DNA of 62,476 bases, filler included, from Candidatus Hydrogenedentota bacterium (GTDB lineage: Bacteria > JBFMHD01): NCBI GenBank assembly GCA_040752395.1. It is 5 parts of 5 records of this genome, joined end to end, with 100 filler letters (N's around TTAATTAATTAA, not from the genome) between each part and the next. Parts side by side here need not be neighbours in the genome. Positions count along the whole stretch, not along the records: positions 9,398 to 34,583 come from JBFMHD010000011.1; positions 34,684 to 43,895 come from JBFMHD010000110.1; 3 more parts are not named here. The stretch is one strand, 5' to 3'. Position 1 is the stretch's first letter. Each line of letters starts with the position of its first letter. Positions 1 through 62,476 of the stretch are shown one piece after another. The position numbers and the translations under genes were made by a program. Under the pieces are notes generated by a model. It worked only from the letters and a program-made list of their open reading frames with translations, did not search any database and had not been told where the DNA came from.

Positions 1-196
1 ACTTTTCAGCAGGCTCCGGGCTTTTTGCTCCAGCCACTGTAGTCCGTAGCCTGTAGCCCGTCCTCATACCTCTCACTTCTTCCGTTATCTTGCCTCTTGC
101 CTCTTTCGTTATCTTTCTTTTTCGTTATCTTGCTTCTTGCCTCTTGCTTATTGCTTCTACTTGATATCATTAGAGTTACAGCGTTTTTCAGAGGAG
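1..196 (+). repeat. Modular intergenic repeat element (SD-anchored family), oriented with + strand genes
   Basis: Reverse complement of the elements at 9441, 16647, 25401 and 43717; ends in TTTTTCAGAGGAG 9 nt before ATG 206. Confidence 0.9.
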
Positions 197-205
197 ATAA
201 TCGGG

Positions 206-416
206 ATGGTTTGTGAGACACCACAGATTGATGGCGCTTATGGCGCTCGTGGTATTGGCAAACATCCTAGCTGTATCTGCCGGTGTGGGTAATGCGATAT
301 ATTATGCCTGTGGTGCTGATATAACACATATGCCTGTACGACCAGAGGATGTCTGGCGTGCTATACACAAAGTGGCTCAACCTAAAACCCGCTTTATCAG
401 GGGTGAACGTTATTAA
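206..416 (+). pseudogene. C-terminal remnant of a xanthine dehydrogenase-family molybdopterin-binding subunit, frameshifted
   Basis: ATG 206 frame reads VCETPQIDGAYGARGIGKHP; a shifted frame reads GVGNAIYYACGADITHMPVRPEDVW. Both are typical XdhB/CoxL C-terminal motifs. Confidence 0.7.
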
Positions 417-1206
417 AAGTCAAAGATTCGGTTATTCGATTAGAAAAATAACAGATAATATACTTGAAACCATAGTACCTGTATCAGGTTATATAAAAAC
501 TATATATAATACTTCATTTGACGTAAAAGCTAATGGCTATCTTTTTAACTTCAATACTGACGAATCAAGACTACATCCCTTAAGTGTATTGATTGATGAA
601 ACGATCTTAAATTATATACATCCTGAAACAAGAGTAAGAATCGACAAAAAAGATATATCAATTGGACAGATCCAATTACATCTTGATTATATAATCCCGG
701 ATATTACTTATAACCATAAATTAATATTTCTTAGACCATATAATTTAAAAATTTTAAATAGCGGTTTAAAAATATCTAAAAAATTATCTTCTTTTTTTGA
801 TGATATCGCCTCTGTATTATCAAATATAAAGATTCAGTTAAAAAATAGATTTTTAGATAGTAATGAGTATATAAAATATTTTGGTGGTGGTGATGGGCTT
901 ACTCCTTCATTTGATGATTTTTTTACAGGATTAATTTTCACAGATAGAGTACTGCACAACAATTATATAAAAGCAGATGAATATTTTTTTAAAACGCTAT
1001 TTACAAAAACTACACTACCATCTTTTTATCAGCTAAAATTTGCATCACAGGGAAAATTATCCTTGCTTTTTGAAAGATTTATGAATAATTTTTTATATAG
1101 TAAGATTAATACAAAGGAAGTCTTGATGTGTATGAATACAGGTCATAGCTCTGGAACAAATATCCTTTATGGTATCAATTTTTATTTTACAAACTGTGCA
1201 AAATAA
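403..1206 (+). CDS. DUF2877 (YlbF/AllH-like) protein
   Basis: GxGLTPSxDDF and GHSSG motifs; near fdrA; start taken at GTG 403 (ORF open from 349). Confidence 0.75.
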   Translation: MNVIKSQRFGYSIRKITDNILETIVPVSGYIKTIYNTSFDVKANGYLFNFNTDESRLHPLSVLIDETILNYIHPETRVRIDKKDISIGQIQLHLDYIIPDITYNHKLIFLRPYNLKILNSGLKISKKLSSFFDDIASVLSNIKIQLKNRFLDSNEYIKYFGGGDGLTPSFDDFFTGLIFTDRVLHNNYIKADEYFFKTLFTKTTLPSFYQLKFASQGKLSLLFERFMNNFLYSKINTKEVLMCMNTGHSSGTNILYGINFYFTNCAK

Positions 1207-1625
1207 TCAATTAACAGCCTTACGTTTTTAAAACCAGATTTTACCAACTCTACGTCAATAGCCCCACAGTAGTAGCCAAAAATATGTAAGTTCTAATATG
1301 CGACTGTTAGTTCTCGAGTCAATCTACCATTCCTATGCGCATATTTTTCCAACATATCCCAATAACCTTCTATTGAGGTTGGCAATTGGCTTCCTGCAAC
1401 CCCTTTACTCATAAGAAATCCATCTATAGCAAATAAGCAAGCGAGATATCCGATGCCGCAAGCTTTTTGAAGTGACTTTATATCTGTATAAGTATTGTCT
1501 TTTATTGGGATAGACTTACGGATAGTTTCCGCATTCTCATAATATCTTTTTGCTTCACTTATACATTCTTTTGGGGTCTTCGCAAGCCCTGTTTTAATGA
1601 ATTCTTTTATCTTCATAATAGCCAC
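1182..1625 (-). pseudogene. DUF5618-like (HEPN-like) protein interrupted by an in-frame TAG at 1293-1295
   Basis: EAKRYYENA...ACGIGYLACLFAID motif; frame continues past TAG as NLHIFGYYCG... to TAA 1182. Confidence 0.55.
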
Positions 1626-1642
1626 CCTCGGTCTTCAGTGGA

Positions 1643-1733
1643 GTTTTTAAGTTCAGTGTTTAGTTTTCGGTTTTCGCTTCATCGATAACCTGAAACCCAA
1701 AACCTATAACCGAATATCTTGCATCTTGCTTCT
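1643..1733. repeat. Heptamer-repeat hairpin (GTTTTCG-type vs AACCNRA-type arms) plus TCTTGCTTC remnant
   Basis: GTTTAGTTTTCGGTTTTCG ... AACCTGAAACCCAAAACCTATAACCGAA read directly. Confidence 0.6.
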
Positions 1734-1756
1734 ATATATCATCTATAACTAAGGTT

Positions 1757-1785
1757 AATATATAATAAAATTTTTATATTGTCAA
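1757..1785 (-). promoter_or_regulatory. Sigma70-type promoter TTGACA-N17-TATATT
   Basis: Consensus -35 at 1780-1785, -10 at 1757-1762, upstream of the DUF5618-like gene. Confidence 0.55.
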
Positions 1786-1827
1786 ACCTGGTATTTATTA
1801 ATATTCTTTTTAGATTAAGGGGTTGCT

Positions 1828-3363
1828 ATGGTTATCAAACATATATTAAAAAAAGAGACATATTTTGATTCAGTAACGCTAATGTTGATAAATAACGAGA
1901 TAAAAAAAATGGATGGTGTTACTAATTCTGTTGTAGGGATGGGTACGGATTATAATATTGAAAGTTTAAAACGCTTGAACCTTTTTGTCATTGATTTACA
2001 CTCAGCTACCCCTAATGATTTAATCATCTGTGTTGAAGCGATAAACGATGATTCAGCACGAAAAAGTATTGAAAAAGCTGAAGAGTTACTTATTGAAAAG
2101 AAAAAGAGAGTACACGAATCCTCTGATTACGTACCGGCATCGCAAGAGAGCGCTTCAAAATTCTTACCGGGTGCTAATATTGTCATTATCTCAGTTCCGG
2201 GTCAATACGCTAAAAGAGAAGCTAAAATAGCTTTAGAAGCAGGGAGACACGTTATGCTCTTTTCGGATAACGTAACGATTGATGAAGAATTGGAGCTGAA
2301 AGAACTCGCTATAACTAAAGGGCTTCTTGTTATGGGACCTGACTGCGGGACCGCGATAATAAATGGTGTACCACTTGCATTCGCAAATTCTGTAAGACGA
2401 GGAGACATAGGTATCGTTGCCGCAAGTGGAACAGGGTTACAGGAAGTAAGCTGTATCATTCATAAACTTGGTTGCGGCATCTCACAGGCTATTGGCGTTG
2501 GCGGCAGAGATTTAAAAGAGAAGATTCAGGGCAGAATGACTATACAAGCCGTGACCGCACTTGCCAGTGACCCCAGAACTAAAGTCATTATTATTATATC
2601 AAAGCCACCAGAAGAAACTACTTATCTAAAATTGCTGGGAACACTAAAATTTATAAACAAACCAATTGTGATTTATTTTATAGGTGCTGATCCGGGAATT
2701 ATTAAACAGCATGGTTTTATAGCAGCCTCAAATCTTGAGGATACCGCAATTAAAGCCTGTGAACTCTCATTGAATAAAACTTTTCAACCACTTCTCTCTG
2801 ATTCGAAATTAGAGAATTTACTAAAAGCGAGTAATTATCCTGCTCTACAGACTACATATCTACGGGGGTTATATTCAGGTGGAACATTATGTGATGAGGC
2901 TCAACGTTTGCTCTTAGCTGACTTAAAAGAGATATATTCTAACACACCTGTCCCGGGTTGTAAAAACTTAGCTAATGTTTATCAAAGTGAAAAACATACA
3001 ATAATAGATTTAGGTGACGATGAGTTTACTCGTGGCCGGGCGCATCCAATGATAGACCCTGAATATAGAAAAGAAAGAATCATAACAGAGAGCAGGGATG
3101 AAAAAGTTGGTATGATAATATTCGATGTTGTTCTCGGCTATGGCTCGCATCCAGATATGGCTTCTGAGATGATTACTGCTATCAAACAGGCAAAAAAATC
3201 AGCTAAAACCCAGATTATCTTTGCCTGTAACATCTGCGGTACTGATGAAGATATCCAGGATTATAACAAACAAAAACAGATACTTGAAAGTGAGAACGTC
3301 TTTGTATTTTCATCACATCTCTCTTTGATTAAATTTGTAAAACAAATATTATTAAAAAAATGA
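1828..3363 (+). CDS. fdrA: Acyl-CoA synthetase FdrA (AllF-like)
   Basis: YFDSVTLM N-terminus, MGPDCGT, GLYSGGTL, DLGDDEFTRGRAHPMIDP motifs. Confidence 0.92.
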   Translation: MVIKHILKKETYFDSVTLMLINNEIKKMDGVTNSVVGMGTDYNIESLKRLNLFVIDLHSATPNDLIICVEAINDDSARKSIEKAEELLIEKKKRVHESSDYVPASQESASKFLPGANIVIISVPGQYAKREAKIALEAGRHVMLFSDNVTIDEELELKELAITKGLLVMGPDCGTAIINGVPLAFANSVRRGDIGIVAASGTGLQEVSCIIHKLGCGISQAIGVGGRDLKEKIQGRMTIQAVTALASDPRTKVIIIISKPPEETTYLKLLGTLKFINKPIVIYFIGADPGIIKQHGFIAASNLEDTAIKACELSLNKTFQPLLSDSKLENLLKASNYPALQTTYLRGLYSGGTLCDEAQRLLLADLKEIYSNTPVPGCKNLANVYQSEKHTIIDLGDDEFTRGRAHPMIDPEYRKERIITESRDEKVGMIIFDVVLGYGSHPDMASEMITAIKQAKKSAKTQIIFACNICGTDEDIQDYNKQKQILESENVFVFSSHLSLIKFVKQILLKK

Positions 3364-4334
3364 GCCTCTATAAAAAATTATTATTGATTATCGCCATCCT
3401 TTATATTCCAGCAGCGTTATCAGCACTTATAAAGAATTATAGAATTGAGTATATGCCTCATGAATCTGACAAAGCACCTAAAAATATTACTCATATCGAT
3501 TATGATAAAAACTTCGTTTACTGCCTTGATAATTATAGATTATACAGGTTTTATAAGGATGAATACATCTGGGATCAGCCATTTAATGAACCCATCGAAG
3601 CTTTTGATGTTGATGGAAGATATATTTATACTGAGAAATGGATATATAATAAAAAATTAAAAGAGAGATACCCTGTTAAAACTGATTTTTATAAAACATA
3701 TCAGGGAACCACCTGCGTGGTCTCAGATGATAATTTTATCTGGGTCGGTTCAGAAGATGGGGGTCTGAGCTGTTATGACAGAAGCAAAGATACTGCAATA
3801 AATTTTTATGAACATCCGTTCTCTGTATCAGGTAAAAAAATAGGTGGTTGTGATATTTCTGCTGTCTACCCGACAAAAGAGAAGGTCTGGGTGGGACGAT
3901 GGGACGGTTTAAGTGTGTATGACAGAGGAAATAAAACCTGGAAGAATTATTTAAGATGTGACTGGATCGATGCTCTCGCAGTTAGAGACGATAAAGTGTG
4001 GCTGGGGATCAGAAATAAAGGACTTTATCTGTTTGAGCCTCAATTAAAAGATAAATCGCTCCAGAAAATAAAACACTTTACATCAGAATACCCAACAAAA
4101 ATCTTACTTGAGGGTCAGGAAATATATGCCTCAGGCGAATATTTCGGGCTCCTAAATATCAACACGCAAACCAATGATTTCACTATTATTACTGATGATG
4201 AAATCTCAAAAAAAGCTAAAGTTGAGATTAAGAGTATCAGAACCTTTTGTAAAGATGGTAAAATACTCTGGCTTGGAACATATAATGGACTTGTTAAGCT
4301 AAGGATATGTTATCCACTTTCTTCTAACCCCTGA
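3360..4334 (+). CDS. Secreted beta-propeller protein (two-component regulator propeller-like repeats)
   Basis: Signal peptide; repeated IWVGS..GGL / VWVG..DGL / LWLGT..GL blades. Confidence 0.65.
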   Translation: MSLYKKLLLIIAILYIPAALSALIKNYRIEYMPHESDKAPKNITHIDYDKNFVYCLDNYRLYRFYKDEYIWDQPFNEPIEAFDVDGRYIYTEKWIYNKKLKERYPVKTDFYKTYQGTTCVVSDDNFIWVGSEDGGLSCYDRSKDTAINFYEHPFSVSGKKIGGCDISAVYPTKEKVWVGRWDGLSVYDRGNKTWKNYLRCDWIDALAVRDDKVWLGIRNKGLYLFEPQLKDKSLQKIKHFTSEYPTKILLEGQEIYASGEYFGLLNINTQTNDFTIITDDEISKKAKVEIKSIRTFCKDGKILWLGTYNGLVKLRICYPLSSNP

Positions 4335-4367
4335 ATTCTGGCTTTTTCAAAGGAGACCTGATTTTCA

Positions 4368-5396
4368 ATGAAGGCAATGGTGCTTACAAAAGTCTGTAAT
4401 TTAAATCAAAATAAAGAACCATTAACATTTGTTGAATTACCACAACCAGAACCAAAAGAGAACGAGATTCTTATTAAAGTAGCCGCCTGTGGAGTTTGTC
4501 ATACTGAACTTGACGAGATCGAGGGTAGGACTCCTCCATCGTTTTTCCCTATTGTCCCGGGTCATCAGATTGTTGGCAATATTGTTAAATTGAGTAAAAC
4601 TGCAGCAAGATTCAAGATAGGGGATAGAGTAGGTATAGCATGGATTAATTCTTGTTGTGGTATTTGCGAGTTCTGTTTATCTGATAAAGAGAACCTGTGC
4701 CCTGATTTCAAAGCAACCGGCAGGGATGTTAATGGCGGTTATGCTGAATATATAAGTATTAGAGAAGATTTTGCATACCGGATCCCAGATATTTTTAGTG
4801 ACACAGAAGCAGCACCACTTTTATGCGCAGGTGCTATCGGTTACCGTTCTCTGAAACTGACGGGTATCGTTGATGGCCAAAATCTTGGACTAACCGGGTT
4901 TGGTGCTTCAGCACATCTTGTAATTAAAATAGCAAAACATTTATACCCAAACTCAAAAATATTTGTTTTTGCAAGAAGCAAAAAAGAAAGGAATTTTGCT
5001 AAAGAACTTGGCGCATACTGGAGTGGTGATATAGATTCGCAATCGACTTCTAAACTGCATTGTATTATAGATACAACTCCTGTCTGGAAACCGATAATAA
5101 GCTCATTAAAAAATCTGACAGCAAATGGCAGACTTGTAATCAATGCTATACGTAAAGAAGAAATAGATAAAAGTTCTCTTTTAAGTTTAGATTACCCCTC
5201 CTGTTTATGGCTTGAAAAAGAGATAAAAAGTGTAGCAAATGTAACAAGAAACGATGTAAGTAATTTTTTGAAATTAGCTTCAGAGATACATATAAAACCC
5301 GAGGTGCAGGAATATCCTTTAAAAGAAGCTAACACAGCTTTAATCGAACTAAAAGAACGAAAAATTCGTGGAGCAAAAGTACTCAAAATTATATGA
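4368..5396 (+). CDS. Zinc-dependent alcohol dehydrogenase family protein
   Basis: CGVCHT, GHQ, structural Cys cluster, APLLCAGAIGYR. Confidence 0.9.
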   Translation: MKAMVLTKVCNLNQNKEPLTFVELPQPEPKENEILIKVAACGVCHTELDEIEGRTPPSFFPIVPGHQIVGNIVKLSKTAARFKIGDRVGIAWINSCCGICEFCLSDKENLCPDFKATGRDVNGGYAEYISIREDFAYRIPDIFSDTEAAPLLCAGAIGYRSLKLTGIVDGQNLGLTGFGASAHLVIKIAKHLYPNSKIFVFARSKKERNFAKELGAYWSGDIDSQSTSKLHCIIDTTPVWKPIISSLKNLTANGRLVINAIRKEEIDKSSLLSLDYPSCLWLEKEIKSVANVTRNDVSNFLKLASEIHIKPEVQEYPLKEANTALIELKERKIRGAKVLKII

Positions 5397-6451
5397 AAAG
5401 TTCGAGTCCAGAACCTCAAAATATATTGATAATACTTCTTGGTGGTATCGGTGATGTAATAATGTTTTCACCCTGTCTTCGCTTTATCAGGAATGCTTAT
5501 CCAAAATCAAGAATATCGCTTCTTATGAGTAAAGGAGTAATGAAAGATATCCTTGAAGATGGTTGCTATGATGATGTTATATTGTATGATGGCGTGTATA
5601 ATGTTATTAAAAAAGTAAGAAGCTGGAGATACGATATCTTAATATCAACCTTTCAGATAAATCCTTTAAAATCTGCTATACTTGGAAAACTCTGCAGAAT
5701 ACCTGTGACTATTGGTGAAGACCTGGGAATGAAGAAAAATATAAAAAAAACCACTGTTTTTTTAACACAATGTTATCATCGAAAAGGGAAAGAACATTGT
5801 TTAACTATTAATAACAATATATTGAGATTACTTAATCTTGATAATAAAGATGCTAAATATTATTTCCCTGTATCAGATGATAATCGAAAAACTATAATTA
5901 ATTTTTTTTCATCGAATAATATAAACCTTGATAATTTTCTGATAGCTATTCATCCTGGCTCTACTGAAACTTTGAAAATTAAAAGATGGCCAGAAGAGAA
6001 CTTTTCCAAAGTTATAGATAGTATCTCTGAAGATGAAAATATTACTATCTTTATTATGGGCAGCAAGGAAGAGGTCAATTTGGCTAATGAGATTATACCA
6101 GCTGGTAAAGATAATGTAATAAACACTGCCGGTATTTTTAATCTATTTGAAACCGGGGCTTTAATTGAGAGATGCAACCTTATTTTTGGTAATGATACAG
6201 GAATAATAAAGATTGCTGAAGCATTAGATATACCTACAATCTCAATCTGGGGACCAACAGACCCAGCTATCACAGGACCATATGATAGAAGTAAGCATAT
6301 AGTGATATATAAAAATTTAAACTGTAGCCCGTGTTTCAATTATCCAGAGGTGGGTTGCAATAAACCAGACTGTATTGAAACCATTACTGTCTCCGAAGTT
6401 TTAGATGTAATTCAAAAAAGAATTAAAGAGACCTGTAAAAGAGAGCTCTGA
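5393..6451 (+). CDS. Glycosyltransferase family 9 (LPS heptosyltransferase-like)
   Basis: GIGDVI, HPGS..KRWP, GNDTG, WGPT and C-terminal CSPC motifs. Confidence 0.85.
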   Translation: MKSSSPEPQNILIILLGGIGDVIMFSPCLRFIRNAYPKSRISLLMSKGVMKDILEDGCYDDVILYDGVYNVIKKVRSWRYDILISTFQINPLKSAILGKLCRIPVTIGEDLGMKKNIKKTTVFLTQCYHRKGKEHCLTINNNILRLLNLDNKDAKYYFPVSDDNRKTIINFFSSNNINLDNFLIAIHPGSTETLKIKRWPEENFSKVIDSISEDENITIFIMGSKEEVNLANEIIPAGKDNVINTAGIFNLFETGALIERCNLIFGNDTGIIKIAEALDIPTISIWGPTDPAITGPYDRSKHIVIYKNLNCSPCFNYPEVGCNKPDCIETITVSEVLDVIQKRIKETCKREL

Positions 6452-6589
6452 GAAACCTGGTCATCGCATCTAAAGTTGCTCACTACATTTTTTATTTTTT
6501 GTAATTTCAATATAATGTAGTAAGAGTCACAAGACCCGTTCTTTAGTCTTTAGCCCTGTTTTTAAAAAACAGGGTTTTTCAAAGACCCG
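6441..6589. mobile_element. MITE-like element, copy 1
   Basis: Reverse-complement homologue of 27105-27264 (shared TCGCATCTAAAG, GTCACAAGACCCGTTCTTTAG); imperfect terminal inverted repeats. Confidence 0.6.
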
Positions 6590-6620
6590 GTAGTGTTCCC
6601 CAAGCAATCAGTAACATTCT

Positions 6621-6938
6621 CTATTTAAGTTTAATCCCGGTGTTCACTATTTCTGTTACAAACAAATCTTCCTGACAAAAGTTTTCACTTTTTAAGGGAT
6701 GAAGTTCAATGAGACTGTTATATCCATGTGTCAATGGTATCAATCTTTCCATATCATAAAATCTTATGCCGCAAAAATCATCAGACACAAGTAATAGATC
6801 GATATCGCTCCATTTCTTAAAACTCCCTCTGGCATAAGAACCAAACAGGTAAGCAGTTTTTATAGAAATACCATTTTTTTCGATCTTTTCTATAAGACTT
6901 TTAATTTCTTTTATTACTTTATTTCGCTTAAAAGCCAT
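6621..6938 (-). CDS. Minimal nucleotidyltransferase (MNT) antitoxin
   Basis: LFGSYARG...SDIDL motif; overlaps HEPN gene. Confidence 0.88.
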   Translation of the reverse strand: MAFKRNKVIKEIKSLIEKIEKNGISIKTAYLFGSYARGSFKKWSDIDLLLVSDDFCGIRFYDMERLIPLTHGYNSLIELHPLKSENFCQEDLFVTEIVNTGIKLK

Positions 6939-7312
6939 TGGTAAATTCTCTTTATCCTTTCAAAGTATTCTTTAGTGAATTTCTTATTACAGAGTTTATA
7001 GAAGGTAAATTTTTTATCAGGATACCTTGTTTGAATGTTAAATTCATTAACCTTTTTAAGAAATTCTAAATCCTTCTTGCTAAATATTAGTTTTGTATTT
7101 TCAGCAAGAACATCTAACTTATGCAAAAGTGGTGGCATTTTTGAATTATCCCTTACATAAAAGGCTTTAAGAATCTTTTCCAAAACTAAATGGGCTAAAA
7201 AGAGACACCAATCATATCTTTCTTTCTCAAATAAAGATTCAGCTGTTTCTAAATCATGTTCTGCTGACTTTAGCCAATATTCAATCTCTTCCTTATATTG
7301 ATGTTTTTTCAT
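6914..7312 (-). CDS. HEPN domain protein (HEPN-MNT toxin-antitoxin pair)
   Basis: W..AEHDL..A, EKILKA, H.L..L, TRYP motifs. Confidence 0.88.
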   Translation of the reverse strand: MKKHQYKEEIEYWLKSAEHDLETAESLFEKERYDWCLFLAHLVLEKILKAFYVRDNSKMPPLLHKLDVLAENTKLIFSKKDLEFLKKVNEFNIQTRYPDKKFTFYKLCNKKFTKEYFERIKRIYQWLLSEIK

Positions 7313-7318
7313 AAGATA

Positions 7319-7346
7319 AAAATAATATAATTTTTTATATTGTCAA
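7319..7346 (-). promoter_or_regulatory. Sigma70-type promoter TTGACA-N16-TATTTT, probably giving a leaderless HEPN mRNA
   Basis: -35 at 7341-7346; -10 ends 6 nt before ATG 7312; no SD visible. Confidence 0.45.
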
Positions 7347-7667
7347 GTCCGAAATAGTCTGATTCCACCCTACACTGCTTGCTAATGCACGTCCAAATCC
7401 TGATTCGCTAAGGTTTTTACTCGATAAACTGCTTCGATAAGCAAAGAAAGAATAGTTCGTTGGCTTTTACGTATTGGTATTTTTTCTTGACAAATGCTTT
7501 GATTTCTGTTATCTTTGTTGCTGGATACATGGCTACAAACCCTCCTGTAAATAATTATTTTATTTTTAATACAGGGGGGTTTATTTTTCAATATTAAAAC
7601 CGGGGTAGAATCAGGCAAAAATTAAGTTGACTAAAAAAGATAATTTTTAAAGTTTTAGTATATTTTT

Positions 7668-7847
7668 ATGTCGAAAATTAATGAACTTTTTAATGAAGAG
7701 ATCAAAGTTATAAATGTGGGAATACCGACATTTGCTGAAGATTTAAAAAAGCAAGGTGTACCTGTTCAGAATGTTGACTGGCGACCGCCTGCTGCCGGTA
7801 ATAAAAAGATTCAGGCTTTACTTGATAAGATTAGAGCAAGGAGATGA
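7668..7847 (+). CDS. Stand-alone FdrA C-terminal domain protein (59 aa)
   Basis: Own translation MSKINELFNEEIKVINVGIPTFAEDLKKQGVPVQNVDWRPPAAGNKKIQALLDKI matches the FdrA C-terminal VIN.G...F...W.P.AGN motif. Confidence 0.8.
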   Translation: MSKINELFNEEIKVINVGIPTFAEDLKKQGVPVQNVDWRPPAAGNKKIQALLDKIRARR

Positions 7848-7851
7848 AACA

Positions 7852-8328
7852 ATGCAAAGAAAGATTGGCTTGGTACTGGTAGTGCTTAATCTTATAATGG
7901 CTCTTATGGCAACTAATTATTTTCTGCGTATACAAAAATTGAGTATAATCCAATGGCTTGCAGTAAATACCTGCACGCCGAGTATAATTATTTTTGTTAT
8001 AGGATATTTTTTAAAAAATATGTGGTTAATGGGGTTTTCAGCTGTGTTTTTGCTTTTTTACGGCGGATGTGGGTTGATTGTATTTAGATGGAGTCTCAAT
8101 CTACAGGACTTATTTCCTCAAACCGGACATATCTTTATGACTTGTGCGGTTATCTATATTGTTTATGTGGCCATAGTAAAGCATGAGATTAAAAAATTTT
8201 TCATTGGCGCATTAATTGGTTTACTTGTTTTTATACCTCTATTTTATTTTCAGCATAGATATCAGATAGAAAACCCGGAACTTTTAAAACTTCTCGGGTT
8301 TAAGGATAACTACAAACCGACTGAATAA
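7852..8328 (+). CDS. Hypothetical multi-pass membrane protein
   Basis: AAGGAG SD before ATG 7852; about 5 hydrophobic segments. Confidence 0.6.
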   Translation: MQRKIGLVLVVLNLIMALMATNYFLRIQKLSIIQWLAVNTCTPSIIIFVIGYFLKNMWLMGFSAVFLLFYGGCGLIVFRWSLNLQDLFPQTGHIFMTCAVIYIVYVAIVKHEIKKFFIGALIGLLVFIPLFYFQHRYQIENPELLKLLGFKDNYKPTE

Positions 8329-8332
8329 GATT

Positions 8333-9040
8333 TTAATTAATAGTAACTTTATCTTTAAGATTTTCAAATGTTTTATCGCCGATCCGTGGAACCTCTCTTA
8401 ATTCCTCAATACTTTTAAACCCGTTATGTTTTTCGCGATACTCGATTATAGATTTTGCTGTTTTCGGACCTATGCGGGGTAATTTCTGTAATTCCTCAAG
8501 TGCGGCTGTATTGATGTTAATTTTGAGCTCGTTTTTTATCTCTGTTGTTTCAACTTGTTGTTTATTATCGGTTTTCTGTGAGAGTTGAGTTTTCGCTTCG
8601 CGTTCCATAGCATAGTGCATCAAATCTTTTTCTTCTATAACCTTCTCCTTTATCTCATCTTTTTCTAATCTTTCAGGAACAATTATCTTCTCACCATCAA
8701 TAAGTTTCTTTGCAGGGTTTAAGTTGGAATAAATCGCTTGCTCAGTAAACCCACCACTTTGCTCTATTAATTCATAAAGTCTGCAGCTACTTTTGACCTG
8801 ATATATTCCAGGCTTTTTAACACCACCTTCAATATATACAACAATTGTATCACTTTTATCTTTGCAATGTTGCTCTGGGACTATAAGTGTGCTCTCTATT
8901 TTATCCTGTTTAAGTGGTTGCGACAGGCTCCTATCAACTTTTAATCCTTGTTCTTTCTGTGTGTATAAAAAGTATGACCCTATACCAATCAGAGCTACGA
9001 GTATCAATACAGCGATGACATCTTTAGCCTTAAAATCCAT
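8333..9040 (-). CDS. comEA: Competence DNA-binding protein ComEA
   Basis: N-terminal TM, SLBB (V.I.GGV..PG.Y), ININTA..EEL..LP.IG helix-hairpin-helix. Confidence 0.85.
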   Translation of the reverse strand: MDFKAKDVIAVLILVALIGIGSYFLYTQKEQGLKVDRSLSQPLKQDKIESTLIVPEQHCKDKSDTIVVYIEGGVKKPGIYQVKSSCRLYELIEQSGGFTEQAIYSNLNPAKKLIDGEKIIVPERLEKDEIKEKVIEEKDLMHYAMEREAKTQLSQKTDNKQQVETTEIKNELKININTAALEELQKLPRIGPKTAKSIIEYREKHNGFKSIEELREVPRIGDKTFENLKDKVTIN

Positions 9041-9118
9041 CTTTTTATCCTGTAATGTTAATTTTATTGTTAGGATTAAAAAAATCAAGAAAAAATTGTG
9101 AAAAAAAGTATTCCATCA

Positions 9119-9207
9119 GAACGTGTGAAATAATCATCATTAATACCGGGCAACTCTTTTATTATCAGCCCCTATTTTCTGAAAAAGTCTAATTTTTTCA
9201 CACGTTC
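9119..9207. mobile_element. 89-bp MITE with perfect 12-bp TIR and TCA target duplication
   Basis: GAACGTGTGAAA ... TTTCACACGTTC flanked by TCA at 9116-9118 and 9208-9210. Confidence 0.6.
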
Positions 9208-9251
9208 TCAGTTTTCGGTGGAGTTTGTTAATGTTAGACCATCTACGTTTT

Positions 9252-9297
9252 GAGGCACAAAGGCACAAAGGCACAGAGGCACAGATGCACAAAGGAT
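9252..9297. repeat. Octamer module (GGCACAAA/GGCACAGA)n of the modular repeat family, cut by gap
   Basis: Reverse complement of the CTTTGTGC modules at 20888, 21648, 42750. Confidence 0.75.
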
Positions 9298-9397
9298 NNN
9301 NNNNNNNNNNNNNNNNNNNNNNNNNNNNNNNNNNNNNNNNNTTAATTAATTAANNNNNNNNNNNNNNNNNNNNNNNNNNNNNNNNNNNNNNNNNNNN
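9298..9397. other. Assembly gap with artificial linker
   Basis: N44-TTAATTAATTAA-N44. Confidence 0.98.
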
Positions 9398-9433
9398 TAT
9401 CAAGTCTTCACTCATTATTTCCGTAATCTTCAT
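9398..9433 (-). CDS. ptsN: 5' fragment of PTS IIA (PtsN-like) gene, truncated by gap
   Basis: MKITEIMSEDLI with SD; canonical rpoN-hpf-ptsN order. Confidence 0.6.
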
Positions 9434-9440
9434 AAAGAAT

Positions 9441-9585
9441 CCTCCTCTGAAAAACATTGTAATTATAATGATATCAAGTAGAAGCAAGAAGCAAGATAAC
9501 GGAAGAAGTGAGAAGTATCAGGAGAGGCTACAGGCTACGGACTACAGCTGGCTGGAGCCAAAAGCCCGGAGTCTGAAGGCTGGAG
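9441..9585 (-). repeat. Modular SD-anchored repeat between hpf and ptsN
   Basis: CCTCCTCTGAAAAAC head, 28-bp core, AGCAAGA and GGCTACR modules. Confidence 0.9.
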
Positions 9586-10140
9586 TCAGTCAGCTTCAAT
9601 CAATCCAAAATTACCATCTCCCCTTTTATACATAACACTCATACCTTCTGTCTGTGCGTTGATAAATACGAGAAATTGCTGATTAGAATTCTGTAATTCA
9701 ATCATAGCGTCTTCAGGAAACATCGGTTTCAATGAATAATTATTATTTTTAATTATTCTTGTAGATTTAGATTCATCTTCTTCTTTAATATCTATTTCTC
9801 TTATTGGTTCTATTCTTTCTTCTTCTCCACGATGTTTAATCTTTTTTACCCTTTTATCTTTCATTTTTTCATTTTCTTTTTTCAATTTGTTTTCGATTAT
9901 ATCTACAAGTAAATCGATAGCCGAATACATACCGTCTGTTGAAATTTCTTTACAATAAATTTTAGTTATTCTGGTTTTTAAATGTGCTTCAGCAATATTA
10001 GACTGTTTTATTCTGCTCAGAGTTATAGTAGTATTAATTATCTGGGGTATGAATCTATCGAGTCTTGCAAACTTTTTTTCAATATAATTAGTTAATGATT
10101 TTGTAACCCGTAGATTTCTGCCTGTAATTTTAATATTCAT
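9586..10140 (-). CDS. hpf: Ribosome hibernation promoting factor (long HPF)
   Basis: MNIKITGRN, MYSAIDL, C-terminal LKPM..EDA...FLVF.NA...YKR.DGNFGLIE. Confidence 0.92.
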   Translation of the reverse strand: MNIKITGRNLRVTKSLTNYIEKKFARLDRFIPQIINTTITLSRIKQSNIAEAHLKTRITKIYCKEISTDGMYSAIDLLVDIIENKLKKENEKMKDKRVKKIKHRGEEERIEPIREIDIKEEDESKSTRIIKNNNYSLKPMFPEDAMIELQNSNQQFLVFINAQTEGMSVMYKRGDGNFGLIEAD

Positions 10141-10149
10141 GCATGATCA

Positions 10150-10262
10150 CTCCTCTGAAAGCAAGAAGCAAGATAACGGAAGAAGTGAGAGGTATCAGGA
10201 CAGGCTACAGGCTACGTACTACAGCCGGCTGGAGCAAAAAGCCCGGAGCCTGAAGCCCGAAG
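10150..10262 (-). repeat. Modular SD-anchored repeat between rpoN and hpf
   Basis: CTCCTCTGAAA head joined directly to the AGCAAGA module. Confidence 0.9.
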
Positions 10263-10276
10263 AGGCCGTGGTCTGC

Positions 10277-11695
10277 CTACTCATATACTTTACGTTTATG
10301 TGATGGTAGAATTTGTAGTTGTTCTCTATATTTTGTTACTGTGCGCCGCGCAAGATTAAATCCGTGTCGTTTTAAAATATTGACAATCTTCTGGTCTGAG
10401 AACGGATGTTTTACGCTTTCTCTTGCAATAATATCTTTTATCACAGCCTTTATAGATTTTGATGATGCATCAATACCTTCATCTGTATGGATACTGGATG
10501 AAAAAAAATATTTTAATAAAAAAACACCTTTTGTGGTCTGTACATACTTATTTGCAGTAACTCTGGAAACAGTTGATGGGTGCATTTCTATATCTTCAGC
10601 TATCTGTCTTAAAGTCAATGGTTTTAATGCCCTAACACCATCTACTAAAAAATCCTTTTGCATTTTAAAAATACTCTCAGTGACTTTATAAATAGTAGTA
10701 TTTCTCTGGTGAATAGTTTTTATAAGCCATAAAGAACGCCCAAGTTTTTCTTTAAGATAACCTTTTAATTCTTTTGAGATATTTTTTGATTTCAGCATAT
10801 TAACATATTTATTGTTTATATTTAAATTAGGAATCCACTCACTATTAACCATTACCATAAGTTCTCCATCAAGGATCTGAACACTCACATCTGGGATAAC
10901 GTAAGTAATTTCCTGTGATAGAAATTGTCTTCCCGGTCTTGGCTCAAGTTTCGAGATCTTATTTATAGCTTCTTTAAGAGCATCCATTCGTATTTTTAAC
11001 GCTGTAGCTATCCGAGGCAGCCTGTTTTTTTCGAGGTCTGAGAGGTGATTTTCAACTATCCGGTATGCCCAGGAATCAACCTCACCTATATTTTTCAATT
11101 GTATCAATAAACACTCTCGCAAATTAGAAGCTCCAACACCTACGGGCTCAAATGTTTTAATCAATTCATGTATCTCGATAAGTTTTTCTATCTTAACGCC
11201 TATGCTCTTTGCAAGAGGTTCGTAATCACCTCTGAAATAACCGTCATCATCAATAGCACTAATTATAGCCTCACCTGCTTTAAATTCTACCGGGTCATCT
11301 GTTGCTATTCTTAACTGCCACATTAAATGTTCGGATAAACTTTCACTTTTTGTTAAAGCCTGCTCGAAAAATACTATGTCTTTGTCCTCTCTTTCACTGC
11401 GAACGTATGTATCATTCCAGCCTGATGATTCAAAAATTCTCTCCCATTCTTGTTCAGGGTCACCAACCTCAGTTGCTATCTCATCCTGTTTTTTATCAGT
11501 TACGATTCTGTCTTCTTCAATAATTTCATCATCTATAACCGGGTTTTCTTCTAATTCGTCTTTTAGATAGTCCATCAGCTCCATAGAAGTCATCTGCAAT
11601 ATTTTTAAAGCCTGATGCATCAATGGTGTTATTACAAGCTGTTGCCTGAGATCAAGCCTCTGAATATTATCTAATTTTTGCATGCTTTTAGGCAT
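10277..11695 (-). CDS. rpoN: RNA polymerase sigma-54 factor
   Basis: Q-rich region I, HPSTVSR HTH, RpoN box ARRTVTKYRE. Confidence 0.96.
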   Translation of the reverse strand: MPKSMQKLDNIQRLDLRQQLVITPLMHQALKILQMTSMELMDYLKDELEENPVIDDEIIEEDRIVTDKKQDEIATEVGDPEQEWERIFESSGWNDTYVRSEREDKDIVFFEQALTKSESLSEHLMWQLRIATDDPVEFKAGEAIISAIDDDGYFRGDYEPLAKSIGVKIEKLIEIHELIKTFEPVGVGASNLRECLLIQLKNIGEVDSWAYRIVENHLSDLEKNRLPRIATALKIRMDALKEAINKISKLEPRPGRQFLSQEITYVIPDVSVQILDGELMVMVNSEWIPNLNINNKYVNMLKSKNISKELKGYLKEKLGRSLWLIKTIHQRNTTIYKVTESIFKMQKDFLVDGVRALKPLTLRQIAEDIEMHPSTVSRVTANKYVQTTKGVFLLKYFFSSSIHTDEGIDASSKSIKAVIKDIIARESVKHPFSDQKIVNILKRHGFNLARRTVTKYREQLQILPSHKRKVYE

Positions 11696-11716
11696 ATATA
11701 CCTCAAATCAAGGTAC

Positions 11717-14700
11717 TTATTCAACTTTTACGGTTTTTGCTTCAGCTTTCTTTTCTTCTTCTTTTTTCTTTTCTTCTAAAATTTTCTCCACTTCTTCTTT
11801 TCCCTCAAATTCAAAATCCACATCTCTGTATCCTCTAAACCCTGTACCGGCAGGTATAAGATGTCCTATGATAACGTTTTCTTTTAAGCCAAAAAGCTCA
11901 TCTTTTTTACCTTTAATAGCGGCCTCGGTTAAAGCCCAGGGTGTTTCCTGAAAACTGGCAGCACTTATAAAAGATTCAGAATGTTTGCTAACATTTGTTA
12001 TGCCTTTTAATAAAATCTCATATTTTGCCGGCTTTGCTTTTTTCTCTTTCTTTACTCGTTCATTCTCCTGTTTCAATACATAGCTATCCACTTCCTCTCC
12101 TTCAATAAATCTTGTATTTCCGGGATCAGTAATCCTTACTTTTCTCATCATCTGTTTAACAATAACCTCAATATGTTTATCATTAATATAAACACCTTGT
12201 TGTTTATAAACATCCTGAATTTCTTTTACGATGTATCTCTGTACAGCCATTTCACCCTGTACTTTTAACATAGTATGTAAATCTATTGGGCCATCAGTGA
12301 GTGGGTCGCCTGCTTCGACATAATCACCTTCATTAACAATCAATTGTTTCTCCATTGGAATTTTATATTCTCTGGTCTCATCAATTTCCTTGTTAACAAT
12401 TTTTATAGTTCGTTTGAGGCTAAAATCATCTGGTACTTCTACCTCACCTTCTATCTCAGTTACGATAGCTGGGTCAGTTTTTGGTTTTCTAACCTCAAAG
12501 AGCTCTTCAACTCGTGGTAACCCTGTTACTATATCCTGGGTTATGCCTCTCTGCCTGCCTGCGCCCTCTCCTCTGCGGCCAAATTTAAAAAAGTCAGAGA
12601 ACTGTTTTGTTAATAATTCGTTCTCTTCGACCCTTAATTTTTCTTTAGCTGTATTGATTAGTTTATGTTCGATAGTTTCGATTTCATCAAGTTTTGATAT
12701 ATTGGGAACATTATACTCGGAGTATTCAAAATCATATTTATGTTTTTTAATTGAATCCTTATCCTCAACTCTTTTTATATCAAGTTCCTGAAGTCTATTT
12801 TCTAAATCTTTATGTATTTTTTCATAATCTTTGAAAGTTGTAGGATTCATAACATTTGTCTTTGAGATAAGCTTTATAATGCTCTTTTTAATTTTTGAAA
12901 CCTTTTTTATGGTACCGGTTGTTGTTCCTGTATATCTTAGATATGGTAATGGGTACTTCTCCATATCTTCAACAATCCGAAGAATAGTTATTCTGTTATC
13001 ACCGCTCTTTGTTTTATAGGTTCTTATAAAATATGCTCTTCCCTTAATATCAGAGACCACGTTCTCACTGAGTTTTGTTCCGAGATCAACCTCTTCACCG
13101 TCTTTTATCTTTACTTCTCCTCGTAATAGAAAGTCTTTACCCTTCCAGACAATAATCGTTCCCTGCTCAGTTTCTCTGCCTTGCTGCACTTCGGGTCGAA
13201 TAACACTGTATTCGTTGTGTTCTTTCTGAAGTTGAACATTATATACTTCAATCATTCCATTTATTTTGGTGAAGATAGGTTTATAATTTGGATTTTCTCC
13301 AATAATTTGACTAATCTTAACATCGTTCCCTATCTTTATTCTTAATTCTGAGCCTATAAACATCATCGCTTCCACAAGTCTCTGTCTCTGAATAATACCC
13401 GAGATCGGTTCCTCACTCTCACTTATTAAAAGAATAACTCTTTTATCTTCTTTTTCTTCTATCTCAACTTTTGAACAAAAATTCGTTTTGAAGTCTCTGT
13501 AAGCTATAGTACTACCTTTATCGATCTCTTTACCAATCTCAATATTTTTCTCAAAGGTAATCGGTATTCTAAAAGCATAGTTCTGTCCTTTTGATTGTAT
13601 CAGTACAGTATCGAGATGGAACTGAGCTACTTTTCCATTATAGGGAGATATGTAATCTATCCTCACAACGGGTTTATCAATGTCAACTCTATCTCCATTT
13701 TTAACAAGTATCTTCACTTTCATATTACTATCAAGTCCTTGTTCATAGGTTCTTCCTTTTGAAGTCAAAAAATTTATCTGTTTATTATCAATAGTAATTC
13801 TACCAATTCTTTTACCGAGTATATAATCTTCTCCTACAACCGGTTCGCTACCATCCTTTTGTTTTTTTGTTACTGGCATTTTAGTAATTCTTCCATTAAA
13901 CAAGGCTCTGACAAAATTATCTTCAACACTTGCCACACCGCCGACGTGAAACGTACGCAAAGTTAATTGTGTACCCGGCTCGCCTATGGATTGGGCTGCT
14001 ATAATTCCTACAGCTTCACCTGCTTCAATCATTCTACCCGTACCTAAATCTCTACCATAACATTTTGAACATATACCTCTTGGTGATTCACAGGTTAAGA
14101 CAGACCTGGTTTTAATCTCTTCTACGCCAGCATTACTTATTTTTAGGGTTTTTTCCTCATCTATCAATTCACCTGCTTTAACTATCACTTCATTTGTTAT
14201 TATATCAATCACATCTTCAAGCGCAACCCTGCCCGCTATCTTATCAAAAAAAGACTCATCTTCAGTTTTTAAATCTCTGATAGATATTGTTAATCCTTTG
14301 AGTGTTCCACAATCTTCTTCTATTACAATAATATCTTGAGCGACGTCTACAAGTCTTCTTGTAAGATAGCCGGCATTTGCTGTTTTTAATGCGGTATCGG
14401 TTAATCCTTTTCTTGAGCCACTTGTTGATTGATAAAACTCATAGACAGATAAGCCTTCACGAAAATTTGAGATAATCGGGATCTCTTTTACCTTACCACT
14501 CGGATCAGCCATCAATCCTCTCATCCCTGCAAGCTGTTTTATCTGATCCTTACCACCTCGCGCGCCTGAGATAGCCATAATATAGATGGGATTAAACCCG
14601 CTATAGGAAATCTCCATTTCATCTAACATGAGTCTTGAGACCTCTTTAGTAGTATGTTCCCAGATGTTTACAAGCTTGTCATATCGTTCACCATCACTTA

Positions 14701-16639
14701 TTATCCCCTTTTTATATTGCTCATTGACTTTGAAAACCTCATCATTGGCTCTCCTGATTAAATCGTTCTTTAATTTTGGTACTAACATATCAGTTACACC
14801 AAGAGATATCCCTGATTTTGTTGAATAATAAAACCCTAAATCCTTTATCGCATCAGCAACCTTCACCGTCTCATCAGCGCCATATTCCAGAAATATGTCA
14901 TAAATAAGTTTATTTAAATCTGCTTTCCCAAATAATTTATTTTGAAAGCTATATCCTTGCGGTAAAATATTATTGAACACTATACGACCAACAGTAGTCT
15001 TTATTAATTTACCATCCAGTTTTACTGAGATAGGAGCATGGATTGAAATTATATCTTCGTCTAATGCTCTTAATGCTTCATTCTTACTTGCAAAAATTTT
15101 GTTAGTGCCTTTACTGCCTGTTTTTTCTTTGGTAAGATAATATATCCCAAGCACAATATCCTGGGTTGGTCCGATTATTGGTTTTCCATTGGCTGGAGAT
15201 AAAATGTTGTGTCTCGATAACATCAGGAGTTCTGCTTCCATTATGGCTTCTTTAGATAAGGGAACATGAACAGCCATCTGGTCACCATCAAAATCAGCAT
15301 TAAAAGCGACACAAACTAAAGGATGTAATCGTATAGCTTTACCTTCAATTAAAATCGGTTGAAATGATTGGATACCCAGTCTGTGAAGCGTAGGGGCTCT
15401 GTTTAAAAGTACCGGATGCTCTTTAATCACCTCATCAAGCGCATCCCACACCTCATCCTTCTCCTGGTCAATATATCTTTTAGCACTTTTTATATTACTC
15501 ACTATGTCTTTTGCAACCAGTCTATGCATAACAAAAGGTGTGAATAATTCAAGTGCCATCTTTTTAGGTAACCCACACGCAGAAAGCGGTAATTCGGGTC
15601 CAACAACTATAACAGATCGGCCTGAATAATCCACACGTTTACCCAGAAGGTTCTGCCTGAATCTACCCTGTTTACCTCTTAACATATCAGTTAATGATTT
15701 TAACGGCCTGTTAGCTGAACCAAGAACTTTCCTGCCTCTCCGACCATTGTCAAACAATGCATCAACTGCTTCCTGTAACATTCTCATCTCATTTCTTATA
15801 ATTATTTTCGGGGCCTTTAATTCCTTTAGCCGTTTTAATCTATTATTTCTGTTTATCACTCTTCGATACAAATCATTCAGATCAGACGTGGCAAATCTAC
15901 CACCATCAAGCTGTACCATAGGCCTTAAATCAGGTGGTATCACAGGAATAACATCAAGTACCATCCATTCGGGTTTATTCCCACTTTCAAGAAAAGCCTT
16001 TATAAGTGCAAGTCTTTTAGAAAGCGACGGTGCTTTTTGTTTAGAGGAGCTCTTTTCAATTTCATCTAAAAGTTCCTTCTTTTCTTTTTCTAAATCAATC
16101 TTTTTTAAAACCTCTTTAATACCCTCAGCACCGATACCAACAACAATATTATCACCCCATTCATTCTTCTTTTCTTCGTATTCCTCTATTGAAATCAAAG
16201 ATTTAACAGGTTTATCCGTAATTTGAGACTCAATAACAATATATTTTTCAAAATATACAACACGTTCAAGTTCTTTAGCAGGTATGTCAAGTAGTATGCC
16301 TATTCTTGATGTTGTACCTTTGAGATACCATATATGCGTAACCGGGGCGACAAGTTTAATATGTCCCATCCTTTCCCTTCGCACTTTGGAATGTGTTACC
16401 TCTACTCCGCAACGTTCACATCTTACACCTCTATATCTTATAGTTTTAAGACTGCCGCAGGAACATTCCCAGTCTTTTATACACCCGAAAATCTTTTCAC
16501 AAAATAATCCGTCCCTTTCAGGTTTAAGTGTTCTGTAATTAATTGTTTCTGGTTTTTTAACCTCGCCATTAGACCAGGTAATAATCTTTTCTGGCGAGGC
16601 AAGTTTTATACTGATAGCCGCTACATTTCTTGGCTCCAT
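11717..16639 (-). CDS. rpoC: RNA polymerase beta' subunit with a very large trigger-loop insertion
   Basis: [11 protein letters not shown], zinc finger, [13 protein letters not shown]; start at ATG 16639 after AGGAGG. Confidence 0.98.
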
Positions 16640-16646
16640 TTTTAAA

Positions 16647-16935
16647 CCTCCTCTGAAAAACTTTGTAACTATAATAATATCAAGTAGAAGCAAGAAGCAA
16701 GATAACGGAAGAAGTGAGAGGTATCAGGACGGGCTACAGGCTACGGAGTACAGCCGGCTGGAGCCAAAAGCCCGGAGCCTGCTGAAAAGTCTTGAGTCTT
16801 GAGTCTTGAGTCCTGTTTTGACTCACGACTTGCGACTTGTGACTCACGACTCTTTTTATATCATCTTTAGTTTTTCATGCTTTGTGTAGAGCGCAAAAAC
16901 CCAAAAACGCAATAACCCAATAACCCAAGAACCCA
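16647..16935 (-). repeat. Modular SD-anchored repeat upstream of rpoC
   Basis: Head, core, AGCAAGA, GGCTACR, GTCTTGA/GACTCAC hairpin and AACCCAAN modules. Confidence 0.9.
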
Positions 16936-17095
16936 AATCTACTTCCTCTTTTATAGCCATAGAAATTTTACCATAATATCTAAAAAACTCTCTATCCTCA
17001 AGACATGAACCAAATAAAAGCACCTTTTTTGTACCAAATTCTTTACTAGTCTCTATAATCTTAGCCAATTCATTTTCAAAAGTTTTCTTATTCAT
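16856..17095 (-). pseudogene. Degenerate MNT nucleotidyltransferase, internally deleted and fused to repeat
   Basis: KVLLFGSC present but DxD segment missing; C-terminus translated from repeat DNA. Confidence 0.6.
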
Positions 17096-17101
17096 TATTC
17101 A

Positions 17102-20100
17102 TTATCTCTTTCCTTTAATAACAGATTTTGCTTTACTTAAAACATCCTGTTGTTCTTCAACATTTTTTATGTCTATCTCATCGCCCTCCTCATTATAGAC
17201 CTGGATATCAAGTGCTAATCCCTGAAGCTCTCTAACAAGGACATTGAAACTTTCTGGTATACCTGGTGGAGATGCATTCTGACCCTTAACTAGAGCCTGA
17301 TATATATTTGCTCTGCCTGAGACATCATCGCTTTTTACAGTAAGCAACTCCTGTAAAGTATAAGAGGCGCCATAAGCTTCGAGCGCCCAGACCTCCATCT
17401 CACCCATTCTTTGACCACCGAACTGTGATTTCCCACCAAGCGGCTGTTGTGTCACAAGAGAATAAGGTCCTGTACTCCTGGCATGCATTTTATCATCAAT
17501 AAGATGATTGAGTTTCATTATATACATAATGCCAACAGTAACTTTATTTTCAAATGGTTCACCGGTTTTTCCATCATAAAGAATAACTTTGCCATCAGGC
17601 GGTAGACCCGCATTAGCCAGATGAAACCTTGTCTCGTTTTCAGTAGCTCCATTAAATGGCGGACAAGAAGCATAAAATTCTAATTTAGATGCGGCCCAAC
17701 CAAGATGTGTCTCAAATATCTGTCCTATGTTCATTCTTGAGGGAACACTTAAGGGATTCAAAACAACATCAACAGGTGTACCGTCTTCAAGATATGGCAT
17801 ATCCTCTACTGGTAATATTATAGAGATAACTCCTTTGTTTCCATGTCTACCCGCTATTTTGTCGCCAACTGATATTTTTTTCTTGGTTGCTAAAAATACT
17901 TTTACAAGCTCCTCTATGCCTGGCCCGAGTTCACCACCACCATCCTCTCTTGAGAATCTCTTAATGTCAATTACTATGCCACCTGAACCATGTGGTACCC
18001 TCAAACTCGTATCTTTAACATTCTTTGCTTTCTCTCCAAATATAGAATGTAACAATTTGAACTCAGGTGAAACATCACTCTCGCCCTTTGGCGTAACTTT
18101 ACCGACAAGGATGTCACCTGGTTTAACCCGTGTCCCTAATTTAACAATACCATCCTCATTCAGGGCCTCTAAAGCCTGTTCACTTATACCCGGGATATCT
18201 TTTGTTATGTTTTCTCGGCCAAGCTTGGTATCCCTTACTTCGATCTCAAATTTCTCAATATGTACCGAGGTATAAACATCATCCCTTACCAGTCTCTCAC
18301 TTAAAACAATAGCATCTTCAAAATTGAAGCCATGCCATGGCATAAATGCTACAAAAACATCTCGTCCAAGCGCTAATTCACCGTGTGACGTACCCGGGCC
18401 ATCAGCTATAGGCTCACCCTTCTCAACCTTCTCACCGTCAATAACTATGGGTTTATAATTAATAGCAGTGTTCTGATTAGATCGTTTAAACTTAGGAAGC
18501 TCATATCTATGATCGAATCCATTTTTATCCCTGATTATTATCTCATCAGCACTGGTCTTAACAACTGTTCCACTTTCACTCGCAACAATAACAGCACCGG
18601 AATCTATGGCAATTTTTCTTTCTATACCCGTACCTACAATTGCTGGTTCACATTTAAGTAGAGGTACTGCCTGTCTCTGCATATTTGAACCCATCAATGC
18701 TCTATTCGCATCATCATGTTCAAGAAATGGTATCAAGGCAGTAGAAACACTGACTATCTGTTTAGGTGACAGATCTATGAAATCTACTTCTTCAGGTAAA
18801 ACATAAATATATTCTTCGCCTGACTCACCATATCTAACAAGTATTTTATCCTCAACAAATTTACCCTGTGAATCCACCTCTGTTGTGGCCTGAGCTATCT
18901 TATACCCGTCTTCTTCAGCAGCATTTAAATAAACCACCTCATTTGTCACTTTTCCATTTATTACTCTTCTATATGGTGTTTCTAAAAAACCGTAATTATT
19001 AGGTTTTGCATACGTTGAAAGCGATACAATTAACCCAATGTTTGGGCCTTCAGGCGTTTCTATGGGGCAAATCCTGCCATAATGTGTCCGATGAACATCT
19101 CGGACATCGAACATAGCTCTTTCCCGCTGAAGCCCACCTGGCCCTAAAGCTGAAAGTCTTCTTTTATGGGTTAGCGCAGCTAATGGATTTGTTTGATCCA
19201 TAAATTGTGATAATTGACTCGTACCGAAAAATTCCCTTAATGCTGCAGTAATTGGCTTGATATTAATCAGACTCTGTGGTGTGGCTGTATCCTGATCCAG
19301 AATACTCAATTTATCTCTAACTGACCTCTCCATCTTCATAAATGCTGTTCTTAGATGACTTTGCAATAACTCACCAACGCTCCGTATCCGTCGATTGCCA
19401 AGATGGTCTGTATCATCAGATTTTCCTTGTGTCTGTTCTAGTTTGAATAACATTTTTATAACTTCTATTACATCTTCTTTGGTCAATAGTCTGTCACTCT
19501 CTCTTTCATTGGTTATCCCGAGCCGCTTGTTCAGTTTATATCGTCCAACAGTTCCAAGGTCATAATATTTTGGATCTTTAAATCTTCTGTTAAACTCTGT
19601 CCGTACAATATCATCAGGTCCTAAATCACCAGGTCTAAATACTTCAAATACAACTCGTAATGCCTCCATTACTGACATTGAGGTATCCCGTAATAAGGTC
19701 TCTAATACAGGTTTATACTCATCACCACCTAAAAAAATGTGTAGTTTTGTAATACTACGTTTCTGTAAATCTTCAAGTATCTCACCTGTTATGGGTGCCA
19801 ATCTCAACTTTTCAATATACACTATCTCTTCTTTATTTTCTTCGTTTTTTGCTTTTTGTAGCAATGTTACAAGCTCATCATTTAAAATTAATCTCTTTCC
19901 CATAATCTGCTGTGAAATTAAAGGGTCTATTTCATGTCCTTGTTGTGGAAGCTCATATTCCTGAATCGGGCAAAAACATTTCAATACATCTACATCTGAA
20001 TCAAAACCCCAGGTTCTTAAAAAAGTAAACGCAGATATCTTCTTTTTTTTATCAAGTTTGACATAAAGAGCACCGCTTACGTCAAACTCAAATTCCACCC

Positions 20101-20656
20101 ATGATCCACGATACGGGTTTACTCTTGCTGAATATAATTTTCTGCCCTGTGGATGACGTTTTCCATCGTCATCATCAAAATTTAAACCGGGTGAGCGGTG
20201 TAATTGTGATACGATAACACGCTCAGCACCATTAACTATAAACGTTGCATCCTTTGTCATTAAAGGTATATCACCAAAATAAACCTCCTGCTCTTTAATC
20301 TCGCCTGTTCGCTTGTTTATAAGTCTTATCCTGACTTTAAGAGGCGCAGAATAAGTAGTATCTCTATCCCGTGCTTCCTGTTCACTGAATTTAGGTTCAC
20401 CAAGAATATAATACATAAACTCAAGAACAATCCCCTCTTCTTCCTCCTCTTCAGTCTTTCTTGCTTTAGAATAATCTATAGGAAAAATTTCATTGAATAA
20501 TTCCTGTAAACCATAATTCTTTCTTTCGTCGGGATCAACGTTTCTCTGAAGAAACCATTCATAAGATTCAATCTGCATTTCTATGAGAAAAGGTGGTTCA
20601 TATTGTTCAGGAATTTTTGAAAAAGATATACGGTCTATCTTGTTTAGTTTGCCCAT
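17102..20656 (-). CDS. rpoB: RNA polymerase beta subunit
   Basis: [38 protein letters not shown]. Confidence 0.98.
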
Positions 20657-20663
20657 ATAATTA

Positions 20664-20914
20664 CTCCTCTGAAAAACTTCGCAACTCTAATAATTCGGGG
20701 TACAGGCTACAGGCTACGGACTACAGCCGGCTGGAGCCCCCTATGAAAAGTCTTGAGTCTTGAGTCCTGTTTTGACTCACGACTTGCGACTCACGACTCT
20801 TTTCATATCATCTTTAGTTTTTCATACTTTGTGCCTTTATGCCTTCCACTCCTGTCTTCTGTCTTCTGGCTCCTGTCTCCTATCTGCCTTTGTGCCTTTG
20901 TGCCTCTTGCTTCT
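20664..20914 (-). repeat. Modular SD-anchored repeat upstream of rpoB
   Basis: Head, core variant, GGCTACR, ATGAAAAG..CTTTTCAT hairpin, TYCTGTC and CTTTGTGC modules. Confidence 0.9.
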
Positions 20915-21000
20915 ATAATAATATATTATTAAAAACATAATATTGGATCAAGCCAAATTCCAAATCCCTAATAATTGTCTTTAAAATTTTAACGACCTTA

Positions 21001-21384
21001 TTATTTAATTTCAACAGTAGCACCTACTGCTTCGAGTTTGGTCTTTATCTCCTCAGCCTTTTCTTTTGAGACCTTTGAAACTATTACCGCGGGAATATTA
21101 TCAACAAGCGTTTTTGATTCTTTTAAATCCTTGTTAATAATGGTTTTCACTTCCTTTACAACCTGAATCTTTTTATCGCCAACAGCAGTCATAATAACAT
21201 CAAACTCGGTCTTTTCTTCTTTAACAGCTTGCGCTGATGAATCGGCTTGGGCGACCTGCGCTACTGTAACAGGCGCTTGAGCAGATACCCCAAGCTCTTT
21301 CTCAAGTTCTTTTACTAATTCTGAAATTTCAAGAATAGTAGCACTTTTAATAAAATTTTTAACTTCTTCTTTTGTTATAGCCAT
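21001..21384 (-). CDS. rplL: 50S ribosomal protein L7/L12
   Basis: EEKTEFDV, KIQVVKEV, GATVEIK. Confidence 0.96.
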   Translation of the reverse strand: MAITKEEVKNFIKSATILEISELVKELEKELGVSAQAPVTVAQVAQADSSAQAVKEEKTEFDVIMTAVGDKKIQVVKEVKTIINKDLKESKTLVDNIPAVIVSKVSKEKAEEIKTKLEAVGATVEIK

Positions 21385-21388
21385 AAGT

Positions 21389-21690
21389 CCTCCTATAAAA
21401 AGAAGCAAGAAGCAAGAAGCAAGATAACGGAAGAAGTGAGAGGTGTCAGGACGGGGTACAGGCTATAGGCTACGGACTACAGCCGGCTGGAGCCCGAAGC
21501 CCGGAGCCTGCTGAAAAGTCTTGAGTCCTGTTTTGACTCACGACTTGCGACTTGTGACTCTTTTCATATCATCTTTAGTTTTTCATACGTTGTGCCTTTA
21601 TGCCTTCCCCTCCTGTCTTCTGTCTTCTGGCTCCTGTCTCCTATCTGCCTTTGTGCCTTTGTGCCTCTTGCTTCTTTCGTTATCTTGCAG
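21389..21690 (-). repeat. Longest modular repeat, between rplJ and rplL, with inverted outer arms
   Basis: GCAAGATAACG near the start and CGTTATCTTGC at the end, enclosing the other modules. Confidence 0.9.
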
Positions 21691-21697
21691 CTACATA

Positions 21698-22207
21698 TCA
21701 TCTTCTCTGAATTGCATTTAAAAGAGATAATAGATTTCTTACAGACGCTGTTAGAACATTGACTAATCCCTGAGCGGGCCAACTTAATAAATATAAAAGC
21801 CTGAGTATAAGTTCCTCTCTGCCTGGCAACCTGGCAATTTGTTCAACGCCGTCTCTTTCTACAATCAAACCTTCTATAATACCGCCCTTGATCTTGAGCT
21901 TAGGTACCCTTTTAGAAAACTCATAAACAAGTTTTGCTGTCATTACAGGGTCCTCCTGACTATAAGCAATCCCAACTGGCCCTTTTAAGAATTTTTCATA
22001 ATCTTTTAAGCCGAGGTTAGAAATAGCTATTTTTGCTAATCTATTCTTTATAATCCTGAAGTTAACCCTGTTTAATCTTATTTCTTTTCTTAATTGATAC
22101 ATTTCAGAAACAGTTAATCCTTGATTTTCTGCAAAAACTATTGATTTAGCATCCTTTATTTCATCTTTTAACCATCTTACAAATTCTTCTTTCTCTTTTC
22201 TTAACAT
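21698..22207 (-). CDS. rplJ: 50S ribosomal protein L10
   Basis: GLTV.EM..LR, IKNRLA.IA, LPGREEL. Confidence 0.95.
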   Translation of the reverse strand: MLRKEKEEFVRWLKDEIKDAKSIVFAENQGLTVSEMYQLRKEIRLNRVNFRIIKNRLAKIAISNLGLKDYEKFLKGPVGIAYSQEDPVMTAKLVYEFSKRVPKLKIKGGIIEGLIVERDGVEQIARLPGREELILRLLYLLSWPAQGLVNVLTASVRNLLSLLNAIQRR

Positions 22208-22224
22208 GAACCTGGTTCCCTCTT

Positions 22225-22265
22225 TCCTTGCTTTTTTCGTTATCTCTCTTTATCTTGCTTCTATC
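22225..22265. repeat. Short remnant of the repeat family between rplA and rplJ
   Basis: CTTGCTT..TTCGTTATCT..TATCTTGCTTC. Confidence 0.55.
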
Positions 22266-22268
22266 CTA

Positions 22269-22970
22269 TTAGGCTACCTTCTTTAATTCAGAGACTTTTA
22301 TTTTTACAGCCGGCCCCATAGTTGAACATAATGTAATACTTTTAATATAAGCACCTTTTACAGTCGCGGGTTTCATTCTTAATACTGTTTCTAAAGTCGT
22401 AATAAGATTGTCTTGTAATTTATCTTCAGTAAATGAAGCTTTACCTATTGGTAAATGGATATTCGAAAATTTGTCAACATTTATCTCTATTTTACCAGCT
22501 TTAAACTCTTTTACAGCTTCTTTAATTTCAAAAGTAACTGTGCCTGTTTTAGGATTTGGCATAAGTCCTCGAGGTCCTAAAATCTTCCCAAGTTTTCCTA
22601 CTTCTTTCATCATATCAGGCGGGGCTATCGCAACATCAAAATCAGTCCAGCCCTCTTTCATTATCTTTTCAATCAAATCCTCAGCCCCTACATAATCAGC
22701 ACCTGATTCTTTTGCTTCTTTCTCCTTTTCGCCTTTAGCAAAAACAATTACTCTTATCTTTTTCCCTATACCATGCGGTAATGAAACAGTCCCTCTGATT
22801 TTTTGTTCTGATTTAGTTGGGTCAAGATTCATATTCATTGCCAATTCAATGGTTTCATCAAATTTTGCTGTTGCCAAACTTTTTGTCAGTTTTAGCGCTT
22901 CCTCTATCTCATACTCTTTGTCTTTTTTATATTTTGTAATTAATTCCCTGTATCGTTTTCCTCGCTTCAT
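22269..22970 (-). CDS. rplA: 50S ribosomal protein L1
   Basis: AKFDETIE, LGPRGLMPNPKTGTVT, STMGP. Confidence 0.97.
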   Translation of the reverse strand: MKRGKRYRELITKYKKDKEYEIEEALKLTKSLATAKFDETIELAMNMNLDPTKSEQKIRGTVSLPHGIGKKIRVIVFAKGEKEKEAKESGADYVGAEDLIEKIMKEGWTDFDVAIAPPDMMKEVGKLGKILGPRGLMPNPKTGTVTFEIKEAVKEFKAGKIEINVDKFSNIHLPIGKASFTEDKLQDNLITTLETVLRMKPATVKGAYIKSITLCSTMGPAVKIKVSELKKVA

Positions 22971-23179
22971 TGCTATCACCTCTTATCTACCTATAACAGT
23001 TTGTATTCATGAAGCACAGCACTAATTTTTCCTACCGCAGCTATCGTCCTTGCTTTGCCTATACAACTATTTAAGTTACTAACCAATCCTGTGTCTATAA
23101 AAATTAGTGTTTGGTTTGCGTGAGTGCTGTAAGACACGAACCTTTTATGCTGTGTTATATGAAATTGTACCATAACTTT

Positions 23180-23683
23180 TCACACTTTCCTTAGACTTTC
23201 AAATAATTTTTTTAGCAAGAGAGCAGTCAAAACTGTTTTTTCTAATTTGCAAACGGTTCTATACATTTTTGCTGAGTCTTTTATCCATACAACACCATCA
23301 AGAACAGCTATTCTTATAGCATTCCCTTTTTTTCCTATACTTGTTGCTTTAGGCTCTTCAATAGATTCAATTATTGCCTTAAATCCTAAAGAGCGAACTC
23401 TACCAACTATTCTAATGACGGTTTTGGGATTATACTTAACAAACATTTCATTCTTTCGTAGAAATGCTACATAGTGGTCATCAATTGGGAATTTAGGCAA
23501 CTTCAACAAATTTTTAATCAATAAAATATTATCGCCTGATTTATAAACTTCTTCCAATTCTTTCTTTATCTCAATAGGAACAGCTCGCCATGTTTCTTCT
23601 GTTGTTGAATAAATATTATGAAGGTTATCTAAATAGCCAGGCGAATTGGCTATTTGAATACTTTTTCTTACCCATTCGTTCAT
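23180..23683 (-). pseudogene. Tsp45I-like type II restriction endonuclease with apparent in-frame internal deletion
   Basis: W...SI..AN...YLD.L, FPI.D.Y.A.L, NP.T..RI, EPK and LDGV.W motifs; only 167 aa with the central catalytic segment apparently absent. Confidence 0.6.
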
Positions 23684-24834
23684 TTGTTTTCTTCCTGTAT
23701 TTTATATAGTACGAAAGCAGATAGGTTATTAATTGACAAAAGTTTTTTCTGTGCCACATCTATCGCTATTTTAGAATTATCAATTCCAATCCATCGTCTA
23801 CCCAGTTTTTCTGCAGCAATTAAAGTCGTTCCAGAACCAACAAAACAGTCTAAAATCAAGTCATCTGGTTTTGAGGATGTTTCTATAATAACCTTAAGCA
23901 TCTCCAGATTTTTTTCAGTTGGATAAGAAGGATAAGGATGGTCTTTGAATTCCCAAACATCTTGTCTTTTCTTGCCTTTTTTGACTGCTTCTTCTGCATA
24001 GTATATTCTTCTGGGATTACCACTTGAAGACCACTCAATTAACCCTTGTTCATCTAATTTATCTAATTCTTCTGGAGGATATTGCCAATGGCTACCCTTT
24101 GGGGGTTTGCGTCCTTTCCACTCTTTTCCTGTTGGTCCATTTAAAGTCTCTCCAGGAGCATGGAGAGGGAGGGTGGTATAATATCTACCATCTTTATCAA
24201 GCTTTGGGAATAGAGTTTTAATCTGGTTTTCTGTAAATTTCTCTCGCTGGTCGTTCCAGAGATATTTATGAGTCTTTGAATAAAAAAGAATTGAATCTGT
24301 CATATTTCCATAAGCCTTTCTCTTGAAGCTCTTTGGATTGCATTTTATTTTTGTTATGTTATTAATAAATCGTTCTTGTCCAAAAATTTCATCCATCAGA
24401 ACTTTCAAATAATGACACATCTTCCAATCAATATGAACATATATTGAACCATCATTCGATAATATTTCCTTGAGAAGAATTATTCTTTTTCTCAAAAATT
24501 CAATATATTCTGCTCCTACAAGTCTATCGTTGTATGCGGTATCATCTTGTCTACTCTTACTTACTGTTCGTGAAATTCCACTTTTGAAATCCTGGTTTGT
24601 CCCAAATGGAGGGTCTATATATACCAGTCGGATTTTCCCTTTGATGTTTGTGTCTTTTATTAAAGCTTCTAACATTTGTAAATTATCTCCCCAGATTAGC
24701 ATATTGCACCACCCATCAAGCCTACTCTTACCAAAACTTTTGATTTCTTTGAGAGTAATAGCAGATGTAATGGTAATAACTCTTTTCAAATCTTCTTTAT
24801 CCTTATATTGTAATGCTGTACTGTTGTTTGCCAT
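23680..24834 (-). CDS. Site-specific DNA methyltransferase (N6A/N4C, beta class)
   Basis: YIDPPF motif IV before DCFVGSGTT motif I; YPTEK. Confidence 0.9.
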   Translation of the reverse strand: MANNSTALQYKDKEDLKRVITITSAITLKEIKSFGKSRLDGWCNMLIWGDNLQMLEALIKDTNIKGKIRLVYIDPPFGTNQDFKSGISRTVSKSRQDDTAYNDRLVGAEYIEFLRKRIILLKEILSNDGSIYVHIDWKMCHYLKVLMDEIFGQERFINNITKIKCNPKSFKRKAYGNMTDSILFYSKTHKYLWNDQREKFTENQIKTLFPKLDKDGRYYTTLPLHAPGETLNGPTGKEWKGRKPPKGSHWQYPPEELDKLDEQGLIEWSSSGNPRRIYYAEEAVKKGKKRQDVWEFKDHPYPSYPTEKNLEMLKVIIETSSKPDDLILDCFVGSGTTLIAAEKLGRRWIGIDNSKIAIDVAQKKLLSINNLSAFVLYKIQEENK

Positions 24835-24892
24835 CTTATTTCCTCTGTCTTCAATCCAAGATATAGCAGAATTTCAGATAACTGATGAATTA

Positions 24893-25321
24893 CTAAACCT
24901 CTACCTCGACTCCCATGCTTTTTGCGGTTCCTGCAATCATACTTGCGGCTTTTTCAATATCAAAAGCATTCAAGTCTTTCATCTTCTGCTCTGCAATCTC
25001 ATATAAATCCTTTTTACTAATTTTCCCTACCTTTGTTCTATTAGGTTCTCCTGATCCTTTCTCAATTTTAAGTTTCTGTCTGATTAAAACAGCAGCGGGC
25101 GGTGTTTTTAACTCAAAAGTAAATGATTTATCTTTATATACTGTTATAATTACAGGTATCACTGTCTCTCCTTTATCTTTTGTTGCTTCATTAAAAGCTT
25201 TACAGAACTGCATTATATTTATGCCCTTCTGACCTAACGCCGGGCCGATAGGTGGTGCTGGTGTTGCTTTTGCCGCAGGTATTTGCAATTTTATATAGCT
25301 GTCAATATCTTTAGATACCAT
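24893..25321 (-). CDS. rplK: 50S ribosomal protein L11
   Basis: [20 protein letters not shown]. Confidence 0.97.
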
Positions 25322-25326
25322 AAATA

Positions 25327-25570
25327 CTCCTCTGAAAAACGCTGTAACTCTAATAATTCGGGGTACAGGCTACGGGCTACGGACTACAGCCGGCTGGAGC
25401 CTCCTCCTCTGAAAAACATTGTAACTCTAATAATATCAAATAGAAGCAAGAGGCAAGAAGCAAGATAACGGAAGAAGTGAGAGGTATCAGGACGGGCTAC
25501 AGGCGTAGGCTGCTGAAAAGTCTTGAGTCCTGTTTTGACTTATGACTCGCGACTTGTGGTCCACGACTGA
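25327..25570 (-). repeat. Double (tandem) modular repeat between nusG and rplK
   Basis: Two CTCCTCTGAAAAAC heads at 25327 and 25404, each followed by a 28-bp core. Confidence 0.9.
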
Positions 25571-25572
25571 TT

Positions 25573-26109
25573 TTACACTTTTTCTACTTGTAAAAAATCA
25601 AGTTCAACAGGTGTTGCACGACCAAAAATAGTCATCATTACCTTTAATTTATTTCTGTCTAACTCGACTGCTTCTACCGAACCTATAAAATCCTTGAAGG
25701 GACCATCTATAACTTTGACTTTGTCACCCGATGCGTACCTTACCTTTGGTTTTGGTTTTGGTCTGCCATCAATTAATCCTGCATTTTTTAATGTTTCTTT
25801 AACTTCATCTTCATCTAAAGCCGTAGGTTTGATACCAGGACCTACAAAATTAGTTACACCTGGTGTATTTCTTACAACTGCCCAGGATTCATCATCCATC
25901 TCCATCTCAACAAGAACATATCCTGGGAAAAATTTTTTTTCAGTTATTACTTTCTCGCCATCTCTCATCTCTGCTATCTCTTCTGTTGGTATAAGAATTC
26001 TAAATATCTTATCCTCCATCCCGAGCGATTGAATCCTTCGTTCAAGATTAGACTTAACTTTATTCTCATAACCAGCATAGGTATGAATAACGTACCATTT
26101 TTTTAACAT
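25573..26109 (-). CDS. nusG: Transcription termination/antitermination factor NusG
   Basis: WYVIHTYAGYE, FPGYVLVEM, KOW, FGRATPVEL. Confidence 0.97.
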   Translation of the reverse strand: MLKKWYVIHTYAGYENKVKSNLERRIQSLGMEDKIFRILIPTEEIAEMRDGEKVITEKKFFPGYVLVEMEMDDESWAVVRNTPGVTNFVGPGIKPTALDEDEVKETLKNAGLIDGRPKPKPKVRYASGDKVKVIDGPFKDFIGSVEAVELDRNKLKVMMTIFGRATPVELDFLQVEKV

Positions 26110-26135
26110 CTTAACACCTTCTTTCGTAACCTTCC

Positions 26136-26363
26136 TTATGCTAAAAATCTAAAAATAATCTCTAAAAGAGAAGCTATCGCCCAATCAAGAAGACCGATAT
26201 AAACTAATCCTATGGCGAACAGGGTCAATAATATCACAATCGTAGCACTCTTTATCTCATCTTTTGATGGCCACGTCACTTTACCTTCAGGATATTTTAC
26301 CTCAACCCATACTTCTTTTAAAAATTGTTTTGCTTTATAATAATACTCTTTGACCTTGTTCAC
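26136..26363 (-). CDS. secE: Preprotein translocase subunit SecE
   Basis: FLKEV..E...KVTWP plus one TM segment; position before nusG. Confidence 0.9.
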   Translation of the reverse strand: MNKVKEYYYKAKQFLKEVWVEVKYPEGKVTWPSKDEIKSATIVILLTLFAIGLVYIGLLDWAIASLLEIIFRFLA

Positions 26364-26551
26364 TCTGTGCTCCAGTTGTCGCTATGCTCCATTGTGTACT
26401 CTTTTTCACCAGTTCGGTAGAAAAATTTGCCTGTTTAAAGGTAATCCTTCAATCCTTCGGTTATAGGTGGCAGCAAGAAGCAAGAGGCAAGATAAAAAAA
26501 CCAACCAAAGACTTGAAAGGATACGGTTCAAATCCCTTAACTTTTACTTTA

Positions 26552-26624
26552 CAGGCCCGGAGGGATTTGAACCCCCAACCCGCGGTTTTGGAGACCGCTG
26601 CTCTACCAGTTGAGCCACGAGCCT
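26552..26624 (-). tRNA. tRNA-Trp (CCA), 3' CCA not encoded
   Basis: AGGCTCG/CGGGCCT acceptor, CTCCAAA anticodon loop, GGTTCAAATCC T-arm; rpmG-trnW-secE context. Confidence 0.95.
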
Positions 26625-26725
26625 TTATTTTGCAGTGAAATGCTTTAGCATTTCATCATAATATATCGTGTCGCACTGACGCGACACATACATCTCAAAA
26701 CAAGAGCCTCCACGGATGGAGGAGC

Positions 26726-26875
26726 TTATCGGGTCTCTTTATGAACCGTATGTTTTTTACACCTCGGACAATATTTCTTTAACTCGATCCTCTCAGAATC
26801 TTTAGTCTTGTTTTTCATACTTGAATAATTTCTCTCTTTACATTCAGTACATTCTAAAGTTATAATTACTCTCAT
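26726..26875 (-). CDS. rpmG: 50S ribosomal protein L33 (zinc-binding type, 49 aa)
   Basis: Own translation [49 protein letters not shown]. Confidence 0.96.
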
Positions 26876-27104
26876 ATCAGCTACTTACCTTAACACATAA
26901 AATACTTCCCAATTTTCAATCTTTAATTTGCCATTTTAAGATTTGTAAAGAATATTCTCTAATATATTAATATTGTCTATAACAATAAATAGTAATCCTA
27001 ATGATATATAAAATAGAATGATTTTTCTTTTTAATTACTAATTACTACTTTTCTCAGGCTTTTAAATATTTTAAAATTCTATAAATTTGTCAAGTCTTTT
27101 TATA

Positions 27105-27264
27105 GAGGTCTCTTTTAAAACCTCATTTTTTAAAGACAGCTCTAAAGTCTAAAGAACGGGTCTTGTGACCCTCTTTACATTATATTGATTATATTGAAAA
27201 TACAAAAAATAAAAGATGTAGTGAGCATCTTTAGATGCGACAAACTAAGTTTAAAAGAGACATC
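27105..27264. mobile_element. MITE-like element, copy 2
   Basis: TIR GAGGTCTCTTTTAAAAC / GTTTAAAAGAGACATC; interior homologous to 6441-6589. Confidence 0.65.
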
Positions 27265-27286
27265 TTATAGAAAAATCTTTGATTTG

Positions 27287-28504
27287 CTACTCTGCCTTTA
27301 CCTGTTCCTGACGCCTCATAAAAGCAGGTACTTCCCAATCATCACTTGCATATCCGCTTAAACCAGTTTCAGAAGGAGTGATTACGGTCTGCCTCTGTTC
27401 AGATTGAACTGTCGAGGCTGCCCTGATCGCCGGTCTATGAATAACAAAATCAGTTTTTGCAACTTTTTGTTTCTCTAAAACCTTTTGAGTACCAATTACT
27501 GTTGGGAATTGATGTACTGTTTTCTTTACTGCATGGGCTTCACGTGAAATACCTGTGGCAATAACCGTTATCTTTACAGTGTTCGTATAGTTTTCATCTA
27601 TTACCTGACCCCAGAATATGTTTGCATCTTCGCTTGCAGAATCAGTTATGATAGATAAAGCTTCATTGAGTTCATTAAGAGTAAGTTCTTTACCACCGGT
27701 GACATGAACAAGGATACCTTTTGCACCTTCAATAGATATATCTTCAAGTAAAGGACTTGCTATGGCCTGTTGTGCTGCTGTGACAGCTTTATTATCACCT
27801 GTAGCCTGACCGATACCCATTAATGCATCACCCATCTCAAACATAACTGAGCGAACATCATTGAAATCCGCATTAACTATACCTTCAGCAAGTATTATAT
27901 CACTTATACCCTGTACACCTTGTCTTAATACATCATCAGCAAGCCTGAATGCATCAATAATCGATGTATTCACGTCTACAACTGATAAAAGCCTCTGATT
28001 TGGAATCGTGATAAGAGTATCCACTTTTTCTCTTAAAACTCGTATCCCTTCTTCAGCCTGCCTTGATCTTCTTGCACCTTCAAAATTAAATGGTCTTGTA
28101 ACAACTGCTACTGTTAAAGCGCCCATCTCTTTTGCAATTTCTGCTACTATTGGTGCTGCGCCGGTACCGGTTCCGCCCCCCATTCCGGCTGTTATAAATA
28201 CCATATGTGCGCCTTCAAGAGCAGCACTTAATTGCTCCCTGTCCTCAGAAGCAGCCATACGACCTATCTCAGGATTACCACCTGCTCCTAAACCTTTGGT
28301 TATTCTTTTCCCTATCTGAATTTTAATCGGGGCCTGGTTACTTTTTAAAACCTGAAGGTCAGTATTCGTAGCTATAAACTCTACGCCTCCAACCTTCGCT
28401 TCAATCATACGGGTAATGGCGTTACCGCCAGCTCCACCTACTCCTATAACTTTAATCTTCGTTACAGGAGTATCATCGTCGTGAAATTCAAATCTGTGTG
28501 TCAT
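27287..28504 (-). CDS. ftsZ: Cell division protein FtsZ
   Basis: GMGGGTGTG tubulin motif, C-terminal VPAFMR. Confidence 0.98.
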
Positions 28505-28614
28505 GTAGTGCTACCTCCTTAATTGCAAATTTTATCGTGTAATATACTACAATGCATTCATCTGCTACACTTATGCTCTTATAAGGTAATGAGGCACAGG
28601 TGTATGGCTGTAGT

Positions 28615-29853
28615 TTAAAAGAATTCTGTAAACCATTCCTTCATTCTGTTTGTTATACTCCTGAATAGATCACCTCCTTCGAATCTTGTTTTACCCGGCA
28701 TCTTATCTCTGTTTTGTAATGCATACTGGCATAAACCGACTCCTGTAGCAAACGCCGGGCTATTAACTGCATCGACTAAACCACTCACGCCTTTTGGTAA
28801 CCCACAACGTATAGGTAAATCTAAAATTTTTTCAGCTAATTGTGGTGTGCCCTGCATCGCAGATGCACCACCTGTTATCACCATCCCAGCTGCTAACATA
28901 TCCTCATAGCCAGATTGCTTTATCACCCTGTTTATTAATTCGAAAATTTCAGCCATTCTCGGCTGTATTATTTCTACTAATACTTTTCTTGGAAGCTTTC
29001 TCGTACTTCTACCACCTATACCCGGTACCTCAATATTTTCTTCTGCTGATACAATGTCCTCAATCGCACAACCATACTCTTTTTTTATCTTTTCAGCTTG
29101 ATCAGGCGGAGTCCGAAGTCCTACTGAAATGTCTTTTGTTACATGACCCCCACCTATTGTAAGAACTTCGGTATGCCATATAGCACCATTTAAAAATAAA
29201 CAGATATCCGTGGTGCCGCCACCAATGTCAACCATTGCAACGCCTAACTCCTTCTCATCATTTGTTAAAACAGCAGAACCAGAAGCAAGCGGGTCAAGAA
29301 CTATATCCTCAACCCCAAACCCCGCACGGGTAATACTCTTTATTATATTCTGTACTAAACTAACAGCAGCTGTTACAATGTGTACCTCAGCCTCTAATCT
29401 CACACCTGTCATACCAACCGGGTTCTGTATGCCTTCCTGGTCATCAATTATAAACTCTTTCGGTAAGACGTGAATCACTTCTCTATCAAGAGGAATAGAG
29501 ATGGCTTTTGCTGCATCTATTACTCTCTCAACATCTGCTGAAACTATTTCGCGGTCAGGTCTGCTTACCGCTATAACACCACGACTGTTTAATCCTTTTA
29601 TATGTCCTCCTGCAATACCCGCATAAACAGACTCAACCTCTACACCGGCCATTAGTTCTGCTTCTTCTATTGCTCGAGTTATTGATTTAACAGTACTCTC
29701 TAAACTTACAACCACTCCCTTGCGTAACCCTTCAGAAGGCGCTACTCCAACACCTATTATCTCGGCCTCTCCATCACTACCTTGTTCTGCAATAATTGCG
29801 CATACCTTGGTTGTTCCTATATCAAGCCCTACTACAAAATCTCTTTCTGCCAA
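28615..29853 (-). CDS. ftsA: Cell division protein FtsA
   Basis: GLDIGTTKV, VDIGGGTT; TTG start after AGGAG. Confidence 0.97.
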   Translation of the reverse strand: MAERDFVVGLDIGTTKVCAIIAEQGSDGEAEIIGVGVAPSEGLRKGVVVSLESTVKSITRAIEEAELMAGVEVESVYAGIAGGHIKGLNSRGVIAVSRPDREIVSADVERVIDAAKAISIPLDREVIHVLPKEFIIDDQEGIQNPVGMTGVRLEAEVHIVTAAVSLVQNIIKSITRAGFGVEDIVLDPLASGSAVLTNDEKELGVAMVDIGGGTTDICLFLNGAIWHTEVLTIGGGHVTKDISVGLRTPPDQAEKIKKEYGCAIEDIVSAEENIEVPGIGGRSTRKLPRKVLVEIIQPRMAEIFELINRVIKQSGYEDMLAAGMVITGGASAMQGTPQLAEKILDLPIRCGLPKGVSGLVDAVNSPAFATGVGLCQYALQNRDKMPGKTRFEGGDLFRSITNRMKEWFTEFF

Positions 29854-29861
29854 AAGTAAAT

Positions 29862-29943
29862 CTCCTCTGAAAAACTTCGCAACCCTAATAATTTGGGCTA
29901 CAGGCTACAGCCAACTGGAGCCTGGAACCCAAAGCTCAAAGCC
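29862..29943 (-). repeat. Short modular SD-anchored repeat upstream of ftsA
   Basis: CTCCTCTGAAAAAC head, core variant, GGCTACA module. Confidence 0.85.
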
Positions 29944-30112
29944 AACATATCATCTACATTTTGCTTCTACATATCATCTCTTTCTTATAAGTTTACATAA
30001 TTAATCATTTTTCAAAAATCTTGTAAAGAAATTTTTTTCTTTTTTTACCCCCACCAATTAATATAGTAGTGAGGGGTTTCAGCTTCGATTGAGGGCACCT
30101 TTAGGGTGCTTA

Positions 30113-30940
30113 CTACTTTACTATCAATTCTTCAAAACGTAAATCTATGTACTCTGTAACATTTTTATCTGCTAATAATAAATCTATATTTGCTACCAAC
30201 CTTTTTAAACATCTCTCAAGCTTAGCCAGAGAAATAATAATTTTTGTTACAGGCTTTTTTGTATAAAGCAATACTCTGTCATCATCAGTAAAAGCTATCT
30301 CCGATATGATAGATTTTGTTGTGTCATTTAATTTGGCTTCAAATTCTGATATAAAAATTTTATATCCTTCTGGTAAATCATTACTTTTTAATCTAAAATT
30401 TTTATCTCCTTCAATTCTTATTACTGGTAATGATGGATACCCTATCTCTTTATATAGTGTGAATAAAACACCGTTTTTGTCAACAAACATCATCCCCTTT
30501 GATATTACCAGATAATAATATGGTTCCCTCTCTTTTATTTCTATAACAATCCTGTTGAATAGTTCCTTTCTTACAACAACATTCTCTATCCTTCTGTCCT
30601 TAAGTATTCTATTCTTTACAAGTCGTGGCTCGATTCTAAAAATATTTTCCTGTATTCTGATACCACTTTTCTGTTTAAAATAATTGTCGTCTATATATTT
30701 GTTCCCTTCTATAACAATCTCTCTTACTACAAAAGATGGGTTATCATATAAAAAATCCCATAATTCTATCACTGAAAAAATTAACAACTCAAAAAGAAGA
30801 ATTAATGCTCCTATTCTTACCCCCTTCATTATAGCCCATCCCCAGCGTATATGGTCAGTTAAAACTTCTCTCTTCTTGGTTTTAAAATTACTAAGTCTTG
30901 TTTTATTTTCTGGCTTTATTTTCTTCCAGAGCATACTCAA
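30113..30940 (-). CDS. ftsQ: Cell division protein FtsQ/DivIB
   Basis: TM + POTRA (I.IEGN), ERE P, C-terminal YIDLRF; ddl-ftsQ-ftsA order. Confidence 0.85.
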   Translation of the reverse strand: MSMLWKKIKPENKTRLSNFKTKKREVLTDHIRWGWAIMKGVRIGALILLFELLIFSVIELWDFLYDNPSFVVREIVIEGNKYIDDNYFKQKSGIRIQENIFRIEPRLVKNRILKDRRIENVVVRKELFNRIVIEIKEREPYYYLVISKGMMFVDKNGVLFTLYKEIGYPSLPVIRIEGDKNFRLKSNDLPEGYKIFISEFEAKLNDTTKSIISEIAFTDDDRVLLYTKKPVTKIIISLAKLERCLKRLVANIDLLLADKNVTEYIDLRFEELIVK

Positions 30941-31835
30941 CTATCCTTGAAACTAAATCCTTAAAACTTATCCCTGCCTTTAATGCTGCTTTTGGTAATA
31001 AACTTGTTTCTGTAAATCCTGGTATTGTGTTAATCTCAAGAAATAACGGTTTTTTATTGTCAGTCAGTATTAAATCTATCCGTCCCATACCCCGACATTC
31101 AAGTATCTCATAAATCTTCTTAGAATAAAAATATATCTCTCTTTCAACATCTTTGTCTATTACTGCTGGTACTTTGTATTCTGTAAATCCTTTTGTATAT
31201 TTAGCTTCGTAATTAAAAAAGTCTTTAAGCGGAACAATCTCAATAATAGGTAATAATAATGGTTCTCTATTACCTATCACTCCTACGGTAAGTTCCCTTC
31301 CTTTATAATATTTTTCTATTATTAAAACATTGTCATATTTTATTGAGTCTTTTACAATCTCCTGTAATTCGATAAAATTATATGCGATACCCATACCTAT
31401 GCTCGAGCCTTCTTCCCAGGGTTTTACTATTACAGGATATTCCAAATCCTGATAATCAAAGATGTCATCTCTTTCTCTATAAACAACATACTCAGGTGTC
31501 GGTATATCATTAGCAACAAAAATCTCTTTTGTAATCAGCTTATTTAATCCTATAGCGCTTCCAAGAACGCCTGCACCTGCGTATGGTATCCCCAGACATT
31601 CAAATATAGCCTGCGGTTTTCCATCCTCTCCAATTCTTCCGTGTAAAGCTATAAACGCGACATCAGGTTTAAACTTCGTAACGGCATCTAATATCTCTTT
31701 TATAATATCTTCTTTTAAATCGAGCTCAAGGACCTCGAAACCTGCTTCTCTTAATCCGCTGGCTATCGCTGTACCTGAGCGTAATGAAACCTCTCTTTCA
31801 CGTGATAACCCACCTTTGATTACAAGCACACGCAT
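30903..31835 (-). CDS. ddl: D-alanine--D-alanine ligase
   Basis: GG.S.EREVSL.SG, LHG..GEDG, LEINTIPGFT. Confidence 0.96.
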   Translation of the reverse strand: MRVLVIKGGLSREREVSLRSGTAIASGLREAGFEVLELDLKEDIIKEILDAVTKFKPDVAFIALHGRIGEDGKPQAIFECLGIPYAGAGVLGSAIGLNKLITKEIFVANDIPTPEYVVYRERDDIFDYQDLEYPVIVKPWEEGSSIGMGIAYNFIELQEIVKDSIKYDNVLIIEKYYKGRELTVGVIGNREPLLLPIIEIVPLKDFFNYEAKYTKGFTEYKVPAVIDKDVEREIYFYSKKIYEILECRGMGRIDLILTDNKKPLFLEINTIPGFTETSLLPKAALKAGISFKDLVSRIVEYALEENKARK

Positions 31836-31843
31836 CGTTGAGA

Positions 31844-31979
31844 CTCCCTCGAAAAAAGTAAGAAGTAAGAAGTGGGAAGTGAGAAGTATCGGGACGGGCT
31901 ACGGGCTACGGCCGGCTGGAGCCTGAGTCCCGTAGAATGTAGTCTGCAATCTGAAGCCTGTAGTCTGTATCCTGAAGCC
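31844..31979 (-). repeat. Modular SD-anchored repeat upstream of ddl (AGTRRGA heptamer variant)
   Basis: CTCCCTCGAAAAA head; AGTAAGA/AGTGGGA/AGTGAGA; GGCTACG; GCCGGCTGGAGCC. Confidence 0.85.
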
Positions 31980-32001
31980 AACTTATCATTTTATGCTTCC
32001 T

Positions 32002-33417
32002 TCATTCATTTTGCAATCCCCAATTTCCAATCTTCAATTTACAATTCGACATGCGCAGCGTGTCGGCTATTAATGGTACTAATTGCGCAATGCTTCCTGC
32101 TCCCAAGCACAATACAATATCACCCTCTTTTACTATCTCTTTGATTCTACTACATACTTCTTCAAAATCTTTTACTAATATAATTTTATCTTTATTTTTA
32201 AACTCTCTGTAAATCCAGAAAGGAGAGACACTATAAATATTGGTTTCATCTGCGGGATAGATATCCATGAGCATCGTCAAGTCAAAATTATCTTCCAGCA
32301 CTTCTGTGAATTCTTTATAAAGATAATAAGTTCTTGAAAATCGATGAGGTTGAAATACCGCTATCAATCGTCTGGGATTCAATTTTTTTGCGCTCTGTGC
32401 TGTAAATTTTATTTCTGTAGGATGATGACCATAATCATCAATAATTTTTACTCCGTTAATATCTCCTGCTAATTGAAATCTTCTTTTAACACCGCTGTAT
32501 TCTTTGATGGACTTTTCAATAACCCTATCTTTGATCCCGAGTAATAGCCCGACCGATGCAGCTGCTAATGAATTTAAAAGATATTGTCTGCCCGGAACGT
32601 TTATTCTGAATTTACCCACCACTTTATTTTTATATCTAATCTTGAAATTTGAACCATTAGAGTCTTCTTCTATGTCAAAAGCTTTTACATCCGCCTCATC
32701 AGAATCGATACCATAGGTTATGACCCTCCTGTTTATTTGAGGTAGTATCTCTCTAATATGAGGGTCGTCATAACAGACAACAGAGAACCCATAAAAAGGA
32801 ATCCTGTTAATAAAATCTTTAAATACAGTAACAATATTTTTAAAATCAGTATAAAAATCAAGATGGTCATTATCTATATTTGTTACCACAGCTATCTCTG
32901 GTGTTAATCTCATAAAAGAACCATCAGATTCATCAGCTTCAACAACTATGTACTCGCCCCTTCCAAGTCTCGCATTTGTACCACTACTATGAACAAGACC
33001 GCCCACAATAACTGTTGGGTCATAACCTGCTTCAGTTAATATCAGTCCTAAGATCGATGTTGTTGTTGTTTTACCATGGGTGCCTGCGACTGCTATGCCC
33101 CTTTTCATTCTCATAAGTTCGAAAAGCATCTCGGCTCTATGTAATAACGGTATCTTCCTGTTTCTTGCTTCAATTATCTCAGGATTATCGTCTTTTATAG
33201 CGGAAGAGAAAACTATCGCATCAACCTCTCCTATATTCTCTTTTTTATGTCCAATAAATATCGTGGTTCCTAAATCTGCAAGCCGTTTCGTTATCTCGCT
33301 CTCTTTAATATCAGAACCTGTAACCTTAAACTTTAGCTGAAGCAATATCTCAGCTATGCCGCTCATCCCACTACCACCTATGCCAATAAGATGAATTCTA
33401 TACTTTTTACGTAACAT
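32002..33417 (-). CDS. murC: UDP-N-acetylmuramate--L-alanine ligase
   Basis: GIGGSGMSG, GTHGKTTT, EADESD, DDYGHHPTE. Confidence 0.97.
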   Translation of the reverse strand: MLRKKYRIHLIGIGGSGMSGIAEILLQLKFKVTGSDIKESEITKRLADLGTTIFIGHKKENIGEVDAIVFSSAIKDDNPEIIEARNRKIPLLHRAEMLFELMRMKRGIAVAGTHGKTTTTSILGLILTEAGYDPTVIVGGLVHSSGTNARLGRGEYIVVEADESDGSFMRLTPEIAVVTNIDNDHLDFYTDFKNIVTVFKDFINRIPFYGFSVVCYDDPHIREILPQINRRVITYGIDSDEADVKAFDIEEDSNGSNFKIRYKNKVVGKFRINVPGRQYLLNSLAAASVGLLLGIKDRVIEKSIKEYSGVKRRFQLAGDINGVKIIDDYGHHPTEIKFTAQSAKKLNPRRLIAVFQPHRFSRTYYLYKEFTEVLEDNFDLTMLMDIYPADETNIYSVSPFWIYREFKNKDKIILVKDFEEVCSRIKEIVKEGDIVLCLGAGSIAQLVPLIADTLRMSNCKLKIGNWGLQNE

Positions 33418-34501
33418 AACTCTCGGAGATTACCCCTTTCATTATTATTTCCACAATTTTATTCGAAGCATCTTTATGTGTATCTACTTTCTTTAAAGAT
33501 TTGATCTCATCTCTTTTGTTGTATAATTCATTAATCTTTTCTAATAAAATTTCTCTTTTTAAATCTTTTTCTTCAATTACAACACCAAGCCCATTTTCTT
33601 CTGCACTTCTTGCATTATATAATTGATGATTATCAGCTGAAATTTTTAACGGTATGTATATTGAATATATTCCCAGGGATATAAGTTCTGAGACTGTAAG
33701 TGCCCCTGCCCTTGATATCGCTATATCACTGCTTCCATAAGCATCATGCATATTCCATATAAAGGGATAGACTTTTATATTAGAAAAAGAGGATGTCTTC
33801 TCTTTAATAACCTCGTAGTCTCCTTCGCCTGTTATCCAGATAACCTCTATATCACTTTTAAAATCAGGTACTATATCAATAAAAGTTTGATTGATTATCC
33901 TCGAACCCTGACTTCCACCAAATACTAAAATTACAAACGAACTTTTCAGAATACCAAATTTTTCTCGGGATCTCTCCCTATCACCTGAAAATATGCCGTC
34001 CCTTAATGGATTACCTGTATAAAATACCTTATAAGGTGGAAAATACTTCTTTGCCTCATTAAAACCAATAAAAACCAGATCAGCAAAATAACCACCAACC
34101 CTGTTTGCTAATCCTGCATAAGAATTTTGCTCCTGGATGGCAAGAGGTATCCTTTTTAATCCACAGGCAATATATACTGGTAACGAGACATAACCCCCTG
34201 TTCCAATCACAATCCGTGGTTTTAAAATATTTAAATGTTTTATTGCAGAGGCTATTCCTTTATAAATCTCTTTTATAACTTTTAAATTTTCCAGATACTT
34301 TCCTCGTTTATAGGAAGCAGAGTATATCGCGTGAAATGGGTATCCCTCACGTTTAACCCACTCTTCTTCTTTCGAACCTTCTCTTCCTAAAAAATGTAAA
34401 CCCCACATTGGTAAACTCTTCTTTAATAAAGAAGCTAAAGTAAGCGCCGGTATTATATGTCCACCTGTGCCACCACAGGTAAAAACTATGTTCTGCATCA
34501 T
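33407..34501 (-). CDS. murG: Undecaprenyl-PP-MurNAc-pentapeptide GlcNAc transferase
   Basis: GGTGGHI.P, GTGGYVS, EQN, GGSQG. Confidence 0.96.
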   Translation of the reverse strand: MMQNIVFTCGGTGGHIIPALTLASLLKKSLPMWGLHFLGREGSKEEEWVKREGYPFHAIYSASYKRGKYLENLKVIKEIYKGIASAIKHLNILKPRIVIGTGGYVSLPVYIACGLKRIPLAIQEQNSYAGLANRVGGYFADLVFIGFNEAKKYFPPYKVFYTGNPLRDGIFSGDRERSREKFGILKSSFVILVFGGSQGSRIINQTFIDIVPDFKSDIEVIWITGEGDYEVIKEKTSSFSNIKVYPFIWNMHDAYGSSDIAISRAGALTVSELISLGIYSIYIPLKISADNHQLYNARSAEENGLGVVIEEKDLKREILLEKINELYNKRDEIKSLKKVDTHKDASNKIVEIIMKGVISESYVT

Positions 34502-34535
34502 TTTATCCTCTATCTTGCTTCTTTCGTTATCTTAA

Positions 34536-34583
34536 TTACAATTGTCTCGAGATGTTCAATATTATCCCTGTCGCAATAAAAGC
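34536..34583 (-). CDS. ftsW: 3' end of FtsW, truncated by gap
   Basis: Reads AFIATGIILNISRQL-stop, directly before murG. Confidence 0.75.
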   Translation of the reverse strand, partial: AFIATGIILNISRQL

Positions 34584-34683
34584 NNNNNNNNNNNNNNNNN
34601 NNNNNNNNNNNNNNNNNNNNNNNNNNNTTAATTAATTAANNNNNNNNNNNNNNNNNNNNNNNNNNNNNNNNNNNNNNNNNNNN
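34584..34683. other. Assembly gap with artificial linker
   Basis: N-run with TTAATTAATTAA. Confidence 0.98.
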
Positions 34684-34931
34684 AACTCTAATAATATCAA
34701 GTAGAAGCAAGAGGCAAGATAACGGAAGAAGTGAGAGGTATCAGGACAGGCTACAGGCTACGGACTACAGCCGGCTGGAGCCAAAAGCCAAAAGCCTGCT
34801 GAAAAGTCTTGAGTCTTGAGTCTCGAGTCTCGAGTCCTGTTTTGACTCACGACTCACGACTCTTTTCATATCATCTTTAGTTTTTCATCCTTTTGGCCTT
34901 TGTGCCTTTCTCTTCTGTCTCCTGTCTTCTG
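34684..34931 (-). repeat. Modular repeat downstream of ruvX, cut by gap
   Basis: Partial core, then the same module order as 16647 and 21389. Confidence 0.9.
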
Positions 34932-34933
34932 AA

Positions 34934-35356
34934 TCAACTATGTCGCAAGTTCTTTTCAATATATTCTTTCAGTATGAGGGTTGCTGCTATTTTATCTATC
35001 TTCTCTTTTCTTTTTTTTCTTGAGAGACCAACCCTGATAAACATCTCTTCTGCGTTTTGTGTTGAATATTCTTCATCGACGTATTCTATATCGATCCCTG
35101 TTTCTTTATCGATATCATCGCCAATTTTTTCACCAAGTAATGCGGCATAAGATGGTTTTCCTTCGCTGTTTTTAGAATAACCGATTATTACTTTTTCTAC
35201 ATCGTTAGCTGTTATAATCTCTTTCAATTCTTTAACAAGTGATGCTCTGTCTTTGGATTCAATTATCTTGTAGGGGAATGCAATCTTTTTATTTTTATCA
35301 CTTATTGCAACGCCTATTCTTTTCTTACCGGGGTCAATACAAAGTAGTTTACCCAT
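34934..35356 (-). CDS. ruvX: Holliday junction resolvase-like RuvX/YqgF
   Basis: ID.GKKRIGVAISD, VDE.YST, IDKIAA..IL; follows alaS. Confidence 0.9.
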   Translation of the reverse strand: MGKLLCIDPGKKRIGVAISDKNKKIAFPYKIIESKDRASLVKELKEIITANDVEKVIIGYSKNSEGKPSYAALLGEKIGDDIDKETGIDIEYVDEEYSTQNAEEMFIRVGLSRKKRKEKIDKIAATLILKEYIEKNLRHS

Positions 35357-38003
35357 TGATTTTTCTATAAACAAATTCTTTTATTTTGGCTATTGCTTTA
35401 TCAATATTTTGAGGTTTTCTACCGCCTGCCTGAACAAAATCAGTTCTTCCGCCACCACTGCCATCAATAATCTCTTTTATCCCATCAATTATTTCTCGTG
35501 CATCAATCCTATCAATCAGATTTTTATTTACAAAGATACATACATTACATCTATCATCAAATTTAGAGAAAATAGCGACTATCGAATCTTTTTCTTGAGA
35601 TTTCAAAACCGCTTCAGTTATGTTTCTTAATTCTCTCTGCTCAACTTTATCTAATCTATTAAAAACAAGGTTGATGGTTTCATTAACTTTGTAAATTTCT
35701 AATTCATCTTTGTCTCTACGTGTTCTTATTAACACGATTTCATCTTTAAGAGTTTGTAGTTCTTTTTCAAGTTCTTTTACTCTTTTATTCGTCTTTTGTA
35801 TTCTATCAACAAGATGCTCTCTGTTAACATTTAATGTTCTTGCAATCTCATCGATATTATTATCCAGTTCTTTTACGTAGTCAATAAAAGCATGTCCGCA
35901 GACTGCTTCGATCCTGCGAACACCAGAAGCGATGCTGTTCTCTTTTAATATCCAGAACGAACCTATCTCACCGGTACTTCTGCAATGCGTACCGCCACAT
36001 AATTCTCTTGAGATATCAGCTATACTTACAACCCTTACTCTGCTACCATATTTTTCCTCAAAAAAAGCAAGCGCCTGTTTTTTAATAGCTTCCTCTTTAT
36101 CCATCTCTTTATAACTCACCTCTAAATTATCAATTATCCACTCATTTACAATTTCAATTATTCTTGTGAGTTCTGGTTCATCGATGCTTTTATAGTGAGT
36201 AAAATCAAACCTTAATCTATCAGGGCCGACATACGAACCTGACTGTTTTATATGAGCGCCCACGACCTTTCTTATGGCTGATTGCAAAAGATGAGTACAG
36301 GAATGATGAGCCATAATCCTTTTTCGTCTTAAAATATCAACTTTTGCCTTTACCTTTCCTTTTTTTTCAATTTCACCTTTTAGTATTTTCCCATAATGAA
36401 GATAAATATTACTCTCTCTTTTTTCTACTTTTTCTACCTTAAATATAAAATTTTCATTTTCAATGATCCCTGTATCGGTTACCTGTCCACCGGCCTCAGC
36501 ATAAAATGGTGTTCTATCAAGAATAATAAAACCCTCTTTATCAAGTATATCAACAGGCTCTCTCTCCTTGTTAAGAAGAAATAATATATCGGCCTTTTCT
36601 TCACAGGATTCGTATCCTGTGAATAGGGTTTGCTGTAAATTATCTTCCCACTCAAATCTTCCAATATCGAGTGTTCCTTTAAAAGTTCCTTTTGACTTTT
36701 CTCTGCTCTTATTCATTTCGTTTTCAAACCCGATTTCGTCAATCGAGAGTCCCTTTTCTCTTGCTATTACACTGGTTAAATCAGGTGGAAATCCATAGGT
36801 ATCATACAACTTAAATACAACTTCTCCGTTTATTACCTCCCTGGCCTGTCTTAACGTTTCACTTATTTCTTTATCAAGTATATTTAATCCTTCAGTTAGT
36901 GTACTCAAAAATTTATCTTCTTCAATATTAACAACTTTTATTATATGTTCTTTCTTTTCTTCTAATTCAGGATATACATCACTAAATATGAAGCAAAGTT
37001 GTGGGATGAGTCTATACAAAACAGGTTTATCAAACCCGAGGCGTTTCGAATGACGTATAGCCCTTCTTATAATTCTTCTTAAAACATTTCCCCGCCCCTC
37101 GTTTGAAGGTAGCACTCCATCTGCGATAAGAAACCCCATTGCTCTTATATGGTCAGCTATGACTCTTAAACTGACATCAGTATCCGGTTCTTCACCATAT
37201 TTTGTTTTTGAGAACTCTTCCATCTTCTGTATAATCGGGAATAACAAATCGGTTTCGAAGTTACTTTTTTTATGCTGCATAATAGCTGCGAGTCGTTCGA
37301 GTCCCATCCCTGTATCGATGCTCGGTGCTGGTAAAGGTTTGAGAGTACCGTCCTCTTGCCGATTAAACTGCATAAATACAAGGTTCCATAATTCAAGAAA
37401 TCTGTCGCAACTGCAAGCTGGGGAACAACTCTTTTTACCACAACCCACCCTTTCCCCCTGATCGAAATGTATTTCAGAACATGGTCCACAGGGTCCGGTA
37501 TTCCCCATTGCCCAGAAATTATTCTCATCGCCTTTTGCTATATCGCCGAGTCTTAATATCCTTTCTTTTCTAAACCCAGCTTTTTCCCAGCACTCAAAAG
37601 CCTCGTCATCATAAGTATAAATACTAATCCATAAATCTTCTTTATCGATACCGAGAATTTTATTTAAGAATTCCAGTGCATAAGCTATCGCGTCTTGTTT
37701 AAAATAATCCCCGAACGAGAAATTACCAAGCATCTCAAAAAAAGTGTGATGTCTTGCGGTATACCCAACGTTCTCAAGGTCATTATGTTTGCCGCCAGCC
37801 CGAACACATTTCTGACTCGACACAGCCCTCCTGTAATCACGCTTCTCTAACCCTAAAAAAGTAAATTTGAACTGATTCATTCCGGCATTGGTAAAAAGCA
37901 AAGTAGGGTCACCCTGAGGTATAAGAGATGAGCTTTTAACTATTTTGTGGTTATATGATTCAAAATATCTTAAAAAATTTTTTCTTAAAGTCTCGTGATC
38001 CAT
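35349..38003 (-). CDS. alaS: Alanine--tRNA ligase
   Basis: LLFTNAGMNQFK, HHTFFEMLGNFSFGDYFK, ELCGGTH, GGGG DHHA1. Confidence 0.98.
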   Translation of the reverse strand: MDHETLRKNFLRYFESYNHKIVKSSSLIPQGDPTLLFTNAGMNQFKFTFLGLEKRDYRRAVSSQKCVRAGGKHNDLENVGYTARHHTFFEMLGNFSFGDYFKQDAIAYALEFLNKILGIDKEDLWISIYTYDDEAFECWEKAGFRKERILRLGDIAKGDENNFWAMGNTGPCGPCSEIHFDQGERVGCGKKSCSPACSCDRFLELWNLVFMQFNRQEDGTLKPLPAPSIDTGMGLERLAAIMQHKKSNFETDLLFPIIQKMEEFSKTKYGEEPDTDVSLRVIADHIRAMGFLIADGVLPSNEGRGNVLRRIIRRAIRHSKRLGFDKPVLYRLIPQLCFIFSDVYPELEEKKEHIIKVVNIEEDKFLSTLTEGLNILDKEISETLRQAREVINGEVVFKLYDTYGFPPDLTSVIAREKGLSIDEIGFENEMNKSREKSKGTFKGTLDIGRFEWEDNLQQTLFTGYESCEEKADILFLLNKEREPVDILDKEGFIILDRTPFYAEAGGQVTDTGIIENENFIFKVEKVEKRESNIYLHYGKILKGEIEKKGKVKAKVDILRRKRIMAHHSCTHLLQSAIRKVVGAHIKQSGSYVGPDRLRFDFTHYKSIDEPELTRIIEIVNEWIIDNLEVSYKEMDKEEAIKKQALAFFEEKYGSRVRVVSIADISRELCGGTHCRSTGEIGSFWILKENSIASGVRRIEAVCGHAFIDYVKELDNNIDEIARTLNVNREHLVDRIQKTNKRVKELEKELQTLKDEIVLIRTRRDKDELEIYKVNETINLVFNRLDKVEQRELRNITEAVLKSQEKDSIVAIFSKFDDRCNVCIFVNKNLIDRIDAREIIDGIKEIIDGSGGGRTDFVQAGGRKPQNIDKAIAKIKEFVYRKING

Positions 38004-38039
38004 TCTCTACCTCGTCCCACCCTATCAGGTTCTACCTCA

Positions 38040-38936
38040 TCATTTCAAAAATTCAAAACTCTTCTCCCAGTCAGATAGTATCTCTTTACCCTTGGTATAA
38101 ATTCGCTGGACATCAGAGGTAGACATACCAAGGTTTCTTAAAATATATGAACCTATCTTAACATTCTTTTCAAAAGGAGAAACAACATTTAACTTATAAC
38201 AAATATAATTTGCAATATGAACAAAACAAATCTCTTTGAAATACTCTGATTCAAAAACAGGTGAATGATGGTCCCTTACTACCTGAACATATAATGCAGG
38301 CAATCCCCATTTTTGAAGCAGTCTGCTGCCAAGTATGCCGTGATCAAACCCAAACACGTGTCTTTCTGCCTGATAAAACTCAAGCCCTTTATCCTCAATA
38401 ATCGTCTTTATAGTCTGAATATGTTCTTCAACTATTGGTGCAAGCACAAGTTTACCCACGTCGTGCAATAAACCAGTAATAAAAGCCACTTCCGGGTCTT
38501 CAACACCAAATCTTTGAGAGAGTTCCCTTGATAATAAACCGTTGATAACAGAATGTTTCCATAATTCTTCACTTTTATAACCATATCCACTAACCTCACC
38601 TTTTAATATATTATAAGCACTTGCAGCAAAAACAAGACTGCGTATCGTTCTAAACCCTAAGATTATTATAGCTTGTGAAATGGTCTTGATCCTGCCTGAA
38701 AAACCATAATAAGCAGAATTTGCAATTTTTAAAACATTGGTTGTAAGAGAGACGTCCTGGGCAATCAGATATTGAAGATCAGCAATTTTTGCTTCCGGGT
38801 CATCCAGCATGACCATAATTCTTGATAATATGATAGGTAAACTTGGTATATTTTCAACTTTTGCAAGTATATACTCAAGTAATTCTGCACTTTCTGGTGT
38901 CAGCTCATAATCTCCCATTTTCTTTACCTCTCTCAA
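38040..38936 (-). CDS. HDOD domain protein
   Basis: PSLP, VLKIANSAYYG, GLLHDVGK, DHG..G..L...W.LP. Confidence 0.88.
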   Translation of the reverse strand: MREVKKMGDYELTPESAELLEYILAKVENIPSLPIILSRIMVMLDDPEAKIADLQYLIAQDVSLTTNVLKIANSAYYGFSGRIKTISQAIIILGFRTIRSLVFAASAYNILKGEVSGYGYKSEELWKHSVINGLLSRELSQRFGVEDPEVAFITGLLHDVGKLVLAPIVEEHIQTIKTIIEDKGLEFYQAERHVFGFDHGILGSRLLQKWGLPALYVQVVRDHHSPVFESEYFKEICFVHIANYICYKLNVVSPFEKNVKIGSYILRNLGMSTSDVQRIYTKGKEILSDWEKSFEFLK

Positions 38937-38983
38937 CCCTGCACGCCTTTCTCTCTTTAATAAGATGAAAGCATGGATTAAAT

Positions 38984-39559
38984 TTATAAGTTAAAAATTT
39001 TTTGTTCTTGTGGTTCTTGAGTTTCTGATTCTTCCTCTGTTTCAATCATTTCTTCGAGTTCTTTTAAAGTCGGCATATCTTTTAAGTCTTTTAAACCGAA
39101 AACTTTTAAAAATTCATCTGTTGTTCTATATAAGAGCGGTTTACCTGGTTCTTCTTTTCTTCCTGATATCTCAATAAGCCTTTTATCAAGTAATGTTTTT
39201 AAGACACCCTCTGAATTCACTCCTCTGAGATTATCAATCTCTGGTCTTGTTATCGGCTGATTATAAGCAATTATAGCTAAAGTTTCGAGTCCTGGTCTTG
39301 ATAATCTAATTTTTTTCTGTATTTTGAAATACTCTCTCAGAACCGGTGCGCAATCAGGCGAAGTCACCATCTGCATTCCGCCTGCTACCTCTACGATACG
39401 CAAACCTCTACTCTGGCTTTCATATTCTTTTTTCAGTTCATTGACAACCTTTTCAATTTCATCTTCATTTTTTTCAAAGAAAGAAGCGAGTTCTTTTATT
39501 TTGAGAGGTTGAGAACTTGCAAAGATTATAGCCTCAACCAACGGTTTTAATTCAGTCAT
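38984..39559 (-). CDS. scpB: SMC-Scp complex subunit ScpB
   Basis: LETLAIIAYNQPITR.EI...RGV, PGKP.LY.TT..FL. Confidence 0.95.
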   Translation of the reverse strand: MTELKPLVEAIIFASSQPLKIKELASFFEKNEDEIEKVVNELKKEYESQSRGLRIVEVAGGMQMVTSPDCAPVLREYFKIQKKIRLSRPGLETLAIIAYNQPITRPEIDNLRGVNSEGVLKTLLDKRLIEISGRKEEPGKPLLYRTTDEFLKVFGLKDLKDMPTLKELEEMIETEEESETQEPQEQKIFNL

Positions 39560-39560
39560 T

Positions 39561-40268
39561 TTATATTCCTTTCGTAATCTCAATCTCGCCAAATAATTCA
39601 GTTTGGACAGCGATAACTTCACCTATTTTTATAAGTTCAAGTAACGCAAGAAACGTAGCTACCAGCATCCTTTTAGAATAAGTACCATCAAATAATTCAA
39701 GAAACCCGATCTTATTTCGTTGTTTTATAATTTTTCTTATGTGTTCAATCCTGTCTTCAATCTTTATGTCGTCTCGTTCAATCACAAGTTTCTGCTTGTT
39801 CTTCTTAATCAGTTGAGCAAATGTTTTCAACAGATCAAGCATATCAACGACAAGTAATTCTTCGGTATTTTCAAATTCTTTCTCTATCCCTATTTCTCCG
39901 TGTTCAAATAAGAGTTCGCGTGAGAGTCGCCTGGCATCTAAAAAATCAGCTGCTTCTTTATACTTCTGATACTCGTGTATCATATCAACAAGCTCCTGTC
40001 TCGGGTCATCATACGTATCTTCTTCCTCAGAGACAGGCGGTTTAGGTAAAAGCATACGTGACTTTATTCTTAAAAGAGTGGCTGCCATCGCAATAAAATC
40101 ACCTGCGATATCGAGATCAAGTTTTTTCATCATCTCAAGATACTCAAGATACTGACTTGTAATCTCTGAGACAGGTATATTCTGGATATCTACCTCGTTT
40201 TTTCTTATAAGATGCAATAATAAATCAAGCGGTCCTTCAAAAATGCTTAACTTAAACTTCAGTTCCAT
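39561..40268 (-). CDS. scpA: Segregation/condensation protein ScpA
   Basis: FEGPLDLLL.LI, MAATL..IKSRMLLP, FLALLEL. Confidence 0.95.
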   Translation of the reverse strand: MELKFKLSIFEGPLDLLLHLIRKNEVDIQNIPVSEITSQYLEYLEMMKKLDLDIAGDFIAMAATLLRIKSRMLLPKPPVSEEEDTYDDPRQELVDMIHEYQKYKEAADFLDARRLSRELLFEHGEIGIEKEFENTEELLVVDMLDLLKTFAQLIKKNKQKLVIERDDIKIEDRIEHIRKIIKQRNKIGFLELFDGTYSKRMLVATFLALLELIKIGEVIAVQTELFGEIEITKGI

Positions 40269-40663
40269 CAAAATTTTTCCTTCAAACTCTTCTTTATAAG
40301 AGCAATCAACTTTCTGACATCCCAAAGGTTATCTTCGATCTCTTTTAAAGTTATCTCTATATCGCTAAAAGGGTATTTTTCTTCAAAATAATATCCTGTC
40401 AATAGTATTGCTAAATCCTGAAATTTCTCAAATCGATTATCATATTTTACTGACTCATCTAATAATTTTTTCAGATTGTGTGTTTTAACCAATCTCCAAC
40501 CTTTACTGAGTAAATAACCCTTTAAATATTTTTCTGTTGCTTGCTGCAATAATACCGCGGCTGTATCCGATTGTCCTTTATGTTTTATAATTAGTTTCAC
40601 GGTGGCAAGATCATGTTCAGCTTTTACAAACCACTCTTTCGCTTTTATTTTATTGTTCTGCAT
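40268..40663 (-). CDS. HEPN domain protein
   Basis: WF.KAEHDL, QQA.EKYLKG, KTHNL. Confidence 0.88.
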   Translation of the reverse strand: MQNNKIKAKEWFVKAEHDLATVKLIIKHKGQSDTAAVLLQQATEKYLKGYLLSKGWRLVKTHNLKKLLDESVKYDNRFEKFQDLAILLTGYYFEEKYPFSDIEITLKEIEDNLWDVRKLIALIKKSLKEKF

Positions 40664-40982
40664 ATAAAACTTTTCCCTTTTCCAATATCTCTTTTACAAA
40701 ATCATCTCCGATTTTTAACCTTTTATTAAGTTCATTTTTTGTAAATACTACTGGCTGAATAGCGATACCTTTAATATCACTTACTATCTTCATCACCTCA
40801 CAAAACCGCTCTATCCTCCTTTTATTTGTTTCTTTAATAATAAAGAGGTCAATATCACTCTCTTCTGTTGGATTACCATAAGCATAAGAGCCAAAGAGAA
40901 TAATCTTCTTTGGTCGGTACTTCTGTCGTATTTTTTTTACCAACCTCTGTATTATTAATTCGGTCTCTCTATTATTTGTCAT
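40650..40982 (-). CDS. Minimal nucleotidyltransferase (MNT)
   Basis: ILFGSYAYG.P...SDIDL, EI...GKVLY. Confidence 0.9.
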   Translation of the reverse strand: MTNNRETELIIQRLVKKIRQKYRPKKIILFGSYAYGNPTEESDIDLFIIKETNKRRIERFCEVMKIVSDIKGIAIQPVVFTKNELNKRLKIGDDFVKEILEKGKVLYAEQ

Positions 40983-40988
40983 ATATCA

Positions 40989-41966
40989 TCAAATACCTAC
41001 TTTAATTGTTTGTTTGACTTCATTTAATACAGTTTTTGCCCTCTCTTTTGCTTTTATTTCACCGTTTGTAAAAATAGACTCTGTATCAATATTTTCTTTT
41101 CTTATCCTTCTAAAAGGTTCGAGAAGATTTATCAGTCTGCAACTAAGTTCATTTTTGCACTCAACACAACCTATCTTTGCGCTTTTGCAGTCTTGTTCAA
41201 TTATCTGAATTCTATCTTTGAAAAATACTTTATGATACTCAAACACAGAGCATACCTCAGGATGCCCGCAATCACTCCTCTTTACTCTCTGCGGGTCGGT
41301 TATCATTGATAATATTTTAGTCTTGATGGATTCTTCATTTTCAGCCAGGTCTATAGTATTCCCAAAACTTTTGCTCATCTTTCGTCCATCAAGCCCGGGT
41401 AATCTCGGTATCTTTGTCAATAAAGCAGTTGGTTCAGGAAATATGCTGCAGTTAAATCTATGATGAAACCTTCTTATTATCTCTCTTGTTATTTCAAGAT
41501 GTGGTAGCTGGTCTTCACCAACAGGTACATAATTAGCTTTATAGATTATTATATCAGCTGTCTGAAGCAATGGGTAATTTAAAAACCCGATAGACACCCG
41601 TTCTTCTTCTTTTAGCATCTCAAGTTTATCTTTATAAGAAGGGCACCTTGTTAACCATGGAACAGGCGTAATTGATGAGAGTATAACAAGAAGCTCGCTA
41701 TGCTCTGGTATCCTTGATTGTCTGAATATTATACTCTTTTGGGGGTTTATACCATAAGCAAGCCAGTCAAGTAAAATCTCTCTTGAATATTCATTGATCT
41801 CGCTCCAGTCAAAAGTATCAGTCGTAGCATGCCAGTCAGCGATAAAGAAATAGCATTGATACTCTTCTTTTTTTTGTAACATAAGAAAATTCTCTAAGCC
41901 ACCTACAAGATGGCCAAGATGTAATCTTCCTGTAGGTCTCATGCCACTTAATACCACTTTCTTCAT
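40989..41966 (-). CDS. trpS: Tryptophan--tRNA ligase
   Basis: SGMRPTG.LHLGH, VPVGEDQ, KMSKS. Confidence 0.97.
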   Translation of the reverse strand: MKKVVLSGMRPTGRLHLGHLVGGLENFLMLQKKEEYQCYFFIADWHATTDTFDWSEINEYSREILLDWLAYGINPQKSIIFRQSRIPEHSELLVILSSITPVPWLTRCPSYKDKLEMLKEEERVSIGFLNYPLLQTADIIIYKANYVPVGEDQLPHLEITREIIRRFHHRFNCSIFPEPTALLTKIPRLPGLDGRKMSKSFGNTIDLAENEESIKTKILSMITDPQRVKRSDCGHPEVCSVFEYHKVFFKDRIQIIEQDCKSAKIGCVECKNELSCRLINLLEPFRRIRKENIDTESIFTNGEIKAKERAKTVLNEVKQTIKVGI

Positions 41967-42014
41967 TTTTTTTCTCCGTTTCCAGCAGCCATCATTCTTC
42001 AGTAACTCGTTTTT

Positions 42015-42650
42015 TTAAAAACATATTAGTTTATACTCTCTTTCAAGATAATGTCTGTAAATATCATAAGCACCATACCCTTTCATCATTTTATCTATAG
42101 GATTCTTGAGGTAATCTTTATCTTTGCCTAAATTATTAAGAGCCTCTAAAAATCTTGTATAGGTTTTTGATGATTTTTCAAAACTCCGGCCCTGCCTTGA
42201 ATAAAAATATTCTTTGGCTGCTATCTTTGCTAAATCAGCTTTTTTATCCCAATCAAGGTTCTCTATAAACTCATCAATACTTACAGCTCTATGTTTTTCT
42301 TCTAACCGTTTCGTTATTCTTGCGAGGTCATTGGTTGTTATCATTAATCTCTCAGCTAAAGTTTTAGCTAATTTTATTGCGATCTCTGGTCTCTGTTTAA
42401 TAGTAGTTTCGAATTTCTTAGGCGTGATAAAAATTATCTCTGAATCAGATATTGTAACACATGTCGCACTTCTCGGTTTATCCAATAAATACGACATCTC
42501 ACCAATAAATGAACCCTCTTCCACAATAAACCCTATATGTTTCCCTCCCTTCATTACCTCAACCCCGCCTTTCTTTAATAAAAGTATGTCTCTCCCTGTA
42601 TCACCTTCTCTAAATAAAATACTTCCTTTGGGATATTTCTTAATCTCCAT
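42015..42650 (-). CDS. Cyclic nucleotide-binding domain protein
   Basis: LFREGD, GEMS.L...PRSAT. Confidence 0.8.
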   Translation of the reverse strand: MEIKKYPKGSILFREGDTGRDILLLKKGGVEVMKGGKHIGFIVEEGSFIGEMSYLLDKPRSATCVTISDSEIIFITPKKFETTIKQRPEIAIKLAKTLAERLMITTNDLARITKRLEEKHRAVSIDEFIENLDWDKKADLAKIAAKEYFYSRQGRSFEKSSKTYTRFLEALNNLGKDKDYLKNPIDKMMKGYGAYDIYRHYLEREYKLICF

Positions 42651-42658
42651 TCTTTTTT

Positions 42659-42822
42659 CCCTCGAAAAAGTTCGGAGTTCGGAGCTCGAAGCTCGGATCT
42701 ATTATTACGAACTCCTAACTTCTAACTCCGAACTCCTATCTTTTTCATCCTTTGTGCCTTTGTGCCTCTGTGCCTACTCTGAAAAGTAAGAAGTGGGAAG
42801 TGAGAAGTATCATAACTCCTAT
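42659..42822 (-). repeat. Modular SD-anchored repeat with GTTCGGA/AACTCCN hairpin variant
   Basis: CCCTCGAAAAAG(TTCGGAG)n..(AACTCCT)n CTTTTTCAT, CTTTGTGC x3, second CTCTGAAAAG head. Confidence 0.85.
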
Positions 42823-42825
42823 CTA

Positions 42826-43710
42826 CTATCTCCTAACTCCTTTTCTACAATACTTCTTGATTAGCAATTTCACCTGGTTATATTTTTTCGCAGGGAATAG
42901 TTTCTGACCCGTCATTATAGCATTTTGTAAAGCTTTTGAACATTCGCAGGTTCTTTCTTTGTCAATGGGTATATATTTCACCACATCCTTTATAACCTTT
43001 TTTACATTATCAACATTAGAAAGCAAATTAGCTATCACACGTTCAACAGAAACTTCCTCGCCCTCTTTCCAGACATCATAATCAGTTGCCAGAGCTATTG
43101 TTGCAAAACAAATCTCAGCTTCACGCGCAAGTTTTGCCTCTGGCAAATTAGTCATCCCTATAACATCAACTCCCCATGACCTGTAAATACGTGATTCTGC
43201 TTTAGTTGAGAACGATGGTCCATCTATACAAACATAGGTTCCGTTATAATGAGTTGTGATGTTGTTTTCTTTACATACTTTATATAATATCTCTCTCAAT
43301 TCTTTACAATATGGCTGGGCAAACCCTATGTGAACAACAATCCCATCGCCAAAAAATGTCGATATCCTTGACTTTGTTCTATCAAAGAGCTGGTCGGGTA
43401 TAACAAAATCCCTTGGTTTTATCTCTTCTTTCATACTTCCAACCGCTGATACCGATATAATCCATTCAACGCCGAGCTTTTTTAATACCCAGATATTTGC
43501 TCTTGAATTTACCTCGGCCGGTAAAATTCTATGTCCGCGTCCGTGTCTTGGTAAAAATGCAACCCTCCTATCATTTAATGTCCCTATCATAATACTATCA
43601 GAGGGATTCCCGAACGGTGTCTTTATTTTCTTCTCTGTTACATCTTTTATACCCTCTATCTCATATAACCCACTACCACCAATTACTCCGATAAGTCTCT
43701 CGTTAGCCAT
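42826..43710 (-). CDS. mtnP: S-methyl-5'-thioadenosine phosphorylase
   Basis: IGGSGLY, TPFG.PS, PRHG.GH, GMTNLPEAKLAREAE, TDYD.W. Confidence 0.95.
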   Translation of the reverse strand: MANERLIGVIGGSGLYEIEGIKDVTEKKIKTPFGNPSDSIMIGTLNDRRVAFLPRHGRGHRILPAEVNSRANIWVLKKLGVEWIISVSAVGSMKEEIKPRDFVIPDQLFDRTKSRISTFFGDGIVVHIGFAQPYCKELREILYKVCKENNITTHYNGTYVCIDGPSFSTKAESRIYRSWGVDVIGMTNLPEAKLAREAEICFATIALATDYDVWKEGEEVSVERVIANLLSNVDNVKKVIKDVVKYIPIDKERTCECSKALQNAIMTGQKLFPAKKYNQVKLLIKKYCRKGVRR

Positions 43711-43716
43711 CACAGA

Positions 43717-43895
43717 CCCCCTTTGAAAAAGTAAGAAGTATCAAAAAATAGAAGCAAGAAGCAAGATAACGGAAAAGAAAGATAACGAAAGAAGCAAGAG
43801 GTAAGAAGCAAGATAACGGAAGAAGTGAGAGGTGTCAGGACAGGCTACAGGCTACGGACTACAGCCGGCTGGAGCCAAAAGCCCAGAGCCTGCTG
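43717..43895 (-). repeat. Modular SD-anchored repeat upstream of mtnP, cut by gap
   Basis: CCCCTTTGAAAAAG head, repeated GATAACG modules as in 1-196. Confidence 0.9.
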
Positions 43896-43995
43896 NNNNN
43901 NNNNNNNNNNNNNNNNNNNNNNNNNNNNNNNNNNNNNNNTTAATTAATTAANNNNNNNNNNNNNNNNNNNNNNNNNNNNNNNNNNNNNNNNNNNN
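43896..43995. other. Assembly gap with artificial linker
   Basis: N-run with TTAATTAATTAA. Confidence 0.98.
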
Positions 43996-46900
43996 CTGTG
44001 ATAGAATCCGAGCCTTTGTTGTATAACTCAAACCAGTCAGTAACTGGTTCATCCATCGCAACCTCGTTTATTTTTATATTTCGCAATAAAAGGTTAGCAA
44101 CTGTAAATGCTTGCGTGGTATCGACGGTACCTGTATCACCATTGCTATCACGCGGTGTTATTCGAAGCTTGATATCGTTCTGCGTTGCACCAAACCCAAA
44201 CTCAGCTAACAAATCCCAGATTACATAGTACTGTGTGCCATTAGATGATACAGTAAGGTTGGTCGTTTCTGTGGTCTGAATAAGATGAACTCCTTTCCAC
44301 GTGACACCACTGTCATCTGAATACTCGATTATCGCGGTACAGTTATCATTATCCGTATCAGTCAACGTAAACACAATCTGTACTGCACCATAATACGTGT
44401 CGCCATCAAGAGGCGAGGTGTCAATCGTAACCGCTGGAGCATTGTTTCCCCCAGTAATAACAACAAACGAGTCATTGGCATTGGAGTCATAGGTTATTGA
44501 TACATTGCCTGCAAGGTCATCACAAAATACATGGTAATCAATACTGTTAGTTACTTCGCGCCAGCTGTCTGTAAACGAGATTGTGCAGGTGAGTGTCAGT
44601 ATGCCGAGCGTGAAGGAGTCCTGTACGATATTGGTTGCTTTTGCACGCCAGTAAATCGGGGTGTCCACATAACCATTCACACCTGTTATCGAGAAACTAC
44701 AGCCTGATAGAGTGCCATTGCCATTAATCTGACCTGATGAATCACCAAATGTCGAGGAGTAGGCTAATCGTGCACCAAACTTAAATACGAGCTGAACATC
44801 TGAGTCACCATTGTCGATCTGTAAGACCAGTTCATCAAGGTCAGCCCAACCATTAGAATCAGAGTAATTGACCTCAAACACCACATTTTCAGCACTCGTA
44901 ATCGTCTTATCGCCATCGTGCTTGATTGTGCTTGTGATAACCGGGTATTCCTGTCCTGGCGGGAAATCCATGTCAGAAGCAGAGTTTTTCGGCGGTGAAA
45001 AAGTGGTATTTGTATTTGAAACAAACGTGAAATCACTACTGTTATTATTTGAATCTTGGCCATGACCACTCTCATTCACATAAGTATCACTATATGATAA
45101 TCTAATATATCTATCCTTGTCATTTGATGCTGGGGTGCCTTCGTAACCATCTCCGGCTCCTGGTGTTCCCCACCCTAAGGAATCAATAGCAATATCACTA
45201 CTATTCCTGAACATAGAACCATCATCAGTTGCGGCTAATGTCATATCATCAAGTAAGTCTGCAGTAACCCATCCAGCGCTATCTTTCTGGGTTTCCCAAT
45301 CTGCATCAGCAACTAAATAATAACTATATGCTTTCAATATTGTATTGGCTGGTATCGTAAACTCTATAATTCCTGCACTACCGTCATAAAGATCCCAATT
45401 ACCGATATTATAATCCACTGGTGTTGGGTTATAAAATTCAGTAAATTCACCTCCTGATTCATTAGTAAGAGGATCCGGATATGTCTGACTAATAACTGGG
45501 TGTCTCCCAATATTACTCAACACAATCGTGAAGCTGTCTGCAGCTGACCATTCGCCCCATTCATAACCGTCGTGGAACTTGATGCGCCACCAGTAAATGC
45601 CAACACCCAGGGTCGGGCCATGATACACGTGGTAGGTGTCGCTCAAGGCCTCGGTGTCATTCCATTCCGGCGATGGGAAACTACCATCGGTATTATCAAG
45701 CTGGATATAAAACGAGTCCTGGTTGTCAGTATCTGCATCGTTAAATGTCCAGGAGAACATCGGTGTGGTATCGCCAAGTGTCATCGGATACTCCTGGCCA
45801 TTGACTAAAAGATTAGTAGCATATGGTAGCTGATTGATAACAAAGCTGTCAGTACTCGACCAGACACTCCATTCAAAATCATCCTTTACTTTCACACGCC
45901 AGTAATACGTAACACCGCGTGTCAACGCAGTGCTGACAGTTGTGTCGTCATCATACCAGTTCGCATCAGATACGCTCCAATCCGGTGAGCCAAAATTTTG
46001 ATCAGCATCAACATCAATTGAGAGACGCGCAGTCTGACAGCTTGCCAGACCACCATCAATATCGTTCCAGTCCCAGATGAGGAGGGGGTTGGTGCCTACA
46101 ACACGAGTACGGTTTATAGGTGAAACAAGTGTTGGCGGAGCTGGACGCGTATTGACACTCCCGTTTTTGTTATAATTAACATCAAAATAATAATCTACAT
46201 CACCCCACATATTGTCGTCACTACGCATACCAAATGATGTATCACCTACCTCGTCCCATGTATAACCATATTCTGTTATACAATCTATTATATCACAGCC
46301 ATATTTGTCAGCTGGTCCACCACCCGCATCTCTGTCAGCTACATAAACAGTATATCTCAACGTTTTGGGGAAAGTAATCCCTAATTTGTTTACCTCGATC
46401 TTTTGCTCTACACAATCGTTATATGCATTAATATATCCAGTAACACCGCCAACATCAGTCCATGTCTGATTATATGCTCGAGTATAGGTAAATGATTGAA
46501 CAAAATTTATCTCCCATCTTGAACACTCGCTATCAGCCGCATCTGCATTACAATCTATCCAGAGGAATTCATACTGGTCTGTAATAGTGTCATTATCGCC
46601 ATCAGATGAAGCATCTGGTGTTTTGCCGTAAAGATTACCACCATCCAGTGTTCCGTAGGCCACGGCACTTATATACAGAGTTGTTGGTGCTGCCCAGTTG
46701 GCATCCCAATCCATATAAGCTTCCAGCCAGAGTCCATCATTATTATAACCGCTTTCTCCATCACCGTCATTTGGATCAGTGCCTCCATCGGTACGCCATT
46801 CCCAGTAGTTATCATTATCACAGCTAGCGCACCAACGAGCATCCCAATCACTCATTACTGTATGTGCGGCGTTCTTTGCCCATGGTGGGGCTTCTTGGCC

Positions 46901-48274
46901 GGATGATCTTGAATCGCCGATTAGGATAAACACATCTTCATTTTCATTGCAATTTGTGCCGACATAAACCTGTTTAGTGGTCGTGTCATAATCAATGTTT
47001 AATTCATTTGGCCAGTTTGTGCCGTCTTCCCATTGCACTCGTTGACCATCAGCAGTACCATCCATATCCCATGAACTGTCTTTTCTTGTCCAGGGTGAAC
47101 CAAGATCGTTCCCTAAATCACGAACACAGCCCTCGATATCATTAGCAAGCCAGAACTGACCACTATTGTTTGCTAAATCAGTATCGATCGCTATACCGAC
47201 ATAAACATCGCTCGTATCATTTAGGTCCTGCAGCTTAAATAAATAATAGAGAGTATAAGTATCAGCAGTCGTTCTAAATTCTACAAGATTGGTACTGGAA
47301 TCATAATTTGAAACATCAACACGGTTATCTGCCGAAAGACCTTCATACCAGATGTATTCACCCAGTGACACCGTGTCAGTATTAATAGTAGTTGGTGCGG
47401 TCCCTGACCAGTCGCTTGCAGAACCGTCAATAATAAAATCAGCGACTGAAACTGTTACTGTGGTATCACTGCAATCACCAAGGTAGTTCGCTGCCGCAGC
47501 AGTGGTACAGCCAATGATTGCATTACCACTAACTGAGCTGCTGAACGTTACCTGGGCACATCCGCTCGCATTGGTTACTGCTTGATTAGATGAGAGCTGA
47601 CCGATACTGCAGCTGAAATAAACAGTTGCATCAACGACTTTCTCGCCGTTGTTCGTTACCCAGACAGAGATAGTTGCGGTCTGTGAACCCCTCCGTATCG
47701 CCGTAGGCTGTGCCGAGATCCCTTCAACTAAGTACTCAAAATTGGAAACCTCGGCGCTGTTCTCCTTCATACCAGTAGAGCCATAATAATCGTCATCTGC
47801 ACCATCAACAAGTTTAAAATTATAATAAACTATATAGCCTGGTGGTAAGTTCTGAGTAGAACCAGGCTGACAACGCCACATATCAGCCCAGGCTTGCCAG
47901 TAATCATCATAATGATTGCTGTCCCATTCCATAGCCTCGTAGTTCCAGCCGTTCAGATTATTTGCGATATAAGCATTGTTCAAATCATATTGCGCGGTTT
48001 TAAGGTAAAAATACGGGGCATCATCATTATCAACATTAGCTTCATTCTCATTTTGGGTGCGGGCACGGTACGAATAAGTATGGTCTTCTACTTGTGTCGA
48101 TGGCGAATGCCAGACCATATCCCACTCAACAACACCATCTGTTGTGGCGGCAAAAACAGGGACGATTCTGATTAAGAAACAAGAAACAAGAAGCAAGAAG
48201 CAAGATAAGAAAACGAAAACGAAAACGGAGAAAACCGGGATGGTTCTGGTTTTCGAGACTCGATTCTCGACCAT
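43996..48274 (-). CDS. Large secreted/surface multidomain protein (Ig/Big-1, DOMON-like, FN3-like and lamin-tail domains), 3' truncated
   Basis: Signal peptide ending VFA; VTNASG.A.VTF, IDG...DW, YYWRVKV.D..WS.WS, EF.EFYNPT and INEV...DWFELYN motifs; D/T/S/W-rich. Confidence 0.75.
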
Positions 48275-48296
48275 CAACCCCTGGCGTGGCTCCTGA

Positions 48297-48363
48297 TTCT
48301 GGCAGTCAGATGGGGCTGACTTTACGTTACTCAACTCTGTAAAACAAAAGAACTTAACCAAAA
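48297..48363 (-). ncRNA. Candidate c-di-GMP-I (GEMM)-like riboswitch variant
   Basis: UUUUGG/CCAGAA closing stem, GUUA/UAAC-based second stem, ACGUAAAG junction, GUCAG/CUGAC stem followed by UGCCAG. Confidence 0.35.
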
Positions 48364-48403
48364 TTATATCCCCTAAAGAAAAAATACTATAAATACTAAA
48401 ATT

Positions 48404-48420
48404 ATGCAAAAATTATGCCT
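48404..48420 (-). promoter_or_regulatory. Sigma54 -24/-12 promoter AGGCATAATTTTTGCAT
   Basis: GG-N10-GC with GGCA and TTGCA; rpoN present in this window. Confidence 0.6.
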
Positions 48421-48610
48421 ATTCGTTATAAAAAAAATTGCCTGCTATTATTAAAATTATCTTTTTATATTTAATGATTTATTTTAATAAAGAAACATTT
48501 TTAAACATCATTACTTTATTACTTGATATTATTAAAATTAACATTAGCTAAAAAAGAAATGTGATTATACTTTTATCTACATCTATTCTATGATTCAGAA
48601 GCTATATAAA

Positions 48611-49912
48611 TTAAGCAGGCTGTGAAAAACTACCCGACTGCTCAATTATCTTCATTAAAGCATCAGAAATAGTAGAATATTTCCATTCGCTGTATCTCCC
48701 ACTTAAAACTATATCTTTTCCCCTTAAATATTCTCTTACCTTTGTAATAGTTTTCTCACGTGCCTTATTATAAATTATATAGGCATATTTGATATCTATT
48801 TCCTTATGAACTAACAACTTATACTCTTTTTTGATAAGACCAATATCTATTAAGTCTTCTATTGTTTGTTCTAATGGCAGAATAGTTTGCGGCTTATGCC
48901 TGTATGAAGATTCGATATAAAAAGATATGCAGCCTTCTGGTACTAAATTTTTTGATATATTATGATAACACCCTATTCTATAAAATCGAAATCTACTCTC
49001 AGGGAAATATATCCATTGAGCGTTGTTTAAATCTTTACCCCTAAACCCAAGATTCAAAACTCTTACTGATAGCCATTTAAGCTTATTCATCCACCCTGCG
49101 CACTGTTTTTTATGGGGAATAAGCCTCCATAACTCTGGTAAGGGTATCGTGGAGACTAATTTAGAATATTTTATTATCTTTTTATTTTTGAGATAAATTA
49201 TTTTATTATTTATATCTATTGAATCGATCTCAGAGTTGACAAAGATCCTCGCTTTATCAATGTTCTTTTCAAGAGATTTAATCAGCGTATCTATCCCTCT
49301 GGTTTCGGGATAGTAATACAATCTATTATAACCTTTATCAGAGATTATCCTTTCTTTGGCACCTCTATCAAATTCTTCTTTTGTTGGTCTGATAATAAAT
49401 CTATCAACCCAATCACATGTTATCTTTTTTAAATCGTATTTAAAAAATTTCTTATTATAAGGCATCATAAAACGTTTTGCGATACCGTCGCCAAAAACAG
49501 AATATACCCAGTCGTAAAAATTATCATATCTTATTTCTTTATTCAAAACCTTAATAAGCCCATCCCTGCACTCTTTGATTATCCTCTCAGGCAAACCAAA
49601 GGTATTGGTCTGAAATGGATATTCTGTATAAACTTTATTTAAAAATATCCTGGACATCCTTTTATGTTTTACGAACTGATTATTTGAAATTTGGTTTATG
49701 AAATTTAATAGTTTTTTATTCTGTGTATGGATAAAATGTCCACCACAATCGAACGTAAAACCATCAATGTAAAAACTTTTTAATAACCCACCTGTAACTT
49801 TTTCTTTCTCAATAATAGCAAAATCAATATTTTTTTTATTCAATAAGTACGCGAAGCCTAAGCCCTCAATACCAGCTCCAAGAATGATGGTATCAAAAGT
49901 TAAATTATGCAT
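48611..49912 (-). CDS. FAD-dependent oxidoreductase (protoporphyrinogen oxidase/amine oxidase-like)
   Basis: ILGAG..GL, GGL, FD.GGH, STIPLP, GRY.EWKY. Confidence 0.8.
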   Translation of the reverse strand: MHNLTFDTIILGAGIEGLGFAYLLNKKNIDFAIIEKEKVTGGLLKSFYIDGFTFDCGGHFIHTQNKKLLNFINQISNNQFVKHKRMSRIFLNKVYTEYPFQTNTFGLPERIIKECRDGLIKVLNKEIRYDNFYDWVYSVFGDGIAKRFMMPYNKKFFKYDLKKITCDWVDRFIIRPTKEEFDRGAKERIISDKGYNRLYYYPETRGIDTLIKSLEKNIDKARIFVNSEIDSIDINNKIIYLKNKKIIKYSKLVSTIPLPELWRLIPHKKQCAGWMNKLKWLSVRVLNLGFRGKDLNNAQWIYFPESRFRFYRIGCYHNISKNLVPEGCISFYIESSYRHKPQTILPLEQTIEDLIDIGLIKKEYKLLVHKEIDIKYAYIIYNKAREKTITKVREYLRGKDIVLSGRYSEWKYSTISDALMKIIEQSGSFSQPA

Positions 49913-50111
49913 AACAAAATCTCTTATTCTTTTTTAATCATATTAAGAAAAAGTTAAATGTTCAAGTTAAAAAAAATAAAAAATTTTTGTTTACGTTTAT
50001 CTCAAAAAAATTACAGGGTAAACGGGAACGGTTTTTGTTTTTTCATAAAAACATTCGACACATAAATGATACTGCACTAATTGGGGAACTTATGATAATA
50101 AGGTGGGTTTA

Positions 50112-50414
50112 CTATGTGTTATTTGTGATTGTAACGATGTCGTTTAATAGGCTGCTTATGTCTTGTTTTAATTCTACAAGTAAAGGTTTTATATCTAAAG
50201 TAAGCAGTTCATCTTTTATATCTATATAAATGTTCTCACCATCTTGTTTGGAGCATACACCAAATACCCTGAAATCATCTGAGAGCTCAATTGAAAAGAT
50301 GTAACAATCCAGTACTTCATTAAAGGATAAACCGAGACTGAATCTATCTTTATTAATTTTAAATTGTATTATAAAATGTTCAAAACTTTGATTATGTGGC
50401 TTATAAATTATCAT
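50112..50414 (-). CDS. Hypothetical protein
   Basis: 100-aa ORF co-oriented in an apparent operon. Confidence 0.5.
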   Translation of the reverse strand: MIIYKPHNQSFEHFIIQFKINKDRFSLGLSFNEVLDCYIFSIELSDDFRVFGVCSKQDGENIYIDIKDELLTLDIKPLLVELKQDISSLLNDIVTITNNT

Positions 50415-50419
50415 ATAAA

Positions 50420-50725
50420 TTATTCTTTTTTATCCAGCTTAAATCTGCCACCGCTCCACTCTTTCATAGCCTTTTTATAGGCTTCATCATAATTTTTGCC
50501 GTTATAGTATTTTTTAAATATATCATCAAAATTTTTATAGAAAGTGCTGCCAGGAGCCCTTAGAATAACAATATAAAGTATCAATAAATTACCGGTGATC
50601 ATTGCGATCATACTATAAAGAACAGTCTTGGAAAGAGGGTAATTGCCTATTAAGAAATCTTTTACAATAACAAATAAAATAAGGTTAAATGCGATCATCA
50701 AGAAGGTATAAACACCGAAACGCAT
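50420..50725 (-). CDS. Hypothetical two-TM membrane protein
   Basis: Two hydrophobic segments; tight spacing. Confidence 0.55.
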   Translation of the reverse strand: MRFGVYTFLMIAFNLILFVIVKDFLIGNYPLSKTVLYSMIAMITGNLLILYIVILRAPGSTFYKNFDDIFKKYYNGKNYDEAYKKAMKEWSGGRFKLDKKE

Positions 50726-50728
50726 AAC

Positions 50729-51352
50729 CTATGACCCGATTGTTTTAGCCAGTTCTCTGCAAAGAACTTCTGATAGAAATTTGATATTCTCTCTAATTTT
50801 CCAGCGTTCCTGTGGTGGGACAAGGAGCTGTACCGAATAGTCATCACCTCTGAAACTATCACTGCCTGCCCATAAAGTTTGGCCGGTTTCCACCATAACA
50901 AGTCTTGCAGAAAGCCCTATTTCAGGTGGTGATTTGTCTATCCATACAGGTCTGTATTTATAAACGGTTCCGATAAGTACAGCATCTGCCTGGAGCATTT
51001 TTCCAAGTCGCATCGCTGTATTTCCTTCTATCTCTTCATAATCAGATATTTGTAATTCTTTTATTAGATCGTCAATCCTTGTTCTTTCTAAGACTGTGAT
51101 ATTTTCGTTTTTCAAGAGTTGAATCGTGAATTCCTCACAAATTTTCACACCTACGCCACCAACACCTGTGGCATTCCTGAAAGGAAGAACTGCTACTTTT
51201 AGTTTGGCATTTCTATTAAATATTTCAGGTGAGGTTCCATAATTAGTTATTAAATGCGGCTGTGAGGAACATGCAACTATTAAAAAAATGACCGCACAGA
51301 ATACTAATCCTGAGCCGATTATCCATTGAAAAATGTGTTTTCGCATAGTCAA
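50729..51352 (-). CDS. CsgG/HfaB (DUF799-like) lipoprotein
   Basis: Lipobox IVAC; VAVLPF.N, LERTRID, LG..L.ADA...GTV, RLV.VETG..LW. Confidence 0.75.
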   Translation of the reverse strand: MTMRKHIFQWIIGSGLVFCAVIFLIVACSSQPHLITNYGTSPEIFNRNAKLKVAVLPFRNATGVGGVGVKICEEFTIQLLKNENITVLERTRIDDLIKELQISDYEEIEGNTAMRLGKMLQADAVLIGTVYKYRPVWIDKSPPEIGLSARLVMVETGQTLWAGSDSFRGDDYSVQLLVPPQERWKIRENIKFLSEVLCRELAKTIGS

Positions 51353-51361
51353 AAGACCTCA

Positions 51362-51685
51362 TTAATAATATTTCTTTTTCTCTTTACGGAGTTGTAAATC
51401 GCATGCTGAGACCTGATCGACATAAACATTTATATCAACACTTGATTCTTTGTATCCTTCTTTTTTGCAGGAAACAGTATATTTACCAATAGGGATGTTT
51501 CTAATAACATACTGACCATCAGGGTTGGTACTAACAGAGTGCGATGGTGGGTCTGTATAAAGGATTGCGCCTTCAAGCGGTTTTAATTCATCGTCGATTA
51601 TAATGCCTGATATAATACCAGTCCCACACCCTGAGATAAAAAAACATGCCAGAATTAAAAAAAAGTAAAAAATCAGTCTTTTCAT
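51362..51685 (-). CDS. Carboxypeptidase-regulatory-like domain lipoprotein
   Basis: ISGC lipobox; PL.GA, TN.DG.Y.I..IP.G.Y.V...K.GY. Confidence 0.7.
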   Translation of the reverse strand: MKRLIFYFFLILACFFISGCGTGIISGIIIDDELKPLEGAILYTDPPSHSVSTNPDGQYVIRNIPIGKYTVSCKKEGYKESSVDINVYVDQVSACDLQLRKEKKKYY

Positions 51686-52296
51686 AAAGCCATAGAGCTT
51701 GCCATAGATTTACACAAAAGTGTTGTTAAGAAATCTATATCAGTAACAACTTTCCATCTTTCCTGTCGTTTTACAAGGAGCTGGACGCTTGCGTCATCAC
51801 CGCGAAAATGTTCGCTTGCTGCCCATAATATAGCACCTGTTTCAATATCAATAAGTCTAACATTTGCTCCCACTTCAGGTGGTGTCTCACCTTCCCACAT
51901 ATCCCTGTATTCTGTTACTGTTCCTATTAGGACCGCGTCAACACCAGCTATTTTACCGATTTTAATCGCGGTTTCCTGGTCAACAATATTTAATTGTGAG
52001 AATTTTTGTTCATTTAATATCTGGTCAATGCGTGTTCTCTCAATAACTTCATACCTGCCAATTTTTAAGAGCTGAACTACAAAGCTTTCTGATACCCTTA
52101 TACCTGCGCCACCTATACCACTTGCATTTCTGAAAGGTATAACCGCTATTTTAATTTTGGGTTTGGTTATCATTGAATGGTCAGCCCCAAAATTGTCAAA
52201 TTCATAAGGCTGCATTGCTTCATTAACAGAAGTAGCGCACCCGATAAATAATAATGAAAAAATTATTAAGAGTATCAATAATAATGAAAGTCGCAT
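51682..52296 (-). CDS. CsgG/HfaB (DUF799-like) lipoprotein
   Basis: FIGC lipobox; IAVIPF.N, VIERT.ID.IL.EQ, RLID.ETG. Confidence 0.78.
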   Translation of the reverse strand: MRLSLLLILLIIFSLLFIGCATSVNEAMQPYEFDNFGADHSMITKPKIKIAVIPFRNASGIGGAGIRVSESFVVQLLKIGRYEVIERTRIDQILNEQKFSQLNIVDQETAIKIGKIAGVDAVLIGTVTEYRDMWEGETPPEVGANVRLIDIETGAILWAASEHFRGDDASVQLLVKRQERWKVVTDIDFLTTLLCKSMASSMAL

Positions 52297-52311
52297 AATT
52301 TTATCTCCATT

Positions 52312-52908
52312 TTAGTAATTTAATGTTTGAGCTATGCTCTCGCATAAAAGTCTTGTAAGATAATCTATATCAGTAGTGACCTTCCATGCGTCCTGCGAAG
52401 GTACTAAAGCCTGTATTTCAGCATCCTGACCATAAAATATCTCTTCACACGCCCATAGATTGTTACCTGTTTCAACATCAACCAATCTTACTGCAAGTCC
52501 GCAAACAGGGTTTCGTAACGAGGGGTCATATTTAATGACAGAGCCTACAAATAGACCCTCTACACCGAGTATTTTACCAAAGGATTGATAATCTTTATCA
52601 TCTTTTAATTTCTGTTCGTTTACTATTTTTTCTATCTGGTTTCTCTCAACGACATCAAATCTTCCTGTTTTTAAAACCTGTATGGAGAACTCATCCGAGA
52701 TATGTGTTCCTATGTTTCCGCTGCGAGCATAATTCCTGAAAGGCAGCACAGCCACACGCATTTTTGTAATGCCTTTCATTGCAAATGATTCAGCTATCCC
52801 AAAATTAGTTGAGGTATGAGGACGCGTCTCAATAAGTGAACGCGTACAACCTGAAATAAAAATCAGCCCTGCTAATATAATAGAAATTTTGAAAAGTTGT
52901 TTTAACAT
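52312..52908 (-). CDS. CsgG/HfaB (DUF799-like) lipoprotein
   Basis: ISGC lipobox; VAVLPF.N, F.VVER.QI..I..EQ, RLVDVETG. Confidence 0.78.
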   Translation of the reverse strand: MLKQLFKISIILAGLIFISGCTRSLIETRPHTSTNFGIAESFAMKGITKMRVAVLPFRNYARSGNIGTHISDEFSIQVLKTGRFDVVERNQIEKIVNEQKLKDDKDYQSFGKILGVEGLFVGSVIKYDPSLRNPVCGLAVRLVDVETGNNLWACEEIFYGQDAEIQALVPSQDAWKVTTDIDYLTRLLCESIAQTLNY

Positions 52909-53035
52909 CTCGTTTCACGAAATATTGAACTATATTAATCTCAATTATTATTTTCGGCTGAACTTATTAAATACTTTACATAATTCTTAAAGATTGAAAG
53001 ATTATTTCTGCATTCTGAAATTTTTAAAGGATGTT

Positions 53036-53077
53036 GGCTTCAGGCTACGGGCTACAGCCGGCTGGAGCCGGAAGCCT
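53036..53077 (-). repeat. Short GGCTAC/CAGCCGGCTGGAGCC module of the repeat family
   Basis: CAGGCTACGGGCTACAGCCGGCTGGAGCC. Confidence 0.8.
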
Positions 53078-53196
53078 ATTTATCTATTTGTTTTTCGTCC
53101 GAACCATTTCTGAAAAGATCATCACCGATTTTTTCAATAAATCTTTTTGGATAAAATATTAAAGATTTTATAACCATCTCAGGGAAACCTGCTTTG
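53076..53196 (-). CDS. Probable 3' end of an unidentified gene cut by gap
   Basis: Open frame KAGFPEMVIK...EKQIDK ending in TAG that abuts the repeat. Confidence 0.35.
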
Positions 53197-53296
53197 NNNN
53201 NNNNNNNNNNNNNNNNNNNNNNNNNNNNNNNNNNNNNNNNTTAATTAATTAANNNNNNNNNNNNNNNNNNNNNNNNNNNNNNNNNNNNNNNNNNNN
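53197..53296. other. Assembly gap with artificial linker
   Basis: N-run with TTAATTAATTAA. Confidence 0.98.
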
Positions 53297-55966
53297 CCAC
53301 TTATGCTGGAACTTACAAATAATCCCAATATGACCATACTTGCTTTTACTGAAGTGAAAAGTATCGAGGGGTCTTGTGGAAATTTTAAAATCAAAATAAC
53401 AAAGAAACCTAGATATGTTGATGCGGCAAAATGTACAGCCTGTACAGATTGTTTCCAGGTTTGTCCGGTAGGCGATGTACCGATGGAATTCAATTTTGGT
53501 CGCGGTAGTACTAAAGCTATTTTTTTCTATTCTCCGTTTCCACCACGAAAAGCATTAATTAACCCTGAAAAATGTACGTATATTACTAACAAAAAATGCG
53601 GTGATGGAGATAAACCTCTATGCGTAGAAGCATGTAAACCAGAGGCTATTGATTTCTCACAAAAACCTCAGGAGATAGAGATAAATGTCGGTGCAGTTGT
53701 GCTGGCTTGCGGGGCTGATGAAACAAAAGATGAGTCTCTATCTAAATATGGATACAAAAAATATCCTGATGTACTTACATCACTTGAGTTTGAACGACTG
53801 CTTTCCGGTCTTGGACCAACTGGCGGAATAGTTAAACGTGCTAATGAAAAAGAACCACGGTCCATAACATTTATTGTTACTGATGATTCTTATCCTGTAT
53901 ATTTTATGTCAGCTGTTGCTGAAGCACTGGGAGTTATTGAAAAAAATCCGGATACTAAAATATCTATTATTTATAAAAATGTTTCATTACAAAAGGATTC
54001 TTACGAGGATTTTTATAAAAAATCTCAAGACAAAGGTATCCGGTTTATCTGTACGGATTCCATAGATACCATAACCGTTACTGAACAAGAAAACCGTAGT
54101 CTCAATATTTCTTATACTAAGCCGGATAAAACAAAAGAAAATTTGAACACAGAGATGCTTGTTCTAACCATACCTCTTTCCGTGTCTTCAAAAAACAAAA
54201 AACTTCTGGAAAAGAGCGGAGATGGAATCTTTGTTTGCGGGACTATGCACTCGGTTGGAGGTATCGATGACGCACTTATACAAGCATGTTCTGCTGCTGC
54301 TAAATGCAGCGAACTACTTTCTTCACTAAGAAATACAGAGACTCTGGCGCCACCTAAAAGAGAATTTTTGCCGGTAAAACCAGAAGATGAACCCTCGATT
54401 GCAGTGATTATATGTCGATGCGGATTAAACATCGCAGGGTTGCTTGATATGGATGAACTTGTTAAATACACAGTATCTCTACCGTATGTAAAACATGTTG
54501 AAGTAACCCCGTTTGGATGCGATGGCGTGAAACTCAAGGAATTACTGCAGACTAATAAATTTAACCGTATTGTGATGGGGGCATGTTCTCCTAAAACTCA
54601 CGAGTTTTTATTCGGTATGCATTCAGAAACCGCAGGTTTGAACCGGTATCTTATTGAAATAGTTAACCTACGCAACCATTGTACCTGGGTTCATTCTAAA
54701 AATAAAAAACAGGCTACCGAAAAATCAAAAATACTTATGAAAATGGGGGTAAGCCGTGCAGCACTGCTGGAATCACTGGAAGATATTCAGATACCTGTTA
54801 CTTCGAGTTGTCTTGTGGTTGGAGGTACTCAAGCTGGTATTACCTGCGCATCCAAACTTGCCAATATGGGATTTCAGACCCATCTTGTAGAAAACGGGAC
54901 CGATTTGAAAGGAATAGAGAATATGGGCCCGAATGTAAAGGTGTATAAAGGAGCTAAAATAGGGGATATAAAAGGTTATATTGGAAACTATGAATCAGAA
55001 ATAGTAACCCCGAACGGAAATATACATATAGATACAGGTGCTATAGTAATAACTACGGCTAAGGATATGAAAGCATCAGGTACCGATTATGAAAAAGACC
55101 TTGCTTTGCAGAGAGATGAAAGAAATCTGTTTGTGCCGACATTGGGAATTTTAAATCTGCTTGATACCAATACGGACGGTGTATTTATATGCGGTGATGC
55201 AAGAATAAGATCTCTCAATGTTCAGGAATTAAGTATCGAAGGAGAAGCAGCATCTTCCAGGGTCGCAGGCATTATTTCCAAAAATATAATAATTAAATCG
55301 CCTACAATCTCGTTTGTGGTGGATGAAAACTGTGATGGTTGTGCATATTGTGTGGAACCCTGTCCTTCTAATGCAGTAACACTTATTGAATATCTGCGTC
55401 AGGGACAGATTAAAAAGACAGTTGATATCAATGAAGCGATCTGTAAAGGATGCGGGATCTGTATGGCTACCTGCCCCAAAAAAGGCGTATTTATCAGACA
55501 TTTTAAACCTGAATATTTTGATGCAATGACTAAATCTCTTGAACCACGGCCAGAAGAACAGTTTGAACCAACAATTCTTACGTTCTGCTGCAACTGGTGT
55601 TCCTATGCCGCGGCCGATGCTGCAGGTACCGCACGATTACAGTATCCTTCCAATGTATATATTGTCCGGGCTATGTGCACAGGTATGATACATCCGAATA
55701 TGATAATGGATGCCTTAAACCAGGGACTGGCGGACGGTGTTCTTGTGTGCGGCTGCCACATCGGCGATTGTCACTACCAGGAAGGCAACAAAAAAGCAGA
55801 AAAGCGGGCTGAAGCAATCAGACTTATGCTTGAAGACTTCGGTTTAGAACAGGAACGATTCAGGTTAGAATGGGTCTCGGCTTCTGAAGGACCAAAGTTT
55901 GCAGAAGTTGTAAAAGAGATGACTGAGACCGTTAAAAAATTAGGACCAAACCCCTACAGAAGTTAA
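53297..55966 (+). CDS. HdrA-like Fe-S flavoprotein fused to an MvhD/FlpD domain, 5' truncated
   Basis: KPRYVD..KC.AC..C..VCP, EFERLLS..GPTGG, ICRCG.NI, ACSP..HE, NLR.HC.WVH, ferredoxin CxxCxxC; C-terminal FCCNWCSY.AAD...GCH.GDCHY..GN. Confidence 0.88.
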   Translation, partial: PLMLELTNNPNMTILAFTEVKSIEGSCGNFKIKITKKPRYVDAAKCTACTDCFQVCPVGDVPMEFNFGRGSTKAIFFYSPFPPRKALINPEKCTYITNKKCGDGDKPLCVEACKPEAIDFSQKPQEIEINVGAVVLACGADETKDESLSKYGYKKYPDVLTSLEFERLLSGLGPTGGIVKRANEKEPRSITFIVTDDSYPVYFMSAVAEALGVIEKNPDTKISIIYKNVSLQKDSYEDFYKKSQDKGIRFICTDSIDTITVTEQENRSLNISYTKPDKTKENLNTEMLVLTIPLSVSSKNKKLLEKSGDGIFVCGTMHSVGGIDDALIQACSAAAKCSELLSSLRNTETLAPPKREFLPVKPEDEPSIAVIICRCGLNIAGLLDMDELVKYTVSLPYVKHVEVTPFGCDGVKLKELLQTNKFNRIVMGACSPKTHEFLFGMHSETAGLNRYLIEIVNLRNHCTWVHSKNKKQATEKSKILMKMGVSRAALLESLEDIQIPVTSSCLVVGGTQAGITCASKLANMGFQTHLVENGTDLKGIENMGPNVKVYKGAKIGDIKGYIGNYESEIVTPNGNIHIDTGAIVITTAKDMKASGTDYEKDLALQRDERNLFVPTLGILNLLDTNTDGVFICGDARIRSLNVQELSIEGEAASSRVAGIISKNIIIKSPTISFVVDENCDGCAYCVEPCPSNAVTLIEYLRQGQIKKTVDINEAICKGCGICMATCPKKGVFIRHFKPEYFDAMTKSLEPRPEEQFEPTILTFCCNWCSYAAADAAGTARLQYPSNVYIVRAMCTGMIHPNMIMDALNQGLADGVLVCGCHIGDCHYQEGNKKAEKRAEAIRLMLEDFGLEQERFRLEWVSASEGPKFAEVVKEMTETVKKLGPNPYRS

Positions 55967-55975
55967 TAAACACAA

Positions 55976-56071
55976 ATAGATGACAAAACTGAAAAATTTG
56001 TTAACGAACTGCAGGAAACTATTATTGAAGAAACAATAAAAAAGTATCCAAAGGAGATTTTCAAAATATAG
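55976..56071 (+). pseudogene. N-terminal remnant of a NifU-like Fe-S scaffold gene
   Basis: (ATA)DDKTEKFVNELQETIIEETIKKYPKEIF resembles N-termini of NifU-like proteins found in such clusters; early stop. Confidence 0.35.
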
Positions 56072-56082
56072 GGTTATGAGTT

Positions 56083-56934
56083 ATGCAGAAAAGTAAAGAA
56101 GAGTATTATAAGGAACAGGATAATCGAATCAATACCAGAATGAGTAAAATAAAACATACCATTCTGGTGATGAGTGGTAAAGGCGGCGTAGGTAAATCCA
56201 CGGTCGCAGTAAATTTAGCATACGCTTTATGCCTTGAAAACTATGAAGTGGGTATTCTTGATGTGGATATCCATGGACCTAATATAGCAAAAATGTTGGG
56301 TATAGAGAACAGACAGATTGGCGTGACTGGTATTGATATAGAACCTGTAAAAGTTCTACCTAACTTGAAAGCAGTAAGTCTGGCGGTTATAGGAGTTGGG
56401 GTTAACCAGGCAATAATTTGGCGTGGCCCTATGAAAGCAAACATGATAAGACAGTTTTTAAGTGACGTGAACTGGGAAGAACTGGATTTTTTGATAATCG
56501 ATTCGCCACCAGGTACAGGTGACGAACCATTGAGCGTATGTCAACTCATACCCAATATCAGCGGCATTATCATAGTCACTACTCCGCAAGACCTTGCCAT
56601 ACTTGATGCACTCCGAAGCATTGCGTTTGCTAAAACAATCGATAAACCGGTAATCGGCATTATAGAGAATATGAGTGGGTTCGTATGCCCACATTGTAAA
56701 AAAGAGATAGATATTTTTAAGAAAGGTGGCGGAGAAAAACTTGCCGATAAGATGAAAGTACCTTTTCTTGGTCGTATACCGTTTGAACCAAAATTTGTTG
56801 AGTTTGGTGACCGCGGTATGCCGTTCGCATCAAGAGCCGAAAGTTCGGTTGACCAGGGATTATCCTCAAACAGTTTTGCCCCCATTGTGCACAGAATTAA
56901 ACAATTTGTGGAACATAAAAGTGTATGCAGATAG
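56083..56934 (+). CDS. Mrp/NBP35 (ApbC) Fe-S carrier ATPase
   Basis: SGKGGVGKST, DVDIHGP, WRGP, DSPPGTGDE, ENMS.F.CPHC. Confidence 0.93.
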   Translation: MQKSKEEYYKEQDNRINTRMSKIKHTILVMSGKGGVGKSTVAVNLAYALCLENYEVGILDVDIHGPNIAKMLGIENRQIGVTGIDIEPVKVLPNLKAVSLAVIGVGVNQAIIWRGPMKANMIRQFLSDVNWEELDFLIIDSPPGTGDEPLSVCQLIPNISGIIIVTTPQDLAILDALRSIAFAKTIDKPVIGIIENMSGFVCPHCKKEIDIFKKGGGEKLADKMKVPFLGRIPFEPKFVEFGDRGMPFASRAESSVDQGLSSNSFAPIVHRIKQFVEHKSVCR

Positions 56935-57761
56935 CAATAGTGTCAGGCAAGGGTGGAGCTGGGAAGACCATCATTTGTTTATCTTTGGCGTATTCTTTGA
57001 AAAGTGACGTTACTGTACTTGATGCAGATGTAGAGGAACCGGACATATCACTGCTTGCTCAAGGCACGTCGTACGAGGAAACAAAGGTAGAAGTGAAGGT
57101 GCCAGTTGTGGATCAACAAAAATGTACCTCCTGTCGGTCATGTATCACTGTATGTAAATGGAATGCCCTGGCTCTGGTTCCGAATAACAAAGTGCTGGTT
57201 TTTGAAGACCTGTGTAGGTCGTGTACTACCTGCTGGAAACTTTGCCCGAGCGGAGCAATCACTGTTAAAGAGAAAGTAATCGGTGTTATACGACATTTTA
57301 CCCGACGTAACGTACATTTTAAAACCGGTATACTCAAGGTAGGCGAACAATTTACTGCACCGATTATATGGCAGTTAAAAACAGGATTGGTTGATAGCAT
57401 AGTAATAATTGATTGTCCACCCGGAGCAGGACAGAACATATATGAAACCTTACACAAGGTTGATTTTTGCATTATTATAGTGGAACCCACACGCTTTGGT
57501 ATCTTTGATTTTTATCGTATTTATGAGGTGATAAAACAGATGGGTATCCCAGCTGGAATTATTGTCAATAAAAAAAGAGGCAGTATCGAGAACTTGAAAC
57601 AGGAATTGGGGTTACCTGTTTTATTGGAGATCCCATTCCAAAAAGATTATTACAGCAAGTTATCGCCGGTTCGGACGCTTGTTGATATAGATGAAACCTA
57701 TTATAAAAAGTTTAGAGAGCTTTATATGAGCATTACAGCAAAGAATTGGAAAAATATATGA
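56925..57761 (+). CDS. MinD-superfamily P-loop ATPase with inserted 2x[4Fe-4S] ferredoxin
   Basis: SGKGG.GKT, DADVEEP, two CxxCxxCxxxC, DCPPG, EPT.FG. Confidence 0.85.
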   Translation: MQIAIVSGKGGAGKTIICLSLAYSLKSDVTVLDADVEEPDISLLAQGTSYEETKVEVKVPVVDQQKCTSCRSCITVCKWNALALVPNNKVLVFEDLCRSCTTCWKLCPSGAITVKEKVIGVIRHFTRRNVHFKTGILKVGEQFTAPIIWQLKTGLVDSIVIIDCPPGAGQNIYETLHKVDFCIIIVEPTRFGIFDFYRIYEVIKQMGIPAGIIVNKKRGSIENLKQELGLPVLLEIPFQKDYYSKLSPVRTLVDIDETYYKKFRELYMSITAKNWKNI

Positions 57762-58633
57762 AGGTTAAACAGATAACCGTGTTGAGCGGTAAAGGTGGAA
57801 CAGGTAAAACCACGATCGCATGTTCTCTTGCTCGAATACTGGAACAATGTGTACTGATTGATGCAGACGCTGATTGTCCGGACGTAGCAGGATATATGAC
57901 AGGTACCAAAGTAGCGTCTGTTCCTGTAAAAGGTATGGGTCTCTCCGCACGAATAACAGATGAATGCATAGGTTGTGGAATATGCATCGAATCGTGCCAG
58001 TTCAAAGCCATATATGTGGATAGAGAATCGCATAAAGCACATATTATAGATTATCTATGTCGCGGATGCGAGTTATGCTCGTTTGTATGTCCGGTTGATG
58101 CTGTGTACATTGTTTCGTCACCAACCGGTGAGATAAATATTTCTCTGACTCAAAAAGGAGCAGTAATCTCACCGGTTATAACACAAGCCCAGGGCTCAGC
58201 TAAAATTATCACAATTATGAAAATAATTGGTCAGGAGATATGTTTTAAAACCGGATTGCAGTATATAGTGATTGACGGCCCGCCTGGTATCGGCTGCAAC
58301 GTGATAGCAGCTTTAACCGGAGCAGATGTTTCATTAATTATAATTGAGCCGACTGTTAGTGCTCTTTTTGATTTAAAACGTGTATTAAGTTTAATAGAAC
58401 ATTTTAAAATATCTGTTTGTGTATGCATCAATAAATCAGGAATAAATCAACCGATTGAACAAGAAATTGAAACGTTCTGCACTGAAACAGGTACTCCGAT
58501 TATCGCTCGTATCCCTTTTAACGAAAAAATTATAGATTTTGTTGATCAGGGGAATTATTTATCTGATTTTCCTGACAAACGTATAACCACAGCAGTATTT
58601 GAGATTATTTCGAGGATTACCGGGAGTAAATAA
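57758..58633 (+). CDS. MinD-superfamily P-loop ATPase with inserted ferredoxin (paralogue)
   Basis: SGKGGTGKT, two CxxCxxCxxxC, DGPPGIGC, EPT.S...DL.R. Confidence 0.85.
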   Translation: MKVKQITVLSGKGGTGKTTIACSLARILEQCVLIDADADCPDVAGYMTGTKVASVPVKGMGLSARITDECIGCGICIESCQFKAIYVDRESHKAHIIDYLCRGCELCSFVCPVDAVYIVSSPTGEINISLTQKGAVISPVITQAQGSAKIITIMKIIGQEICFKTGLQYIVIDGPPGIGCNVIAALTGADVSLIIIEPTVSALFDLKRVLSLIEHFKISVCVCINKSGINQPIEQEIETFCTETGTPIIARIPFNEKIIDFVDQGNYLSDFPDKRITTAVFEIISRITGSK

Positions 58634-58665
58634 ACCATATTAGTAAAAGGAGGGATTTTTTTATT

Positions 58666-59037
58666 ATGAAAATCGTAGTAACAGCTTTAGGAGCCAGATT
58701 GGATTCACGAATTGACCCAAGGTTCGGAAGATGTCAGTATCTGATTATTTATGATACTGAAACCAAAACTTTTGAGTCAATTGCTAACGAGAATGTGATG
58801 GCTGGTGGTGGTGCGGGTATCAAAACCGCACAGTATGTCGTTGATAAAGGTGTGGTGGCGGTAATTACCGGAAATGTCGGTCCCAATGCTTACAGGGTTT
58901 TATCACAAGCAGGGATAAAAATTGCAGTGAATGCAGATGGTACGGTCAACGATATGATTAATAAGTTCATAGAAGGTTCGTTGAAATTCGCTTCAGACGC
59001 TACAGTTTCAGACCATTTCGGGATATCAAACAAGTAG
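58666..59037 (+). CDS. NifB/NifX-family FeMo cofactor-binding-like protein
   Basis: DPRFGRC, GAGI..AQ, ITGNVGPNA. Confidence 0.88.
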   Translation: MKIVVTALGARLDSRIDPRFGRCQYLIIYDTETKTFESIANENVMAGGGAGIKTAQYVVDKGVVAVITGNVGPNAYRVLSQAGIKIAVNADGTVNDMINKFIEGSLKFASDATVSDHFGISNK

Positions 59038-59040
59038 TAC

Positions 59041-59763
59041 ATGAACACTTTATATGATGATCTGTTAAACTGTATCCAGAATGAAACAGTAACCGAGGTT
59101 TATATCGGGATACATACAACCGCAGTGGTTAGCTGTCAATGCGGGCTTGCTTCCACGATGTATTTTTCCTGTCATAACCATACACACAGCATAGAGGATG
59201 CTGGTAGTCTTGTTGGTAAAACCAGTATTGAGTTAGCTGGAGGCATAAAATCAGATTTTATTCTTCAGGCATCGCTCGGTATGGCAGCGATTAATTCGGC
59301 ACTTGACTTGAACGGTCTTGGGTTTGTTTCTGTTAATGCGGAACAACTAATACTGGAAAAAGGTGCAGATAAAACCGTTGCTGTTATAGGCCATTTCCCG
59401 TTTGTAGACCGATTAAAAACAAAAGTAAGAAAGATATACGTATTCGAGCTGGAAGGAAGAGAAAAAGAACACGATCTTTTACCACAGGATATGCCTGAAG
59501 TATTACCATCGGCTAATGTAGTGGCAATAACAGCCACGAGTCTTATAAACCATACTTTTTTTGACATAATGAAGTATATTCAGAAAAAAGCATACAAAAT
59601 TATGCTTGGACCATCTACACCATTAACCAGAATTATGTTTGATTATGACATAGATGCTTTGTGTGGAGTAATTGTTGAGAGAAAAGAAACGTTGTTACAA
59701 GGGATTAAACAGGGTTGCAGTTTTCGTAAATTACAGGGCAAGAAAATGGTAACTCTGATGTAG
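59041..59763 (+). CDS. DUF364 family Rossmann-like protein
   Basis: CGLAST, GMAAINS, VIGHFP, IT..SLINHT, LGPSTP. Confidence 0.82.
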   Translation: MNTLYDDLLNCIQNETVTEVYIGIHTTAVVSCQCGLASTMYFSCHNHTHSIEDAGSLVGKTSIELAGGIKSDFILQASLGMAAINSALDLNGLGFVSVNAEQLILEKGADKTVAVIGHFPFVDRLKTKVRKIYVFELEGREKEHDLLPQDMPEVLPSANVVAITATSLINHTFFDIMKYIQKKAYKIMLGPSTPLTRIMFDYDIDALCGVIVERKETLLQGIKQGCSFRKLQGKKMVTLM

Positions 59764-59786
59764 TGCGATGCACCGCTACATAAAGA

Positions 59787-59857
59787 ATGAAAAATTTTAA
59801 ATTTTTAATTTCAATTTTGCATTTTGATTTTTGAATTTTACATTTTTTTGTAGGAGG
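59787..59857 (+). repeat. AT-rich degenerate heptamer tract ending at an AGGAGG SD
   Basis: ATTTTAA/ATTTTTA/ATTTTGC/ATTTTGA units then GTAGGAGG. Confidence 0.5.
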
Positions 59858-59865
59858 TATGTACA

Positions 59866-60264
59866 ATGCGATTAGCAATATCAACAGACGGAAATTATGT
59901 ATCTGCCCATTTTGGCAGGTGTCCCTCTTTCACTATTGTAGAGATTGAACAAGACCAATTGGTCAAAAAATATGAGATTGAAAACCCTGGACATCATCCA
60001 GGCTTTCTGCCGCAGTTTTTACAGGAAAAAGGTGTGGAATGTATTATTGCTGGCGGAATGGGTATGAGAGCAACTGAACTTTTTGCTCAATTCGGTATAA
60101 AAACAGTAGTTGGGATAACAGGACGTATTGATGATGTGATTGCAGAAGTTATGAATGGCACATTAAGAGGCGGTGAAAGTCTTTGCAAGCCGGGTGCAGG
60201 CAAAGGATACGGTGTGGATAAAACAGTATGCGAACACCATGACGACAAAGAACATAGTAAATAA
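59866..60264 (+). CDS. NifB/NifX-family protein
   Basis: VSAHFGRCP, NPGH.PG.LP, IAGGMG.RA. Confidence 0.88.
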   Translation: MRLAISTDGNYVSAHFGRCPSFTIVEIEQDQLVKKYEIENPGHHPGFLPQFLQEKGVECIIAGGMGMRATELFAQFGIKTVVGITGRIDDVIAEVMNGTLRGGESLCKPGAGKGYGVDKTVCEHHDDKEHSK

Positions 60265-60279
60265 AAAGAAAGATTTCTT

Positions 60280-60459
60280 ATGAAAAAGATTTTACTTTAT
60301 CCTTTAGCGTTTGTCTGCATAATATGTCCGATATGCATTATTTCTCGTGCAAAACCTGATTCAGGTTTTGCAAAATTTGTTAAAGGATTATCTGGAATTT
60401 GTCCGTTCTGCCAGACATACAACAGGATTAAAAAAGATGCCGAATTTCAAAAAGATTGA
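60280..60459 (+). CDS. Small Cys-rich protein (59 aa; CxxCPxC...CPFC)
   Basis: Own translation MKKILLYPLAFVCIICPICIISRAKPDSGFAKFVKGLSGICPFCQTYNRIKKDAEFQKD. Confidence 0.55.
   Translation: MKKILLYPLAFVCIICPICIISRAKPDSGFAKFVKGLSGICPFCQTYNRIKKDAEFQKD
60331..60414 (+). repeat. 84-bp direct repeat, copy 1
   Basis: Identical to 61553-61636. Confidence 0.9.
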
Positions 60460-60495
60460 CAGAGCAAGAAGGTTACTAAATTTAAAGAAGCTATC
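60437..60495 (+). pseudogene. 5' stub of a DnaJ-domain paralogue
   Basis: MPNFKKIDRARRLLNLK vs MTDFKQIDRARKLLNLK at 61905. Confidence 0.65.
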
Positions 60496-60643
60496 AGAAT
60501 AAAATTTTTGTGGACATCCATACCAACATATTGTATTGTACTCATATGCGTGACCTCCTCTGTATAGGTCATCAATTGTTTTTATCTTTTTTTGACAACC
60601 TACACTATATTTTTAATGAATCTCGGTCACGCCATATTGTCTA
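60488..60643 (-). mobile_element. IS110-family remnant: left non-coding end plus first ~19 transposase codons
   Basis: GGAGG SD then MSTIQYVGMDVHKNFILIA; inverted repeat GCGTGACC/GGTCACGC at 60548-60555 and 60625-60632. Confidence 0.7.
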
Positions 60644-60696
60644 TAAATTAATCTAATGTTAGGTTTCTATAAAATCCAAGAAGTGGAGGTGAAACA

Positions 60697-60909
60697 ATGG
60701 AGTCAAGTAAGACCGTACTAGAAAAGGCTCTACAATTGAAACCGCAAGAAAGGTTTGTTGTCATCGATGGTCTTTTGTTGAGTCTTGATGAACCAGATAA
60801 AAAGATTGATGAAATTTGGGACATTGAGGCTGAAAAGCGGCTTGCTGCCTATAGAAGTGGCAAATTAAAGGGTGTTCCATCTGAAGAGGTCTTTGGTGAA
60901 AAAATATAG
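60697..60909 (+). CDS. Addiction module antitoxin (TIGR02574-like)
   Basis: AL.L...ER, LL.SLD.PD..ID..W..EAE.RL.AY..G. Confidence 0.85.
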   Translation: MESSKTVLEKALQLKPQERFVVIDGLLLSLDEPDKKIDEIWDIEAEKRLAAYRSGKLKGVPSEEVFGEKI

Positions 60910-61213
60910 GACGAAAGTAATCTTCAATGAACTTGCGAAATATGAATTTGAAGATGCTGTTGAATTTTATGAACTTGAGCAGCCAGGGTTGGGTGGAAGA
61001 TTTAAGGAAGAAATAAAGAAATCCATCAAGAGAATTGTTGAGTATCCTAATGCTTGGCCTGTAGAGAGAGGAGAGATAAGGAGATACTTAGTTCATAAGT
61101 TTCCTTATAAAATCTTGTATTCAATCGAAAAAGATCATATTTGCATTATCGCAATAGCACATCAGCATCGAAGACCCAATTATTGGATTGATCGTATCAT
61201 TGATAAAACCTAA
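60896..61213 (+). CDS. RelE/ParE-family toxin
   Basis: A..E..DA..FYE....GLG.RF, FPY.I.Y, IIAIAHQ.RRP.YW; GTG start. Confidence 0.85.
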   Translation: MKKYRTKVIFNELAKYEFEDAVEFYELEQPGLGGRFKEEIKKSIKRIVEYPNAWPVERGEIRRYLVHKFPYKILYSIEKDHICIIAIAHQHRRPNYWIDRIIDKT

Positions 61214-61265
61214 CAAATCGTTGTAGCGGACCCCCTAAACGTCGCCGTTGAAGCTATGGTTAGAC
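61208..61265 (+). other. Integron attC-like recombination site (58 bp)
   Basis: R'' ACCTAAC overlapping the toxin stop, imperfect inner palindrome, R' GTTAGAC; complementary GTTAGGT at 60658-60664. Confidence 0.7.
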
Positions 61266-61266
61266 T

Positions 61267-61500
61267 TACCTTGGCCTTGAATGGCTGAAGAAAACAAGAG
61301 GTACTTCTCTAAAAGGTCTTGATATTAGTCCTGATATGATAAAAATTGCAAAAAGAAATGCAGAGGAATATGGATTGATAGATAGGGTTGAGTATGTTCA
61401 AAGTGATGCAAATATGTCAAATCAAATTGTTTATGAATTTAGTGAGACTGCTAAAAAATATTTTAAAGATATTAATATCTCAATAATAGATGTTTTTTAA
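61267..61500 (+). pseudogene. Internal fragment of a class I SAM-dependent methyltransferase
   Basis: YLGLEWLKKT..LKGLDISPDMIKIAKRNA...RVEYVQSDA with no start codon. Confidence 0.65.
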
Positions 61501-61552
61501 AGGATATTTTAGATATTCTGTTCGTATAATATATGGAAAATAATTATGTCCC

Positions 61553-61636
61553 ATATGCATTATTTCTCGTGCAAAACCTGATTCAGGTTTTGCAAAATTT
61601 GTTAAAGGATTATCTGGAATTTGTCCGTTCTGCCAG
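61553..61636 (+). repeat. 84-bp direct repeat, copy 2 (5'-truncated copy of the Cys-rich gene)
   Basis: Identical to 60331-60414; in-frame TAA just upstream. Confidence 0.9.
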
Positions 61637-61679
61637 GCGTACAACACGATAAAAAAAACGGACCAGGAGGTAAACTAAG

Positions 61680-61898
61680 ATGCCAATTTACAGTTATAAA
61701 TGCAAAAAATGTGGTGTTGAGTTTGATGTACTGGTAGGTGTTGGAACAGGAGACCAGGAAATAAAATGTGAGAAGTGTAATAGTAAAAATGTTGAGAAGA
61801 AATTTACTTCTTTTGCAATTGGTTCAAGTGGTAGTTCATCATTTTCGTCAAGCTGCCCCACAGGTATCTGTCCAACAGGAACCTGTAATTTGAATTAG
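61680..61898 (+). CDS. FmdB-family zinc ribbon protein
   Basis: MPIY.Y.C..CG..F...C..C.S, Ser-rich Cys tail. Confidence 0.88.
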   Translation: MPIYSYKCKKCGVEFDVLVGVGTGDQEIKCEKCNSKNVEKKFTSFAIGSSGSSSFSSSCPTGICPTGTCNLN

Positions 61899-61904
61899 AA
61901 CCAG

Positions 61905-62213
61905 ATGACAGATTTCAAACAGATTGACAGAGCAAGAAAACTGTTGAATTTAAAAGAGGAAGCATCTATAAGCGAGATAAAAGATGTTTATCGTAAACTC
62001 ACTTTGAAGTATCATCCGGATAAATGTAAAGATAAACAAAAAAAGGATTGTGAAGAAAAGTTTAAACAGATAACCGAGGCTTATAACATTCTTATAAGTT
62101 ATTGTGCAGGATATAGATATTCTTTTAGAGAGAAAGACATAAAACAAGCCACGATGGATCAAGAGTTATACGACCATCTGAAACGGTATTATTCCGAGTG
62201 GTGGGGCGACTAA
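61905..62213 (+). CDS. DnaJ (J-domain) protein
   Basis: EIK..YR.L..KYHPD, F.QI.EAY.IL. Confidence 0.88.
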   Translation: MTDFKQIDRARKLLNLKEEASISEIKDVYRKLTLKYHPDKCKDKQKKDCEEKFKQITEAYNILISYCAGYRYSFREKDIKQATMDQELYDHLKRYYSEWWGD

Positions 62214-62229
62214 TAAATTAAAGATTCAA

Positions 62230-62476
62230 GCGTGCTAAGATAAGCTCTTTGAAATCTAACTGAGTGCAAGGTGTCAGTAATCGTAAAAGTCTGTAAACGA
62301 TTTAGTTTGAGGTGCAACTTATGGAGTAATCTGTAAAGTTGAAGCCACGTGACAAAGCACGTATAGCGTGCGAAACAAACAAACAGACCGTAAGGGAAGT
62401 GAACCTATATGTAGCCTCGTTATTAATTAAATTGAGAAAGACGAACCTGTTTGAATTTGGTGAACTCAGCAATCTA
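62230..62476 (+). mobile_element. Probable 5' portion (domain I) of a group II intron, runs off the window
   Basis: Non-coding; GCGTG start resembling GUGYG; CAACTTATGG-AGTAAT-CTGTAAAGTTG hairpin; GTGAAC...GCCTCGTTA and GACGAACC...GGTGAACTC segments resembling domain I. Confidence 0.45.

Follow-up and report, generated by a model that had tools for sequence, protein, structure and literature searches.

The window examined here, i.e., the whole stretch of 62,476 nucleotides from Candidatus Hydrogenedentota bacterium (GCA_040752395.1), harbors a family of modular intergenic repeats whose conserved 3' end includes the Shine-Dalgarno (SD) sequence of the gene that follows. Directly established are the family with its ordered modules, its polarity, the presence of the SD within the repeat, the stronger SDs of the genes fed by it and its heptamer grammar. 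Judging from sequence, we give roughly even odds (about 50%) to the interpretation that it represents a lineage-specific, transcribed mosaic intergenic repeat of the STRR/TAACTGA/BOX/BIME kind, which would carry the ribosome-binding site of the downstream gene. The earlier note on this DNA, which proposed a non-autonomous element or cassette system that targets or donates ribosome-binding sites, is as a whole partly supported, in that the repeats form one polar modular family with the SD inside it; mobility, ribosome-binding-site targeting and freedom from polarity are proposals.

The host is an uncultured bacterium without close relatives (its best RpoN match among 5.8 billion proteins is 48% identical), and about half of its gene spacers are occupied by a patchwork repeat of 7–8-base units. 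The window comprises five contigs joined by linkers of the form N44-TTAATTAATTAA-N44 at 9298–9397, 34584–34683, 43896–43995 and 53197–53296. A group II intron fragment is located at 62258–62398.

Extent and module order of the repeat family

Self-BLAST of the window yielded 22 repeated regions, 16 of which correspond to the mosaic family, all of them intergenic (1–196, 9252–9297, 9440–9578, 10159–10255, 16647–16886, 20657–20914, 21399–21686, 25320–25558, 29862–29910, 31863–31924, 34513–34533, 34684–34931, 42747–42811, 43749–43895, 48181–48208 and 53036–53076); the remaining six rows represent two repeats unrelated to it. All 13 positions at which related elements had been noted earlier were recovered, 12 by self-BLAST, module mapping and motif searches, and the copy at 42659 by eye, by alignment and by its own hairpin.

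Eight reference modules were mapped, seven from the copy at 21389..21688, namely a (21665–21688), b (21645–21664), c (21610–21644), d (21556–21609), e (21507–21555), f (21455–21506) and g (21401–21454), and h (16647–16685) from the rpoC copy. In agreement with the ordered modules described before, a single order is kept and the subsets vary between copies, the exceptions being c-b in place of b-c at 34684–34931 and two composite copies. The 16 intergenic regions, this one order and the strand of the end motifs described below together define one modular family that is polar with the genes. While the 3' end is constant, the first module of a copy may be a, b, c, d, e or f, and internal modules are missing here and there, three copies lacking g, one lacking f and four lacking most of h. 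Neighboring copies are alike over 159 nt at 97% identity (family D7), and other pairs, on separate contigs, reach 95–97% in f. The copies, fragments and adjacent remnants are as follows:

1..196, plus strand: e(tail)-f-g-g'-g''-h, truncated by the window start; end motif at 185–196
206–370: frameshifted C-terminal fragment of an aldehyde-oxidoreductase-type gene, after the 185–196 end motif
1715..1733, plus strand: g-like heptamer fragment (CTTGC-type units), ~95 nt upstream of an fdrA-like gene
4344..4355, plus strand: lone end motif TTTTCAAAGGAG ahead of the alcohol dehydrogenase gene (start 4368, 12 nt away); other modules absent
9252..9297, plus strand: b-type octamer array (AGGCACAA x5.4) reaching the contig end
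9441..9585, minus strand: f-g-h, occupying the entire hpf-to-ptsN spacer; SD 7 nt before ATG 9433 (of the putative ptsN, only 12 codons are visible before the contig end)
10150..10273, minus strand: f-g and short end CTTTCAGAGGAG, occupying the rpoN-to-hpf spacer; SD 9 nt before ATG 10140
16647..16937, minus strand: octamer array leading into d(part)-e-f-g-h, ahead of rpoC (ATG 16639)
16862–17095: weak remnant of a nucleotidyltransferase N-terminus, on the upstream side of the rpoC copy
20664..20914, minus strand: b-c-d-e-f-h' without g, before rpoB (ATG 20656); b-e 97% identical to the neighboring copy
21389..21688, minus strand: a-b-c-d-e-f-g and end TTTTATAGGAGG, before rplL (ATG 21384); the fullest copy, whose a repeats part of g in inverted orientation (25 nt, 88%)
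22227..22262, minus strand: a-like (inverted-g) fragment in the rplA-to-rplJ spacer
25327..25560, minus strand: composite, e-g-h directly followed by f-h', before rplK (ATG 25321)
25404–25415, minus strand: inner end motif of the rplK composite, away from any start codon
26472..26495, minus strand: g-like heptamer fragment downstream of a tRNA gene (26552–26624)
29862..29945, minus strand: diverged f'-h', before ftsA (TTG 29853)
31844..31980, minus strand: heptamer arrays and f, followed by g2 (another subtype of g) and end TTTTCGAGGGAG, ahead of ddl (ATG 31835)
34513..34533, minus strand: a (inverted-g) fragment, 12 nt before murG (ATG 34501)
34684..34931, minus strand: c-b-d-e-f-g-h, truncated within h by the contig end
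42659..42825, minus strand: composite before a cNMP-domain gene (ATG 42650), with heptamer arrays, g2, decayed inner end TTTTCAGAGTAG (42774), b, d', a hairpin of other heptamers (34-nt arms, 82%) and terminal end TTTTCGAGGGAA
43717..43895, minus strand: f-g-g'-g'' and end TTTTCAAAGGGG, before mtnP (GTG 43713 / ATG 43710); truncated by the contig end
48174..48230, minus strand: g-like heptamer and hexamer arrays upstream of a large surface-protein gene
53036..53076, minus strand: lone f hairpin directly behind an upstream stop codon and 128 nt from the start that follows, without end motif

Tight operon spacers are filled by copies from the stop codon to the SD (e.g., 146 of 152 nt and 124 of 136 nt), and the proposal that most junctions from nusG to ptsN bear an element was borne out, with family sequence at 7 of 11 junctions by our count. 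With regard to the suggested flip of orientation with the local genes, every end motif does share the strand of the gene that follows, but the flip itself is underlain by few plus-strand cases (1–196, 1715–1733, 4344–4355 and 9252–9297). Since nearly all copies are situated within one long run of minus-strand genes, orientation by transcription and orientation by replication are indistinguishable.

The conserved end carries a Shine-Dalgarno sequence

The end motif TTTTCAGAGGAG occurs seven times exactly and ten times with at most one mismatch in the window, where 0.53 occurrences (sd 0.70) are expected, and none of 100 shuffles reached ten. Variants are present at 31844, 43718, 4344, 21389 and 42659. 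In total, 14 end motifs were recorded, all 14 on the strand of the next gene. Eleven of these are positioned 4–12 nt before credible starts, i.e., those of the alcohol dehydrogenase (ADH) gene, ptsN, hpf, rpoC, rpoB, rplL, rplK, ftsA, ddl, the cNMP-domain gene and mtnP. Another two are internal to composite copies, the one at 25404 being intact and followed by f, and the one at 42774 being decayed to GAGTAG and followed by b; because the motif persists at these two ends away from start codons, we consider the end intrinsic to the repeat. The last one (185–196) precedes ATG 206, which had been taken as the start of a core gene; this assignment did not hold, the ATG being the head of a gene fragment, as the DNA codes, with a frameshift, for the final ~55 residues of an aldehyde-oxidoreductase-type protein. 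Its position against a gene fragment likewise speaks for an end intrinsic to the repeat.

Alignment similarity halts after GAGGAG(G) and every SD-to-start spacer differs, which places the element boundary at the SD, as anticipated. The 12–39 nt upstream are near-identical across unrelated genes while the spacers differ, which indicates that the SD travels with the repeat and that its conserved 3' end includes this signal. When computed against a general consensus anti-SD string, rather than that of this organism's 16S, the median duplex energy was −8.7 kcal/mol for element-fed genes (n = 11) vs. −6.0 for the others (n = 25; one-sided Mann-Whitney p = 0.00024). The predicted accessibility of the SD and of the start region showed no gain in element-fed genes compared to the others (p = 0.32 and 0.66).

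Heptamer grammar, hairpins and RNA-level signals

All modules are composed of 7- or 8-nt tandem units, and 38 of the 43 period-7 rows reported by Tandem Repeats Finder fall inside family regions by our count. In modules e and f, inverted heptamer arrays form imperfect hairpins, and a hairpin of this make also precedes the cNMP-domain gene; g is a pyrimidine-rich tract, and h is an A/U-rich stretch closing in UUUUUC-AGAGGAG. The f hairpin is kept across 12 aligned copies with little covariation (compensatory change in 2 of 12 pairs). Whole-element folding was significant solely for the copy with the a:g inverted repeat (z = −4.5 sense, −4.3 antisense), with values of −1.7 and −1.2 for the rpoC copy; a strand-specific RNA signal is therefore absent. 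No canonical intrinsic terminator was found in e and f, so that transcription should read through these upstream hairpins.

Comparison with known repeat systems

TAACTGA direct repeats are found in marine Beggiatoaceae, some Cyanobacteria and Bacteroidetes, and in a marine Beggiatoaceae genome these heptamers lie within a few nt of start codons (MacGregor 2015, PMC4679880). Like the STRR repeats of cyanobacteria and the TAACTGA repeats, the present family consists of spacer-confined tandem 7-nt units, mostly directed at the next start codon a few nt away, which stand before essential genes such as ribosomal protein genes, at which contigs break and for which no mover is known (PMC4679880). It differs in its units (GAGTCGT, GACTCAA, GTAGCCT, CTTGCTT and GGCACAAA), no TAACTGA tandem being found in the window, and in the fixed eight-module order, common to the loci, into which its arrays are built. 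Furthermore, its last module bears a strong SD, a signal that is missing from most genes fed by TAACTGA repeats (PMC4679880).

Similarly, BOX elements of S. pneumoniae and S. suis are composite interspersed repeats with set permutations (boxA, n x boxB, boxC), which are co-transcribed with neighboring genes and vary in unit number (Croucher 2011, PMC3049150). In contrast to our family, BOX has IS-like terminal inverted repeats and is enriched between convergent genes, and an SD end at a fixed start-codon distance is not reported for it in the sections of that work drawn on here (PMC3049150); this separation was made by description.

Module f resembles REPs in being a G+C-rich palindromic unit (core CAGCCGGCTG) with adjoining GTAG motifs, and its mosaic combination with other motifs recalls BIMEs (Di Nocera 2013, PMC3733652). 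As a REP would, f may also stand alone right after a stop codon (53036–53076). However, it shows a single orientation in the 12 aligned copies, never forming head-to-head or tail-to-tail dimers, and its GTAG lies partly within the stem and recurs at a 7-nt period. Similarity to E. coli DNA was limited to two spurious hits across 5426 genomes, and no match to the family was found in Rfam, plasmids, phages or E. coli.

MIRUs, as reportedly described by Supply et al. in 1997, occupy in-operon spacers, oriented with transcription and touching the flanking stop and start codons, and are said to be defined by small ORFs overlapping both flanking genes. The present copies share the position in operon spacers, the orientation and the stop-to-start contact, but such small ORFs are absent here, with at least one stop per frame in nine of nine spacers tested. 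Certain known MITEs equip adjacent genes with promoters or other signals, and our copies resemble MITEs in being small, non-coding, dispersed and intergenic. Nevertheless, they differ from MITEs in the variable 5' extent, the strict polarity, the lack of any target duplication in the copy flanks and the lack of MITE-type terminal inverted repeats save one a:g pair (25 nt, in one of four copies scanned).

Proposed mode of spread and alternative explanations

If the family is a transcribed mosaic repeat, its copies would be read through as part of operon mRNAs, and the unit copied would have a fixed 3' end at the SD. A copy abutting a gene would exchange the gene's own translation-initiation region for a uniform strong one, whose SD ribosomes would presumably use. 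Copies may spread and reshuffle between spacers by copy-and-paste, the short repeats and the SD probably serving as sites of replacement that is either gene-conversion-like or driven by microhomology. Selection would then retain the copies that still permit translation of essential genes; a classical transposon flanked by inverted ends probably plays no part. As counterpoints to this explanation, the results on accessibility, whole-element folding and f covariation given above weigh against it, as does the ambiguity between transcription and replication, and the fixed 3' end together with a variable 5' extent is also compatible with a true mobile element, which the ends away from gene starts and the truncated genes beside two copies would likewise suit.

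Such a non-autonomous element would be mobilized in trans by an enzyme from another part of the genome (an RT, or a single-strand HUH/Y1 transposase akin to RAYT or IS200/IS605). Its defined 3' end would land on ribosome-binding sites or directly behind them, and the SD that it brings along would rescue the downstream gene. We regard this as unlikely, even though the discrete, identical 3' end is retained where no start codon follows (25404 and 42774), the first module ranges from a to f, the 185–196 copy is joined to a gene interior and the rpoC copy has a weak gene remnant next to it. Elements of the IS200/IS605 type are characterized by the lack of inverted ends and of target duplication, by subterminal hairpins and by strict strand polarity, a combination also seen here. 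GTAG motifs beside the f palindrome recall GTAG-type REPs (PMC3733652), and the group II intron fragment hints at a possible RT gene in the genome. However, no transposase, recombinase or RT was detected in the window ORFs scanned (36 and 25 ORFs), and no target motif is common to the bases adjoining the 3' end. Moreover, simple 5' truncation leaves the internal losses of g, f and h unexplained, and the gene-fragment junction could be an assembly chimera.

It is decidedly improbable that the family acts as a common regulatory leader, in which the g-h tract and the heptamer arrays would provide a platform on which a single factor that binds RNA or DNA (similar to S1, cold-shock proteins or CsrA) would co-regulate the translation or stability of many genes. 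Near-identical leaders of 31–39 nt do precede unrelated genes, with a pyrimidine-/U-rich tract immediately upstream of the SD. The 7-nt units would also match CspB, reported on heptamer repeats with one protein per unit, a mode of binding likewise proposed for TAACTGA repeats (PMC4679880), and Nostoc heptamer repeats near start codons altered reporter output (bioRxiv 10.1101/2022.06.06.494920). Nonetheless, the genes served (ribosomal proteins, RNA polymerase, cell division, mtnP, alcohol dehydrogenase, cNMP-domain protein) have no common theme, module content varies from gene to gene, and nothing in the window pinpoints a binding factor. A regulatory leader would be compatible with either mode of spread.

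We give very little credence to a portable promoter, in which a −10 box within h (TAGAGT, TATAGT or TATAAT) would initiate transcription anew ~25 nt upstream of the start codon in each copy. A TAnnnT hexamer is indeed located 21 nt before the SD in eight of eight copies with an h body, but a sigma-70 scan of 9400–26700 listed no site in h, and promoter-like sites were not in excess (63 vs. 53.5 in shuffles, sd 6.7). Inspection of the alignment showed neither a −35-like hexamer at 16–18 nt in either h context nor a TG extension, and the h body is missing entirely from the short ends at hpf, rplL, ddl and mtnP. Finally, an amplification or assembly artefact, e.g., chimeric joins or collapsed repeats, is scarcely credible, for although five of the eight internal contig ends lie in or beside family sequence and the gene-fragment junction (197–206) could be chimeric, contig breaks at dispersed repeats are expected of a genuine repeat family, and thirteen copies are situated inside contigs, with their own substitutions and unit numbers, unique flanks and intact conserved operons.

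Genes of the window and isolation of the lineage

The five contigs of the 62,476-nt window, which has a G+C content of about 35%, are joined by N44-TTAATTAATTAA-N44 linkers at 9298-9397, 34584-34683, 43896-43995 and 53197-53296. On the minus strand, the gene order is murG-murC-ddl-ftsQ-ftsA-ftsZ, followed by a tRNA, nusG, rplK, a methylase and a Tsp45I-like nuclease, rplA, rplJ, rplL, rpoB, rpoC, rpoN, hpf and a putative ptsN, with only 12 codons of the latter being visible (remaining genes were assigned by Pfam). The rpoN-hpf-ptsN group lies directly after rpoC.

The best non-self match of RpoN (10277-11695, minus strand) was only 48% identical among 5.8 billion proteins, which indicates an isolated lineage, that is, an organism without a close sequenced relative. 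In the five genomes behind related loci, RpoN identity did not exceed 34% across the bulk of the protein; a single C-terminal piece reached 44%. Similarly, none of the 80 loci retrieved with RpoB exceeded 65% identity, and none was useful for comparing junctions.

Extent and modular composition of the repeat family

Self-BLAST of the window yielded 22 repeated regions, 16 of which make up a single family and are, without exception, intergenic. This family covers 2,627 of the 62,076 non-linker bases and, according to our own gene table, is present in 18 of the 34 spacers that measure 30 nt or more and accounts for 29% of spacer bases. All 13 positions at which the earlier note had located copies were found among the family regions; for the one at 42659, visual inspection, alignment and the hairpin all provided confirmation. 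Since five of the eight internal contig ends lie in or beside a copy, the family breaks the assembly.

Eight reference modules were taken from the two fullest copies (a to g from 21401-21688, and h, the A/U-rich last module that closes in the Shine-Dalgarno sequence (SD), from 16647-16685) and were mapped back onto the window. The order a-b-c-d-e-f-g-h was constant except for a c-b arrangement at 34684-34931 and for two composite copies, located before rplK and before a gene encoding a cNMP-domain protein.

Module composition of repeat copies, by downstream gene (g2, second g subtype)
Before ptsN: f-g-h
Before hpf: f-g and a short end
Before rpoC: d-e-f-g-h
Before rpoB: b-c-d-e-f-h
Before rplL: a to g
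Before rplK: e-g-h, then f-h
Before ftsA: f-h
Before ddl: f-g2-end

Module d (21556-21609; copies at 16848-16878, 20795-20847 and 34858-34888, minus strand) carries a conserved ATGAAAAACTAA, a three-codon mini-ORF, and its TGAAAAAC is the exact complement of GTTTTTCA, which stands immediately before the SD in module h.

With regard to the internal organization of the modules, 38 of the 43 period-7 arrays detected in the window by Tandem Repeats Finder are located in family regions, which also contain octamer arrays, such as GGCACAAA. The hairpins of modules e and f, together with one of different heptamers that precedes the cNMP-domain gene, are built from 7-nt units in inverted arrays and pair in blocks of 4-5 bp. 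In module e and in the cNMP copy, the TTTTC that precedes the SD is the 3′ foot of the hairpin and pairs with an upstream GAAAAG. The f hairpin showed little covariation, and folding was significant solely for the copy closed by a stem between a and g, to an equal degree on both strands.

The conserved 3′ end of the copies is a Shine-Dalgarno sequence

The sequence TTTTCAGAGGAG occurs seven times exactly and 10 times when up to one mismatch is allowed, compared with 0.53 occurrences expected; none of 100 shuffles reached 10. With the variants at 31844, 43718, 4344, 21389 and 42659, a total of 14 end motifs (i.e., conserved 3′ ends of copies, SD included) were found, 11 of them 4-12 nt upstream of credible start codons. 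The copies had been described as following the orientation of the local genes. This holds for all 14 ends, each of which shares the strand of the next gene, but not for module a, an inverted piece of g whose presence at rplL, rplJ and murG constitutes the exceptions to a single orientation.

When the 3′ ends were aligned together with the downstream spacers and start codons, similarity stopped directly after GAGGAG(G), and every SD-to-start spacer was different, in line with the earlier proposal that the element boundary falls at the SD itself. The SD contexts of other genes differed from the end motif, and the alcohol dehydrogenase gene was the only one at which the motif stood without other modules. 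An equal frequency of the end motif at repeat-free genes would have spoken against the proposal; this is not what was observed, and the SD is therefore part of the repeat.

Pairing with a generic consensus anti-SD, which is not that of this organism, was stronger in element-fed genes (those whose SD sits in a copy), with a median of −8.7 kcal/mol (n = 11) versus −6.0 kcal/mol in the others (n = 25; p = 0.00024). No improvement in SD accessibility was observed in element-fed genes compared to the others. At the sequence level, the analysis supports a repeat that would supply a uniform, strong translation-initiation region, with hairpins and a pyrimidine-rich tract upstream.

From stop codon to SD, copies occupy 146 of the 152 nt between hpf and ptsN and 124 of the 136 nt between rpoN and hpf. 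As they fill such tight operon spacers, we infer that copies are almost certainly transcribed with the operons. Our scans revealed neither a canonical terminator in modules e or f nor a sigma-70-like promoter in module h; over the scanned stretch as a whole, promoter-like sites numbered 63, versus 53.5 in shuffles. A promoter role for the repeat is thus unsupported and unlikely. In the mechanism proposed here, a transcribed mosaic repeat would overwrite native ribosome-binding sites. Should the repeat indeed be the source of the SD, its dynamics could overwrite the translation-initiation regions of core genes and render them uniform, which would bear on the tolerance of operons to invasion and would represent a natural "insulated RBS" design.

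Repeat ends away from gene starts

Three of the ends are not located at gene starts:
185-196: end followed by a gene fragment (197-413, plus strand)
25404: end with module f directly after it
42774: end with the motif decayed to GAGTAG and module b next

The fragment at 197-413 encodes, in two frames, the last ~55 residues of an aldehyde-oxidoreductase-type molybdoenzyme, with one frameshift near 265 and the remainder of the gene absent from the window. In a PDB sequence search, it matched residues 853-872 (E = 0.34 alone) and 874-905 (E = 0.00076) of chain 1dgj_A. The ATG at 206, previously listed among the core gene starts, therefore lies within a frameshifted C-terminal gene fragment and is not such a start. 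Taken together, the three ends show that the 3′ terminus is inherent in the copy unit itself, beyond any retention by selection at gene starts.

A further candidate gene remnant was observed between rpoB and the rpoC copy (16862-17095, minus strand), where a 78-codon ORF resembles, weakly, a nucleotidyltransferase N-terminus. By BLASTP, it matched the nucleotidyltransferase antitoxin encoded in the window (40650-40982) over only 13 residues around LFGS, and it may derive from a former toxin-antitoxin pair. Pfam searches gave no significant match for this remnant or for the molybdoenzyme fragment (at 201-413).

Comparison with known repeat families

The regular repeats and unique spacers typical of CRISPR are absent, the copies being dispersed over separate gene spacers at distances of hundreds to thousands of nt. 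REP/BIME units of the GTAG type are palindromes of 20-40 nt tagged with GTAG at one end. Module f combines a conserved hairpin with three GTAG motifs, but the first of these falls within the stem and the motifs have a periodicity of 7 nt. REP/BIME units occur in both orientations, often paired as inverted dimers, whereas all 12 aligned f copies are oriented like the next gene and no dimer was found. Matches to E. coli were limited to two spurious ones in 5426 genomes.

Among four copies scanned for the terminal inverted repeats of MITEs, an end-to-end pair was present only in the rplJ-rplL copy (a:g, 25 nt, 88%), whereas the hairpins of the other three are all internal. Nor does any direct repeat, as expected of a target-site duplication, bracket a copy in the flanks read, which are all different at the 3′ side and consist of stop codons or unrelated DNA at the 5′ side. 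In contrast to MIRU, whose ORFs overlap the flanking stop and start codons, the nine spacers tested each have at least one stop in every frame, and their phase relative to the start codon varies.

By architecture, the closest family is BOX (PMC3049150). BOX-type repeats have fixed end modules and a middle module in variable number; here, the 3′ end and the module order are constant, the 5′ module can be any of a to f, and none of the middle units is singled out for iteration. By anatomy, namely tandem 7-nt units in intergenic DNA as in STRR and TAACTGA-type repeats, the closest are the cyanobacterial heptamer repeats and the TAACTGA repeats of Beggiatoaceae, which are likewise located a short distance ahead of start codons, with essential genes among those concerned (PMC4679880). 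The TAACTGA repeats described there have different units and no SD, whereas the family reported here carries one; the window contains no tandem TAACTGA, only 16 single copies spread over the two strands.

At the gathering score, Rfam matches in the whole window were limited to a tRNA and a group II intron domain, and at E ≤ 1 there was no match inside the elements of 20600-26700. Plasmid searches returned three low-complexity matches of 26-39 nt, and phage searches none. An exact 22-mer of module g was absent from genome contigs among the matches listed. Its one match in a metagenome contig fell within coding sequence rich in G+C, where no other module was present, and was attributed to chance. 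Our literature search found no description of a repeat family that ends in a Shine-Dalgarno sequence.

Intergenic repeats with short units, among them STRR and TAACTGA, were recognized as early as 1990, and we know of no function or means of spread established for them. The family described here is real and striking, and it belongs to this known but unexplained class, from which it stands out because its modules keep a fixed order and because it terminates in the SD of essential genes. Given also its strict polarity, it represents an unusually clear case.

Possible modes of spread

Conversion between spacers is a candidate for the way in which the family spread. It is supported by modules shuffled between copies, by internal modules missing from some of them, by adjacent copies that share 159 nt at 97% identity, and by the absence of transposon ends; an effect of neighbourhood on f identity was not seen. 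True mobility is a second, less probable candidate. It is favoured by the discrete terminus, the variable 5′ extent, the strict polarity, the copies beside truncated genes and hairpins whose GTAG motifs are like those of REP/RAYT substrates (PMC3733652). Neither a transposase nor a recombinase or reverse transcriptase was present among the window ORFs scanned (36 + 25 ORFs).

In its fullest form, a mobile element that targets ribosome-binding sites, to which we would assign a probability of roughly one in five, this second reading is that of a non-coding, self-propagating ribosome-binding-site cassette with a fixed 3′ end and polar copying, which would integrate at or beside SD sites and swap in its own translation-initiation region. 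Copying by single-strand HUH-type transposition, or by reverse transcription, would produce copies with a constant 3′ and a variable 5′ end. If true, such a cassette would be able to colonize essential operons (rplKAJL-rpoBC, the dcw cluster) without killing the host.

Other features of the window

Several further observations concern the genes and repeats of the window:
23180-24834 (minus strand): DNA methylase (N6_N4_Mtase) gene and a short ORF for a Tsp45I-like restriction enzyme between rplK and rplA, within the conserved ribosomal-protein operon
11717-16639 (minus strand): rpoC, ~1640 codons, aligned end to end with the 1147-position beta′ model
6464-6578 and 27117-27240 (opposite strands): second, unrelated repeat of ~115 nt, 80-94% identity
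60323-60470 and 61545-61657: third repeat, direct, 96% identity over 113 nt, with hairpin GCAAAACCTGATTCAGGTTTTGC
50729-52908 (minus strand): three tandem paralogous CsgG-like lipoprotein genes with small ORFs in between
43996-48120 (minus strand): very large surface-type protein with Ig-like and lamin-tail domains, running off the contig end

Of the 260 positions in its profile, the Tsp45I-like nuclease ORF (167 aa) covers the first 113 only. Compared with the beta′ model, the length of rpoC implies an excess of roughly 450-500 residues, which seem to lie late in the protein. The second repeat is located downstream of genes and closes in a terminator-like hairpin, CCCTGTTTTTAAAAAACAGGGTTTTT. 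The third lies upstream of a ParE-toxin gene and a DnaJ-domain ORF, with a group II intron domain following at 62258-62398. Finally, the surface-type gene has a G+C content of ~44%, compared with 35% for the genome.
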